DNA of 64,000 nt from positions 2,108,001 to 2,172,000 of the forward strand of contig CAXHJY010000096.1 of assembly GCA_964016885.1 (NCBI GenBank). Direction: 5' to 3'. Under the pieces are notes generated by a model. The model was not told the DNA's origin. It saw only the letters and a program-made list of their open reading frames with translations, and ran no database searches. Source of the stretch: Eledone cirrhosa. Taxonomy: Eukaryota. The first letter of the stretch is position 1. Each line of letters opens with the position of its first letter. Positions 1 through 64,000 of the stretch are shown here, in pieces. The translations under genes and the position numbers were made by a program.

Positions 1-3000
1 TCAGGCGGAGATTGTAAAAAAAATCAGGGGGGAGATAATTTGTAAAAAAATCAGGGGGAGATAATTTGTAAAAAATAATCAGGGGGAGATAATTTGTAAA
101 AAAATTCAAGGGGAGATAATTTCCAGCCGTCCAAGGGGAGATAATTTCCCGCCAGCCAAGGGAAGATAATATTTAAAAAAATTAGGCGGAGATAATTTGT
201 AAAAAAAATCAGGGGGAGATAATTTGTAAAAAAATCAGGGGGAGATAATTTGTAAAAAAAATCAGGGGGAGATAATTTGTAAAAAAAATCATGGGGAGAT
301 AATTTGTAAAAAAAAATCAGGGGTAGATAATTTGTAAAAAAAAATCAGGGGGAGATAATTTGTAAAAAAAAATCAGGGGGAGATAATTTGTAAAAAAAAT
401 CAAGGGGAGATAATATCCAGCCGTCCAAGGAGAGATAATTTAAAAAAAAAATGAGGCGGAGATAATTTGTAAAAAAAAAATCAGGGGGAGTTAATTTGTA
501 AAAAAAAATGAGGGGGAGATAATTTGTAAAAAAAATCAAGGGGAGATAATTTCCAGCCGTCCAAGGGGAGATAATTTTCAGCCGTCCAAGGAGAGGTAAT
601 TTCTAGCCGTCCAAGGGGAGATAATTTCCAGCCGTCCAAGGGGAGGTAATTTCCAGCCGTCCAAGGGGAGATAATTTAAAAAAAAAAATCAGGCGGAGAT
701 AATTTGTAAAAAAAATCAAGGGGAGATAATTTGCAGCCGTCCAAGGGGAGATAATTTTCAGTCGTCCAAGGAGAGGTAATTTCTAGCCGTCCAAGGGGAG
801 ATAATTTCCAGCCGTCCAAGGGGAGATAATTTCCAGCCGTCCAAGGGGAGATAATTTTTTTTAAAAAATCAGGCGGAGATAATTTGTAAAAAAAATCAGG
901 GGGAGATAATTTGTAAACAAAATCAGGGGGAGATAATTTGTAAAAAAAAATCAGGGGGAGATAATTTGTAAAAAAAATTAGGCGTAGATAATTTGTAAAA
1001 AAAAATCAGGGGGAGATAATTTGTAAAAAAAAATCAGGGGGAGATAATTTGTTTAAAAAATCAAGGGGAGATAATTTGCAGCCGTCCAAGGGGAGATAAT
1101 TTTCAGCCGTCCAAGGAGAGGTAATTTCTAGCCGTTCAAGGGGAGATAATTTCCAGCCGTCCAAGGGGAGATAATTTTTTTTAAAAAATCAGGCGGAGAT
1201 AATTTGTAAAAAAAAATCAGGGGGAGATAATTCGTAAAAAAAAATCAGGGGGAGATAATTTGTAAAAAAAAATCAGGGGGAGATAATTTGTAAAAAAAAT
1301 CAAGGGGAGATAATTTCCAGCCGTCCAAGGGGAGGTAATATCTAGCCGTCCAAGGGGAGATAATTTCCAGCCGTCCAAGGGGAGATAATTTCCAGCCGTC
1401 CAAGGGGAGATAATTTCCAGCTGTCCAAGGAGACATATTTTCCAGCCGTCCAAGGCGAGGTAATTTCTAGCCGTCCAAGGAGAGATTAATTCCAGCCTCC
1501 AAGGGGAGATAATTTCCAGCCAGCCAAGGGGAGATAATTTGTAAAAAAATCAGGGGGAGATAATTTGTAAAAAATATCAGGGAGATAATTTGTAAAAAAA
1601 AATCAGGGGGAGATAATTTGTAAAAAAAATCAGGGGGAGATAATTTGTAAAAAAAAATCAGGGGGAGATAATTTGTAAAAAAAATCAAGGGGAGATAATT
1701 TCCAGCCGTCCAAGGGGAGATAATTTTCAGCCGTCCAAGGAGAGGTAATTTCTAACCGTCCGAGGAGAGATAATTTCCAGCCGTCCAAGGGGAGATAATT
1801 TCCAGCCGTCCAAGGGGAGATAATTTCCAGCCGTCCAAGGAGACATATTTTCCAGCCGTCCAAGGAGAGGTAATTTCTAGCCGTCCAAGGGGAGATAAAT
1901 TCCAGCCTCCAAGGGGAGATAATTTCCAGCCAGCCAAGGGGAGATAATTTGTAAAAAAATCAGGGGGAGATAATTTGCAAAAAAAATCAGGGGGAGATAA
2001 TTTGTAAAAAAAATCAGGGGGAGATAATTTGTAAAAAATAATCAGGGGGAGATAATTTCCAGCCGTCCAAGGGAAGATAATTTCCAGCCCTCCAAGGGGC
2101 TATAATTTCCAGTGTCCAAGGGGAGATAATTTCCAGCCAGCGAAGGGGAGATAATTTTTTTTTAAAAATCATTGGGAGATTTGTAAAAAAAATCAGGGGG
2201 AGATAATTTGTAAAAAAAATCAAGGGGAGATAATTTCCAGCCGTCCAAGGGGAGGTAATATCTAGCCGTCCAAGGGTAGATAATTTCCAGCCGTCCAACG
2301 GGAGATAATTTCCAGCCGTCCAAGGGTAGATAATATCCAGCCGCCCAAGGACATATTTTCCAGCCGTCCAAGGAGAGGTAATTTCTAGCCGTCCAAGGGG
2401 AGATAATTTCCAGCCGTCCAAGGGTAGATAATATCCAGCCGTCCAAGGACATATTTTCCAGCCGTCCAAGGAGAGGTAATTTCTAGCCGTCCAAGGGGAG
2501 ATAAATTCCAGCCTCCAAGGGGAGATAATTTCCAGCCAGCCAAGGGGAGATAATTTGTAAAAAAATCAGGGGGAGATAATTTGTAAAAAAAATCAGGGGG
2601 AGATAATTTGTAAAAAAAAATCAGGGGGAGATAATTTGTAAAAAAAAATCAGGGTGAGATAATTTGCAAAAAAAATCAGGGGGAGATAATTTGTAAAAAA
2701 AATCAGGGGTAGATAATTTGTAAAAAAAAATCAGGGGGAGATAATTTGTAAAAAAAAATCAGGGGGAGATAATTTGTAAAAAAAATCAAGGGGAGATAAT
2801 TTCCAGCCGTCCAAGGAGAGATAATTTTAAAAAAAATCAGGCGGAGATAATTTGTAAAAAAAAATCAGGGGGAGATAATTTGTAAAAAAAATCAGGGGGA
2901 GATAATTTGTAAAAAAAAATCAGGGGTAGATAATTTGTAAAAAAAAATCAGGGGGAGATAATTTGTAAAAAAAAATCAGGAGGAGATAATTTGTAAAAAA

Positions 3001-6000
3001 AATCAAGGGGAGATAATTTCCAGCCGTCCAAGGAGAGATAATTTAAAAAAAAATCAGGCGGAGATAATTTGTAAAAAAAAATCAGGGGGAGATAATTTGT
3101 AAAAAAATCAGGGGGAGATAATTTGTAAAAAAAAAAATCAGCGGGAGATAATTTGTAAAAAAAATCAGGGGGAGATAATTTGTAAAAAAAATCAGGGGTA
3201 GATAATTTGTAAAAAAAAATCAGGGGGAGATAATTTGTAAAAAAAAATCAGGGGGAGATAATTTGTAAAAAAAATGAAAGGGGAGATAATATCCAGCCGT
3301 CCAAGGGGAGATAATTTCCAGCCGTCCAAGGGGAGATAATTTCCAGCCGTCCAAGGGGAGATAATTTCCATCCTTCCAAGGGGATATAATTTCCAGCCGT
3401 CCAAGGGGAGATAATTTCCATCCTTCCAAGGGGATATAATTTCCAGCCGTCCAAGGGGAGATAATTTTCAGCCGTCCAAGGAGAGGTAATTTCTAGCCGT
3501 CCAAGGAGAGATAATTTCCAGCCGTCCAAGGGGAGATAATTTCCAGCCGTCCAAGGGGAGATAATTTCCAGCCGTCCAAGGAGACATATTTTCCAGCCGT
3601 CCAAGGAGAGGTAATTCCTAGCCGTCCAAGGGGAGATAAATTCCAGCCTCCAAGGGGAGATAATTTCCAGCCAGCCAAGGGGAGATAATTTGTAAAAAAA
3701 ATCAGGGGGAGATAATTTGTAAAAAAAATCAGGGGGAGATAATTTGTAAAAAAAAATCAGGGGTAGATAATTTGTAAAAAATAATCAGGGGGACATAATT
3801 TGTAAAAAAAATCAAGGGGAGATAATTTCCAGCCGTCCAAGGGGAGATAATTTTCAGCCGTCCAAGGGGAGATAATTTCCCGCCAGCCAAGGGAAGATAA
3901 TATTTAAAAAAATTAGGCGGAGATAATTTGTAAAAAAAATCAGGGGGAGATAATTTGTAAAAAAATCAGGGGGAGATAATTTGTAAAAAAAATCAGGGGG
4001 AGATAATTTGTAAAAAAATCAGTGGGAGATAATTTGTAAAAAAAAATCAGGGGGAGATAATTTGTAAAAAAAATCAAGGGGAGATAATTTCCAGCCGTCC
4101 AAGGGAAGATAATTTCCAGCCCTCCAAGGGGCTATAATTTCCAGCGTCCAAGGGGAGATAATTTCCAGCCAGCGAAGGGGAGATAATTTTTTTTAAAAAA
4201 TCATTGGGAGATTTGTAAAAAAAATCAGGGGGAGATAATTTGTAAAAAAAATCAAGGGGAGATAATTTCCAGCCGTCCAAGGGGAGGTAATATCTAGCCG
4301 TCCAAGGGGAGATAATTTCCAGCCGTCCAAGGGGAGATAATTTCCAGCCGTCCAAGGGTAGATAATATCCAGCCGTCCAAGGACATATTTTCCAGCCGTC
4401 CAAGGAGAGGTAATTTCTAGCCGTCCAAGGGGAGATAAATTCCAGCCTCCAAGGTGAGATAATTTCCAGCCAGCCAAGGGGAGATAATTTGTAAAAAAAT
4501 CAGGGGGAGATAATTTGTAAAAAAAATCAGGGGGAGATAATTTGTAAAAAAAAATCAGGGGGAGATAATTTGTAAAAAAAAATCAGGGGGAGATAATTTG
4601 TAAAAAAAAATCAGGGGGAGATAATTTGTAAAAAAATCAAGGGGAGATAATTTCCAGCCGTCCAAGGGGAGATAATTTTCAGCCGTCCAAGGGGAGATAA
4701 TTTCCCGCCAGCCAAGGGAAGATAATATTTGAAAAAATCAGGCGGAGATAATTTGTAAAAAAAATCAGGGGGAGATAATTTGTAAAAAAATCAGGGGGAG
4801 ATAATTTGTAAAAAAAAAATCAGGGGGAGATAATTTGTAAAAAGAATCAGGGGGAGATAATTTGTAAAAAAAAATCAGGGGTAGATAAATTGTAAAAAAA
4901 AATCAGGGGGAGATAATTTGTAAAAAAAATCAGGGGGAGATAATTTGTAAAAAAAATGAAAGGGGAGATAATATCCAGCCGTCCAAGGGGAGATAATTTC
5001 CAGCCGTCCAAGGGGAGATAATTTCCAGCCGTCCAAGGGGAGATAATTTCCATCCTTCCAAGGGGATATAATTTCCAGCCGTCCAAGGGGAGATAATTTC
5101 CCGCCAGCCAAGGGAAGATAATTTTTAAAATAATCAGGCGGAGATTGTAAAAAAAATCAGGGGGGAGATAATTTGTAAAAAAATCAGGGGGAGATAATTT
5201 GTAAAAAAAAATCAGGGGGAGATAATTTGTAAAAAATAATCAGGGGGAGATAATTTGTAAAAAAAAATCAAGGGGAGATAATTTCCAGCCGTCCAAGGGG
5301 AGATAATTTCCCGCCAGCCAAGGGAAGATAATATTTAAAAAAATTAGGCGGAGATAATTTGTAAAAAAAATCAGGGGGAGATAATTTGTAAAAAAATCAG
5401 GGGGAGATAATTTGTAAAAAAAATCAGGGGGAGATAATTTGTAAAAAAATTCATGGGGAGATAATTTGTAAAAAAAAATCAGGGGTAGATAATTTGTAAA
5501 AAAAAATCAGGGGGAGATAATTTGTAAAAAAAAATCAGGGGGAGATAATTTGTAAAAAAAATCAAGGGGAGATAATTTCCAGCCGTCCAAGGGGAGATAA
5601 TTTTCAGCCGTCCAAGGAGAGGTAATTTCTAGCCGTCCAAGGGGAGATAATTTCCAGCCGTCCAAGGGGAGGTAATTTCCAGCCGTCCAAGGGGAGATAA
5701 TTTAAAAAAAAAAATCAGGCGGAGATAATTTGTAAAAAAAATCAAGGGGAGATAATTTGCAGCCGTCCAAGGGGAGATAATTTTCAGTCGTCCAAGGAGA
5801 GGTAATTTCTAGCCGTCCAAGGGGAGATAATTGCCAGCCGTCCAAGGGGAGATAATTTCCAGCCGTCCAAGGGGAGATAATTTTTTTTTAAAAATCAGGC
5901 GGAGATAATTTGTAAAAAAAATCAGGGGGAGATAATTTGTAAACAAAATCAGGGGGAGATAATTTGTAAAAAAAAATCAGGGGGAGATAATTTGTAAAAA

Positions 6001-9000
6001 AAATCATGGAGAGATAATTTCCAGCCGTCCAAGGTGAGATAATTTCCAGCCGTCCAAGGAGACATATTTTCCAGCCGTCCAAGGCGAGGTAATTTCTAGC
6101 CGTCCAAGGGGAGATAAATTCCAGCCTCCAAGGGGAGATAATTTCCAGCCAGCCAAGTGGAGATAATTTGTAAAAAAATCAGGGGGAGATAATTTGTAAA
6201 AAATATCAGGGAGATAATTTGTAAAAAAAAATCAGGGGGAGATAATTTGTAAAAAAAATCAGGGGGAGATAATTTGTAAAAAAAAATCAGGGGGAGATAA
6301 TTTGTAAAAAAAATCAAGGGGAGATAATTTCCAGCCGTCCAAGGGGAGATAATTTTCAGCCGTCCAAGGGGAGATAATTTCCCGCCAGCCAAGGGAAGAT
6401 AATATTTAAAAAAATCAGGCGGAGATAATTTGTAAAAAAAATCAGGGGGAGATAATTTGTAAAAAAATCAGGGGGAGATAATTTGTAAAAAAAAAATCAG
6501 GGGGAGATAATTTGTAAAAAAAATCAGGGGGAGATAATTTGTAAAAAAAAATCAGGGGTAGATAATTTGTAAACAAATATCAGGGGGAGATAATTTGTAA
6601 AAAAAAATCAGGGGGAGATAATTTGTAAAAAAAATGAAAGTGGAGATAATATCCAGCCGTCCAAGGGGAGATAATTTCCAGCCGTCCAAGGGGATATAAT
6701 TTCCAGCCGTCCAAGGGGAGATAATTTCCATCCTTCCAAGGGGATATAATTTCCAGCCGTCCAAGGGGAGATAATTTCCCGCCAGCCAAGGGAAGATAAT
6801 TTTTAAAAAAATCAGGCGGAGATTGTAAAAAAAATCAGGGGGGAGATAATTTGTAAAAAAATCAGGGGGAGATAATTTGTAAAAAATAATCAGGGGGAGA
6901 TAATTTGTAAAAAAATTCAAGGGGAGATAATTTCCAGCCGTCCAAGGGGAGATAATTTCCCGCCAGCCAAGGGAAGATAATATTTAAAAAAATTAGGCGG
7001 AGATAATTTGTAAAAAAATCAGGGGGAGATAATTTGTAAAAAAAATCAGGGGGAGATAATTTGTAAAAAAAATCATGGGGAGATAATTTGTAAAAAAAAA
7101 TCAGGGGTAGATAATTTGTAAAAAAAAATCAGGGGGAGATAATTTGTAAAAAAAAATCAGGGGGAGATAATTTGTAAAAAAAAATCAAGGGGAGATAATA
7201 TCCAGCCGTCCAAGGAGAGATAATTTTAAAAAAAAATGAGGCGGAGATAATTTGTAAAAAAAAAATCAGGGGGAGTTAATTTGTAAAAAAAAATGAGGGG
7301 GAGATAATTTGTAAAAAAAATCAAGGGGAGATAATTTCCAGCCGTCCAAGGGGAGATAATTTTCAGCCGTCCAAGGAGAGGTAATTTCTAGCCGTCCAAG
7401 GGGAGATAATTTCCAGCCGTCCAAGGGGAGGTAATTTCCAGCCGTCCAAGGGGAGATAATTTTAAAAAAAAAATCAGGCGGAGATAATTTGTAAAAAAAA
7501 TCAAGGGGAGATAATTTGCAGCCGTCCAAGGGGAGATAATTTTCAGTCGTCCAAGGAGAGGTAATTTCTAGCCGTCCAAGGGGAGATAATTTCCAGCCGT
7601 CCAAGGGGAGATAATTTCCAGCCGTCCAAGGGGAGATAATTTTTTTAAAAAAATCAGGCGGAGATAATTTGTAAAAAAAATCAGGGGGAGATAATTTGTA
7701 AACAAAATCAGGGGGAGATAATTTGTAAAAAAAAATCAGGGGGAGATAATTTGTAAAAAAAATTAGGCGTAGATAATTTGTAAAAAAAAATCAGGGGGAG
7801 ATAATTTGTAAAAAAAAATCAGGGGGAGATAATTTGTTTAAAAAATCAAGGGGAGATAATTTGCAGCCGTCCAAGGGGAGATAATTTTCAGCCGTCCAAG
7901 GAGAGGTAATTTCTAGCCGTTCAAGGGGAGATAATTTCCAGCCGTCCAAGGGGAGATAATTTCCAGCCGTCCAAGGGGAGATAATTTTTTTTAAAAAATC
8001 AGGCGGAGATAATTTGTAAAAAAAAATCAGGGGGAGATAATTCGTAAAAAAAAATCAGGGGGAGATAATTTGTAAAAAAAAATCAGGGGGAGATAATTTG
8101 TAAAAAAAATCAAGGGGAGATAATTTCCAGCCGTCCAAGGGGAGGTAATATCTAGCCGTCCAAGGGGAGATAATTTCCAGCCGTCCAAGGGGAGATAATT
8201 TCCAGCCGTCCAAGGGGAGATAATTTCCAGCCGTCCAAGGAGACATATTTTCCAGCCGTCCAAGGCGAGGTAATTTCTAGCCGTCCAAGGGGAGATTAAT
8301 TCCAGCCACCAAGGGGAGATAATTTCCAGCCAGCCAAGGGGAGATAATTTGTAAAAAAATCAGGGGGAGATAATTTGTAAAAAATATCAGGGAGATAATT
8401 TGTAAAAAAAAATCAGGGGGAGATAATTTGTAAAAAAAATCAGGGGGAGATAATTTGTAAAAAAAAATCAGGGGGAGATAATTTGTAAAAAAAATCAAGG
8501 GGAGATAATTTCCAGCCGTCCAAGGGGAGATAATTTTCAGCCGTCCAAGGAGAGGTAATTTCTAACCGTCCGAGGAGAGATAATTTCCAGCCCTCCAAGG
8601 GGCTATAATTTCCAGTGTCCAAGGGGAGATAATTTCCAGCCAGAGAAGGGGAGATAATTTTTTTTAAAAAATCATTGGGAGATTTGTAAAAAAAATCAGG
8701 GGGAGATAATTTGTAAAAAAAATCAAGGGGAGATAATTTCCAGCCGTCCAAGGGGAGGTAATATCTAGCCGTCCAAGGGGAGATAATTTCCAGCCGTCCA
8801 AGGGGAGATAATTTCCAGCCGTCCAAGGGTAGATAATATCCAGCCGCCCAAGGACATATTTTCCAGCCGTCCAAGGAGAGGTAATTTCTAGCCGTCCAAG
8901 GGGAGATAAATTCCAGCCTCCAAGGGGAGATAATTTCCAGCCAGCCAAGGGGAGATAATTTGTAAAAAAATCAGGGGGAGATAATTTGTAAAAAAAATCA

Positions 9001-12000
9001 GGGGGATATAATTTGTAAAAAAAAATCAGGGGGAGATAATTTGTAAAAAAAAATCAGGGGGAGATAATTTGCAAAAAAAATCAGGGGGAGATAATTTGTA
9101 AAAAAAAATCAGGGGTAGATAATTTGTAAAAAAAAATCAGGGGGAGATAATTTGTAAAAAAAAATCAGGGGGAGATAATTTGTAAAAGAAATCAAGGGGA
9201 GATAATTTCCAGCCGTCCAAGGAGAGATAATTTTAAAAAAAATCAGGCGGAGATAATTTGTAAAAAAAAATCAGGGGGAGATAATTTGTAAAAAAAATCA
9301 GGGGGAGATAATTTGTAAAAAAAAATCAGGGGTAGATAATTTGTAAAAAAAAATCAGGGGGAGATAATTTGTAAAAAAAATCAGGGGGAGATAATTTGTG
9401 AAAAAAATCAAGGGGAGATAATTTCCAGCCGTCCAAGGAGAGATAATTTTAAAAAAAATCAGGCGGAGATAATTTGTAAAAAAAAATTAGGGGGAGATAA
9501 TTTGTAAAAAAAAATCAGGGGGAGATAATTTGTAAAAAAAATCAAGGGGAGATAATTTCCAGCCGTCCAAGGGGAGATAATTTTCAGCCGTCCAAGGGGA
9601 GATAATTTCCCGCCAGCCAAGGGAAGATAATATTCAAAAAAATCAGGCGGAGATAATTTGTAAAAAAAATCAGGGGGAGATAATTTGTAAAAAAATCAGG
9701 GGGAGATAATTTGTAAAAAAAAATCAGGGGTAGATAATTTGTAAAAAAAAATCAGGGGGAGATAATTTGTAAAAAAAAATCAGGAGGAGATAATTTGTAA
9801 AAAAAATCAAGGGGAGATAATTTCCAGCCGTCCAAGGAGAGATAATTTAAAAAAAAATCAGGCGGAGATAATTTGTAAAAAAAAATCAGGGGGAGATAAT
9901 TTGTAAAAAAATCAGGGGGAGATAATTTGTAAAAAAAAAAATCAGGGGGAGATAATTTGTAAAAAAAATCAGGGGGAGATAATTTGTAAAAAAAATCAGG
10001 GGTAGATAATTTGTAAAAAAAAATCAGGGGGAGATAATTTGTAAAAAAAAATCAGGGGGAGATAATTTGTAAAAAAAATGAAAGGGGAGATAATATCCAG
10101 CCGTCCAAGGGGAGATAATTTCCAGCCGTCCAAGGGGAGATAATTTCCAGCCGTCCAAGGGGAGATAATTTCCATCCTTCCAAGGGGATATAATTTCCAG
10201 CCGTCCAAGGGGAGATAATTTCCATCCTTCCAAGGGGATATAATTTCCAGCCGTCCAAGGGGAGATAATTTTCAGCCGTCCAAGGAGAGGTAATTTCTAG
10301 CCGTCCAAGGAGAGATAATTTCCAGCCGTCCAAGGGGAGATAATTTCCAGCCGTCCAAGGGGAGATAATTTCCAGCCGTCCAAGGAGACATATTTTCCAG
10401 CCGTCCAAGGAGAGGTAATTCCTAGCCGTCCAAGGGGAGATAAATTCCAGCCTCCAAGGGGAGATAATTTCCAGCCAGCCAAGGGGAGATAATTTGTAAA
10501 AAAAATCAGGGGGAGATAATTTGTAAAAAAAATCAGGGGGAGATAATTTGTAAAAAAAAATCAGGGGTAGATAATTTGTAAAAAATAATCAGGGGGAGAT
10601 AATTTGTAAAAAAAATCAAGGGGAGATAATTTCCAGCCGTCCAAGGGGAGATAATTTTCAGCCGTCCAAGGGGAGATAATTTCCCGCCAGCCAAGGGAAG
10701 ATAATATTTAAAAAAATTAGGCGGAGATAATTTGTAAAAAAAATCAGGGGGAGATAATTTGTAAAAAAATCAGGGGGAGATAATTTGTAAAAAAAATCAG
10801 GGGGAGATAATTTGTAAAAAAATCAGGGGGAGATAATTTGTAAAAAAAAATCAGGGGGAGATAATTTGTAAAAAAAATCAAGGGGAGATAATTTCCAGCC
10901 GTCCAAGGGAAGATAATTTCCAGCCCTCCAAGGGGCTATAATTTCCAGCGTCCAAGGGGAGATAATTTCCAGCCAGCGAAGGGGAGATAATTTTTTTTAA
11001 AAAATCATTGGGAGATTTGTAAAAAAAATCAGGGGGAGATAATTTGTAAAAAAAATCAAGGGGAGATAATTTCCAGCCGTCCAAGGGGAGGTAATATCTA
11101 GCCGTCCAAGGGGAGATAATTTCCAGCCGTCCAAGGGGAGATAATTTCCAGCCGTCCAAGGGTAGATAATATCCAGCCGTCCAAGGACATATTTTCCAGC
11201 CGTCCAAGGAGAGGTAATTTCTAGCCGTCCAAGGGGAGATAAATTCCAGCCTCCAAGGTGAGATAATTTCCAGCCAGCCAAGGGGAGATAATTTGTAAAA
11301 AAATCAGGGGGAGATAATTTGTAAAAAAAATCAGGGGGAGATAATTTGTAAAAAAAAATCAGGGGGAGATAATTTGTAAAAAAAAATCAGGGGGAGATAA
11401 TTTGTAAAAAAAAATCAGGGGGAGATAATTTGTAAAAAAATCAAGGGGAGATAATTTCCAGCCGTCCAAGGGGAGATAATTTTCAGCCGTCCAAGGGGAG
11501 ATAATTTCCCGCCAGCCAAGGGAAGATAATATTTGAAAAAATCAGGCGGAGATAATTTGTAAAAAAAATCAGGGGGAGATAATTTGTAAAAAAATCAGGG
11601 GGAGATAATTTGTAAAAAAAAAATCAGGGGGAGATAATTTGTAAAAAGAATCAGGGGGAGATAATTTGTAAAAAAAAATCAGGGGTAGATAAATTGTAAA
11701 AAAAAATCAGGGGGAGATAATTTGTAAAAAAAATCAGGGGGAGATAATTTGTAAAAAAAATGAAAGGGGAGATAATATCCAGCCGTCCAAGGGGAGATAA
11801 TTTCCAGCCGTCCAAGGGGAGATAATTTCCAGCCGTCCAAGGGGAGATAATTTCCATCCTTCCAAGGGGATATAATTTCCAGCCGTCCAAGGGGAGATAA
11901 TTTCCCGCCAGCCAAGGGAAGATAATTTTTAAAATAATCAGGCGGAGATTGTAAAAAAAATCAGGGGGGAGATAATTTGTAAAAAAATCAGGGGGAGATA

Positions 12001-15000
12001 ATTTGTAAAAAAAAATCAGGGGGAGATAATTTGTAAAAAATAATCAGGGGGAGATAATTTGTAAAAAAAAATCAAGGGGAGATAATTTCCAGCCGTCCAA
12101 GGGGAGATAATTTCCCGCCAGCCAAGGGAAGATAATATTTAAAAAAATTAGGCGGAGATAATTTGTAAAAAAAATCAGGGGGAGATAATTTGTAAAAAAA
12201 TCAGGGGGAGATAATTTGTAAAAAAAATCAGGGGGAGATAATTTGTAAAAAAATTCATGGGGAGATAATTTGTAAAAAAAAATCAGGGGTAGATAATTTG
12301 TAAAAAAAAATCAGGGGGAGATAATTTGTAAAAAAAAATCAGGGGGAGATAATTTGTAAAAAAAATCAAGGGGAGATAATTTCCAGCCGTCCAAGGGGAG
12401 ATAATTTTCAGCCGTCCAAGGAGAGGTAATTTCTAGCCGTCCAAGGGGAGATAATTTCCAGCCGTCCAAGGGGAGGTAATTTCCAGCCGTCCAAGGGGAG
12501 ATAATTTAAAAAAAAAAATCAGGCGGAGATAATTTGTAAAAAAAATCAAGGGGAGATAATTTGCAGCCGTCCAAGGGGAGATAATTTTCAGTCGTCCAAG
12601 GAGAGGTAATTTCTAGCCGTCCAAGGGGAGATAATTGCCAGCCGTCCAAGGGGAGATAATTTCCAGCCGTCCAAGGGGAGATAATTTTTTTTTAAAAATC
12701 AGGCGGAGATAATTTGTAAAAAAAATCAGGGGGAGATAATTTGTAAACAAAATCAGGGGGAGATAATTTGTAAAAAAAAATCAGGGGGAGATAATTTGTA
12801 AAAAAAATCATGGAGAGATAATTTCCAGCCGTCCAAGGTGAGATAATTTCCAGCCGTCCAAGGAGACATATTTTCCAGCCGTCCAAGGCGAGGTAATTTC
12901 TAGCCGTCCAAGGGGAGATAAATTCCAGCCTCCAAGGGGAGATAATTTCCAGCCAGCCAAGTGGAGATAATTTGTAAAAAAATCAGGGGGAGATAATTTG
13001 TAAAAAATATCAGGGAGATAATTTGTAAAAAAAAATCAGGGGGAGATAATTTGTAAAAAAAATCAGGGGGAGATAATTTGTAAAAAAAAATCAGGGGGAG
13101 ATAATTTGTAAAAAAAATCAAGGGGAGATAATTTCCAGCCGTCCAAGGGGAGATAATTTTCAGCCGTCCAAGGGGAGATAATTTCCCGCCAGCCAAGGGA
13201 AGATAATATTTAAAAAAATCAGGCGGAGATAATTTGTAAAAAAAATCAGGGGGAGATAATTTGTAAAAAAATCAGGGGGAGATAATTTGTAAAAAAAAAA
13301 TCAGGGGGAGATAATTTGTAAAAAAAATCAGGGGGAGATAATTTGTAAAAAAAAATCAGGGGTAGATAATTTGTAAACAAAAATCAGGGGGAGATAATTT
13401 GTAAAAAAAAATCAGGGGGAGATAATTTGTAAAAAAAATGAAAGGGGAGATAATATCCAGCCGTCCAAGGGGAGATAATTTCCAGCCGTCCAAGGGGATA
13501 TAATTTCCAGCCGTCCAAGGGGAGATAATTTCCATCCTTCCAAGGGGATATAATTTCCAGCCGTCCAAGGGGAGATAATTTCCCGCCAGCCAAGGGAAGA
13601 TAATTTTTAAAAAAATCAGGCGGAGATTGTAAAAAAAATCAGGGGGGAGATAATTTGTAAAAAAATCAGGGGGAGATAATTTGTAAAAAATAATCAGGGG
13701 GAGATAATTTGTAAAAAAATTCAAGGGGAGATAATTTCCAGCCGTCCAAGGGGAGATAATTTCCCGCCAGCCAAGGGAAGATAATATTTAAAAAAATTAG
13801 GCGGAGATAATTTGTAAAAAAATCAGGGGGAGATAATTTGTAAAAAAAATCAGGGGGAGATAATTTGTAAAAAAAATCATGGGGAGATAATTTGTAAAAA
13901 AAAATCAGGGGTAGATAATTTGTAAAAAAAAATCAGGGGGAGATAATTTGTAAAAAAAAATCAGGGGTAGATAATTTGTAAAAAAAAAATCAGGGGGAGT
14001 TAATTTGTAAAAAAAAATGAGGGGGAGATAATTTGTAAAAAAAATCAAGGGGAGATAATTTCCAGCCGTCCAAGGGGAGATAATTTTCAGCCGTCCAAGG
14101 AGAGGTAATTTCTAGCCGTCCAAGGGGAGATAATTTCCAGCCGTCCAAGGGGAGGTAATTTCCAGCCGTCCAAGGGGAGATAATTTTAAAAAAAAAATCA
14201 GGCGGAGATAATTTGTAAAAAAAATCAAGGGGAGATAATTTGCAGCCGTCCAAGGGGAGATAATTTTCAGTCGTCCAAGGAGAGGTAATTTCTAGCCGTC
14301 CAAGGGGAGATAATTTCCAGCCGTCCAAGGGGAGATAATTTCCAGCCGTCCAAGGGGAGATAATTTTTTTAAAAAAATCAGGCGGAGATAATTTGTAAAA
14401 AAAATCAGGGGGAGATAATTTGTAAACAAAATCAGGGGGAGATAATTTGTAAAAAAAAATCAGGGGGAGATAATTTGTAAAAAAAATTAGGCGTAGATAA
14501 TTTGTAAAAAAAAATCAGGGGGAGATAATTTGTAAAAAAAAATCAGGGGGAGATAATTTGTTTAAAAAATCAAGGGGAGATAATTTGCAGCCGTCCAAGG
14601 GGAGATAATTTTCAGCCGTCCAAGGAGAGGTAATTTCTAGCCGTTCAAGGGGAGATAATTTCCAGCCGTCCAAGGGGAGATAATTTCCAGCCGTCCAAGG
14701 GGAGATAATTTTTTTTAAAAAATCAGGCGGAGATAATTTGTAAAAAAAAATCAGGGGGAGATAATTCGTAAAAAAAAATCAGGGGGAGATAATTTGTAAA
14801 AAAAAATCAGGGGGAGATAATTTGTAAAAAAAATCAAGGGGAGATAATTTCCAGCCGTCCAAGGGGAGGTAATATCTAGCCGTCCAAGGGGAGATAATTT
14901 CCAGCCGTCCAAGGGGAGATAATTTCCAGCCGTCCAAGGGGAGATAATTTCCAGCCGTCCAAGGAGACATATTTTCCAGCCGTCCAAGGCGAGGTAATTT

Positions 15001-17650
15001 CTAGCCGTCCAAGGGGAGATTAATTCCAGCCACCAAGGGGAGATAATTTCCAGCCAGCCAAGGGGAGATAATTTGTAAAAAAATCAGGGGGAGATAATTT
15101 GTAAAAAATATCAGGGAGATAATTTGTAAAAAAAAATCAGGGGGAGATAATTTGTAAAAAAAATCAGGGGGAGATAATTTGTAAAAAAAAATCAGGGGGA
15201 GATAATTTGTAAAAAAAATCAAGGGGAGATAATTTCCAGCCGTCCAAGGGGAGATAATTTTCAGCCGTCCAAGGAGAGGTAATTTCTAACCGTCCGAGGA
15301 GAGATAATTTCCAGCCGTCCAAGGGGAGATAATTTCCAGCCGTCCAAGGGGAGATAATTTCCAGCCGTCCAAGGAGACATATTTTCCAGCCGTCCAAGGA
15401 GAGGTAATTTCTAGCCGTCCAAGGGGAGATAAATTCCAGCCTCCAAGGGGAGATAATTTCCAGCCAGCCAAGGGGAGATAATTTGTAAAAAAATCAGGGG
15501 GAGATAATTTGCAAAAAAAATCAAAGGGTGATAATTTGTAAAAAAAATCAGGGGGAGATAATTTGTAAAAAATAATCAGGGGGAGATAATTTCCAGCCGT
15601 CCAAGGGAAGATAATTTCCAGCCCTCCAAGGGGCTATAATTTCCAGTGTCCAAGGGGAGATAATTTCCAGCCAGAGAAGGGGAGATAATTTTTTTTAAAA
15701 AATCATTGGGAGATTTGTAAAAAAAATCAGGGGGAGATAATTTGTAAAAAAAATCAAGGGGAGATAATTTCCAGCCGTCCAAGGGGAGGTAATATCTAGC
15801 CGTCCAAGGGGAGATAATTTCCAGCCGTCCAAGGGGAGATAATTTCCAGCCGTCCAAGGGTAGATAATATCCAGCCGCCCAAGGACATATTTTCCAGCCG
15901 TCCAAGGAGAGGTAATTTCTAGCCGTCCAAGGGGAGATAAATTCCAGCCTCCAAGGGGAGATAATTTCCAGCCAGCCAAGGGGAGATAATTTGTAAAAAA
16001 ATCAGGGGGAGATAATTTGTAAAAAAAATCAGGGGGATATAATTTGTAAAAAAAAATCAGGGGGAGATAATTTGTAAAAAAAAATCAGGGGGAGATAATT
16101 TGCAAAAAAAATCAGGGGGAGATAATTTGTAAAAAAAAATCAGGGGTAGATAATTTGTAAAAAAAAATCAGGGGGAGATAATTTGTAAAAAAAAATCAGG
16201 GGGAGATAATTTGTAAAAGAAATCAAGGGGAGATAATTTCCAGCCGTCCAAGGAGAGATAATTTTAAAAAAAATCAGGCGGAGATAATTTGTAAAAAAAA
16301 ATCAGGGGGAGATAATTTGTAAAAAAAATCAGGGGGAGATAATTTGTAAAAAAAAATCAGGGGTAGATAATTTGTAAAAAAAAATCAGGGGGAGATAATT
16401 TGTAAAAAAAATCAGGGGGAGATAATTTGTAAAAAAAATCAAGGGGAGATAATTTCCAGCCGTCCAAGGAGAGATAATTTTAAAAAAAATCAGGCGGAGA
16501 TAATTTGTAAAAAAAAATTAGGGGGAGATAATTTGTAAAAAAAAATCAGGGGGAGATAATTTGTAAAAAAAATCAAGGGGAGATAATTTCCAGCCGTCCA
16601 AGGGGAGATAATTTTCAGCCGTCCAAGGGGAGATAATTTCCCGCCAGCCAAGGGAAGATAATATTCAAAAAAATCAGGCGGAGATAATTTGTAAAAAAAA
16701 TCAGGGGGAGATAATTTGTAAAAAAATCAGGGGGAGATAATTTGTAAAAAAAAAATCAGGGGGAGATAATTTGTAAAAAAAATCAGGGGGAGATAATTTG
16801 TAAAAAAAAATCAGGGGTAGATAATTTGTAAAAAAAAATTAGGGGGAGATAATTTGTAAAAAAAAATCAGGGGGAGATAATTTGTAAAAAAAATGAAAGG
16901 GGAGATAATATCCAGCCGTCCAAGGGGAGATAATTTCCAGCCGTCCAAGGGGAGATAATTTCCAGCCGTCCAAGGGGAGAAAATTTCCATCCTTCCAAGG
17001 GGATATAATTTCCAGCCGTCCAAGGGGAGATAATTTCCATCCTTCCAAGGGGATATAATTTCCAGCCGTCCAAGGGGAGATAATTTTCAGCCGTCCAAGG
17101 AGAGGTAATTTCTAGCCGTCCAAGGAGAGATAATTTCCAGCCGTCCAAGGGGAGATAATTTCCAGCCGTCGAAGGGGAGATAATTTCCAGCCGTCCAAGG
17201 AGACATATTTTCCAGCCGTCCAAGGAGAGGTAATTCCTAGCCGTCCAAGGGGAGATAAATTCCAGCCTCCAAGGGGAGATAATTTCCAGCCAGCCAAGGG
17301 GAGATAATTTGTAAAAAAAATCAGGGGGAGATAATTTCTAAAAAAAATCAGGGGGAGATAATTTGTAAAAAAAAATCAGGGGGAGATAATTTGTAAAAAA
17401 TAATCAGGGGGAGATAATTTGTAAAAAAAATCAAGGGGAGATAATTTCCAGCCGTCCAAGGGGAGATAATTTTCAGCCGTCCAAGGGGAGATAATTTCCC
17501 ACCAGCCAAGGGAAGATAATATTTAAAAAAATTAGGCGGAGATAATTTGTAAAAAAAATCAGGGGGAGATAATTTGTAAAAAAATCAGGGGGAGATAATT
17601 TGTAAAAAAAATCAGGGGGAGATAATTTGTAAAAAAAATCAGGGGGAGAT
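1..17650 (+). repeat. HOR domain I, ~6.8 kb period (copies ~1-6811, 6812-13615, partial 13616-~17650)
   Basis: Identical or near-identical ORFs recur at offset 6804 (3192/9996, 4074/10878, 4847/11651, 5888/12692, 6096/12900, 6552/13356), 6810 (1217/8027), 6724 (7266/13990, 8027/14751) and 6815 (9996/16811). The marker TCAGGCGGAGATTGTA occurs in the same context at 1, 6812 and 13616. Confidence 0.9.
2541..2786 (+). repeat. Example run of type-A monomers (AT-rich, A7-A9 tract per unit)
   Basis: About nine consecutive GGGGAGATAATTTGTAAAAAAA(A)(A)TCAG units with minor variants (GGGTGAG, TTTGCAAA, GGGGTAG). Confidence 0.95.
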
Positions 17651-20600
17651 AATTTGTAAAAAAAAATCAGGGGTAGATAATTTGTAAAAAAAAATCAGGG
17701 GGAGATAATTTGTAAAAAAAAATCAGGGGGAGATAATTTGTAAAAAAAATCAAGGGGAGATAATTTCCAGCCGTCCAAGGAGAGATAATTTAAAAAAAAA
17801 TCAGGCGGAGATAATTTGTAAAAAAAAATCAGGGGGAGATATTTTGTAAAAAAAAATCAGGGGGAGATAATTTGTAAAAAAAATCAAGGGGAGATAATTT
17901 CCAGCCGTCCAAGAGGAGATAATTTTCAGCCGTCCAAGGGGAGATAATTTCCCGCCAGCCAAGGGAAGATAATATTCAAAAAAATCAGGCGGAGATAATT
18001 TGTAAAAAAAATCAGGGGGAGATAATTTGTAAAAAAATCAGGGGGAGATAATTTGTAAAAAAAAAAATCAGGGGGAGATAATTTGTAAAAAAAATCAGGG
18101 GGAGATAATTTGTAAAAAAAAATCAGGGGTAGATAATTTGTAAAAAAAAATCAGGGGGAGATAATTTGTAAAAAAAAATCAGGGGGAGATAATTTGTAAA
18201 AAAAATGAAAGGGGAGATAATATCCAGCCGTCCAAGGGGAGATAATTTCCAGCCGTCCAAGGAGAGATAATTTCCAGCCGTCCAAGGGGAGATAATTTCC
18301 ATCCTTCCAAGGGGATATAATTTCCAGCCGTCCAAGGGGAGATAATTTTCAGCCGTCCAAGGAGAGGTAATTTCTAGCCGTCCAAGGAGAGATAATTTCC
18401 AGCCGTCCAAGGGGAGATAATTTCCAGCCGTCCAAGGGGAGATAATTTCCAGCCGTCCAAGGAGACATATTTTCCAGCCGTCCAAGGAGAGGTAATTCCT
18501 AGCCGTCCAAGGGGAGATAAATTCCAGCCTCCAAGGGGAGATAATTTCCAGCCAGCCAAGGGGAGATAATTTGTAAAAAAAATCAGGGGGAGATAATTTG
18601 TAAAAAAAATCAGGGGGAGATAATTTGTAAAAAAAAATCAGGGGGAGATAATTTGTAAATAAAATCAAGGGGAGATAATTTCCAGCCGTCCAAGGGGAGA
18701 TAATTTTCAACCGTCCAAGGGGAGATAATTTCCCGCCAGCTAAGGGGAGATAATTTGTAAAAAAATCAGGGGGAGATAATTTGTAAAAAAAAAAATCAGG
18801 GGGAGATAATTTGTAAAAAAAATCAGGGGGAGATAATTTGTAAAAAAAAATCAGGGGTAGATAATTTGTAAAAAAAAATCAGGGGGAGATAATTTGTAAA
18901 AAAAAATCAGGGGGAGATAATTTGTAAAAAAAATGAAAGGGGAGATAATATCCAGCCGTCCAAGGGGAGATAATTTCCAGCCGTCCAAGGGGAGATAATT
19001 TCCAGCCGTCCAAGGGGAGATAATTTCCATCCTTCCAAGGGGATATAATTTCCAGCCGTCCAAGGGGAGATAATTTCCATCCTTCCAAGGGGATATAATT
19101 TCCAGCCGTCCAAGGGGAGATAATTTTCAGCCGTCCAAGGAGAGGTAATTTCTAGCCGTCCAAGGAGAGATAATTTCCAGCCGTCCAAGGGGAGATAATT
19201 TCCAGCCGTCCAAGGGGAGATAATTTCCAGCCGTCCAAGGAGACATATTTTCCAGCCGTCCAAGGAGAGGTAATTCCTAGCCGTCCAAGGGGAGATAAAT
19301 TCCAGCCTCCAAGGGGAGATAATTTCCAGCCAGCCAAGGGGAGATAATTTGTAAAAAAAATCAGGGGGAGATAATTTGTAAAAAAAATCAGGGGGAGATA
19401 ATTTGTAAAAAAAAATCAGGGGGAGATAATTTGTAAAAAATAATCAGGGGGAGATAATTTGTAAAAAAAATCAAGGGGAGATAATTTCCAGCCGTCCAAG
19501 GGGAGATAATTTTCAGCCGTCCAAGGGGAGATAATTTCCCGCCAGCCAAGGGAAGATAATATTTTAAAAAATTAGGCGGAGATAATTTGTAAAAAAAATC
19601 AGGGGGAGATAATTTGTAAAAAAATCAGGGGGAGATAATTTGTAAAAAAAATCAGGGGGAGATAATTTGTAAAAAAAATCAGGGGGAGATAATTTGTAAA
19701 AAAAAATCAGGGGTAGATAATTTGTAAAAAAAAATCAGGGGGAGATAATTTGTAAAAAAATCAAGGGGAGATAATTTCCAGCCGTCCAAGGGAAGATAAT
19801 TTCCAGCCCTCCAAGGGGCTATAATTTCCAGCGTCCAAGGGGAGATAATTTCCAGCCAGCGAAGGGGAGATAATTTTTTTAAAAAAATCATTGGGAGATT
19901 TGTAAAAAAAATCAGGGGGAGATAATTTGTAAAAAAAATCAAGGGGAGATAATTTCCAGCCGTCCAAGGGGAGGTAATATCTAGCCGTCCAAGGGTAGAT
20001 AATTTCCAGCCGTCCAACGGGAGATAATTTCCAGCCGTCCAAGGGTAGATAATATCCAGCCGCCCAAGGACATATTTTCCAGCCGTCCAAGGAGAGGTAA
20101 TTTCTAGCCGTCCAAGGGGAGATAATTTCCAGCCGTCCAAGGGTAGATAATATCCAGCCGTCCAAGGACATATTTTCCAGCCGTCCAAGGAGAGGTAATT
20201 TCTAGCCGTCCAAGGGGAGATAAATTCCAGCCTCCAAGGGGAGATAATTTCCAGCCAGCCAAGGGGAGATAATTTGTAAAAAAATCAGGGGGAGATAATT
20301 TGTAAAAAAAATCAGGGGGAGATAATTTGTAAAAAAAAATCAGGGGGAGATAATTTGTAAAAAAAATCAGGGGGAGATAATTTGCAAAAAAAATCAGGGG
20401 GAGATAATTTGTAAAAAAAAATCAGGGGTAGATAATTTGTAAAAAAAAATCAGGGGGAGATAATTTGTAAAAAAAAATCAGGGGGAGATAATTTGTAAAA
20501 AAAATCAAGGGGAGATAATTTCCAGCCGTCCAAGGAGAGATAATTTAAAAAAAAATCAGGCGGAGATAATTTGTAAAAAAAAATCAGGGGGAGATAATTT
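17650..20600 (+). repeat. Transition zone of reshuffled cassettes between HOR domains I and II
   Basis: The long B cassette recurs at short irregular spacing (ORF ends at 16811, 18123, 18851). It is followed by a block like 2014-2870 (19761-20570). No multi-kb period holds here. Confidence 0.7.
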
Positions 20601-23600
20601 GTAAAAAAAATTAGGCGTAGATAATTTGTAAAAAAAAATCAGGGGGAGATAATTTGTAAAAAAAAATCAGGGGGAGATAATTTGTTTAAAAAATCAAGGG
20701 GAGATAATTTGCAGCCGTCCAAGGGGAGATAATTTTCAGCCGTCCAAGGAGAGGTAATTTCTAGCCGTTCAAGGGGAGATAATTTCCAGCCGTCCAAGGG
20801 GAGATAATTTCCAGCCGTCCAAGGGGAGATAATTTTTTTTAAAAAATCAGGCGGAGATAATTTGTAAAAAAAAATCAGGGGGAGATAATTCGTAAAAAAA
20901 ATCAGGGGGAGATAATTTGTAAAAAAAAATCAGGGGGAGATAATTTGTAAAAAAAATCAAGGGGAGATAATTTCCAGCCGTCCAAGGGGAGGTAATATCT
21001 AGCCGTCCAAGGGGAGATAATTTCCAGCCGTCCAAGGGGAGATAATTTCCAGCCGTCCAAGGGGAGATAATTTCCAGCCGTCCAAGGAGACATATTTTCC
21101 AGCCGTCCAAGGCGAGGTAATTTCTAGCCGTCCAAGGGGAGATAAATTCCAGCCTCCAAGGGGAGATAATTTCCAGCCAGCCAAGGGGAGATAATTTGTA
21201 AAAAAATCAGGGGGAGATAATTTGTAAAAAATATCAGGGAGATAATTTGTAAAAAAAAATCAGGGGGAGATAATTTGTAAAAAAAATCAGGGGGAGATAA
21301 TTTGTAAAAAAAAATCAGGGGAAGATAATTTGTAAAAAAAATCAAGGGGAGATAATTTCCAGCCGTCCAAGGGGAGATAATTTTCAGCCGTCCAAGGAGA
21401 GGTAATTTCTAGCCGTCCGAGGAGAGATAATTTCCAGCCGTCCAAGGGGAGATAATTTCCAGCCGTCCAAGGGGAGATAATTTCCAGCCGTCCAAGGAGA
21501 CATATTTTCCAGCCGTCCAAGGAGAGGTAATTTCTAGCCGTCCAAGGGGAGATAAATTCCAGCCTCCAAGGGGAGATAATTTCCAGCCAGCCAAGGGGAG
21601 ATAATTTGTAAAAAAATCAGGGGGAGATAATTTGCAAAAAAAATCAGGGGGAGATAATTTGTAAAAAAATCAGGGGGAGATAATTTGTAAAAAATAATCA
21701 GGGGGAGATAATTTCCAGCCGTCGAAGGGGAGATAATTTAAAAAAAAATCAGGCGGAGATAATTTGTAAAAAAAAATCAGGGGGAGATAATTTGTAAAAT
21801 AAATCAAGGGGAGATAATTTCCAGCCGTCCAAGGGGAGATAATTTTCAGCCGTCCAAGGGGAGATAATTTCCCGCCAGCCAAGGGAAGATAATATTTAAA
21901 AAAATCAGGCGGAGATAATTTGTAAAAAAAATCAGGGGGAGATAATTTGTAAAAAAATCAGGGGGAGATAATTTGTAAAAAAAAATCAGGGGGCGATAAT
22001 TTGTAAAAAAAATCAGGGGGAGATAATTTGTAAAAAAAAATCAGGGGTAGATAATTTGTAAAAAAAAATCAGGGGGAGATAATTTGTAAAAAAAAATCAG
22101 GGGGAGATAATTTGTAAAAAAAATGAAAGGGGAGATAATATCCAGCCGTCCAAGGGGAGATAATTTCCAGCCGTCCAAGGGGAGATAATTTCCAGCCGTC
22201 CAAGGGGAGATAATTTCCATCCTTCCAAGGGGATATAATTTCCAGCCGTCCAAGGGGAGATAATTTCCATCCTTCCAAGGGGATATAATTTCCAGCCGTC
22301 CAAGGGGAGATAATTTTCAGCCGTCCAAGGAGAGGTAATTTCTAGCCGTCCAAGGAGAGATAATTTCCAGCCGTCCAAGGGGAGATAATTTCCAGCCGTC
22401 CAAGGGGAGATAATTTCCAGCCGTCCAAGGAGACATATTTTCCAGCCGTCCAAGGAGAGGTAATTCCTAGCCGTCCAAGGGGAGATAAATTCCAGCCTCC
22501 AAGGGGAGATAATTTCCAGCCAGCCAAGGGGAGATCATTTGTAAAAAAAATCAGATGGAGATAATTTGTAAAAAAAATCAGGGGGAGATAATTTGTAAAA
22601 AAAAATCAGAGGGAGATAATTTGTAAAAAATAATCAGGGGGAGATAATTTGTAAAAAAAATCAAGGGGAGATAATTTCCAGCCGTCCAAGGGGAGATAAT
22701 TTTCAGCCGTCCAAGGGGAGATAATTTCCCGCCAGCCAAGGGAAGATAATATTTAAAAAAATTAGGCGGAGATAATTTGTAAAAAAAATCAGGGGGAGAT
22801 AATTTGTAAAAAAATCAGGGGGAGATAATTTGTAAAAAAAATCAGGGGGAGATAATTTGTAAAAAAAAATCAGGGGTAGATAATTTGTAAAAAAAAATCA
22901 GGGGGAGATAATTTGTAAAAAAAATCAGGGGGAGATAATTTGTAAAAAAAATCAGGGGGAGATAATTTGTAAAAAAAAATCAGGGGTAGATAATTTGTAA
23001 AAAAAAATCAGGGGGAGATAATTTGTAAAAAAAATCAAGGGGAGATAATTTCCAGCCGTCCAAGGGAAGATAATTTCCAGCCCTCCAAGGGGCTATAATT
23101 TCCAGCGTCCAAGGGGAGATAATTTCCAGCCAGCGAAGGGGAGATAATTTTTTTTTCAAAATCATTGGGATATTTGTAAAAAAAATCAGGGGGAGATAAT
23201 TTGTAAAAAAAATCAAGGGGAGATAATTTCCAGCCGTCCAAGGGGAGGTAATATCTAGCCGTCCAAGGGGAGATAATTTCCAGCCGTCCAAGGGTAGATA
23301 ATATCCAGCCGTCCAAGGACATATTTTCCAGCCGTCCAAGGAGAGGTAATTTCTAGCCGTCCAAGGGGAGATAAATTCCAGCCTCCAAGGGGAGATAATT
23401 TCCAGCCAGCCAAGGGGAGATAATTTGTAAAAAAATCAGGGGGAGATAATTTGTAAAAAAAATCAGGGGGAGATAATTTGTAAAAAAAAATCAGGGGGAG
23501 ATAATTTGTAAAAAAAAATCAGGGGGAGATAATTTGTAAAAAAAATCAGGGGGAGATAATTTGTAAAAAAAATCAAGGGGAGATCATTTCCAGCCGTCCA

Positions 23601-25249
23601 AGGGAGATAATTTTCAGCCGTCCAAGGGGAGATAATTTCCCGCCAGCCAAGGGAAGATAATATTTAAAAAAATCAGGCGGAGATAATTTGTAAAAAAAAT
23701 CAGGGGGAGATAATTTGTAAAAAAATCAGGGGGAGATAATTTGTAAAAGAAAAATCAGGGGGAGATAATTTATAAAAAAAATCAGGGGGAGATAATTTGT
23801 AAAAAAAAATCAGGGGTAGATAATTTGTAAAAAAAAATCAGGGGGAGATAATTTGTAAAAAAAATCAGAGGGAGATAATTTGTAAAAAAAATGAAAGGGG
23901 AGATAATATCCAGCCGTCCAAGGGGAGATAATTTCCAGCCGTCCAAGGGGAGATAATTTCCAGCCGTCCAAGGGGAGATAATTTCCATCCTTCCAAGGGG
24001 ATATAATTTCCAGCCGTCCAAGGGGAGATAATTTCCCGCCAGCCAAGGGAAGATAATTTTTAAAAAAATCAGGCGGAGATTGTAAAAAAAATCAGGGGGG
24101 AGATAATTTGTAAAAAAATCAGGGGGAGATAATTTGTAAAAAAAAATCAGGGGGAGATAATTTGTAAAAAATAATCAGGGGGAGATAATTTGTAAAAAAA
24201 AATCAAGGGGAGATAATTTCCAGCCGTCCAAGGGGAGATAATTTCCCGCCAGCCAAGGGAAGATAATATTTAAAAAAATTAGGCGGAGATAATTTGTAAA
24301 AAAAATCAGGGGGAGATAATTTGTAAAAAAATCAGGGGGAGATAATTTGTAAAAAAAATCAGGGGGAGATAATTTGTAAAAAAAATCATGGGGAGATAAT
24401 TTGTAAAAAAAAATCAGGGGTAGATAATTTGTAAAAAAAAATCAGGGGGAGATAATTTGTAAAAAAAAATCAGGGGGAGATAATTTGTAAAAAAAATCAA
24501 GGGGAGATAATTTCCAGCCGTCCAAGGGGAGATAATTTTCAGCCGTCCAAGAAGAGGTAATTTCTAGCCGTCCAAGGGGAGATAATTTCCAGCCGTCCAA
24601 GGGGAGGTAATTTCCAGCCGTCCAAGGGGAGATAATTTTAAAAAAAAAATCAGGCGGAGATAATTTGTAAAAAAAATCAAGGGGAGATACTTTGCAGCCG
24701 TCCAAGGGGAGATAATTTTCAGTCGTCCAAGGAGAGGTAATTTCTAGCCGTCCAAGGGGAGATAATTTCCAGCCGTCCAAGGGGAGATAATTTCCAGCCG
24801 TCCAAGGGGAGATAATTTTTTTTTAAAAATCAGGCGGAGATAATTTGTAAAAAAAATCAGGGGGAGATAATTTGTAAACAAAATCAGGGGGAGATAATTT
24901 GTAAAAAAAAATCAGGGGGAGATAATTTGTAAAAAAAATCAAGGAGAGATAATTTCCAGCCGTCCAAGGGAAGATAATTTCCAGCCGTCCAAGGAGACAT
25001 ATTTTCCAGCCGTCCAAGGCGAGGTAATTTCTAGCCGTCCAAGGGGAGATAAATTCCAGCCTCCAAGGGGAGATAATTTCCAGCCAGCCAAGGCGAGATA
25101 ATTTGTAAAAAAATCAGGGGGAGATAATTTGTAAAAAATATCAGGGAGATAATTTGTAAAAAAAAATCAGGGGGAGATAATTTGTAAAAAAAATCAGGGG
25201 GAGATAATTTGTAACAAAAAATCAGGGGGAGATAATTTGTAAAAAAAAT

Positions 25250-25675
25250 CAAGGGGAGATAATTTCCAGCCGTCCAAGGGGAGATAATTTTCAGCCGTCC
25301 AAGGAGAGGTAATTTCTAGCCGTCCGAGGAGAGATAATTTCCAGCCGTCCAAGGGGAGATAATTTCCATCCTTCCAAGGGGATATAATTTCCAGCCGTCC
25401 AAGGGGAGATAATTTCCATCCTTCCAAGGGGATATAATTTCCAGCCGTCCAAGGGGAGATAATTTTCAGCCGTCCAAGGAGAGGTAATTTCTAGCCGTCC
25501 AAGGAGAGATAATTTCCAGCCGTCCAAGGGGAGATAATTTCCAGCCGTCCAAGGGGAGATAATTTCCAGCCGTCCAAGGAGACATATTTTCCAGCCGTCC
25601 AAGGAGAGGTAATTCCTAGCCGTCCAAGGGGAGATAAATTCCAGCCTCCAAGGGGAGATAATTTCCAGCCAGCCA
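25250..25675 (+). repeat. Example long run of type-B monomers (~17 x 25 bp)
   Basis: Consecutive CAAGGGGAGATAATTTCCAGCCGTC units with ordered variants (TTTTCAG, GGAGAGGTAATTTCTAG, CCATCCTTCC, GGGGATATAA, GGAGACATATTTT). Confidence 0.95.
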
Positions 25676-28600
25676 AGGGGAGATAATTTGTAAAAAAAAT
25701 CAGGGGGAGATAATTTGTAAAAAAAATCAGGGGGAGATAATTTGTAAAAAAAAATCAGGGGGAGATAATTTGTAAAAAATAATCAGGGGGAGATAATTTG
25801 TAAAAAAAATCAAGGGGAGATAATTTCCAGCCGTCCAAGGGGAGATAATTTTCAGCCGTCCAAGGGGAGATAATTTCCCGCCAGCCAAGGGAAGATAATA
25901 TTTAAAAAAATTAGGCGGAGATAATTTGTAAAAAAAATCAGGGGGAGATAATTTGTAAAAAAATCAGGGGGAGATAATTTGTAAAAAAAATCAGGGGGGA
26001 GATAATTTGTAAAAAAATCAGGGGGAGATAATTTGTAAAAAATAATCAGGGGGAGATAATTTGTAAAAAAATTCAAGGGGAGATAATTTCCAGCCGTCCA
26101 AGGGGAGATAATTTCCCGCCAGCCAAGGGAAGATAATATTTAAAAAAATTAGGCGGAGATAATTTGTAAAAAAAATCAGGGGGAGATAATTTGTAATAAA
26201 ATCAGGGGGAGATAATTTGTAAAAAAAATCAGGGGGAGATAATTTGTAAAAAAAATCATGGGGAGATAATTTGTAAAAAAAAATCAGGGGTAGATAATTT
26301 GTAAAAAAAAATCAGGGGGAGATAATTTGTAAAAAAAAATCAGGGGGAGATAATTTGTAAAAAAAATCAAGGGGAGATAATATCCAGCCGTCCAAGGAGA
26401 GATAATTTTAAAAAAAAATGAGGCGGAGATAATTTGTAAAAAAAAAATCAGGGGGAGTTAATTTGTAAAAAAAAATGAGGGGGAGATAATTTGTAAAAAA
26501 AATCAAGGGGAGATAATTTCCAGCCGTCCAAGGGGAGATAATTTTCAGCCGTCCAAGGAGAGGTAATTTCTAGCCGTCCAAGGGGAGATAATTTCCAGCC
26601 GTCCAAGGGGAGGTAATTTCCAGCCGTCCAAGGGGAGATAAATTAAAAAAAAAATCAGGCGGAGATAATTTGTAAAAAAAATCAAGGGGAGATAATTTGC
26701 AGCCGTCCAATGGGAGATAATTTTCAGTCGTCCAAGGAGAGGTAATTTCTAGCCGTCCAAGGGGAGATAATTTCCAGCCGTCCAAGGGGAGATAATTTCC
26801 AGCCGTCCAAGGGGAGATAATTTTTTTTTAAAAATCAGGCGGAGATAATTTGTAAAAAAAATCAGGGGGAGATAATTTGTAAACAAAATCAGGGGGAGAT
26901 AATTTGTAAAAAAAAATCAGGGGGAGATAATTTGTAAAAAAAATTAGGCGTAGATAATTTGTAAAAAAAAATCAGGGGGAGATAATTTGTAAAAAAAAAT
27001 CAGGGGGAGATAATTTGTTTAAAAAATCAAGGGGAGATAATTTGCAGCCGTCCAAAGGGAGATAATTTTCAGCCGTCCAAGGAGAGGTAATTTCTAGCCG
27101 TTCAAGGGGAGATAATTTCCAGCCGTCCAAGGGGAGATAATTTCCAGCCGTCCAAGGGGAGATAATTTTTTTTAAAAAATCAGGCGGAGATAATTTGTAA
27201 AAAAAAATCAGGGGGAGATAATTCGTAAAAAAAAATCAGGGGGAGATAATTTGTAAAAAAAAATCAGGGGGAGATAATTTGTAAAAAAAATCAAGGGGAG
27301 ATAATTTCCAGCCGTCCAAGGGGAGGTAATATCTAGCCGTCCAAGGGGAGATAATTTCCAGCCGTCCAAGGGGAGATAATTTCCAGCCGTCCAAGGGGAG
27401 ATAATTTCCAGCCGTCCAAGGAGACATATTTTCCAGCCGTCCAAGGCGAGGTAATTTCTAGCCGTCCAAGGGGAGATAAATTCCAGCCTCCAAGGGGAGA
27501 TAATTTCCAGCCAGCCAAGGGGAGATAATTTGTAAAAAAATCAGGGGGAGATAATTTGTAAAAAATATCAGGGAGATAATTTGTAAAAAAAAATCAGGGG
27601 GAGATAATTTGTAAAAAAAATCAGGGGGAGATAATTTGTAAAAAAAAATCAGGGGGAGATAATTTGTAAAAAAAATCAAGGGGAGATAATTTCCAGCCGT
27701 CCAAGGGGAGATAATTTTCAGCCGTCCAAGGAGAGGTAATTTCTAGCCGTCCGAGGAGAGATAATTTCCAGCCGTCCAAGGGGAGATAATTTCCAGCCGT
27801 CCAAGGGGAGATAATTTCCAGCCGTCCAAGGAGACATATTTTCCAGCCGTCCAAGGAGAGGTAATTTCTAGCCGTCCAAGGGGAGATAAATTCCAGCCTC
27901 CAAGGGGAGTTAATTTCCAGCCAGCCAAGGGGAGATAATTTGTAAAAAAATCAGGGGGAGATAATTTGCAAAAAAAATCAGGGGGAGATAATTTGTAAAA
28001 AAATCAGGGGGAGATAATTTGTAAAAAATAATCAGGGGGAGATAATTTCCAGCCGTCGAAGGGGAGATAATTTAAAAAAAAATCAGGCGGAGATAATTTG
28101 TAAAAAAAAATCAGGGGGAGATAATTTGTAAAAAAAAATCAGGGGGAGATAATTTGTAAAATAAATCAAGGGGAGATAATTTCCAGCCGTCCAAGGGGAG
28201 ATAATTTTCAGCCGTCCAAGGGGAGATAATTTCCCGCCAGCCAAGGGAAGATAATATTTAAAAAAATCAGGCGGAGATAATTTGTAAAAAAAATCAGGGG
28301 GAGATAATTTGTAAAAAAATCAGGGGGAGATAATTTGTAAAAAAAAATCAGGGGGCGATAATTTGTAAAAAAAATCAGGGGGAGATAATTTGTAAAAAAA
28401 AATCAGGGGGAGATAATTTGTAAAAAAAAATCAGGGGGAGATAATTTGTAAAAAAAATGAAAGGGGAGATAATATCCAGCCGTCCAAGGGGAGATAATTT
28501 CCAGCCGTCCAAGGGGAGATAATTTCCAGCCGTCCAAGGGGAGATAATTTCCATCCTTCCAAGGGGATATAATTTCCAGCCGTCCAAGGGGAGATAATTT

Positions 28601-31600
28601 CCATCCTTCCAAGGGGATATAATTTCCAGCCGTCCAAGGGGAGATAATTTTCAGCCGTCCAAGGAGAGGTAATTTCTAGCCGTCCAAGGAGAGATAATTT
28701 CCAGCCGTCCAAGGGGAGATAATTTCCAGCCGTCCAAGGGGAGATAATTTCCAGCCGTCCAAGGAGACATATTTTCCAGCCGTCCAAGGAGAGGTAATTC
28801 CTAGCCGTCCAAGGGGAGATAAATTCCAGCCTCCAAGGGGAGATAATTTCCAGCCAGCCAAGGGGAGATCATTTGTAAAAAAAATCAGGGGGAGATAATT
28901 TGTAAAAAAAATCAGGGGGAGATAATTTGTAAAAAAAAATCAGAGGGAGATAATTTGTAAAAAATAATCAGGGGGAGATAATTTGTAAAAAAAATCAAGG
29001 GGAGATAATTTCCAGCCGTCCAAGGGGAGATAATTTTCAGCCGTCCAAGGGGAGATAATTTTCAGCCGTCCAAGGAGAGGTAATTTCTAGCCGTCCAAGG
29101 AGAGATAATTTCCAGCCGTCCAAGGGGAGAGAATTTCCAGCCGTCCAAGGGGAGATAATTTCCAGCCGTCCAAGGAGACATATTTTCCAGCCGTCCAAGG
29201 AGAGGTAATTCCTAGCCGTCCAAGGGGAGATAAATTCCAGCCTCCAAGGGGAGATAATTTCCAGCCAGCCAAGGGGAGATCATTTGTAAAAAAAATCAGG
29301 GGGAGATAATTTGTAAAAAAAATCAGGGGGAGATAATTTGTAAAATAAATCAAGGGGAGATAATTTCCAGCCGTCCAAGGGGAGATAATTTTCAGCCGTC
29401 CAAGGGGAGATAATTTCCCGCCAGCCAAGGGAAGATAATATTTAAAAAAATCAGGCGGAGATAATTTGTAAAAAAAATCAGGGGGAGATAATTTGTAAAA
29501 AAATCAGGGGGAGATAATTTGTAAAAAAAAATCAGGGGGCGATAATTTGTAAAAAAAATCAGGGGGAGATAATTTGTAAAAAAAAATCAGGGGTAGATAA
29601 TTTGTAAAAAAAAATCAGGGGGAGATAATTTGTAAAAAAAAATCAGGGGGAGATAATTTGTAAAAAAAATGAAAGGGGAGATAATATCCAGCCGTCCAAG
29701 GGGAGATAATTTCCAGCCGTCCAAGGGGAGATAATTTCCAGCCGTCCAAGGGGAGATAATTTCCATCCTTCCAAGGGGATATAATTTCCAGCCGTCCAAG
29801 GGGAGATAATTTCCATCCTTCCAAGGGGATATAATTTCCAGCCGTCCAAGGGGAGATAATTTTCAGCCGTCCAAGGAGAGGTAATTTCTAGCCGTCCAAG
29901 GAGAGATAATTTCCAGCCGTCCAAGGGGAGATAATTTCCAGCCGTCCAAGGGGAGATAATTTCCAGCCGTCCAAGGAGACATATTTTCCAGCCGTCCAAG
30001 GAGAGGTAATTCCTAGCCGTCCAAGGGGAGATAAATTCCAGCCTCCAAGGGGAGATAATTTCCAGCCAGCCAAGGGGAGATCATTTGTAAAAAAAATCAG
30101 ATGGAGATAATTTGTAAAAAAAATCAGGGGGAGATAATTTGTAAAAAAAAATCAGAGGGAGATAATTTGTAAAAAATAATCAGGGGGAGATAATTTGTAA
30201 AAAAAATCAAGGGGAGATAATTTCCAGCCGTCCAAGGGGAGATAATTTTCAGCCGTCCAAGGGGAGATAATTTCCCGCCAGCCAAGGGAAGATAATATTT
30301 AAAAAAATTAGGCGGAGATAATTTGTAAAAAAAATCAGGGGGAGATAATTTGTAAAAAAATCAGGGGGAGATAATTTGTAAAAAAAATCAGGGGGAGATA
30401 ATTTGTAAAAAAAAATCAGGGGTAGATAATTTGTAAAAAAAAATCAGGGGGAGATAATTTGTAAAAAAAATCAGGGGGAGATAATTTGTAAAAAAAATCA
30501 GGGGGAGATAATTTGTAAAAAAAAATCAGGGGTAGATAATTTGTAAAAAAAAATCAGGGGGAGATAATTTGTAAAAAAAATCAAGGGGAGATAATTTCCA
30601 GCCGTCCAAGGGAAGATAATTTCCAGCCCTCCAAGGGGCTATAATTTCCAGCGTCCAAGGGGAGATAATTTCCAGCCAGCGAAGGGGAGATAATTTTTTT
30701 TTCAAAATCATTGGGATATTTGTAAAAAAAATCAGGGGGAGATAATTTGTAAAAAAAATCAAGGGGAGATAATTTCCAGCCGTCCAAGGGGAGGTAATAT
30801 CTAGCCGTCCAAGGGGAGATAATTTCCAGCCGTCCAAGGGTAGATAATATCCAGCCGTCCAAGGACATATTTTCCAGCCGTCCAAGGAGAGGTAATTTCT
30901 AGCCGTCCAAGGGGAGATAAATTCCAGCCTCCAAGGGGAGATAATTTCCAGCCAGCCAAGGGGAGATAATTTGTAAAAAAATCAGGGGGAGATAATTTGT
31001 AAAAAAAATCAGGGGGAGATAATTTGTAAAAAAAAATCAGGGGGAGATAATTTGTAAAAAAAAATCAGGGGGAGATAATTTGTAAAAAAAATCAGGGGGA
31101 GATAATTTGTAAAAAAAATCAAGGGGAGATCATTTCCAGCCGTCCAAGGGAGATAATTTTCAGCCGTCCAAGGGGAGATAATTTCCCGCCAGCCAAGGGA
31201 AGATAATATTTAAAAAAATCAGGCGGAGATAATTTGTAAAAAAAATCAGGGGGAGATAATTTGTAAAAAAATCAGGGGGAGATAATTTGTAAAAGAAAAA
31301 TCAGGGGGAGATAATTTGTAAAAAAAATCAGGGGGAGATAATTTGTAAAAAAAAATCAGGGGTAGATAATTTGTAAAAAAAAATCAGGGGGAGATAATTT
31401 GTAAAAAAAATCAGAGGGAGATAATTTGTAAAAAAAATGAAAGGGGAGATAATATCCAGCCGTCCAAGGGGAGATAATTTCCAGCCGTCCAAGGGGAGAT
31501 AATTTCCAGCCGTCCAAGGGGAGATAATTTCCATCCTTCCAAGGGGATATAATTTCCAGCCGTCCAAGGGGAGATAATTTCCCGCCAGCCAAGGGAAGAT

Positions 31601-34600
31601 AATTTTTAAAAAAATCAGGCGGAGATTGTAAAAAAAATCAGGGGGGAGATAATTTGTAAAAAAATCAGGGGGAGATAATTTGTAAAAAAAAATCAGGGGG
31701 AGATAATTTGTAAAAAATAATCAGGGGGAGATAATTTGTAAAAAAAAATCAAGGGGAGATAATTTCCAGCCGTCCAAGGGGAGATAATTTCCCGCCAGCC
31801 AAGGGAAGATAATATTTAAAAAAATTAGGCGGAGATAATTTGTAAAAAAAATCAGGGGGAGATAATTTGTAAAAAAATCAGGGGGAGATAATTTGTAAAA
31901 AAAATCAGGGGGAGATAATTTGTAAAAAAAATCATGGGGAGATAATTTGTAAAAAAAAATCAGGGGTAGATAATTTGTAAAAAAAAATCAGGGGGAGATA
32001 ATTTGTAAAAAAAAATCAGGGGGAGATAATTTGTAAAAAAAATCAAGGGGAGATAATTTCCAGCCGTCCAAGGGGAGATAATTTTCAGCCGTCCAAGAAG
32101 AGGTAATTTCTAGCCGTCCAAGGGGAGATAATTTCCAGCCGTCCAAGGGGAGGTAATTTCCAGCCGTCCAAGGGGAGATAATTTTAAAAAAAAAATCAGG
32201 CGGAGATAATTTGTAAAAAAAATCAAGGGGAGATACTTTGCAGCCGTCCAAGGGGAGATAATTTTCAGTCGTCCAAGGAGAGGTAATTTCTAGCCGTCCA
32301 AGGGGAGATAATTTCCAGCCGTCCAAGGGGAGATAATTTCCAGCCGTCCAAGGGGAGATAATTTTTTTTTAAAAATCAGGCGGAGATAATTTGTAAAAAA
32401 AATCAGGGGGAGATAATTTGTAAACAAAATCAGGGGGAGATAATTTGTAAAAAAAAATCAGGGGGAGATAATTTGTAAAAAAAATCAAGGAGAGATAATT
32501 TCCAGCCGTCCAAGGGAAGATAATTTCCAGCCGTCCAAGGAGACATATTTTCCAGCCGTCCAAGGCGAGGTAATTTCTAGCCGTCCAAGGGGAGATAAAT
32601 TCCAGCCTCCAAGGGGAGATAATTTCCAGCCAGCCAAGGCGAGATAATTTGTAAAAAAATCAGGGGGAGATAATTTGTAAAAAATATCAGGGAGATAATT
32701 TGTAAAAAAAAATCAGGGGGAGATAATTTGTAAAAAAAATCAGGGGGAGATAATTTGTAACAAAAAATCAGGGGGAGATAATTTGTAAAAAAAATCAAGG
32801 GGAGATAATTTCCAGCCGTCCAAGGGGAGATAATTTTCAGCCGTCCAAGGAGAGGTAATTTCTAGCCGTCCGAGGAGAGATAATTTCCAGCCGTCCAAGG
32901 GGAGATAATTTCCATCCTTCCAAGGGGATATAATTTCCAGCCGTCCAAGGGGAGATAATTTCCATCCTTCCAAGGGGATATAATTTCCAGCCGTCCAAGG
33001 GGAGATAATTTTCAGCCGTCCAAGGAGAGGTAATTTCTAGCCGTCCAAGGAGAGATAATTTCCAGCCGTCCAAGGGGAGATAATTTCCAGCCGTCCAAGG
33101 GGAGATAATTTCCAGCCGTCCAAGGAGACATATTTTCCAGCCGTCCAAGGAGAGGTAATTCCTAGCCGTCCAAGGGGAGATAAATTCCAGCCGTCCAAGG
33201 GGAGATAATTTTCAGCCGTCCAAGGGGAGATAATTTCCCGCCAGCCAAGGGAAGATAATATTTAAAAAAATTAGGCGGAGATAATTTGTAAAAAAAATCA
33301 GGGGGAGATAATTTGTAAAAAAATCAGGGGGAGATAATTTGTAAAAAAAATCAGGGGGGAGATAATTTGTAAAAAAATCAGGGGGAGATAATTTGTAAAA
33401 AATAATCAGGGGGAGATAATTTGTAAAAAAATTCAAGGGGAGATAATTTCCAGCCGTCCAAGGGGAGATAATTTCCCGCCAGCCAAGGGAAGATAATATT
33501 TAAAAAAATTAGGCGGAGATAATTTGTAAAAAAAATCAGGGGGAGATAATTTGTAATAAAATCAGGGGGAGATAATTTGTAAAAAAAATCAGGGGGAGAT
33601 AATTTGTAAAAAAAATCATGGGGAGATAATTTGTAAAAAAAAATCAGGGGTAGATAATTTGTAAAAAAAAATCAGGGGGAGATAATTTGTAAAAAAAAAT
33701 CAGGGGGAGATAATTTGTAAAAAAAATCAAGGGGAGATAATATCCAGCCGTCCAAGGAGAGATAATTTTAAAAAAAAATGAGGCGGAGATAATTTGTAAA
33801 AAAAAAATCAGGGGGAGTTAATTTGTAAAAAAAAATGAGGGGGAGATAATTTGTAAAAAAAATCAAGGGGAGATAATTTCCAGCCGTCCAAGGGGAGATA
33901 ATTTTCAGCCGTCCAAGGAGAGGTAATTTCTAGCCGTCCAAGGGGAGATAATTTCCAGCCGTCCAAGGGGAGGTAATTTCCAGCCGTCCAAGGGGAGATA
34001 AATTAAAAAAAAAATCAGGCGGAGATAATTTGTAAAAAAAATCAAGGGGAGATAATTTGCAGCCGTCCAATGGGAGATAATTTTCAGTCGTCCAAGGAGA
34101 GGTAATTTCTAGCCGTCCAAGGGGAGATAATTTCCAGCCGTCCAAGGGGAGATAATTTCCAGCCGTCCAAGGGGAGATAATTTTTTTTAAAAAATCAGGC
34201 GGAGATAATTTGTAAAAAAAATCAGGGGGAGATAATTTGTAAACAAAATCAGGGGGAGATAATTTGTAAAAAAAAATCAGGGGGAGATAATTTGTAAAAA
34301 AAATTAGGCGTAGATAATTTGTAAAAAAAAATCAGGGGGAGATAATTTGTAAAAAAAAATCAGGGGGAGATAATTTGTTTAAAAAATCAAGGGGAGATAA
34401 TTTGCAGCCGTCCAAAGGGAGATAATTTTCAGCCGTCCAAGGAGAGGTAATTTCTAGCCGTTCAAGGGGAGATAATTTCCAGCCGTCCAAGGGGAGATAA
34501 TTTCCAGCCGTCCAAGGGGAGATAATTTTTTTTAAAAAATCAGGCGGAGATAATTTGTAAAAAAAAATCAGGGGGAGATAATTCGTAAAAAAAAATCAGG

Positions 34601-37600
34601 GGGAGATAATTTGTAAAAAAAAATCAGGGGGAGATAATTTGTAAAAAAAATCAAGGGGAGATAATTTCCAGCCGTCCAAGGGGAGGTAATATCTAGCCGT
34701 CCAAGGGGAGATAATTTCCAGCCGTCCAAGGGGAGATAATTTCCAGCCGTCCAAGGGGAGATAATTTCCAGCCGTCCAAGGAGACATATTTTCCAGCCGT
34801 CCAAGGCGAGGTAATTTCTAGCCGTCCAAGGGGAGATAAATTCCAGCCTCCAAGGGGAGATAATTTCCAGCCAGCCAAGGGGAGATAATTTGTAAAAAAA
34901 TCAGGGGGAGATAATTTGTAAAAAATATCAGGGAGATAATTTGTAAAAAAAAATCAGGGGGAGATAATTTGTAAAAAAAATCAGGGGGAGATAATTTGTA
35001 AAAAAAAATCAGGGGGAGATAATTTGTAAAAAAAATCAAGGGGAGATAATTTCCAGCCGTCCAAGGGGAGATAATTTTCAGCCGTCCAAGGAGAGGTAAT
35101 TTCTAGCCGTCCGAGGAGAGATAATTTCCAGCCGTCCAAGGGGAGATAATTTCCAGCCGTCCAAGGGGAGATAATTTCCAGCCGTCCAAGGAGACATATT
35201 TTCCAGCCGTCCAAGGAGAGGTAATTTCTAGCCGTCCAAGGGGAGATAAATTCCAGCCTCCAAGGGGAGTTAATTTCCAGCCAGCCAAGGGGAGATAATT
35301 TGTAAAAAAATCAGGGGGAGATAATTTGCAAAAAAAATCAGGGGGAGATAATTTGTAAAAAAATCAGGGGGAGATAATTTGTAAAAAATAATCAGGGGGA
35401 GATAATTTCCAGCCGTCGAAGGGGAGATAATTTAAAAAAAAATCAGGCGGAGATAATTTGTAAAAAAAAATCAGGGGGAGATAATTTGTAAAAAAAAATC
35501 AGGGGGAGATAATTTGTAAAATAAATCAAGGGGAGATAATTTCCAGCCGTCCAAGGGGAGATAATTTTCAGCCGTCCAAGGGGAGATAATTTCCCGCCAG
35601 CCAAGGGAAGATAATATTTAAAAAAATCAGGCGGAGATAATTTGTAAAAAAAATCAGGGGGAGATAATTTGTAAAAAAATCAGGGGGAGATAATTTGTAA
35701 AAAAAAATCAGGGGGCGATAATTTGTAAAAAAAATCAGGGGGAGATAATTTGTAAAAAAAAATCAGGGGGAGATAATTTGTAAAAAAAAATCAGGGGGAG
35801 ATAATTTGTAAAAAAAATGAAAGGGGAGATAATATCCAGCCGTCCAAGGGGAGATAATTTCCAGCCGTCCAAGGGGAGATAATTTCCAGCCGTCCAAGGG
35901 GAGATAATTTCCATCCTTCCAAGGGGATATAATTTCCAGCCGTCCAAGGGGAGATAATTTCCATCCTTCCAAGGGGATATAATTTCCAGCCGTCCAAGGG
36001 GAGATAATTTTCAGCCGTCCAAGGAGAGGTAATTTCTAGCCGTCCAAGGAGAGATAATTTCCAGCCGTCCAAGGGGAGATAATTTCCAGCCGTCCAAGGG
36101 GAGATAATTTCCAGCCGTCCAAGGAGACATATTTTCCAGCCGTCCAAGGAGAGGTAATTCCTAGCCGTCCAAGGGGAGATAAATTCCAGCCTCCAAGGGG
36201 AGATAATTTCCAGCCAGCCAAGGGGAGATCATTTGTAAAAAAAATCAGGGGGAGATAATTTGTAAAAAAAATCAGGGGGAGATAATTTGTAAAAAAAAAT
36301 CAGAGGGAGATAATTTGTAAAAAATAATCAGGGGGAGATAATTTGTAAAAAAAATCAAGGGGAGATAATTTCCAGCCGTCCAAGGGGAGATAATTTTCAG
36401 CCGTCCAAGGGGAGATAATTTTCAGCCGTCCAAGGAGAGGTAATTTCTAGCCGTCCAAGGAGAGATAATTTCCAGCCGTCCAAGGGGAGAGAATTTCCAG
36501 CCGTCCAAGGGGAGATAATTTCCAGCCGTCCAAGGAGACATATTTTCCAGCCGTCCAAGGAGAGGTAATTCCTAGCCGTCCAAGGGGAGATAAATTCCAG
36601 CCTCCAAGGGGAGATAATTTCCAGCCAGCCAAGGGGAGATCATTTGTAAAAAAAATCAGGGGGAGATAATTTGTAAAAAAAATCAGGGGGAGATAATTTG
36701 TAAAATAAATCAAGGGGAGATAATTTCCAGCCGTCCAAGGGGAGATAATTTTCAGCCGTCCAAGGGGAGATAATTTCCCGCCAGCCAAGGGAAGATAATA
36801 TTTAAAAAAATCAGGCGGAGATAATTTGTAAAAAAAATCAGGGGGAGATAATTTGTAAAAAAATCAGGGGGAGATAATTTGTAAAAAAAAATCAGGGGGC
36901 GATAATTTGTAAAAAAAATCAGGGGGAGATAATTTGTAAAAAAAAATCAGGGGTAGATAATTTGTAAAAAAAAATCAGGGGGAGATAATTTGTAAAAAAA
37001 AATCAGGGGGAGATAATTTGTAAAAAAAATGAAAGGGGAGATAATATCCAGCCGTCCAAGGGGAGATAATTTCCAGCCGTCCAAGGGGAGATAATTTCCA
37101 GCCGTCCAAGGGGAGATAATTTCCATCCTTCCAAGGGGATATAATTTCCAGCCGTCCAAGGCGAGATAATTTCCATCCTTCCAAGGGGATATAATTTCCA
37201 GCCGTCCAAGGGGAGATAATTTTCAGCCGTCCAAGGAGAGGTAATTTCTAGCCGTCCAAGGAGAGATAATTTCCAGCCGTCCAAGGGGAGATAATTTCCA
37301 GCCGTCCAAGGGGAGATAATTTCCAGCCGTCCAAGGAGACATATTTTCCAGCCGTCCAAGGAGAGGTAATTCCTAGCCGTCCAAGGGGAGATAAATTCCA
37401 GCCTCCAAGGGGAGATAATTTCCAGCCAGCCAAGGGGAGATCATTTGTAAAAAAAATCAGATGGAGATAATTTGTAAAAAAAATCAGGGGGAGATAATTT
37501 GTAAAAAAAAATCAGAGGGAGATAATTTGTAAAAAATAATCAGGGGGAGATAATTTGTAAAAAAAATCAAGGGGAGATAATTTCCAGCCGTCCAAGGGGA

Positions 37601-38599
37601 GATAATTTTCAGCCGTCCAAGGGGAGATAATTTCCCGCCAGCCAAGGGAAGATAATATTTAAAAAAATTAGGCGGAGATAATTTGTAAAAAAAATCAGGG
37701 GGAGATAATTTGTAAAAAAATCAGGGGGAGATAATTTGTAAAAAAAATCAGGGGGAGATAATTTGTAAAAAAAAATCAGGGGTAGATAATTTGTAAAAAA
37801 AAATCAGGGGGAGATAATTTGTAAAAAAAATCAGGGGGAGATAATTTGTAAAAAAAATCAGGGGGAGATAATTTGTAAAAAAAAATCAGGGGTAGATAAT
37901 TTGTAAAAAAAAATCAGGGGGAGATAATTTGTAAAAAAAATCAAGGGGAGATAATTTCCAGCCGTCCAAGGGAAGATAATTTCCAGCCCTCCAAGGGGCT
38001 ATAATTTCCAGCGTCCAAGGGGAGATAATTTCCAGCCAGCGAAGGGGAGATAATTTTTTTTTCAAAATCATTGGGATATTTGTAAAAAAAATCAGGGGGA
38101 GATAATTTGTAAAAAAAATCAAGGGGAGATAATTTCCAGCCGTCCAAGGGGAGGTAATATCTAGCCGTCCAAGGGGAGATAATTTCCAGCCGTCCAAGGG
38201 TAGATAATATCCAGCCGTCCAAGGACATATTTTCCAGCCGTCCAAGGAGAGGTAATTTCTAGCCGTCCAAGGGGAGATAAATTCCAGCCTCCAAGGGGAG
38301 ATAATTTCCAGCCAGCCAAGGGGAGATAATTTGTAAAAAAATCAGGGGGAGATAATTTGTAAAAAAAATCAGGGGGAGATAATTTGTAAAAAAAAATCAG
38401 GGGGAGATAATTTGTAAAAAAAAATCAGGGGGAGATAATTTGTAAAAAAAATCAGGGGGAGATAATTTGTAAAAAAAATCAAGGGGAGATCATTTCCAGC
38501 CGTCCAAGGGAGATAATTTTCAGCCGTCCAAGGGGAGATAATTTCCCGCCAGCCAAGGGAAGATAATATTTAAAAAAATCAGGCGGAGATAATTTGTAA

Positions 38600-41500
38600 A
38601 AAAAATCAGGGGGAGATAATTTGTAAAAAAATCAGGGGGAGATAATTTGTAAAAGAAAAATCAGGGGGAGATAATTTGTAAAAAAAATCAGGGGGAGATA
38701 ATTTGTAAAAAAAAATCAGGGGTAGATAATTTGTAAAAAAAAATCAGGGGGAGATAATTTGTAAAAAAAATCAGAGGGAGATAATTTGTAAAAAAAATGA
38801 AAGGGGAGATAATATCCAGCCGTCCAAGGGGAGATAATTTCCAGCCGTCCAAGGGGAGATAATTTCCAGCCGTCCAAGGGGAGATAATTTCCATCCTTCC
38901 AAGGGGATATAATTTCCAGCCGTCCAAGGGGAGATAATTTCCCGCCAGCCAAGGGAAGATAATTTTTAAAAAAATCAGGCGGAGATTGTAAAAAAAATCA
39001 GGGGGGAGATAATTTGTAAAAAAATCAGGGGGAGATAATTTGTAAAAAAAAATCAGGGGGAGATAATTTGTAAAAAATAATCAGGGGGAGATAATTTGTA
39101 AAAAAAAATCAAGGGGAGATAATTTCCAGCCGTCCAAGGGGAGATAATTTCCCGCCAGCCAAGGGAAGATAATATTTAAAAAAATTAGGCGGAGATAATT
39201 TGTAAAAAAAATCAGGGGGAGATAATTTGTAAAAAAATCAGGGGGAGATAATTTGTAAAAAAAATCAGGGGGAGATAATTTGTAAAAAAAATCATGGGGA
39301 GATAATTTGTAAAAAAAAATCAGGGGTAGATAATTTGTAAAAAAAAATCAGGGGGAGATAATTTGTAAAAAAAAATCAGGGGGAGATAATTTGTAAAAAA
39401 AATCAAGGGGAGATAATTTCCAGCCGTCCAAGGGGAGATAATTTTCAGCCGTCCAAGAAGAGGTAATTTCTAGCCGTCCAAGGGGAGATAATTTCCAGCC
39501 GTCCAAGGGGAGGTAATTTCCAGCCGTCCAAGGGGAGATAATTTTAAAAAAAAAATCAGGCGGAGATAATTTGTAAAAAAAATCAAGGGGAGATACTTTG
39601 CAGCCGTCCAAGGGGAGATAATTTTCAGTCGTCCAAGGAGAGGTAATTTCTAGCCGTCCAAGGGGAGATAATTTCCAGCCGTCCAAGGGGAGATAATTTC
39701 CAGCCGTCCAAGGGGAGATAATTTTTTTTTAAAAATCAGGCGGAGATAATTTGTAAAAAAAATCAGGGGGAGATAATTTGTAAACAAAATCAGGGGGAGA
39801 TAATTTGTAAAAAAAAATCAGGGGGAGATAATTTGTAAAAAAAATCAAGGAGAGATAATTTCCAGCCGTCCAAGGGAAGATAATTTCCAGCCGTCCAAGG
39901 AGACATATTTTCCAGCCGTCCAAGGCGAGGTAATTTCTAGCCGTCCAAGGGGAGATAAATTCCAGCCTCCAAGGGGAGATAATTTCCAGCCAGCCAAGGC
40001 GAGATAATTTGTAAAAAAATCAGGGGGAGATAATTTGTAAAAAATATCAGGGAGATAATTTGTAAAAAAAAATCAGGGGGAGATAATTTGTAAAAAAAAT
40101 CAGGGGGAGATAATTTGTAACAAAAAATCAGGGGGAGATAATTTGTAAAAAAAATCAAGGGGAGATAATTTCCAGCCGTCCAAGGGGAGATAATTTTCAG
40201 CCGTCCAAGGAGAGGTAATTTCTAGCCGTCCGAGGAGAGATAATTTCCAGCCGTCCAAGGGGAGATAATTTCCATCCTTCCAAGGGGATATAATTTCCAG
40301 CCGTCCAAGGGGAGATAATTTCCATCCTTCCAAGGGGATATAATTTCCAGCCGTCCAAGGGGAGATAATTTTCAGCCGTCCAAGGAGAGGTAATTTCTAG
40401 CCGTCCAAGGAGAGATAATTTCCAGCCGTCCAAGGGGAGATAATTTCCAGCCGTCCAAGGGGAGATAATTTCCAGCCGTCCAAGGAGACATATTTTCCAG
40501 CCGTCCAAGGAGAGGTAATTCCTAGCCGTCCAAGGGGAGATAAATTCCAGCCTCCAAGGGGAGATAATTTCCAGCCAGCCAAGGGGAGATAATTTGTAAA
40601 AAAAATCAGGGGGAGATAATTTGTAAAAAAAATCAGGGGGAGATAATTTGTAAAAAAAAATCAGGGGGAGATAATTTGTAAAAAATAATCAGGGGGAGAT
40701 AATTTGTAAAAAAAATCAAGGGGAGATAATTTCCAGCCGTCCAAGGGGAGATAATTTTCAGCCGTCCAAGGGGAGATAATTTCCCGCCAGCCAAGGGAAG
40801 ATAATATTTAAAAAAATTAGGCGGAGATAATTTGTAAAAAAAATCAGGGGGAGATAATTTGTAAAAAAATCAGGGGGAGATAATTTGTAAAAGAAAAATC
40901 AGGGGGAGATAATTTGTAAAAAAAATCAGGGGGAGATAATTTGTAAAAAAAAATCAGGGGTAGATAATTTGTAAAAAAAAATCAGGGGGAGATAATTTGT
41001 AAAAAAAATCAGAGGGAGATAATTTGTAAAAAAAATGAAAGGGGAGATAATATCCAGCCGTCCAAGGGGAGATAATTTCCAGCCGTCCAAGGGGAGATAA
41101 TTTCCAGCCGTCCAAGGGGAGATAATTTCCATCCTTCCAAGGGGATATAATTTCCAGCCGTCCAAGGGGAGATAATTTCCCGCCAGCCAAGGGAAGATAA
41201 TTTTTAAAAAAATCAGGCGGAGATTGTAAAAAAAATCAGGGGGGAGATAATTTGTAAAAAAATCAGGGGGAGATAATTTGTAAAAAAAAATCAGGGGGAG
41301 ATAATTTGTAAAAAATAATTAGGGGGAGATAATTTGTAAAAAAAAATCAAGGGGAGATAATTTCCAGCCGTCCAAGGGGAGATAATTTCCCGCCAGCCAA
41401 GGGAAGATAATATTTAAAAAAATTAGGCGGAGATAATTTGTAAAAAAAATCAGGGGGAGATAATTTGTAAAAAAATCAGGGGGAGATAATTTGTAAAAAA

Positions 41501-43075
41501 AATCAGGGGGAGATAATTTGTAAAAAAAATCATGGGGAGATAATTTGTAAAAAAAAATCAGGGGTAGATAATTTGTAAAAAAAAATCAGGGGGAGATAAT
41601 TTGTAAAAAAAAATCAGGGGGAGATAATTTGTAAAAAAAATCAAGGGGAGATAATTTCCAGCCGTCCAAGGGGAGATAATTTTCAGCCGTCCAAGAAGAG
41701 GTAATTTCTAGCCGTCCAAGGGGAGATAATTTCCAGCCGTCCAAGGGGAGGTAATTTCCAGCCGTCCAAGGGGAGATAATTTTAAAAAAAAAATCAGGCG
41801 GAGATAATTTGTAAAAAAAATCAAGGGGAGATACTTTGCAGCCGTCCAAGGGGAGATAATTTTCAGTCGTCCAAGGAGAGGTAATTTCTAGCCGTCCAAG
41901 GGGAGATAATTTCCAGCCGTCCAAGGGGAGATAATTTCCAGCCGTCCAAGGGGAGATAATTTTTTTTTAAAAATCAGGCGGAGATAATTTGTAAAAAAAA
42001 TCAGGGGGAGATAATTTGTAAACAAAATCAGGGGGAGATAATTTGTAAAAAAAAATCAGGGGGAGATAATTTGTAAAAAAAATCAAGGAGAGATAATTTC
42101 CAGCCGTCCAAGGGAAGATAATTTCCAGCCGTCCAAGGAGACATATTTTCCAGCCGTCCAAGGCGAGGTAATTTCTAGCCGTCCAAGGGGAGATAAATTC
42201 CAGCCTCCAAGGGGAGATAATTTCCAGCCAGCCAAGGCGAGATAATTTGTAAAAAAATCAGGGGGAGATAATTTGTAAAAAATATCAGGGAGATAATTTG
42301 TAAAAAAAAATCAGGGGGAGATAATTTGTAAAAAAAATCAGGGGGAGATAATTTGTAACAAAAAATCAGGGGGAGATAATTTGTAAAAAAAATCAAGGGG
42401 AGATAATTTCCAGCCGTCCAAGGGGAGATAATTTTCAGCCGTCCAAGGAGAGGTAATTTCTAGCCGTCCGAGGAGAGATAATTTCCAGCCGTCCAAGGGG
42501 AGATAATTTCCATCCTTCCAAGGGGATATAATTTCCAGCCGTCCAAGGGGAGATAATTTCCATCCTTCCAAGGGGATATAATTTCCAGCCGTCCAAGGGG
42601 AGATAATTTTCAGCCGTCCAAGGAGAGGTAATTTCTAGCCGTCCAAGGAGAGATAATTTCCAGCCGTCCAAGGGGAGATAATTTCCAGCCGTCCAAGGGG
42701 AGATAATTTCCAGCCGTCCAAGGAGACATATTTTCCAGCCGTCCAAGGAGAGGTAATTCCTAGCCGTCCAAGGGGAGATAAATTCCAGCCTCCAAGGGGA
42801 GATAATTTCCAGCCAGCCAAGGGGAGATAATTTGTAAAAAAAATCAGGGGGAGATAATTTGTAAAAAAAATCAGGGGGAGATAATTTGTAAAAAAAAATC
42901 AGGGGGAGATAATTTGTAAAAAATAATCAGGGGGAGATAATTTGTAAAAAAAATCAAGGGGAGATAATTTCCAGCCGTCCAAGGGGAGATAATTTTCAGC
43001 CGTCCAAGGGGAGATAATTTCCCGCCAGCCAAGGGAAGATAATATTTAAAAAAATTAGGCGGAGATAATTTGTAA
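38600..43075 (+). repeat. 2,238-bp tandem duplication inside HOR domain II
   Basis: ORF pairs 38688/40926, 39348/41586, 39729/41967, 39937/42175, 40197/42435 and 40397/42635 are all offset by 2238. Also 7546+2238=9784, the offset seen downstream. The junction lies between ~40820 and ~40890. Confidence 0.92.
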
Positions 43076-46000
43076 AAAAAATCAGGGGGAGATAATTTGT
43101 AAAAAAATCAGGGGGAGATAATTTGTAAAAAAAATCAGGGGGGAGATAATTTGTAAAAAAATCAGGGGGAGATAATTTGTAAAAAATAATCAGGGGGAGA
43201 TAATTTGTAAAAAAATTCAAGGGGAGATAATTTCCAGCCGTCCAAGGGGAGATAATTTCCCGCCAGCCAAGGGAAGATAATATTTAAAAAAATTAGGCGG
43301 AGATAATTTGTAAAAAAAATCAGGGGGAGATAATTTGTAATAAAATCAGGGGGAGATAATTTGTAAAAAAAATCAGGGGGAGATAATTTGTAAAAAAAAT
43401 CATGGGGAGATAATTTGTAAAAAAAAATCAGGGGTAGATAATTTGTAAAAAAAAATCAGGGGGAGATAATTTGTAAAAAAAAATCAGGGGGAGATAATTT
43501 GTAAAAAAAATCAAGGGGAGATAATATCCAGCCGTCCAAGGAGAGATAATTTTAAAAAAAAATGAGGCGGAGATAATTTGTAAAAAAAAAATCAGGGGGA
43601 GTTAATTTGTAAAAAAAAATGAGGGGGAGATAATTTGTAAAATAAATCAAGGGGAGATAATTTCCAGCCGTCCAAGGGGAGATAATTTTCAGCCGTCCAA
43701 GGAGAGGTAATTTCTAGCCGTCCAAGGGGAGATAATTTCCAGCCGTCCAAGGGGAGGTAATTTCCAGCCGTCCAAGGGGAGATAAATTAAAAAAAAAATC
43801 AGGCGGAGATAATTTGTAAAAAAAATCAAGGGGAGATAATTTGCAGCCGTCCAATGGGAGATAATTTTCAGTCGTCCAAGGAGAGGTAATTTCTAGCCGT
43901 CCAAGGGGAGATAATTTCCAGCCGTCCAAGGGGAGATAATTTCCAGCCGTCCAAGGGGAGATAATTTTTTTTTAAAAATCAGGCGGAGATAATTTGTAAA
44001 AAAAATCAGGGGGAGATAATTTGTAAACAAAATCAGGGGGAGATAATTTGTAAAAAAAAATCAGGGGGAGATAATTTGTAAAAAAAATTAGGCGTAGATA
44101 ATTTGTAAAAAAAAATCAGGGGGAGATAATTTGTAAAAAAAAATCAGGGGGAGATAATTTGTTTAAAAAATCAAGGGGAGATAATTTGCAGCCGTCCAAA
44201 GGGAGATAATTTTCAGCCGTCCAAGGAGAGGTAATTTCTAGCCGTTCAAGGGGAGATAATTTCCAGCCGTCCAAGGGGAGATAATTTCCAGCCGTCCAAG
44301 GGGAGATAATTTTTTTTAAAAAATCAGGCGGAGATAATTTGTAAAAAAAAATCAGGGGGAGATAATTCGTAAAAAAAAATCAGGGGGAGATAATTTGTAA
44401 AAAAAAATCAGGGGGAGATAATTTGTAAAAAAAATCAAGGGGAGATAATTTCCAGCCGTCCAAGGGGAGGTAATATCTAGCCGTCCAAGGGGAGATAATT
44501 TCCAGCCGTCCAAGGGGAGATAATTTCCAGCCGTCCAAGGGGAGATAATTTCCAGCCGTCCAAGGAGACATATTTTCCAGCCGTCCAAGGCGAGGTAATT
44601 TCTAGCCGTCCAAGGGGAGATAAATTCCAGCCTCCAAGGGGAGATAATTTCCAGCCAGCCAAGGGGAGATAATTTGTAAAAAAATCAGGGGGAGATAATT
44701 TGTAAAAAATATCAGGGAGATAATTTGTAAAAAAAAATCAGGGGGAGATAATTTGTAAAAAAAAATCAGGGGGAGATAATTTGTAAAAAAAATCAAGGGG
44801 AGATAATTTCCAGCCGTCCAAGGGGAGATAATTTTCAGCCGTCCAAGGAGAGGTAATTTCTAGCCGTCCGAGGAGAGATAATTTCCAGCCGTCCAAGGGG
44901 AGATAATTTCCAGCCGTCCAAGGGGAGATAATTTCCAGCCGTCCAAGGAGACATATTTTCCAGCCGTCCAAGGAGAGGTAATTTCTAGCCGTCCAAGGGG
45001 AGATAAATTCCAGCCTCCAAGGGGAGTTAATTTCCAGCCAGCCAAGGGGAGATAATTTGTAAAAAAATCAGGGGGAGATAATTTGCAAAAAAAATCAGGG
45101 GGAGATAATTTGTAAAAAAATCAGGGGGAGATAATTTGTAAAAAATAATCAGGGGGAGATAATTTCCAGCCGTCGAAGGGGAGATAATTTAAAAAAAAAT
45201 CAGGCGGAGATAATTTGTAAAAAAAAATCAGGGGGAGATAATTTGTAAAAAAAAATCAGGGGGAGATAATTTGTAAAATAAATCAAGGGGAGATAATTTC
45301 CAGCCGTCCAAGGGGAGATAATTTTCAGCCGTCCAAGGGGAGATAATTTCCCGCCAGCCAAGGGAAGATAATATTTAAAAAAATCAGGCGGAGATAATTT
45401 GTAAAAAAAATCAGGGGGAGATAATTTGTAAAAAAATCAGGGGGAGATAATTTGTAAAAAAAAATCAGGGGGCGATAATTTGTAAAAAAAATCAGGGGGA
45501 GATAATTTGTAAAAAAAAATCAGGGGGAGATAATTTGTAAAAAAAAATCAGGGGGAGATAATTTGTAAAAAAAATGAAAGGGGAGATAATATCCAGCCGT
45601 CCAAGGGGAGATAATTTCCAGCCGTCCAAGGGGAGATAATTTCCAGCCGTCCAAGGGGAGATAATTTCCATCCTTCCAAGGGGATATAATTTCCAGCCGT
45701 CCAAGGGGAGATAATTTCCATCCTTCCAAGGGGATATAATTTCCAGCCGTCCAAGGGGAGATAATTTTCAGCCGTCCAAGGAGAGGTAATTTCTAGCCGT
45801 CCAAGGAGAGATAATTTCCAGCCGTCCAAGGGGAGATAATTTCCAGCCGTCCAAGGGGAGATAATTTCCAGCCGTCCAAGGAGACATATTTTCCAGCCGT
45901 CCAAGGAGAGGTAATTCCTAGCCGTCCAAGGGGAGATAAATTCCAGCCTCCAAGGGGAGATAATTTCCAGCCAGCCAAGGGGAGATCATTTGTAAAAAAA

Positions 46001-47699
46001 ATCAGGGGGAGATAATTTGTAAAAAAAATCAGGGGGAGATAATTTGTAAAAAAAAATCAGAGGGAGATAATTTGTAAAAAATAATCAGGGGGAGATAATT
46101 TGTAAAAAAAATCAAGGGGAGATAATTTCCAGCCGTCCAAGGGGAGATAATTTTCAGCCGTCCAAGGGGAGATAATTTTCAGCCGTCCAAGGAGAGGTAA
46201 TTTCTAGCCGTCCAAGGAGAGATAATTTCCAGCCGTCCAAGGGGAGAGAATTTCCAGCCGTCCAAGGGGAGATAATTTCCAGCCGTCCAAGGAGACATAT
46301 TTTCCAGCCGTCCAAGGAGAGGTAATTCCTAGCCGTCCAAGGGGAGATAAATTCCAGCCTCCAAGGGGAGATAATTTCCAGCCAGCCAAGGGGAGATCAT
46401 TTGTAAAAAAAATCAGGGGGAGATAATTTGTAAAAAAAATCAGGGGGAGATAATTTGTAAAAAAAAATCAGAGGGAGATAATTTGTAAAAAATAATCAGG
46501 GGGAGATAATTTGTAAAAAAAATCAAGGGGAGATAATTTCCAGCCGTCCAAGGGGAGATAATTTTCAGCCGTCCAAGGGGAGATAATTTCCCGCCAGCCA
46601 AGGGAAGATAATATTTAAAAAAATTAGGCGGAGATAATTTGTAAAAAAAATCAGGGGGAGATAATTTGTAAAAAAATCAGGGGGAGATAATTTGTAAAAA
46701 AAATCAGGGGGAGATAATTTGTAAAAAAAAATCAGGGGTAGATAATTTGTAAAAAAAAATCAGGGGGAGATAATTTGTAAAAAAAATCAGGGGGAGATAA
46801 TTTGTAAAAAAAATCAGGGGGAGATAATTTGTAAAAAAAAATCAGGGGTAGATAATTTGTAAAAAAAAATCAGGGGGAGATAATTTGTAAAAAAAATCAA
46901 GGGGAGATAATTTCCAGCCATCCAAGGGAAGATAATTTCCAGCCCTCCAAGGGGCTATAATTTCCAGCGTCCAAGGGGAGATAATTTCCAGCCAGCGAAG
47001 GGGAGATAATTTTTTTTTCAAAATCATTGGGAGATTTGTAAAAAAAATCAGGGGGAGATAATTTGTAAAAAAAATCAAGGGGAGATAATTTCCAGCCGTC
47101 CAAGGGGAGGTAATATCTAGCCGTCCAAGGGGAGATAATTTCCAGCCGTCCAAGGGTAGATAATATCCAGCCGTCCAAGGACATATTTTCCAGCCGTCCA
47201 AGGAGAGGTAATTTCTAGCCGTCCAAGGGGAGATAAATTCCAGCCTCCAAGGGGAGATAATTTCCAGCCAGCCAAGGGGAGATAATTTGTAAAATAATCA
47301 GGGGGAGATAATTTGTAAAAAAAATCAGGGGGAGATAATTTGTAAAAAAAAATCAGGGGGAGATAATTTGTAAAAAAAAATCAGGGGGAGATAATTTGTA
47401 AAAAAAATCAGGGGGAGATAATTTGTAAAAAAAATCAAGGGGAGATCATTTCCAGCCGTCCAAGGGAGATAATTTTCAGCCGTCCAAGGGGAGATAATTT
47501 CCCGCCAGCCAAGGGAAGATAATATTTAAAAAAATCAGGCGGAGATAATTTGTAAAAAAAATCAGGGGGAGATAATTTGTAAAAAAATCAGGGGGAGATA
47601 ATTTGTAAAAGAAAAATCAGGGGGAGATAATTTGTAAAAAAAATCAGGGGGAGATAATTTGTAAAAAAAAATCAGGGGTAGATAATTTGTAAAAAAAAA

Positions 47700-50600
47700 T
47701 CAGGGGGAGATAATTTGTAAAAAAAATCAAGGGGAGATAATTTCCAGCCGTCCAAGGGGAGATAATTTTCAGCCGTCCAAGGGGAGATAATTTCCCGCCA
47801 GCCAAGGGAAGATAATATTTAAAAAAATCAGGCGGAGATAATTTGTAAAAAAAATCAGGGGGAGATAATTTGTAAAAAAATCAGGGGGAGATAATTTGTA
47901 AAAAAAAAATCAGGGGGAGATAATTTGTAAAAAAAATCAGGGGGAGATAATTTGTAAAAAAAAATCAGGGGTAGATAATTTGTAAACAAAAATCAGGGGG
48001 AGATAATTTGTAAAAAAAAATCAGGGGGAGATAATTTGTAAAAAAAATGAAAGGGGAGATAATATCCAGCCGTCCAAGGGGAGATAATTTCCAGCCGTCC
48101 AAGGAGACATATTTTCCAGCCGTCCAAGGAGAGGTAATTCCTAGCCGTCCAAGGGGAGATAAATTCCAGCCTCCAAGGGGAGATAATTTGTAAAAAAAAT
48201 CAGGGGGAGATAATTTGTAAAAAAAATCAGGGGGAGATAATTTGTAAAAAAAATCAGGGGGAGATAATTTGTAAAAAAAAATCAGGGGTAGATAATTTGT
48301 AAAAAATAATCAGGGGGAGATAATTTGTAAAAAAAATCAAGGGGAGATAATTTCCAGCCGTCCAAGGGGAGATAATTTTCAGCCGTCCAAGGGGAGATAA
48401 TTTCCCGCCAGCCAAGGGAAGATAATATTTAAAAAAATTAGGCGGAGATAATTTGTAAAAAAAATCAGGGGTAGATAATTTGTAAAAAAATCAGGGGGAG
48501 ATAATTTGTAAAAAAAATCAGGGGGAGATAATTTGTAAAAAAAATCAGGGGGAGATAATTTGTAAAAAAAAATCAGGGGGAGATAATTTGTAAAAAAAAT
48601 CAAGGGGAGATAATTTCCAGCCGTCCAAGGGAAGATAATTTCCAGCCCTCCAAGGGGCTATAATTTCCAGCGTCCAAGGGGAGATAATTTCCAGCCAGCG
48701 AAGGGGAGATAATTTTTTTTAAAAAATCATTGGGAGATTTGTAAAAAAAATCAGGGGGAGATAATTTGTAAAAAAAATCAAGGGGAGATAATTTCCAGCC
48801 GTCCAAGGGGAGGTAATATCTAGCCGTCCAAGGGGAGATAATTTCCAGCCGTCCAAGGGGAGATAATTTCCAGCCGTCCAAGGGTAGATAATATCCAGCC
48901 GTCCAAGGACATATTTTCCAGCCGTCCAAGGAGAGGTAATTTCTAGCCGTCCAAGGGGAGATAAATTCCAGCCTCCAAGGTGAGATAATTTCCAGCCAGC
49001 CAAGGGGAGATAATTTGTAAAAAAATCAGGGGGAGATAATTTGTAAAAAAAATCAGGGGGAGATAATTTGTAAAAAAAAATCAGGGGGAGATAATTTGTA
49101 AAAAAAAATCAGGGGGAGATAATTTGTAAAAAAAAATCAGGGGGAGATAATTTGTAAAAAAATCAAGGGGAGATAATTTCCAGCCGTCCAAGGGGAGATA
49201 ATTTTCAGCCGTCCAAGGGGAGATAATTTCCCGCCAGCCAAGGGAAGATAATATTTGAAAAAATCAGGCGGAGATAATTTGTAAAAAAAATCAGGGGGAG
49301 ATAATTTGTAAAAAAATCAGGGGGAGATAATTTGTAAAAAAAAAATCATGGGGAGATAATTTGTAAAAAAAATCAGGGGGAGATAATTTGTAAAAAAAAA
49401 TCAGGGGTAGATAAATTGTAAAAAAAAATCAGGGGGAGATAATTTGTAAAAAAAATCAGGGGGAGATAATTTGTAAAAAAAATGAAAGGGGAGATAATAT
49501 CCAGCCGTCCAAGGGGAGATAATTTCCAGCCGTCCAAGGGGAGATAATTTCCAGCCGTCCAAGGGGAGATAATTTCCATCCTTCCAAGGGGATATAATTT
49601 CCAGCCGTCCAAGGGGAGATAATTTCCCGCCAGCCAAGGGAAGATAATTTTTAAAAAAATCAGGCGGAGATTGTAAAAAAAATCAGGGGGGAGATAATTT
49701 GTAAAAAAATCAGGGGGAGATAATTTGTAAAAAAAAATCAGGGGGAGATAATTTGTAAAAAATAATCAGGGGGAGATAATTTGTAAAAAAAAATCAAGGG
49801 GAGATAATTTCCAGCCGTCCAAGGGGAGGTAATATCTAGCCGTCCAAGGGGAGATAATTTCCAGCCGTCCAACGGGAGATAATTTCCAGCCGTCCATGGG
49901 TAGATAATATCCAGCCGCCCAAGGACATATTTTCCAGCCGTCCAAGGAGAGGTAATTTCTAGCCGTCCAAGGGGAGATAATTACAGCCGTCCAAGGGTAG
50001 ATAATATCCAGCCGTCCAAGGACATATTTTCCAGCCGTCCAAGGAGAGGTAATTTCTAGCCGTCCAAGGGGAGATAAATTCCAGCCTCCAAGGGGAGATA
50101 ATTTCCAGCCAGCCAAGGGGAGATAATTTGTAAAAAAATCAGGGGGAGATAATTTGTAAAAAAAATCAGGGGGAGATAATTTGTAAAAAAAAATCAGGGG
50201 GAGATAATTTGTAAAAAAAAATCAGGGGGAGATAATTTGCAAAAAAAATCAGGGGGAGATAATTTGTAAAAAAAAATCAGGGGTAGATAATTTGTAAAAA
50301 AAAATCAGGGGGAGATAATTTGTAAAAAAAAATCAGGGGGAGATAATTTGTAAAAAAAATCAAGGGGAGATAATTTCCAGCCGTCCAAGGGAAGATAATT
50401 TCCAGCCCTCCAAGGGGCTATAATTTCCAGCGTCCAAGGGGAGATAATTTCCAGCCAGCGAAGGGGAGATAATTTTTTTTAAAAAATCATTGGGAGATTT
50501 GTAAAAAAAATCAGGGGGAGATAATTTGTAAAAAAAATCAAGGGGAGATAATTTCCAGCCGTCCAAGGGGAGGTAATATCTAGCCGTCCAAGGGGAGATA

Positions 50601-53600
50601 ATTTCCAGCCGTCCAACGGGAGATAATTTCCAGCCGTCCATGGGTAGATAATATCCAGCCGCCCAAGGACATATTTTCCAGCCGTCCAAGGAGAGGTAAT
50701 TTCTAGCCGTCCAAGGGGAGATAATTTCCAGCCGTCCAAGGGTAGATAATATCCAGCCGTCCAAGGACATATTTTCCAGCCGTCCAAGGAGAGGTAATTT
50801 CTAGCCGTCCAAGGGGAGATAAATTCCAGCCTCCAAGGGGAGATAATTTCCAGCCAGCCAAGGGGAGATAATTTGTAAAAAAATCAGGGGGAGATAATTT
50901 GTAAAAAAAATCAGGGGGAGATAATTTGTAAAAAAAAATCAGGGGGAGATAATTTGTAAAAAAAAATCAGGGGGAGATAATTTGCAAAAAAAATCAGGGG
51001 GAGATAATTTGTATAAAAAAATCAGGGGTAGATAATTTGTAAAAAAAAATCAGGGGGAGATAATTTGTAAAAAAAAATCAGGGGGAGATAATTTGTAAAA
51101 AAAATCAAGGGGAGATAATTTCCAGCCGTCCAAGGAGAGATAATTTAAAAAAAAAATCAGGCGGAGATAATTTGTAAAAAAAAATCAGGGGGAGATAATT
51201 TGTAAAAAAAATCAGGGGGAGATAATTTGTAAAAAAAAATCAGGGGTAGATAATTTGTAAAAAAAAATCAGGGGGAGATAATTTGTAAAAAAAATCAAGG
51301 GGAGATAATTTCCAGCCGTCCAAGGAGAGATAATTTAAAAAAAAATCAGGGGGAGATAATTTGTAAAAAAAATCAAGGGGAGATAATTTCCAGCCGTCCA
51401 AGGGGAGATAATTTTCAGCCGTCCAAGGGGAGATAATTTCCCGCCAGCCAAGGGAAGATAATATTCAAAAAAATCAGGCGGAGATAATTTGTAAAAAAAA
51501 TCAGGGGGAGATAATTTGTAAAAAAATCAGGGGGAGATAATTTGTAAAAAAAAAAATCAGGGGGAGATAATTTGTAAAAAAAATCAGGGGGAGATAATTT
51601 GTAAAAAAAAATCAGGGGTAGATAATTTGTAAAAAAAAATCAGGGGGAGATAATTTGTAAAAAAAAATCAGGGGGAGATAATTTGTAAAAAAAATGAAAG
51701 GGGAGATAATATCCAGCCGTCCAAGGGGAGATAATTTCCAGCCGTCCAAGGGGAGATAATTTCCAGCCGTCCAAGGGGAGATAATTTCCATCCTTCCAAG
51801 GGGATATAATTTCCAGCCGTCCAAGGGGAGATAATTTCCATCCTTCCAAGGGGATATAATTTCCAGCCGTCCAAGGGGAGATAATTTTCAGCCGTCCAAG
51901 GAGAGGTAATTTCTAGCCGTCCAAGGAGAGATAATTTCCAGCCGTCCAAGGGGAGATAATTTCCAGCCGTCCAAGGGGAGATAATTTCCAGCCGTCCAAG
52001 GAGACATATTTTCCAGCCGTCCAAGGAGAGGTAATTCCTAGCCGTCCAAGGGGAGATAAATTCCAGCCTCCAAGGGGAGATAATTTCCAGCCAGCCAAGG
52101 GGAGATAATTTGTAAAAAAAATCAGGGGGAGATAATTTGTAAAAAAAATCAGGGGGAGATAATTTGTAAAGAAATCAGGGGGAGATAATTTGTAAAAAAA
52201 AATCAGGGGGAGATAATTTGTAAAAAAAATCAGGGGGAGATAATTTGTAAAAAAAAATCAGGGGGAGATAATTTGTAAAAAAAATCAAGGGGAGATAATT
52301 TCCAGCCGTCCAAGGGAAGATAATTTCCAGCCCTCCAAGGGGCTATAATTTCCAGCGTCCAAGGGGAGATAATATCCAGCCAGCGAAGGGGAGATAATTT
52401 TTTTAAAAAAATCATTGGGAGATTTGTAAAAAAATCAGGGGGAGATAATTTGTAAAAAAAATCAAGGGGAGATAATTACCAGCCGTCCAAGGGGAGGTAA
52501 TATCTAGCCGTCCAAGGGGTGATAATTTCCAGCCGTCCAAGGGGAGATAATTTCCAGCCGTCCAAGGGTAGATAATATCCAGCCGTCCAAGGACATATTT
52601 TCCAGCCGTCCAAGGAGAGGTAATTTCTAGCCGTCCAAGGGGAGATAAATTCCAGCCTCCAAGGTGAGATAATTTCCAGCCAGCCAAGGGGAGATAATTT
52701 GTAAAAAAAAATCAGGGGGAGATAATTTGTAAAAAAAATCAAGGGGAGATAATTTCCAGCCGTCCAAGGGGAGATAATTTTCAGCCGTCCAAGGGGAGAT
52801 AATTTCCCGCCAGCCAAGGGAAGATAATATTTAAAAAAATCAGGCGGAGATAATTTGTAAAAAAAATCAGGGGGAGATAATTTGTAAAAAAATCAGGGGG
52901 AGATAATTTGTAAAAAAAAAATCAGGGGGAGATAATTTGTAAAAAAAATCAGGGTGAGATAATTTGTAAAAAAAAATCAGGGGTAGATGAATTGTAAAAA
53001 AAAATCAGGGGGAGATAATTTGTAAAAAAAATCAGGGGGAGATAATTTGTAAAAAAAATGAAAGGGGAGATAATATCCAGCCGTCCAAGGGGAGATAATT
53101 TCCAGCCGTCCAAGGGGAGATAATTTCCAGCCGTCCAAGGGGAGATAATTTCCATCCTTCCAAGGGGATATAATTTCCAGCCGTCCAAGGGGAGATAATT
53201 TCCCGCCAGCCAAGATAAGATAATATTTAAAAAAATTAGGCGGAGATAATTTGTAAAAAAAATCAGGGGGAGATAATTTGTAAAAAATCAGGGGGAGATA
53301 ATTTGTAAAAAAAATCAGGGGGAGATAATTTGTAAAAAAAATCATGGGGAGATAATTTGTAAAAAAAAATCAGGGGTAGATAATTTGTAAAAAAAAATCA
53401 GGGGGAGATAATTTGTAAAAAAAAATCAGGGGGAGATAATTTGTAAAAAAAATCAAGGGGAGATAATTTCCAGCCGTCCAAGGGGAGATAATTTTCAGCC
53501 GTCCAAGGAGAGGTAATTTCTAGCCGTCCAAGGGGAGATAATTTCCAGCCGTCCAAGGGGAGGTAATTTCCAGCCGTCCAAGGGGAGATAATTTTAAAAA

Positions 53601-56600
53601 AAAAATCAGGCGGAGATAATTTGTAAAAAAAATCAAGGGGAGATAATTTGCAGCCGTCCAAGGGGAGATAATTTTCAGTCGTCCAAGGAGAGGTAATTTC
53701 TAGCCGTCCAAGGGGAGATAATTGCCAGCCGTCCAAGGGGAGATAATTTCCAGCCGTCCAAGGGGAGATAATTTTTTTTAAAAAATCAGGCGAAGATAAT
53801 TTGTAAAAAAAATCAGGGGGAGATAATTTGTAAACAAAATCAGGGGGAGATAATTTGTAAAAAAAAATCAGGGGTAGATAATTTGTAAAAAAAAATCAGG
53901 GGTAGATGAATTGTAAAAAAAAATCAGGGGGAGATAATTTGTAAAAAAAATCAGGGGGAGATAATTTGTAAAAAAAATGAAAGGGGAGATAATATCCAGC
54001 CGTCCAAGGGGAGATAATTTCCAGCCGTCCAAGGGGAGATAATTTCCAGCCGTCCAAGGGGAGATAATTTCCATCCTTCCAAGGGGATATAATTTCCAGC
54101 CGTCCAAGGGGAGATAATTTCCCGTCAGCCAAGGGAAGATAATATTTAAAAAAATTAGGCGGAGATAATTTGTAAAAAAAATCAGGGGGAGATAATTTGT
54201 AAAAAATCAGGGGGAGATAATTTGTAAAAAAAATCAGGGGGAGATAATTTGTAAAAAAAATCATGGGGAGATAATTTGTAAAAAAAAATCAGGGGTAGAT
54301 AATTTGTAAAAAAAAATAAGGGGGAGATAATTTGTAAAAAAAAATCAGGGGGAGATAATTTGTAAAAAAAATCAAGGGGAGATAATTTCCAGCCGTCCAA
54401 GGGGAGATAATTTTCAGCCGTCCAAGGAGAGGTAATTTCTAGCCGTCCAAGGGGAGATAATTTCCAGCCGTCCAAGGGGAGGTAATTTCCAGCCGTCCAA
54501 GGGGAGATAATTTAAAAAAAAAAATCAGGCGGAGATAATTTGTAAAAAAAATCAAGGGGAGATAATTTGCAGCCGTCCAAGGGGAGATAATTTTCAGTCG
54601 TCCAAGGAGAGGTAATTTCTAGCCGTCCAAGGGGAGATAATTGCCAGCCGTCCAAGGGGAGATAATTTCCAGCCGTCCAAGGGGAGATAATTTTTTTTAA
54701 AAAATCAGGCGGAGATAATTTGTAAAAAAAATCAGGGGGAGATAATTTGTAAACAAAATCAGGGGGAGATAATTTGTAAAAAAAAATCAGGGGTAGATAA
54801 TTTGTAAAAAAAAATCAGGGGGAGATAATTTGTAAAAAAAAATCAGGGGGAGATAATTTGTAAAAAAAATCAAGGGGAGATAATTTCCAGCCGTCCAAGG
54901 GGAGATAATTTTCTGCCGTCCAAGGAGAGGTAATTTCTAGCCGTCCAAGGGGAGATAATTTCCAGCCGTCCAAGGGGAGGTAATTTCCAGCCGTCCAAGG
55001 GGAGATAATTTTTAAAAAAAAATCAGGCGGAGATAATTTGTAAAAAAAATCAAGGGGAGATAATTTGCAGCCGTCCAAGGGGAGATAATTTTCAGTCGTC
55101 CAAGGAGAGGTAATTTCTAGCCGTCCAAGGGGAGATAATTGCCAGCCGTCCAAGGGGAGATAATTTCCAGCCGTCCAAGGGGAGATAATTTTTTTTAAAA
55201 AATCAGGCGGAGATAATTTGTAAAAAAAATCAGGGGGAGATAATTTGTAAACAAAATCAGGGGGAGATAATTTGTAAAAAAAAATCAGGGGGAGATAATT
55301 TGTAAAAAAAATCATGGAGAGATAATTTCCAGCCGTCCAAGGGGAGATAATTTCCAGCCTTCCAAGGAGACATATTTTCCAGCCGTCCAAGGCGAGGTAA
55401 TTTCTAGCCGTCCAAGGGGAGATAAATTCCAGCCTCCAAGGGGAGATAATTTCCAGCCAGCCAAGTGGAGATAATTTGTAAAAAAATCAGGGGGAGATAA
55501 TTTGTAAAAAATATCAGGGAGATAATTTGTAAAAAAAAATCAGGGGGAGATAATTTGTAAAAAAAATCAGGGGGAGATAATTTGTAAAAAAAAATCAGGG
55601 GGAGATAATTTGTAAAAAAAATCAAGGGGAGATAATTTCCAGCCGTCCAAGGGGAGATAATTTTCAGCCGTCCAAGGGGAGATAATTTCCCGCCAGCCAA
55701 GGGAAGATAATATTTAAAAAAATCAGGCGGAGATAATTTGTAAAAAAAATCAGGGGGAGATAATTTGTAAAAAAATCAGGGGGAGATAATTTGTAAAAAA
55801 AAAATCAGGGGGAGATAATTTGTAAAAAAAATCAGGGGGAGATAATTTGTAAAAAAAAATCAGGGGTAGATAATTTGTAAACAAAAATCAGGGGGAGATA
55901 ATTTGTAAAAAAAAATCAGGGGGAGATAATTTGTAAAAAAAATGAAAGGGGAGATAATATCCAGCCGTCCAAGGGGAGATAATTTCCAGCCGTCCAAGGA
56001 GACATATTTTCCAGCCGTCCAAGGAGAGGTAATTCCTAGCCGTCCAAGGGGAGATAAATTCCAGCCTCCAAGGGGAGATAATTTGTAAAAAAAATCAGGG
56101 GGAGATAATTTGTAAAAAAAATCAGGGGGAGATAATTTGTAAAAAAAATCAGGGGGAGATAATTTGTAAAAAAAAATCAGGGGTAGATAATTTGTAAAAA
56201 ATAATCAGGGGGAGATAATTTGTAAAAAAAATCAAGGGGAGATAATTTCCAGCCGTCCAAGGGGAGATAATTTTCAGCCGTCCAAGGGGAGATAATTTCC
56301 CGCCAGCCAAGGGAAGATAATATTTAAAAAAATTAGGCGGAGATAATTTGTAAAAAAAATCAGGGGTAGATAATTTGTAAAAAAATCAGGGGGAGATAAT
56401 TTGTAAAAAAAATCAGGGGGAGATAATTTGTAAAAAAAATCAGGGGGAGATAATTTGTAAAAAAAAATCAGGGGGAGATAATTTGTAAAAAAATTCAAGG
56501 GGAGATAATTTCCAGCCGTCCAAGGGAAGATAATTTCCAGCCCTCCAAGGGGCTATAATTTCCAGCGTCCAAGGGGAGATAATTTCCAGCCAGCGAAGGG

Positions 56601-59600
56601 GAGATAATTTTTTTTAAAAAATCATTGGGAGATTTGTAAAAAAAATCAGGGGGAGATAATTTGTAAAAAAAATCAAGGGGAGATAATTTCCAGCCGTCCA
56701 AGGGGAGGTAATATCTAGCCGTCCAAGGGGAGATAATTTCCAGCCGTCCAAGGGGAGATAATTTCCAGCCGTCCAAGGGTAGATAATATCCAGCCGTCCA
56801 AGGACATATTTTCCAGCCGTCCAAGGAGAGGTAATTTCTAGCCGTCCAAGGGGAGATAAATTCCAGCCTCCAAGGTGAGATAATTTCCAGCCAGCCAAGG
56901 GGAGATAATTTGTAAAAAAATCAGGGGGAGATAATTTGTAAAAAAAATCAGGGGGAGATAATTTGTAAAAAAAAATCAGGGGGAGATAATTTGTAAAAAA
57001 AAATCAGGGGGAGATAATTTGTAAAAAAAAATCAGGGGGAGATAATTTGTAAAAAAATCAAGGGGAGATAATTTCCAGCCGTCCAAGGGGAGATAATTTT
57101 CAGCCGTCCAAGGGGAGATAATTTCCCGCCAGCCAAGGGAAGATAATATTTGAAAAAATCAGGCGGAGATAATTTGTAAAAAAAATCAGGGGGAGATAAT
57201 TTGTAAAAAAATCAGGGGGAGATAATTTGTAAAAAAAAAATCATGGGGAGATAATTTGTAAAAAAAATCAGGGGGAGATAATTTGTAAAAAAAAATCAGG
57301 GGTAGATAAATTGTAAAAAAAAATCAGGGGGAGATAATTTGTAAAAAAAATCAGGGGGAGATAATTTGTAAAAAAAATGAAAGGGGAGATAATATCCAGC
57401 CGTCCAAGGGGAGATAATTTCCAGCCGTCCAAGGGGAGATAATTTCCAGCCGTCCAAGGGGAGATAATTTCCATCCTTCCAAGGGGATATAATTTCCAGC
57501 CGTCCAAGGGGAGATAATTTCCCGCCAGCCAAGGGAAGATAATTTTTAAAAAAATCAGGCGGAGATTGTAAAAAAAATCAGGGGGGAGATAATTTGTAAA
57601 AAAATCAGGGGGAGATAATTTGTAAAAAAAAATCAGGGGGAGATAATTTGTAAAAAATAATCAGGGGGAGATAATTTGTAAAAAAAAATCAAGGGGAGAT
57701 AATTTCCAGCCGTCCAAGGGGAGGTAATATCTAGCCGTCCAAGGGGAGATAATTTCCAGCCGTCCAACGGGAGATAATTTCCAGCCGTCCATGGGTAGAT
57801 AATATCCAGCCGCCCAAGGACATATTTTCCAGCCGTCCAAGGAGAGGTAATTTCTAGCCGTCCAAGGGGAGATAATTACAGCCGTCCAAGGGTAGATAAT
57901 ATCCAGCCGTCCAAGGACATATTTTCCAGCCGTCCAAGGAGAGGTAATTTCTAGCCGTCCAAGGGGAGATAAATTCCAGCCTCCAAGGGGAGATAATTTC
58001 CAGCCAGCCAAGGGGAGATAATTTGTAAAAAAATCAGGGGGAGATAATTTGTAAAAAAAATCAGGGGGAGATAATTTGTAAAAAAAAATCAGGGGGAGAT
58101 AATTTGTAAAAAAAAATCAGGGGGAGATAATTTGCAAAAAAAATCAGGGGGAGATAATTTGTAAAAAAAAATCAGGGGTAGATAATTTGTAAAAAAAAAT
58201 CAGGGGGAGATAATTTGTAAAAAAAAATCAGGGGGAGATAATTTGTAAAAAAAATCAAGGGGAGATAATTTCCAGCCGTCCAAGGGAAGATAATTTCCAG
58301 CCCTCCAAGGGGCTATAATTTCCAGCGTCCAAGGGGAGATAATTTCCAGCCAGCGAAGGGGAGATAATTTTTTTTAAAAAATCATTGGGAGATTTGTAAA
58401 AAAAATCAGGGGGAGATAATTTGTAAAAAAAATCAAGGGGAGATAATTTCCAGCCGTCCAAGGGGAGGTAATATCTAGCCGTCCAAGGGGAGATAATTTC
58501 CAGCCGTCCAACGGGAGATAATTTCCAGCCGTCCATGGGTAGATAATATCCAGCCGCCCAAGGACATATTTTCCAGCCGTCCAAGGAGAGGTAATTTCTA
58601 GCCGTCCAAGGGGAGATAATTTCCAGCCGTCCAAGGGTAGATAATATCCAGCCGTCCAAGGACATATTTTCCAGCCGTCCAAGGAGAGGTAATTTCTAGC
58701 CGTCCAAGGGGAGATAAATTCCAGCCTCCAAGGGGAGATAATTTCCAGCCAGCCAAGGGGAGATAATTTGTAAAAAAATCAGGGGGAGATAATTTGTAAA
58801 AAAAATCAGGGGGAGATAATTTGTAAAAAAAAATCAGGGGGAGATAATTTGTAAAAAAAAATCAGGGGGAGATAATTTGCAAAAAAAATCAGGGGGAGAT
58901 AATTTGTATAAAAAAATCAGGGGTAGATAATTTGTAAAAAAAAACAGGGGGAGATAATTTGTAAAAAAAAATCAGGGGGAGATAATTTGTAAAAAAAATC
59001 AAGGGGAGATAATTTCCAGCCGTCCAAGGAGAGATAATTTAAAAAAAAAATCAGGCGGAGATAATTTGTAAAAAAAAATCAGGGGGAGATAATTTGTAAA
59101 AAAAATCAGGGGGAGATAATTTGTAAAAAAAAATCAGGGGTAGATAATTTGTAAAAAAAAATCAGGGGGAGATAATTTGTAAAAAAAATCAAGGGGAGAT
59201 AATTTCCAGCCGTCCAAGGAGAGATAATTTAAAAAAAAATCAGGGGGAGATAATTTGTAAAAAAAATCAAGGGGAGATAATTTCCAGCCGTCCAAGGGGA
59301 GATAATTTTCAGCCGTCCAAGGGGAGATAATTTCCCGCCAGCCAAGGGAAGATAATATTCAAAAAAATCAGGCGGAGATAATTTGTAAAAAAAATCAGGG
59401 GGAGATAATTTGTAAAAAAATCAGGGGGAGATAATTTGTAAAAAAAAAAATCAGGGGGAGATAATTTGTAAAAAAAATCAGGGGGAGATAATTTGTAAAA
59501 AAAAATCAGGGGTAGATAATTTGTAAAAAAAAATCAGGGGGAGATAATTTGTAAAAAAAAATCAGGGGGAGATAATTTGTAAAAAAAATGAAAGGGGAGA

Positions 59601-62600
59601 TAATATCCAGCCGTCCAAGGGGAGATAATTTCCAGCCGTCCAAGGGGAGATAATTTCCAGCCGTCCAAGGGGAGATAATTTCCATCCTTCCAAGGGGATA
59701 TAATTTCCAGCCGTCCAAGGGGAGATAATTTCCATCCTTCCAAGGGGATATAATTTCCAGCCGTCCAAGGGGAGATAATTTTCAGCCGTCCAAGGAGAGG
59801 TAATTTCTAGCCGTCCAAGGAGAGATAATTTCCAGCCGTCCAAGGGGAGATAATTTCCAGCCGTCCAAGGGGAGATAATTTCCAGCCGTCCAAGGAGACA
59901 TATTTTCCAGCCGTCCAAGGAGAGGTAATTCCTAGCCGTCCAAGGGGAGATAAATTCCAGCCTCCAAGGGGAGATAATTTCCAGCCAGCCAAGGGGAGAT
60001 AATTTGTAAAAAAAATCAGGGGGAGATAATTTGTAAAAAAAATCAGGGGGAGATAATTTGTAAAGAAATCAGGGGGAGATAATTTGTAAAAAAAAATCAG
60101 GGGGAGATAATTTGTAAAAAAAATCAGGGGGAGATAATTTGTAAAAAAAAATCAGGGGGAGATAATTTGTAAAAAAAATCAAGGGGAGATAATTTCCAGC
60201 CGTCCAAGGGAAGATAATTTCCAGCCCTCCAAGGGGCTATAATTTCCAGCGTCCAAGGGGAGATAATTTCCAGCCAGCGAAGGGGAGATAATTTTTTTAA
60301 AAAAATCATTGGGAGATTTGTAAAAAAATCAGGGGGAGATAATTTGTAAAAAAAATCAAGGGGAGATAATTACCAGCCGTCCAAGGGGAGGTAATATCTA
60401 GCCGTCCAAGGGGTGATAATTTCCAGCCGTCCAAGGGGAGATAATTTCCAGCCGTCCAAGGGTAGATAATATCCAGCCGTCCAAGGACATATTTTCCAGC
60501 CGTCCAAGGAGAGGTAATTTCTAGCCGTCCAAGGGGAGATAAATTCCAGCCTCCAAGGTGAGATAATTTCCAGCCAGCCAAGGGGAGATAATTTGTAAAA
60601 AAAAATCAGGGGGAGATAATTTGTAAAAAAAATCAAGGGGAGATAATTTCCAGCCGTCCAAGGGGAGATAATTTTCAGCCGTCCAAGGGGAGATAATTTC
60701 CCGCCAGCCAAGGGAAGATAATATTTAAAAAAATCAGGCGGAGATAATTTGTAAAAAAAATCAGGGGGAGATAATTTGTAAAAAAATCAGGGGGAGATAA
60801 TTTGTAAAAAAAAAATCAGGGGGAGATAATTTGTAAAAAAAATCAGGGGGAGATAATTTGTAAAAAAAAATCAGGGGTAGATGAATTGTAAAAAAAAATC
60901 AGGGGGAGATAATTTGTAAAAAAAATCAGGGGGAGATAATTTGTAAAAAAAATGAAAGGGGAGATAATATCCAGCCGTCCAAGGGGAGATAATTTCCAGC
61001 CGTCCAAGGGGAGATAATTTCCAGCCGTCCAAGGGGAGATAATTTCCATCCTTCCAAGGGGATATAATTTCCAGCCGTCCAAGGGGAGATAATTTCCCGC
61101 CAGCCAAGATAAGATAATATTTAAAAAAATTAGGCGGAGATAATTTGTAAAAAAAATCAGGGGGAGATAATTTGTAAAAAATCAGGGGGAGATAATTTGT
61201 AAAAAAAATCAGGGGGAGATAATTTGTAAAAAAAATCATGGGGAGATAATTTGTAAAAAAAAATCAGGGGTAGATAATTTGTAAAAAAAAATCAGGGGGA
61301 GATAATTTGTAAAAAAAAATCAGGGGGAGATAATTTGTAAAAAAAATCAAGGGGAGATAATTTCCAGCCGTCCAAGGGGAGATAATTTTCAGCCGTCCAA
61401 GGAGAGGTAATTTCTAGCCGTCCAAGGGGAGATAATTTCCAGCCGTCCAAGGGGAGGTAATTTCCAGCCGTCCAAGGGGAGATAATTTTAAAAAAAAAAT
61501 CAGGCGGAGATAATTTGTAAAAAAAATCAAGGGGAGATAATTTGCAGCCGTCCAAGGGGAGATAATTTTCAGTCGTCCAAGGAGAGGTAATTTCTAGCCG
61601 TCCAAGGGGAGATAATTGCCAGCCGTCCAAGGGGAGATAATTTCCAGCCGTCCAAGGGGAGATAATTTTTTTTAAAAAATCAGGCGGAGATAATTTGTAA
61701 AAAAAATCAGGGGGAGATAATTTGTAAACAAAATCAGGGGGAGATAATTTGTAAAAAAAAATCAGGGGTAGATAATTTGTAAAAAAAAATCAGGGGGAGA
61801 TAATTTGTAAAAAAAAATCAGGGGGAGATAATTTGTAAAAAAAATCAAGGGGAGATAATTTCCAGCCGTCCAAGGGGAGATAATTTTCAGCCGTCCAAGG
61901 AGAGGTAATTTCTAGCCGTCCAAGGGGAGATAATTTCCAGCCGTCCAAGAGGAGGTAATTTCCAGCCGTCCAAGGGGAGATAATTTTAAAAAAAAATCAG
62001 GCGGAGATAATTTGTAAAAAAAATCAAGGGGAGATAATTTGCAGCCGTCCAAGGGGAGATAATTTTCAGTCGTCCAAGGAGAGGTAATTTCTAGCCGTCC
62101 AAGGGGAGATAATTGCCAGCCGTCCAAGGGGAGATAATTTCCAGCCGTCCAAGGGGAGATAATTTTTTTTAAAAAATCAGGCGGTGATAATTTGTAAAAA
62201 AAATCAGGGGGAGATAATTTGTAAACAAAATCAGGGGGAGATAATTTGTAAAAAAAAATCAGGGGGAGATAATTTGTAAAAAAAATCATGGAGAGATAAT
62301 TTCCAGCCGTCCAAGGGGAGATAATTTCCAGCCTTCCAAGGAGACATATTTTCCAGCCGTCCAAGGCGAGGTAATTTCTAGCCGTCCAAGGGGAGATAAA
62401 TTCCAGCCTCCAAGGGGAGATAATTTCCAGCCAGCCAAGTGGAGATAATTTGTAAAAAAATCAGGGGGAGATAATTTGTAAAAAATATCAGGGAGATAAT
62501 TTGTAAAAAAAAATCAGGGGGAGATAATTTGTAAAAAAAATCAGGGGGAGATAATTTGTAAAAAAAAATCAGGGGGAGATAATTTGTAAAAAAAATCAAG

Positions 62601-62970
62601 GGGAGATAATTTCCAGCCGTCCAAGGGGAGATAATTTTCAGCCGTCCAAGGGGAGATAATTTCCCGCCAGCCAAGGGAAGATAATATTTAAAAAAATCAG
62701 GCGGAGATAATTTGTAAAAAAAATCAGGGGGAGATAATTTGTAAAAAAATCAGGGGGAGATAATTTGTAAAAAAAAAATCAGGGGGAGATAATTTGTAAA
62801 AAAAATCAGGGGGAGATAATTTGTAAAAAAAAATCAGGGGTAGATAATTTGTAAACAAAAATCAGGGGGAGATAATTTGTAAAAAAAAATCAGGGGGAGA
62901 TAATTTGTAAAAAAAATGAAAGGGGAGATAATATCCAGCCGTCCAAGGGGAGATAATTTCCAGCCGTCCA
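47700..62970 (+). repeat. HOR domain III, 7,895/7,894-bp period falling to 6,974 bp
   Basis: ORF offsets: 48379/56274, 48600/56495, 49766/57661 and 50360/58255 = 7895; 51612/59506 through 53398/61292 = 7894; 55404/62378 = 6974. Private markers are CCATGGGTAG (49894, 50638, 57789, 58533), GTAGATGAATT and GATAATTAC. Confidence 0.92.
52960..54800 (+). repeat. 919-bp tandem duplication present only in the first domain-III copy
   Basis: ORFs 52949/53868 and 52977/53896 are offset by 919. The marker GTAGATGAATT lies at ~52983 and ~53902, and AATTGCCAGCC at ~53720 and ~54639. Confidence 0.88.
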
Positions 62971-64000
62971 AGGGGATATAATTTCCAGCCGTCCAAGGGG
63001 AGATAATTTCCATCCTTCCAAGGGGATATAATTTCCAGCCGTCCAAGGGGAGATAATTTCCCGCCAGCCAAGGGAAGATAATTTTTAAAAAAATCAGGCG
63101 GAGATTGTAAAAAAAATCAGGGGGGAGATAATTTGTAAAAAAATCAGGGGGAGATAATTTGTAAAAAATAATCAGGGGGAGATAATTTGTAAAAAAATTC
63201 AAGGGGAGATAATTTCCAGCCGTCCAAGGGGAGATAATTTCCCGCCAGCCAAGGGAAGATAATATTTAAAAAAATCAGGCGGAGATTGTAAAAAAAATCA
63301 GGGGGGAGATAATTTGTAAAAAAATCAGGGGGAGATAATTTGTAAAAAAAATCAGGGGGAGATAATTTGTAAAAAAATCAGGGGGAGATAATTTGTAAAA
63401 AAAATCAGGGGGAGATAATTTGTAAAAAAAATCATGGGGAGATAATTTGTAAAAAGAAATCAGGGGTAGATAATTTGTAAAAAAAAATCAGGGGGAGATA
63501 ATTTGTAAAAAAAAATCAGGGGGAGATAATTTGTAAAAAAAATCAAGGGGAGATAATATCCAGCCGTCCAAGGAGAGATAATTTCAAAAAAAAATGAGGC
63601 GGAGATAATTTGTAAAAAAAAAATCAGGGGGAGTTAATTTGTAAAAAAAAATGAGGGGGAGATAATTTGTAAAAAAAATCAAGGGGAGATAATTTCCAGC
63701 CGTCCAAGGGGAGATAATTTTCAGCCGTCCAAGGAGAGGTAATTTCTAGCCGTCCAAGGGGAGATAATTTCCAGCCGTCCAAGGGGAGGTAATTTCCAGC
63801 CGTCCAAGGGGAGATAATTTAAAAAAAAAAATCAGGCGGAGATAATTTGTAAAAAAAATCAGGGGGAGATAATTTGTAAACAAAATCAGGGGGAGATAAT
63901 TTGTAAAAAAACATCAGGGGGAGATAATTTGTAAAAAAAATTAGGCGTAGATAATTTGTAAAAAAAAATCAGGGGGAGATAATTTGTAAAAAAAAATCAG
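62378..64000 (+). repeat. Return to domain-I-type sequence (homologous to ~6100-7800 / ~12900-14500)
   Basis: ORFs 62378, 62834 and 62862 match 12900, 13356 and 13384 with the same internal spacing (456 bp between the first two). Markers GGGGGAGTTAATT, TGAGGGGG and TTAGGCGTAG follow in domain-I order. Confidence 0.85.

What the first reader, a model, noticed from the sequence alone, without database searches (positions are those of the whole stretch)
1..64000. Two-letter composite satellite: a constant 13-bp core with two interchangeable tails (A-tract or GC-rich)
Seen: a near-invariant core GGGGAGATAATTT recurs every 25-28 bp for 64 kb, while the sequence between cores switches between two unrelated tails (GT-A7-10-TCAG or CCAGCCGTCCAA) in runs. 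Most described satellites have one monomer family with diverged variants. Here two discrete states keep almost the same core spacing despite unrelated tails. Inference: the core and its ~26-bp spacing may be constrained (a protein-binding lattice), or the core may simply be the homology through which the two types recombine. I do not recognise this family, but I cannot establish that it is undescribed.
Basis: partly seen in the sequence, partly recalled or inferred. Interest (0 to 1): 0.75.

Follow-up and report, generated by a model that had tools for sequence, protein, structure and literature searches.

The report
Two-letter octopus satellite, inherited mosaic
This window is part of a roughly 17-million-base repeat in a likely octopus genome, built from short runs of two 25-28-base units that share half their sequence; the shared half mutates as fast as the rest, so the pattern likely comes from one old swap of the unit's tail followed by copying, not from a protected protein-binding site.

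Summary
The array is real: 2,455 units (1,256 A, 1,199 B) in short runs. It fills the 2.9-Mb contig at all sampled places and totals about 17 Mb on four giant chromosomes, one small chromosome and two small contigs of an octopod-type genome. After copies are collapsed, core and tail take equal numbers of mutations (ratio 0.90-1.09), and only 61% of units keep the exact core. The tails are not freely interchangeable: junction units carry inherited marks shared across chromosomes. An older layer on chromosome C1 has B-like units, no A units, and a third tail of about 300 bp behind the same core, so 26-bp spacing is not obligatory. Best reading: B is ancestral, A arose once by tail replacement (possibly from a neighbouring A-tract satellite), and the mosaic spread by duplication, with occasional crossovers in the core. 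No paper holding six of its motifs was found; Dfam, Repbase and nt could not be searched. Similar box-joined satellites are known from nematodes. This scan reached a similar reading on another piece of this genome (e1-10323831). A centromere role is untested.

The parts
1..64000 (+). A/B mosaic satellite array, part of a 2.92-Mb contig (G000:C123) that is this satellite from about base 1,300 to its end at every place sampled
513..539 (+). Example A unit, last of its run (core 513-525, GT, A-tract, ends TCAA as at nearly all A-to-B junctions)
540..564 (+). Example consensus B unit, 25 bp (core 540-552, GC-rich tail)
135..159 (+). Example last-of-run B unit that keeps the old-layer G at site 21
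160..185 (+). Example first-of-run A unit: altered core, no GT, T-run straight into the A-tract; likely closest to the first A unit

Best explanation
The array is a young, multi-megabase satellite made of two unit types that share a core, and it likely arose when the tail of one unit in an older 25-bp GC-tailed repeat was replaced once by an A-tract and the mixed block was then copied, probably without selection on the core. Shown: equal mutation load in core and tail; an older, A-free layer of B-like units; junction marks shared by arrays on different chromosomes; exact duplications of 6-10 kb. Inferred steps: (1) the old unit b (tail with GGCC) gave B by one substitution. (2) One A unit formed inside a b/B run; the run edges keep its likely first form (core, T-run, A-tract, TCAA). 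Its tail most likely came from the neighbouring satellite D, (TT[T]A5-9TCCA)n, by a template switch between 4-bp matches on either side (about 45% of this branch), or else arose in place. (3) That unit was duplicated with two substitutions, giving the CAG/GT inner A unit. (4) In-register slippage changed run lengths, kilobase duplications built the arrays, and segmental duplications moved them between chromosomes. (5) Occasional out-of-register crossovers inside the core made new junctions. It probably behaves as heterochromatin.
For: Core/tail event ratio 0.90-1.09; base-adjusted observed/expected 1.08-1.35, so the core is not slower. The third tail C diverges by 0.075-0.091 per site, like the old core at 0.089. 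Old layer at G000:C1 about 251.77-252.207 Mb, interleaved with A/B patches: b units and C spacers, no A units inside its blocks, and 0 of 3,171 units with the young GTCC tail. The old-type G survives in 519 of 962 last-before-A B units against 133 of 4,831 inner ones. The commonest A-to-B junction (568 of 1,063) occurs in all 8 sample groups. A unit's sequence variant predicts the next type 97.7% of the time in-sample, against 83% from type alone. 69% of 300-mers have an exact copy in the window, mostly 6-10 kb away. The motif ATT(T)A6-10TC[C/A]A occurs in 13 of 91 non-array loci that are all D arrays, once in one other, and in none of the remaining 77. D or decayed D lies beside A/B arrays on C2, C3 and C4. 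The spread of A fraction between 11 sample groups (sd 0.032) is close to that among 270-unit blocks of this window (0.026).
Against: No intermediate was found. A genome-wide search for core plus an intact D unit gave 16 hits, all with the GT start; the 4 contexts read look like point mutants. A search for b joined directly to A gave 6 sites: one layer junction and five apparent reversions, and no b/A layer. The clean D-to-A/B contact on C2 is a scaffold gap, and the gap-free contact on C4 has decayed D in the opposite orientation. The D match is low-complexity, about 15 bases. The old layer is called older from its higher diversity and position, not from an outgroup. A fraction stays at 0.45-0.55 and no run exceeds 18 units among 2,959 runs, although arrays share only 4-29% of sampled 60-mers; in a toy neutral model this holds only for short turnover. 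The test compares core with tail, so selection on the whole unit would be missed.
Confidence: 0.72

Rival explanations
1. The core is a protein-binding site kept on a 26-bp lattice, and tails are free spacers.
For: The core holds a GATA-type AGATAA motif (motif identity recalled). It is shared by three tail types. The huge young arrays use only 25-28-bp units, while the layer with long C tails stayed small (240 matches to a C motif).
Against: No excess conservation of the core or of its GATAA sites in old or young B units or in A units. Core-disrupting variants are amplified to dozens of copies. C tails of 113-420 bp follow the same core.
Confidence: 0.06
2. The array is centromeric or pericentromeric DNA of the giant chromosomes, and the alternation of A-tract runs (about 144 bp) and GC-rich runs (about 130 bp) is kept because it positions nucleosomes.
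For: Megabase arrays lie at internal sites of C1-C4 (37-60% of length) and at the midpoint of C21, among other satellites and interstitial TTAGGG. An old layer lies at one edge, as in layered centromeres. A fraction is 0.45-0.55 in all 11 groups.
Against: Mapped arrays (about 16.4 Mb by interpolation) use up nearly all of the 15.5-19.6 Mb implied by 385,057 core matches, so most chromosomes cannot carry a large array. C2, C3 and C4 have several separate blocks. Cassette length is broad (275 +/- 107 bp). The ratio is compatible with recent common descent. There are no chromatin data.
Confidence: 0.14
3. The history is as in the best explanation, but the A tail arose in place (slippage or untemplated A addition at a break, or deletion within the AT-rich C spacer) and resembles satellite D by chance. 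The confidence is conditional on that shared history.
For: C follows the same core in cis and holds TAATT plus A-tract and AAAATCAA stretches; shortened C spacers exist. No core-D chimera survives.
Against: The full ATT(T)-A-tract-TC[C/A]A motif occurs in 0 of 16 old-layer loci and densely in D, where 132 units already have the TCAA form. A C origin needs two deletions plus changes.
Confidence: 0.4
4. The mosaic is an assembly artefact that joins reads from two separate satellites through the shared core.
For: Arrays often end at scaffold gaps.
Against: Raw reads of a run from another study under the same species label (X21) cover the whole A-to-B stretch and hold B-to-A junction sequence. Junction units carry their own fixed marks.
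Confidence: 0.01

Closest known systems
Meloidogyne chitwoodi/fallax satellites joined at Box 1 and Box 2 (PMC3694981; abstract and section 13 read)
   Same: Dissimilar monomers share a short box, and transitions between monomer types in higher-order repeats fall at the box.
   Different: There the box is measurably more conserved than the rest and links long monomers of 32-64% identity. Here the core is half of a 25-bp unit, is not more conserved, and most junctions are inherited.
Meloidogyne incognita alpha-CenH3 repeats with a conserved 19-bp box (PMC8097292; abstract only)
   Same: Divergent monomers with one shared short core.
   Different: That box is reported as completely conserved and CenH3-bound by ChIP. 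Here 39% of units lack the exact core and no binding is known.
Tribolium madens intermingled major and minor satellites (PMC13081366; passages read)
   Same: Two related satellites alternate over megabases, with conserved transition zones, in likely (peri)centromeric blocks.
   Different: There the units are long and arranged in macro-dyads. Here units are 25-28 bp in runs of about 5, and the two strand changes seen lie across other sequence or gaps.
Layered primate alpha satellite (PMC2729386; abstract only)
   Same: An older, more diverse layer lies beside a young homogenised expansion that spread between chromosomes.
   Different: Those are proven centromeres with 171-bp units (unit size recalled). 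Here the old layer was seen on one chromosome and function is untested.
Bovine 1.706 patchwork satellite of 23-bp unit types (recalled; the listing showed nothing on it)
   Same: Segments of different short-unit types in one long repeat.
   Different: A fixed long period and no A-tract tail swap, as recalled; not checked.

Membership tests
Satellite DNA (large tandem arrays) | Head-to-tail short units over megabases at few loci | tested here: met
Satellite DNA with higher-order repeats | One fixed multi-monomer period | tested here: not met
   Exact repeats fall at many distances (2.2-10 kb and more); 148 distinct run sequences among 417 runs. It is a variable mosaic.
Box-conserved satellites (Meloidogyne type) | Box more conserved than the rest of the monomer | tested here: not met
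   Core/tail ratio 0.90-1.09
Box-conserved satellites (Meloidogyne type) | Switches between monomer types fall at the box | tested here: inconclusive
   335 of 963 B-to-A and 59 of 1,052 A-to-B junctions fit a switch in the core; the rest carry marks placing the switch at its edges
Centromeric satellite | CENP-A occupancy or location at the primary constriction | not testable with these tools
   No chromatin or cytological data
Centromeric satellite | One major array on every chromosome | tested here: not met
   Seen on C1-C4, C21 and contigs C123 and C1499. Mapped length about equals the genome-wide total. Other chromosomes were not scanned one by one, so small arrays there are not excluded.
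Layered satellite (alpha-satellite type) | Older diverged layer flanking a young array | tested here: met
   On C1 only; not seen in the other edge samples; 7 forward-strand C matches and 106 forward b matches were not located
Transposon-derived satellite | Unit or spacer found as part of a dispersed element | tested here: inconclusive
   In the first 251 Mb of C1 the 16-bp core occurs only once alone and in one 28-unit patch; the C motif has no match there before the array. The rest of the genome was not listed.
A described satellite family | Sequence match in Dfam, Repbase or nt | not testable with these tools
   Only full-text paper search was possible: 0 papers for six motifs

The most novel reading that the evidence does not exclude
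The satellite marks the centromeres of the giant fused chromosomes of this octopod, and its near 1:1 alternation of roughly nucleosome-length A-tract and GC-rich runs is a selected binary code for chromatin, built by capturing one unit of a neighbouring satellite. It would be the first defined cephalopod centromere sequence, with its parents still in the genome.
Probability: 0.1. Interest if true: 0.75.

Novelty: new variant of a known kind. Interest (0 to 1): 0.33.

Why it matters
The sequence appears undescribed, and the paper searches run here turned up no study of cephalopod satellites or centromeres. Its value is as a clear record of how a two-unit satellite can form: the older layer, a candidate tail donor and the junction marks are all in one assembly. 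It is also a caution, since a core shared by unlike tails can reflect ancestry without selection. It gives a FISH and CENP-A target for the four giant chromosomes.

Tried and rejected
Conservation in other species: 14 other coded organisms and a wastewater sample share 8-32% of sampled words. Three were laid (B, C, D) and hold the same derived A/B variants almost unchanged. This fits carry-over as well as relatives; the planned control was not obtained, so it is not used as evidence. No RNA holder was listed. The 28-unit pure-b patch at C1:231.58 Mb was considered as the seed and rejected, because it begins with the end of a C spacer and so looks like an escaped piece. A macro-dyad was rejected: the strand changes on C2 and C3 are separated by other sequence and, on C2, a gap. 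'Giant chromosomes only' was rejected when C21 and C1499 arrays appeared. Searches for core-D chimeras and for a b/A layer found none. A pure-A array was not found in 443 kb of samples (longest A run 17 units), but no genome-wide search for one was possible. The AT-rich 46/91/137-bp neighbour on C1 was considered as tail donor and does not hold the motif. Papers searched by term only, with nothing relevant in the main text: PMC12682272, 10.1101/2025.08.29.672809, PMC12988792, and the centromere atlas 10.64898/2026.09.17.752431 (no 'octop', 'cephalopod' or 'mollus'). The atlas supplements were not seen and could list this repeat. The toy simulation has arbitrary parameters and is only a sanity check.

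Full report
Observation. The window is G000:C123:2,108,001-2,172,000 of a 3.0-Gb genome. It is one array on the + strand: the exact core occurs 1,504 times and never exactly on the other strand. Alignment-based decomposition gives 2,455 units, 1,256 A (mostly 26-28 bp) and 1,199 B (mostly 25 bp). They form 419 runs against 1,228 +/- 25 in shuffles. The core is exact in 856 of 1,254 A and 647 of 1,199 B units. Raw reads from another study of the same species label cover an A-to-B stretch and show B-to-A junction sequence, so this is not an assembly artefact.

Organism. The genome holds mollusc-type haemocyanin genes, listed as runs of seven functional units on C1. One unit scores 650-659 bits against chains 1js8_A and 4yd9_C and 460-507 against others; that those two are octopus and squid, and that seven units mark octopods, is recalled. 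Four contigs are 379-443 Mb and the others measured are 135 Mb or less.

Extent. The 16-bp shared block has 385,057 exact matches against 1 for the control; at 19.6-24.9 per kb this is 15.5-19.6 Mb. Rare-variant searches and sampled stretches place arrays on C123 (2.9 Mb), C1 251.19-252.21, C2 244.33 (small), 245.59-248.3 and 248.5-251.13, C3 162.7-165.66, 165.9-167.9 and 168.8-169.1, C4 140.1 (small) and 205.46-206.43, C21 17.54-17.71, and C1499. By interpolation between samples they sum to about 16.4 Mb. Only searches listed all their hits (28, 16 and 15), so small arrays elsewhere are not excluded. Neighbours are other satellites and interstitial TTAGGG.

Is the core constrained? I collapsed copies into distinct 25-bp variants and counted mutation steps on a nearest-neighbour network. 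Old layer, 3,226 units: 193 core against 178 tail events, ratio per site 1.00 (0.82-1.23). Young B, 6,544 units: 185 against 188, ratio 0.91 (0.74-1.11). Requiring 2, 3 or 5 copies gives 0.90-1.09; adjusting for base class gives 1.08-1.35. A units, with the tract left out, give 10.8 against 8.6 events per site. The GATAA sites are not protected. The test excludes only core protection stronger than about 20-30%, and cannot see selection on the whole unit.

Are tails interchangeable? No. A units end in A before B (981 of 1,052) and in G inside runs (3,644 of 3,825). First A units often lack GT (628 of 963), inner ones rarely (143 of 4,877). The commonest junction variants occur on all or most sampled chromosomes. 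Run edges therefore look like the two halves of one first A unit (core, T-run, A-tract, TCAA), with a slightly changed inner unit multiplied between them. This is inference. A minority of junctions switch inside the core, including two between old and young layers, so the core does serve at times as crossover homology.

Older layer and candidate parents. On C1, about 0.2 Mb interleaved with and flanking the A/B array consists of b units (one base from B) in runs broken by a third tail, C, mostly about 300 bp and AT-rich (240 motif matches). It holds no young-type tails in 3,171 units, and last-before-A B units often keep b's base (519 of 962 against 133 of 4,831). This points to b as ancestral and shows that 26-bp spacing is not obligatory. 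A separate satellite D, (TT[T]A5-9TCCA)n, lies near A/B arrays on C2, C3 and C4. The likely first A tail matches a D unit and is bounded by 4-bp matches to B. The motif was dense in 13 D loci, single in one other and absent from 77 of 91 non-array loci and all 16 old-layer loci. Against this, no intact intermediate was found, the match is low-complexity, and an origin in place stays open.

Growth. 69% of 300-mers have an exact copy within the window, mostly 6-10 kb away, with no single period. The A fraction is 0.45-0.55 in 11 sample groups (443 kb) and runs reach 17-18 units at most. This spread matches that of 270-unit blocks in the window, and a toy neutral model keeps it for short but not long turnover. 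It fits recent common descent and leaves a small opening for balancing selection.

Comparison and novelty. Six motifs gave 0 papers; four subject searches gave listings with nothing on this repeat. Dfam, Repbase and nt were not available, and the supplements of the centromere atlas were not seen. It works like the box-joined Meloidogyne satellites and the intermingled Tribolium satellites but fails the conserved-box test. Earlier notes of this scan on other pieces of this genome reached a similar reading; they are not independent evidence. Other organisms' runs hold near-identical copies, which may be carry-over.

Verdict. It is a real and apparently undescribed satellite with an unusual but explicable architecture. 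The constrained-lattice idea is not supported, and a centromere role is possible and untested. Interest 0.33.

Noticed in passing
G000:C1:231,579,836-231,580,530 (L042:1450-2140): Isolated 28-unit pure-b patch in ordinary sequence, beginning with the end of a C spacer: likely an escaped piece of the old layer.
   Followed up: yes
L241 (C2 248.30 Mb), L139/L140 (C4 205.0-205.46 Mb), L259 (C4 140.04 Mb): The same decayed D-like segment lies beside A/B arrays at three sites, suggesting a segmental duplication that carried the array edge.
   Followed up: partly
L153 (C2 244.335-244.340 Mb): Another two-state satellite of about 19-bp units with a shared A-tract core and either GGGG-ACCC or C-run tails; binary mosaics may be recurrent in this genome.
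   Followed up: no
L005, L028 (C1 251.10-251.19 Mb): AT-rich patchwork satellite with 46/91/137-bp periods, in both orientations, next to the C1 array across a gap.
   Followed up: no
L117-L125 (C4 137-143 Mb), L221-L222 (C2 251.14 Mb): A 7-bp TTGGTGY satellite seen at 8 of 9 samples over 6 Mb; a small A/B array sits inside it.
   Followed up: no
L132, L155, L224 (C2 243.0 and 251.2 Mb), L200 (C1499 start): Interstitial or inward-pointing TTAGGG tracts flank the C2 satellite block, as fusion scars might.
   Followed up: no
L007:1-1340 (start of C123): The array starts abruptly inside a roughly 110-bp satellite that carries a (CT)n tract, with no gap.
   Followed up: no
C1 old layer, C spacer (e.g. 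L078): C holds (TTAAA)n followed by (TTTAA)n, a long imperfect inverted repeat that could form a hairpin.
   Followed up: no
runs X5-X20: Fourteen other coded organisms and a wastewater sample share words of this satellite; three tested hold near-identical variants. Carry-over or relatives, unresolved.
   Followed up: partly

What the first reader, a model, noticed from the sequence alone, without database searches (positions are those of the whole stretch)
1..64000. Four-level hierarchy: alpha-satellite-like multi-kb HORs built from 25-27-bp monomers
Seen: monomers form cassettes, cassettes form 0.4-2.2 kb duplications, and these form 6.3-7.9 kb HORs of ~240-300 monomers with constant offsets over kilobases. 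Established: HOR organisation typifies primate alpha-satellite and several plant and animal centromeres, usually with ~150-180-bp monomers and far fewer monomers per HOR. Inference: this may be a centromeric or pericentromeric array under ongoing large-unit amplification.
Basis: partly seen in the sequence, partly recalled or inferred. Interest (0 to 1): 0.7.

Follow-up and report, generated by a model that had tools for sequence, protein, structure and literature searches.

The report
Two-monomer megabase satellite, serially duplicated
This window lies inside a 2.9-million-base array built from alternating blocks of two short (25-28 base) repeats; its multi-kilobase spacings are real, but each unit was seen only two or three times in a row and spacings nearby run from 0.4 to 232 kb, so they likely record successive single duplications rather than a fixed alpha-satellite-style unit, and a centromere role is possible but untested.

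Summary
The nesting is real: 2,455 monomers of two classes form 209 cassettes (mean 305 bp), and near-identical copies sit at offsets of 6,334, 6,804, 7,360, 7,546 and 7,895 bp. The longest exact repeat is 3,390 bp, against 655-745 bp in cassette shuffles. But these are not alpha-type HORs. In 799 kb sampled, no unit exceeded 2.6 strict (3 approximate) tandem copies. Periods ran from 0.4 to 24 kb, with further repeats at 31, 87, 104.5 and 232 kb. Fresh junctions share a median of 30 bp, and 16 of 20 join like monomers. Best reading: a satellite growing by successive in-register duplications that re-cut an inherited, array-specific cassette order, like nested tandem repeats or plant local HORs. 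The family (about 15 Mb) forms interstitial arrays on at least 7 of 22-27 chromosome-scale contigs, mostly three of the four giant ones. A centromere-region location is plausible; kinetochore function is untested. The 232-kb duplicate showed no difference in 18.8 kb and may be an assembly artefact. The scan noted the same pattern on other satellites of this genome, and probably this family's edge layer.

The parts
1..64000 (+). Interior of a two-monomer (A/B) satellite array; window = G000:C123:2,108,001-2,172,000, and the array appears to fill the 2.92-Mb contig after its first 1.35 kb
   Evidence: 12 of 12 interior 2-kb samples and the last 10 kb of C123 are this satellite
3290..3688 (+). 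Example cassette half: the 16-monomer landmark B block, which recurs at a median of about 4 kb (CV 0.50) in 264 kb
   Evidence: type F there
2885..13967 (+). Partial duplication, offset 6,804 bp (2,885-7,163 matches 9,689-13,967)
20562..29061 (+). Older partial match, offset about 6,334 bp (20,562-22,727 matches 26,895-29,061; 8 exact pieces)
21769..33192 (+). Partial duplication, offset 7,546 bp (21,769-25,646 matches 29,315-33,192)
25825..40552 (+). Complete two-copy tandem duplication, period 7,360 bp, 283 monomers, 2 substitutions
33184..33208 (+). Junction monomer of the 7,360-bp duplication: a hybrid of two B variants joined in 8 bp of shared sequence, found once in the window
38581..43130 (+). 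Two-copy tandem duplication, period 2,238 bp, 86 monomers, 1 substitution
45744..46589 (+). Two-copy tandem duplication, period 411 bp (16 monomers)
47680..61686 (+). Partial duplication, offset 7,894/7,895 bp (47,680-53,792 matches 55,575-61,686)
55142..64000 (+). First copy of an identical two-copy tandem duplication of 8,974 bp (344 monomers); the second copy lies just beyond the window

Best explanation
The window is part of a megabase satellite of alternating A and B monomer blocks whose kilobase spacings likely arise from successive single in-register tandem duplications and deletions, not from amplification of one fixed higher-order unit. Shown: duplicated blocks of 0.4-24 kb occur as two, at most three, adjacent copies; their junctions carry only 5-102 bp of exact overlap and mostly join A to A or B to B; cassette order is strongly non-random and differs between arrays. 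Inferred: a broken or stalled fork, or an unequal sister exchange, re-pairs with a like monomer some kilobases away and copies the intervening block once. Later events cut across earlier ones, so periods nest and drift while the inherited cassette order (locally about 20-25 cassettes, 6-7 kb) survives in fragments. Rare exchanges in the 13-bp core shared by A and B create new cassette junctions. The array is likely non-coding heterochromatin from a centromere region, most likely belonging with the C1 279.2-Mb array; kinetochore function is untested.
For: Strict scan of 799 kb in 8 regions: 30 distinct tandem periods from 411 to 24,016 bp, 3 of 30 within 6.3-7.9 kb, maximum 2.61 copies. Approximate cassette-level scan: 3 copies in 3 of 7 regions, fewer than 3 in 4 of 7. 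Longer offsets of 31.4, 86.6, 104.5 and 232.3 kb. Junction overlap median 30 bp (n=20) versus 17 bp for random in-register like-monomer pairs, p=0.002; both edges in the same monomer class in 16 of 20 versus 35% in the null, p=5e-5. A-to-B switches pass through the hybrid monomer in 827 of 877 cases, so junctions are mostly inherited. One 780-bp duplication on C3 has a 13-bp overlap and a new direct A-to-B junction. Next-cassette entropy 1.51 bits versus 3.65 shuffled. 150-mer sharing with the window: 0.66-0.80 for C1 279.24 Mb, C387 and four of the five C123 stretches tested (one of these five, at 0.04 Mb, gave 0.22), at most 0.09 for the 11 samples from other arrays. No Rfam match in 1-15,000. 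Break-induced replication changes human array length (PMC11034957, abstract only).
Against: The strict scan misses interrupted older duplications. Among the 12 distinct offsets under 40 kb with span/offset of at least 0.5 (chains of 2.5 kb or more only), 4 lie in 6.3-7.9 kb and 7 in 5.3-9.0 kb. Landmark cassettes recur more evenly than random (CV 0.43-0.61 for the best ones), and C387 has a 7.0-kb unit three times. So a preferred or ancestral unit of about 7 kb is not excluded. Only about 0.8 of an estimated 15 Mb was analysed at depth. The junction tests use events found by an in-register method and a simple null. Sequence alone cannot separate break-induced replication from unequal exchange. 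No read-level check of the duplications was made.
Confidence: 0.75

Rival explanations
1. A decayed canonical HOR: a unit of about 24 cassettes (7 kb) was once amplified into a long regular array, as in alpha satellite, and later duplications and deletions eroded it into today's structural variants.
For: One dominant cycle in the cassette graph; three copies of a 7.0-kb unit on C387; three copies at 7.4 kb on C3; a 5,203-bp unit recurring on C2; 5-cassette words shared between C123 at 1.0 and 2.1 Mb (23-40%).
Against: The C387 unit occurs only 2 times (within 4 edits) in 264 kb of C123, and the commonest 20-cassette word covers 14%. C123 at 0.04-0.14 Mb shares only 2-4% of 5-cassette words with the rest. 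No long regular run was seen in any of the 7 regions scanned.
Confidence: 0.2
2. The array is the functional centromere DNA (CENP-A bearing) of its chromosome, and the recent duplications mark kinetochore-associated turnover.
For: Multi-megabase interstitial arrays near the middle of C1, C2 and C3; array-specific subfamilies; older, more diverged layers at two array edges; in humans CENP-A often overlaps zones of recent duplication (10.1101/2021.07.12.452052, passages).
Against: Seen on only 7 of 22-27 chromosome-scale contigs. Under about 0.3 Mb on C4, C5, C7 and C21, and on C4 it lies inside a larger different satellite. C1 has two arrays 27 Mb apart. Several other satellites crowd the same regions. 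Maize HORs are not enriched in CENH3 domains (PMC13011684, abstract).
Confidence: 0.3
3. The largest, most perfect duplications are assembly artefacts (a repeat loop or second haplotype laid in tandem).
For: The 232,283-bp offset holds at 16 of 16 marks, and 2 of 2 sampled 9,422-bp pairs have no mismatch. The 8,974-bp duplicate has no difference. C123 is an unplaced contig almost wholly of satellite.
Against: Most duplicates differ by a few substitutions (7,360: 2; 24,016: 2; 86,585: 2 in 9.4 kb), keep A-tract length variants in register, and have unique hybrid junction monomers. The same pattern holds in arrays placed on C2 and C3. This rival can explain the 232-kb level, hardly the 0.4-8 kb levels.
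Confidence: 0.3

Closest known systems
Human HSat2/HSat3 nested tandem repeats (NTRs) and array macro-repeats (10.1101/2021.07.12.452052; 12 of 16 passages read)
   Same: Short-unit satellite with multi-kilobase repeat units, periodicity that varies along one array, hyper-local expansion, and large macro-repeats in alpha arrays.
   Different: Here discrete 25-28-bp monomers of two classes remain intact and form an intermediate cassette level; HSat2/3 derive from a decayed 5-bp repeat.
Local, low-frequency HORs of maize and Arabidopsis satellites (PMC13011684; abstract and section 'Local HOR classification' read)
   Same: Many different patterns, each local and in few copies, with no dominant HOR.
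   Different: Plant local HORs are mostly a few monomers (3-5 in Arabidopsis) of nucleosome-size units (monomer size recalled); here units hold tens to hundreds of tiny monomers.
Primate alpha-satellite HOR arrays (PMC8122249; 12 of 14 passages read)
   Same: Units far more alike (99.9%) than unlike monomers within them (A versus B differ at 11 of about 26 positions); array-specific patterns; older layers at edges.
   Different: No canonical unit in many tandem copies; monomers 25-28 bp, not 171 bp (recalled); 237-344 monomers per unit versus up to 34 in that review; no CENP-B box match.
Bovine 1.706 satellite (recalled: about 2.35-kb unit made of segments of two related 23-bp repeats; not found in searches)
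   Same: Multi-kilobase unit built from blocks of two short related monomers.
   Different: Recalled as a fixed unit length; here the unit length drifts.
Cichlid centromeres with inverted satellite blocks (PMC13652916; abstract and one results section read)
   Same: On C2 and C3, oppositely oriented arrays lie about 0.2 Mb apart.
   Different: In cichlids the interval is satellite bounded by an inverted element pair; here it is other sequence, and an assembly gap borders one array in both cases, so the orientation is unverified.

Membership tests
Alpha-satellite-type HOR array | Adjacent units far more similar (97-100%) than monomers within a unit | tested here: met
   Units at least 99.88% identical; A and B consensus differ by 11 edits; monomers diverge 5.8-6.6% from class consensus
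Alpha-satellite-type HOR array | One canonical unit repeated head to tail many times | tested here: not met
   Maximum 2.61 strict copies in 799 kb, 3 approximate copies in 772 kb; commonest 20-cassette word covers 14%
Alpha-satellite-type HOR array | Chromosome- or array-specific unit structure | tested here: met
   5-cassette words shared between C123, C2 and C3 samples: 0.00; 150-mer sharing at most 0.09 outside the C123/C387/C1-279 subfamily
Alpha-satellite-type HOR array | About 171-bp monomer with CENP-B boxes | tested here: not met
   Monomers 23-30 bp except 2 of 2,455; 0 exact matches to a recalled CENP-B core pattern, 0.45 expected by chance
Nested tandem repeat / local-HOR satellite | Multi-kilobase periodicities over a short basic repeat that change along the array | tested here: met
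Nested tandem repeat / local-HOR satellite | Many local patterns, each in low copy number | tested here: met
   30 distinct periods, none above 2.61 copies
Centromeric satellite | One array per chromosome on most chromosomes | tested here: inconclusive
   Found on 7 of 22-27 chromosome-scale contigs with one rare-variant probe whose listing covered C1-C122; two arrays on C1; arrays may be missing from the assembly
Centromeric satellite | CENP-A/CENH3 occupancy, methylation dip or primary constriction | not testable with these tools
   No chromatin or cytological data available

The most novel reading that the evidence does not exclude
This A/B mosaic is the centromere DNA of the giant (379-443 Mb) chromosomes of a probably octopod genome, present as paired, oppositely oriented megabase arrays left by chromosome fusions. 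It arose when an older B-only repeat and an A-only repeat merged through their shared 13-bp core, giving a centromere that turns over by scale-free duplication (0.4-232 kb) without any fixed higher-order unit.
Probability: 0.15. Interest if true: 0.62.

Novelty: new member of a known kind. Interest (0 to 1): 0.33.

Why it matters
As structure, it is a clear but ordinary case of nested local duplication in a satellite, and it shows that constant offsets in one 64-kb window do not establish an HOR array. Two things add value. First, the two monomer classes act as built-in markers, so junction rules can be read directly: short overlaps, like-with-like pairing, and rare switches in the shared core. 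Second, the family (about 15 Mb, 0.5% of the assembly) is a concrete candidate for centromere-region DNA on the giant chromosomes of a lineage for which my literature searches listed no centromeric satellite study; A-, B- and subfamily-specific probes make that testable.

Tried and rejected
Fixed four-level HOR: rejected. Chance from low monomer diversity: rejected by shuffles. Coding or structured RNA: longest stop-free stretches 67 aa (+) and 251 aa (-) are expected from stop-poor B blocks; no Rfam match in 1-15,000, the only part scanned; no canonical four-run G-quadruplex pattern. The first junction script missed the large duplications through faulty chaining and was replaced by a monomer-level method. 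A DNA search with 411 bp scored only 13 candidates and was useless for mapping; rare-variant patterns were used instead, each listing only the first 100 matches. The C123 start junction is unique and did not place the contig. Giant dyad on C2 and C3: not accepted, because an N gap borders one array at each switch. Telomere-type repeats beside the arrays: three-unit runs were found in 3 of 201 loci, two chromosome starts and one C7 sample 0.26 Mb from the array. Read-level support for the duplications was not tested. Literature: six searches listed no description of this satellite; only listings were seen for most papers, no supplements were read, and subscription papers are not covered. The bovine 1.706 parallel could not be confirmed. 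The octopus label comes from earlier scan notes and was not tested.

Full report
What the window is. All 64,000 bases are one tandem array on the + strand. It lies at G000:C123:2,108,001-2,172,000 in a 3.0-Gb assembly. C123 is 2,918,891 bp; 12 of 12 interior 2-kb samples, the last 10 kb and 464 kb of longer stretches (window included) are the same satellite, and only the first 1.35 kb is a different repeat. Two chromosome starts carry CCCTAA repeats, which fits an animal. Earlier scan notes call the genome octopus-like; I did not test that.

Levels one and two. A dynamic-programming parse gives 2,455 monomers: B, 25 bp, commonest form TTTCCAGCCGTCCAAGGGGAGATAA (1,199); A, mostly 26-28 bp, TTTGT-A(7-9)-TCAGGGGGAGATAA (1,055); and a hybrid with an A head and a B tail (201). 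A and B share a 13-bp core, GGGGAGATAATTT. Monomers diverge on average 5.8-6.6% from their class consensus, and the two consensuses differ by 11 edits. Runs of A then B form 209 cassettes of 128-647 bp. A-to-B switches pass through the hybrid in 199 of 209 cases in the window and 827 of 877 in 264 kb, so most junctions are inherited copies rather than new events.

Levels three and four. However, each links two copies. Only the 7,360-bp unit is a complete tandem pair (283 monomers, 2 substitutions); 6,334, 6,804, 7,546 and 7,895 cover 34-77% of their offset. By eye, the cassette string shows about three and a half variant copies between 20.5 and 46.5 kb, with periods of 7,546, 7,360 and 9,784 bp.

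The hierarchy does not stop at 8 kb. With 100 kb on each side, pairs of 4.0, 5.3, 6.2, 9.0, 21.6, 24.0 and 31.4 kb appear, and about 28 kb recurs at 104.5 kb with 16 differing monomers. A subfamily marker shows a constant 232,283-bp offset at 16 marks between C123 647 and 1,112 kb; two sampled 9,422-bp pairs had no mismatch, while an 86,585-bp offset had 2. The 232-kb pair is either extremely young or an assembly artefact. A strict scan of 799 kb in 8 regions found 30 distinct tandem periods from 411 to 24,016 bp, 3 of them in 6.3-7.9 kb, and none above 2.61 copies. An approximate cassette-level scan of 7 regions found 3 copies in three regions and fewer in four. The commonest 20-cassette word covers 14% of 264 kb.

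Cassette order is far from random (1.51 versus 3.65 bits) and follows one main cycle with side loops. C387 has a 24-cassette, 7.0-kb unit three times, and C3 has one of 7.4 kb. Of 12 distinct near-tandem offsets under 40 kb, 7 lie between 5.3 and 9.0 kb; that list only holds chains of 2.5 kb or more. So an inherited unit of about 7 kb underlies the array, but in the sampled DNA it is re-cut too often to form a canonical HOR array.

Mechanism. For 20 clean two-copy duplications (overlap 0-150 bp; 10 of the 30 periods were left out for larger or negative overlaps), exact junction overlap was 5-102 bp, median 30, versus 17 for random in-register like-monomer pairs (p=0.002). In 16 of 20 both edges joined monomers of one class, versus 35% in the null (p=5e-5). 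The 7,360-bp junction is a unique hybrid of two B variants sharing 8 bp. A 780-bp duplication on C3 has a 13-bp overlap and a new direct A-to-B junction. Inference: a broken fork or sister chromatid re-pairs with any like monomer nearby and copies the block once; later events overwrite earlier ones. Break-induced replication does alter human arrays (PMC11034957, abstract only), but sequence alone cannot separate it from unequal exchange. Both tests rest on an in-register detection method and simple nulls.

Genome context. A 42-bp B-B motif occurs 19,003 times in the genome and 80 times in the window, which scales to about 15 Mb. A rare-variant probe (first 100 of 153 matches listed, covering C1-C122) hit C1, C2, C3, C4, C5, C7, C21 and C123. 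Of C1-C28, 22 measured over 20 Mb, one 0.8 Mb, and five were not measured. Sampled extents: C1 (443 Mb) 251.19 to about 252.2 Mb on the minus strand and at least 279.16-279.29 Mb on the plus strand; C2 (416 Mb) about 245.75-248.28 minus and 248.50-251.1 plus; C3 (379 Mb) 162.7-165.65 minus and 165.87-167.6 plus; under about 0.3 Mb each on C4, C5, C7 and C21. All are interstitial, at 31-63% of contig length. The window's subfamily is shared with C387 and C1 279.24 Mb (150-mer sharing 0.67 and 0.66) and not with the 11 samples from other arrays (at most 0.09), so C123 likely belongs at C1 279.2 Mb. The opposite orientations on C2 and C3 each border an assembly gap and are unverified.

Origin. 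At the 5' edge of the C3 plus array, 19-bp repeats with long spacers give way to B-like monomers (CCGG form) with AT-rich spacers and then to the A/B satellite; the B-like layer also edges the C1 minus array. C5 holds a diverged array with no B monomer in 394 parsed. These layers suggest, but do not show, that the mosaic arose from B-only and A-only precursors.

Comparison and verdict. Against the alpha-satellite definition (PMC8122249, passages) the array meets unit similarity and array specificity, and fails the canonical many-copy unit, monomer size and CENP-B box. It fits nested tandem repeats with locally varying periods (10.1101/2021.07.12.452052, passages) and low-copy local HORs (PMC13011684, abstract and one section). 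My reading of drifting two-copy duplications was recorded before I saw the earlier notes; notes e1-10309920 and e1-10325877 reach the same view for other satellites of this genome, and the first led me to the NTR paper. Six literature searches listed no description of this repeat. Verdict: observation largely real, the HOR label overstated, a new member of a known kind, with an untested centromere-region role (about 0.6 for centromere-region heterochromatin, 0.3 for kinetochore DNA). Interest 0.33.

Noticed in passing
G000:C123:647,459-1,112,050 (L198-L201): A 232,283-bp tandem duplication with constant offset at 16 marks and no mismatch in 18.8 kb sampled; very recent or an assembly artefact. 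An 86,585-bp offset inside it has 2 mismatches in 9.4 kb.
   Followed up: partly
G000:C2:245.75-251.1 Mb and C3:162.7-167.6 Mb (L118-L133): Two oppositely oriented megabase arrays about 0.2 Mb apart on each chromosome; an N gap borders one array in both cases.
   Followed up: partly
L129-L131 (C3:165.860-165.874 Mb); L135, L137 (C1:252.02-252.2 Mb): Older layers at array edges: 19-bp repeats with 830-1,010-bp spacers, then B-like CCGG-form monomers with 200-400-bp AT-rich spacers, then the A/B satellite.
   Followed up: partly
L075 (C5:64.25 Mb): A diverged array of A-type monomers only, with no B monomer in 394 parsed; possible precursor.
   Followed up: partly
L001:1-1350 (start of C123): A different tandem repeat of about 100 bp with a variable CT microsatellite joins the satellite directly; the junction is unique in the genome.
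   Followed up: partly
L060, L154, L078 (C2:245.3-245.5 and 248.29 Mb); L152, L153 (C3:168.0-168.6 Mb): An 11-14-bp A-tract satellite borders the arrays on both C2 and C3.
   Followed up: no
L138-L143 (C4:139.5-140.8 Mb); L047 (C1:252.3 Mb): A 7-bp satellite spans at least 1.3 Mb on C4 (6 of 6 samples) and encloses the small A/B array; a 9-bp C/A-rich repeat follows the C1 array.
   Followed up: no
L067 (C3:162.6 Mb); L058, L059 (C2:244.0-244.6 Mb); L087-L089, L129 (C3:165.65-165.86 Mb): Several other satellites (about 23 bp, about 200 bp, about 50-85 bp) crowd the same mid-chromosome regions; the first two may be those of notes e1-10309920 and e1-10313858.
   Followed up: no
All A/B samples: B fraction stays at 41-53% and mean cassette length at 222-303 bp in 16 of 16 A/B samples across arrays with different cassette orders.
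   Followed up: no
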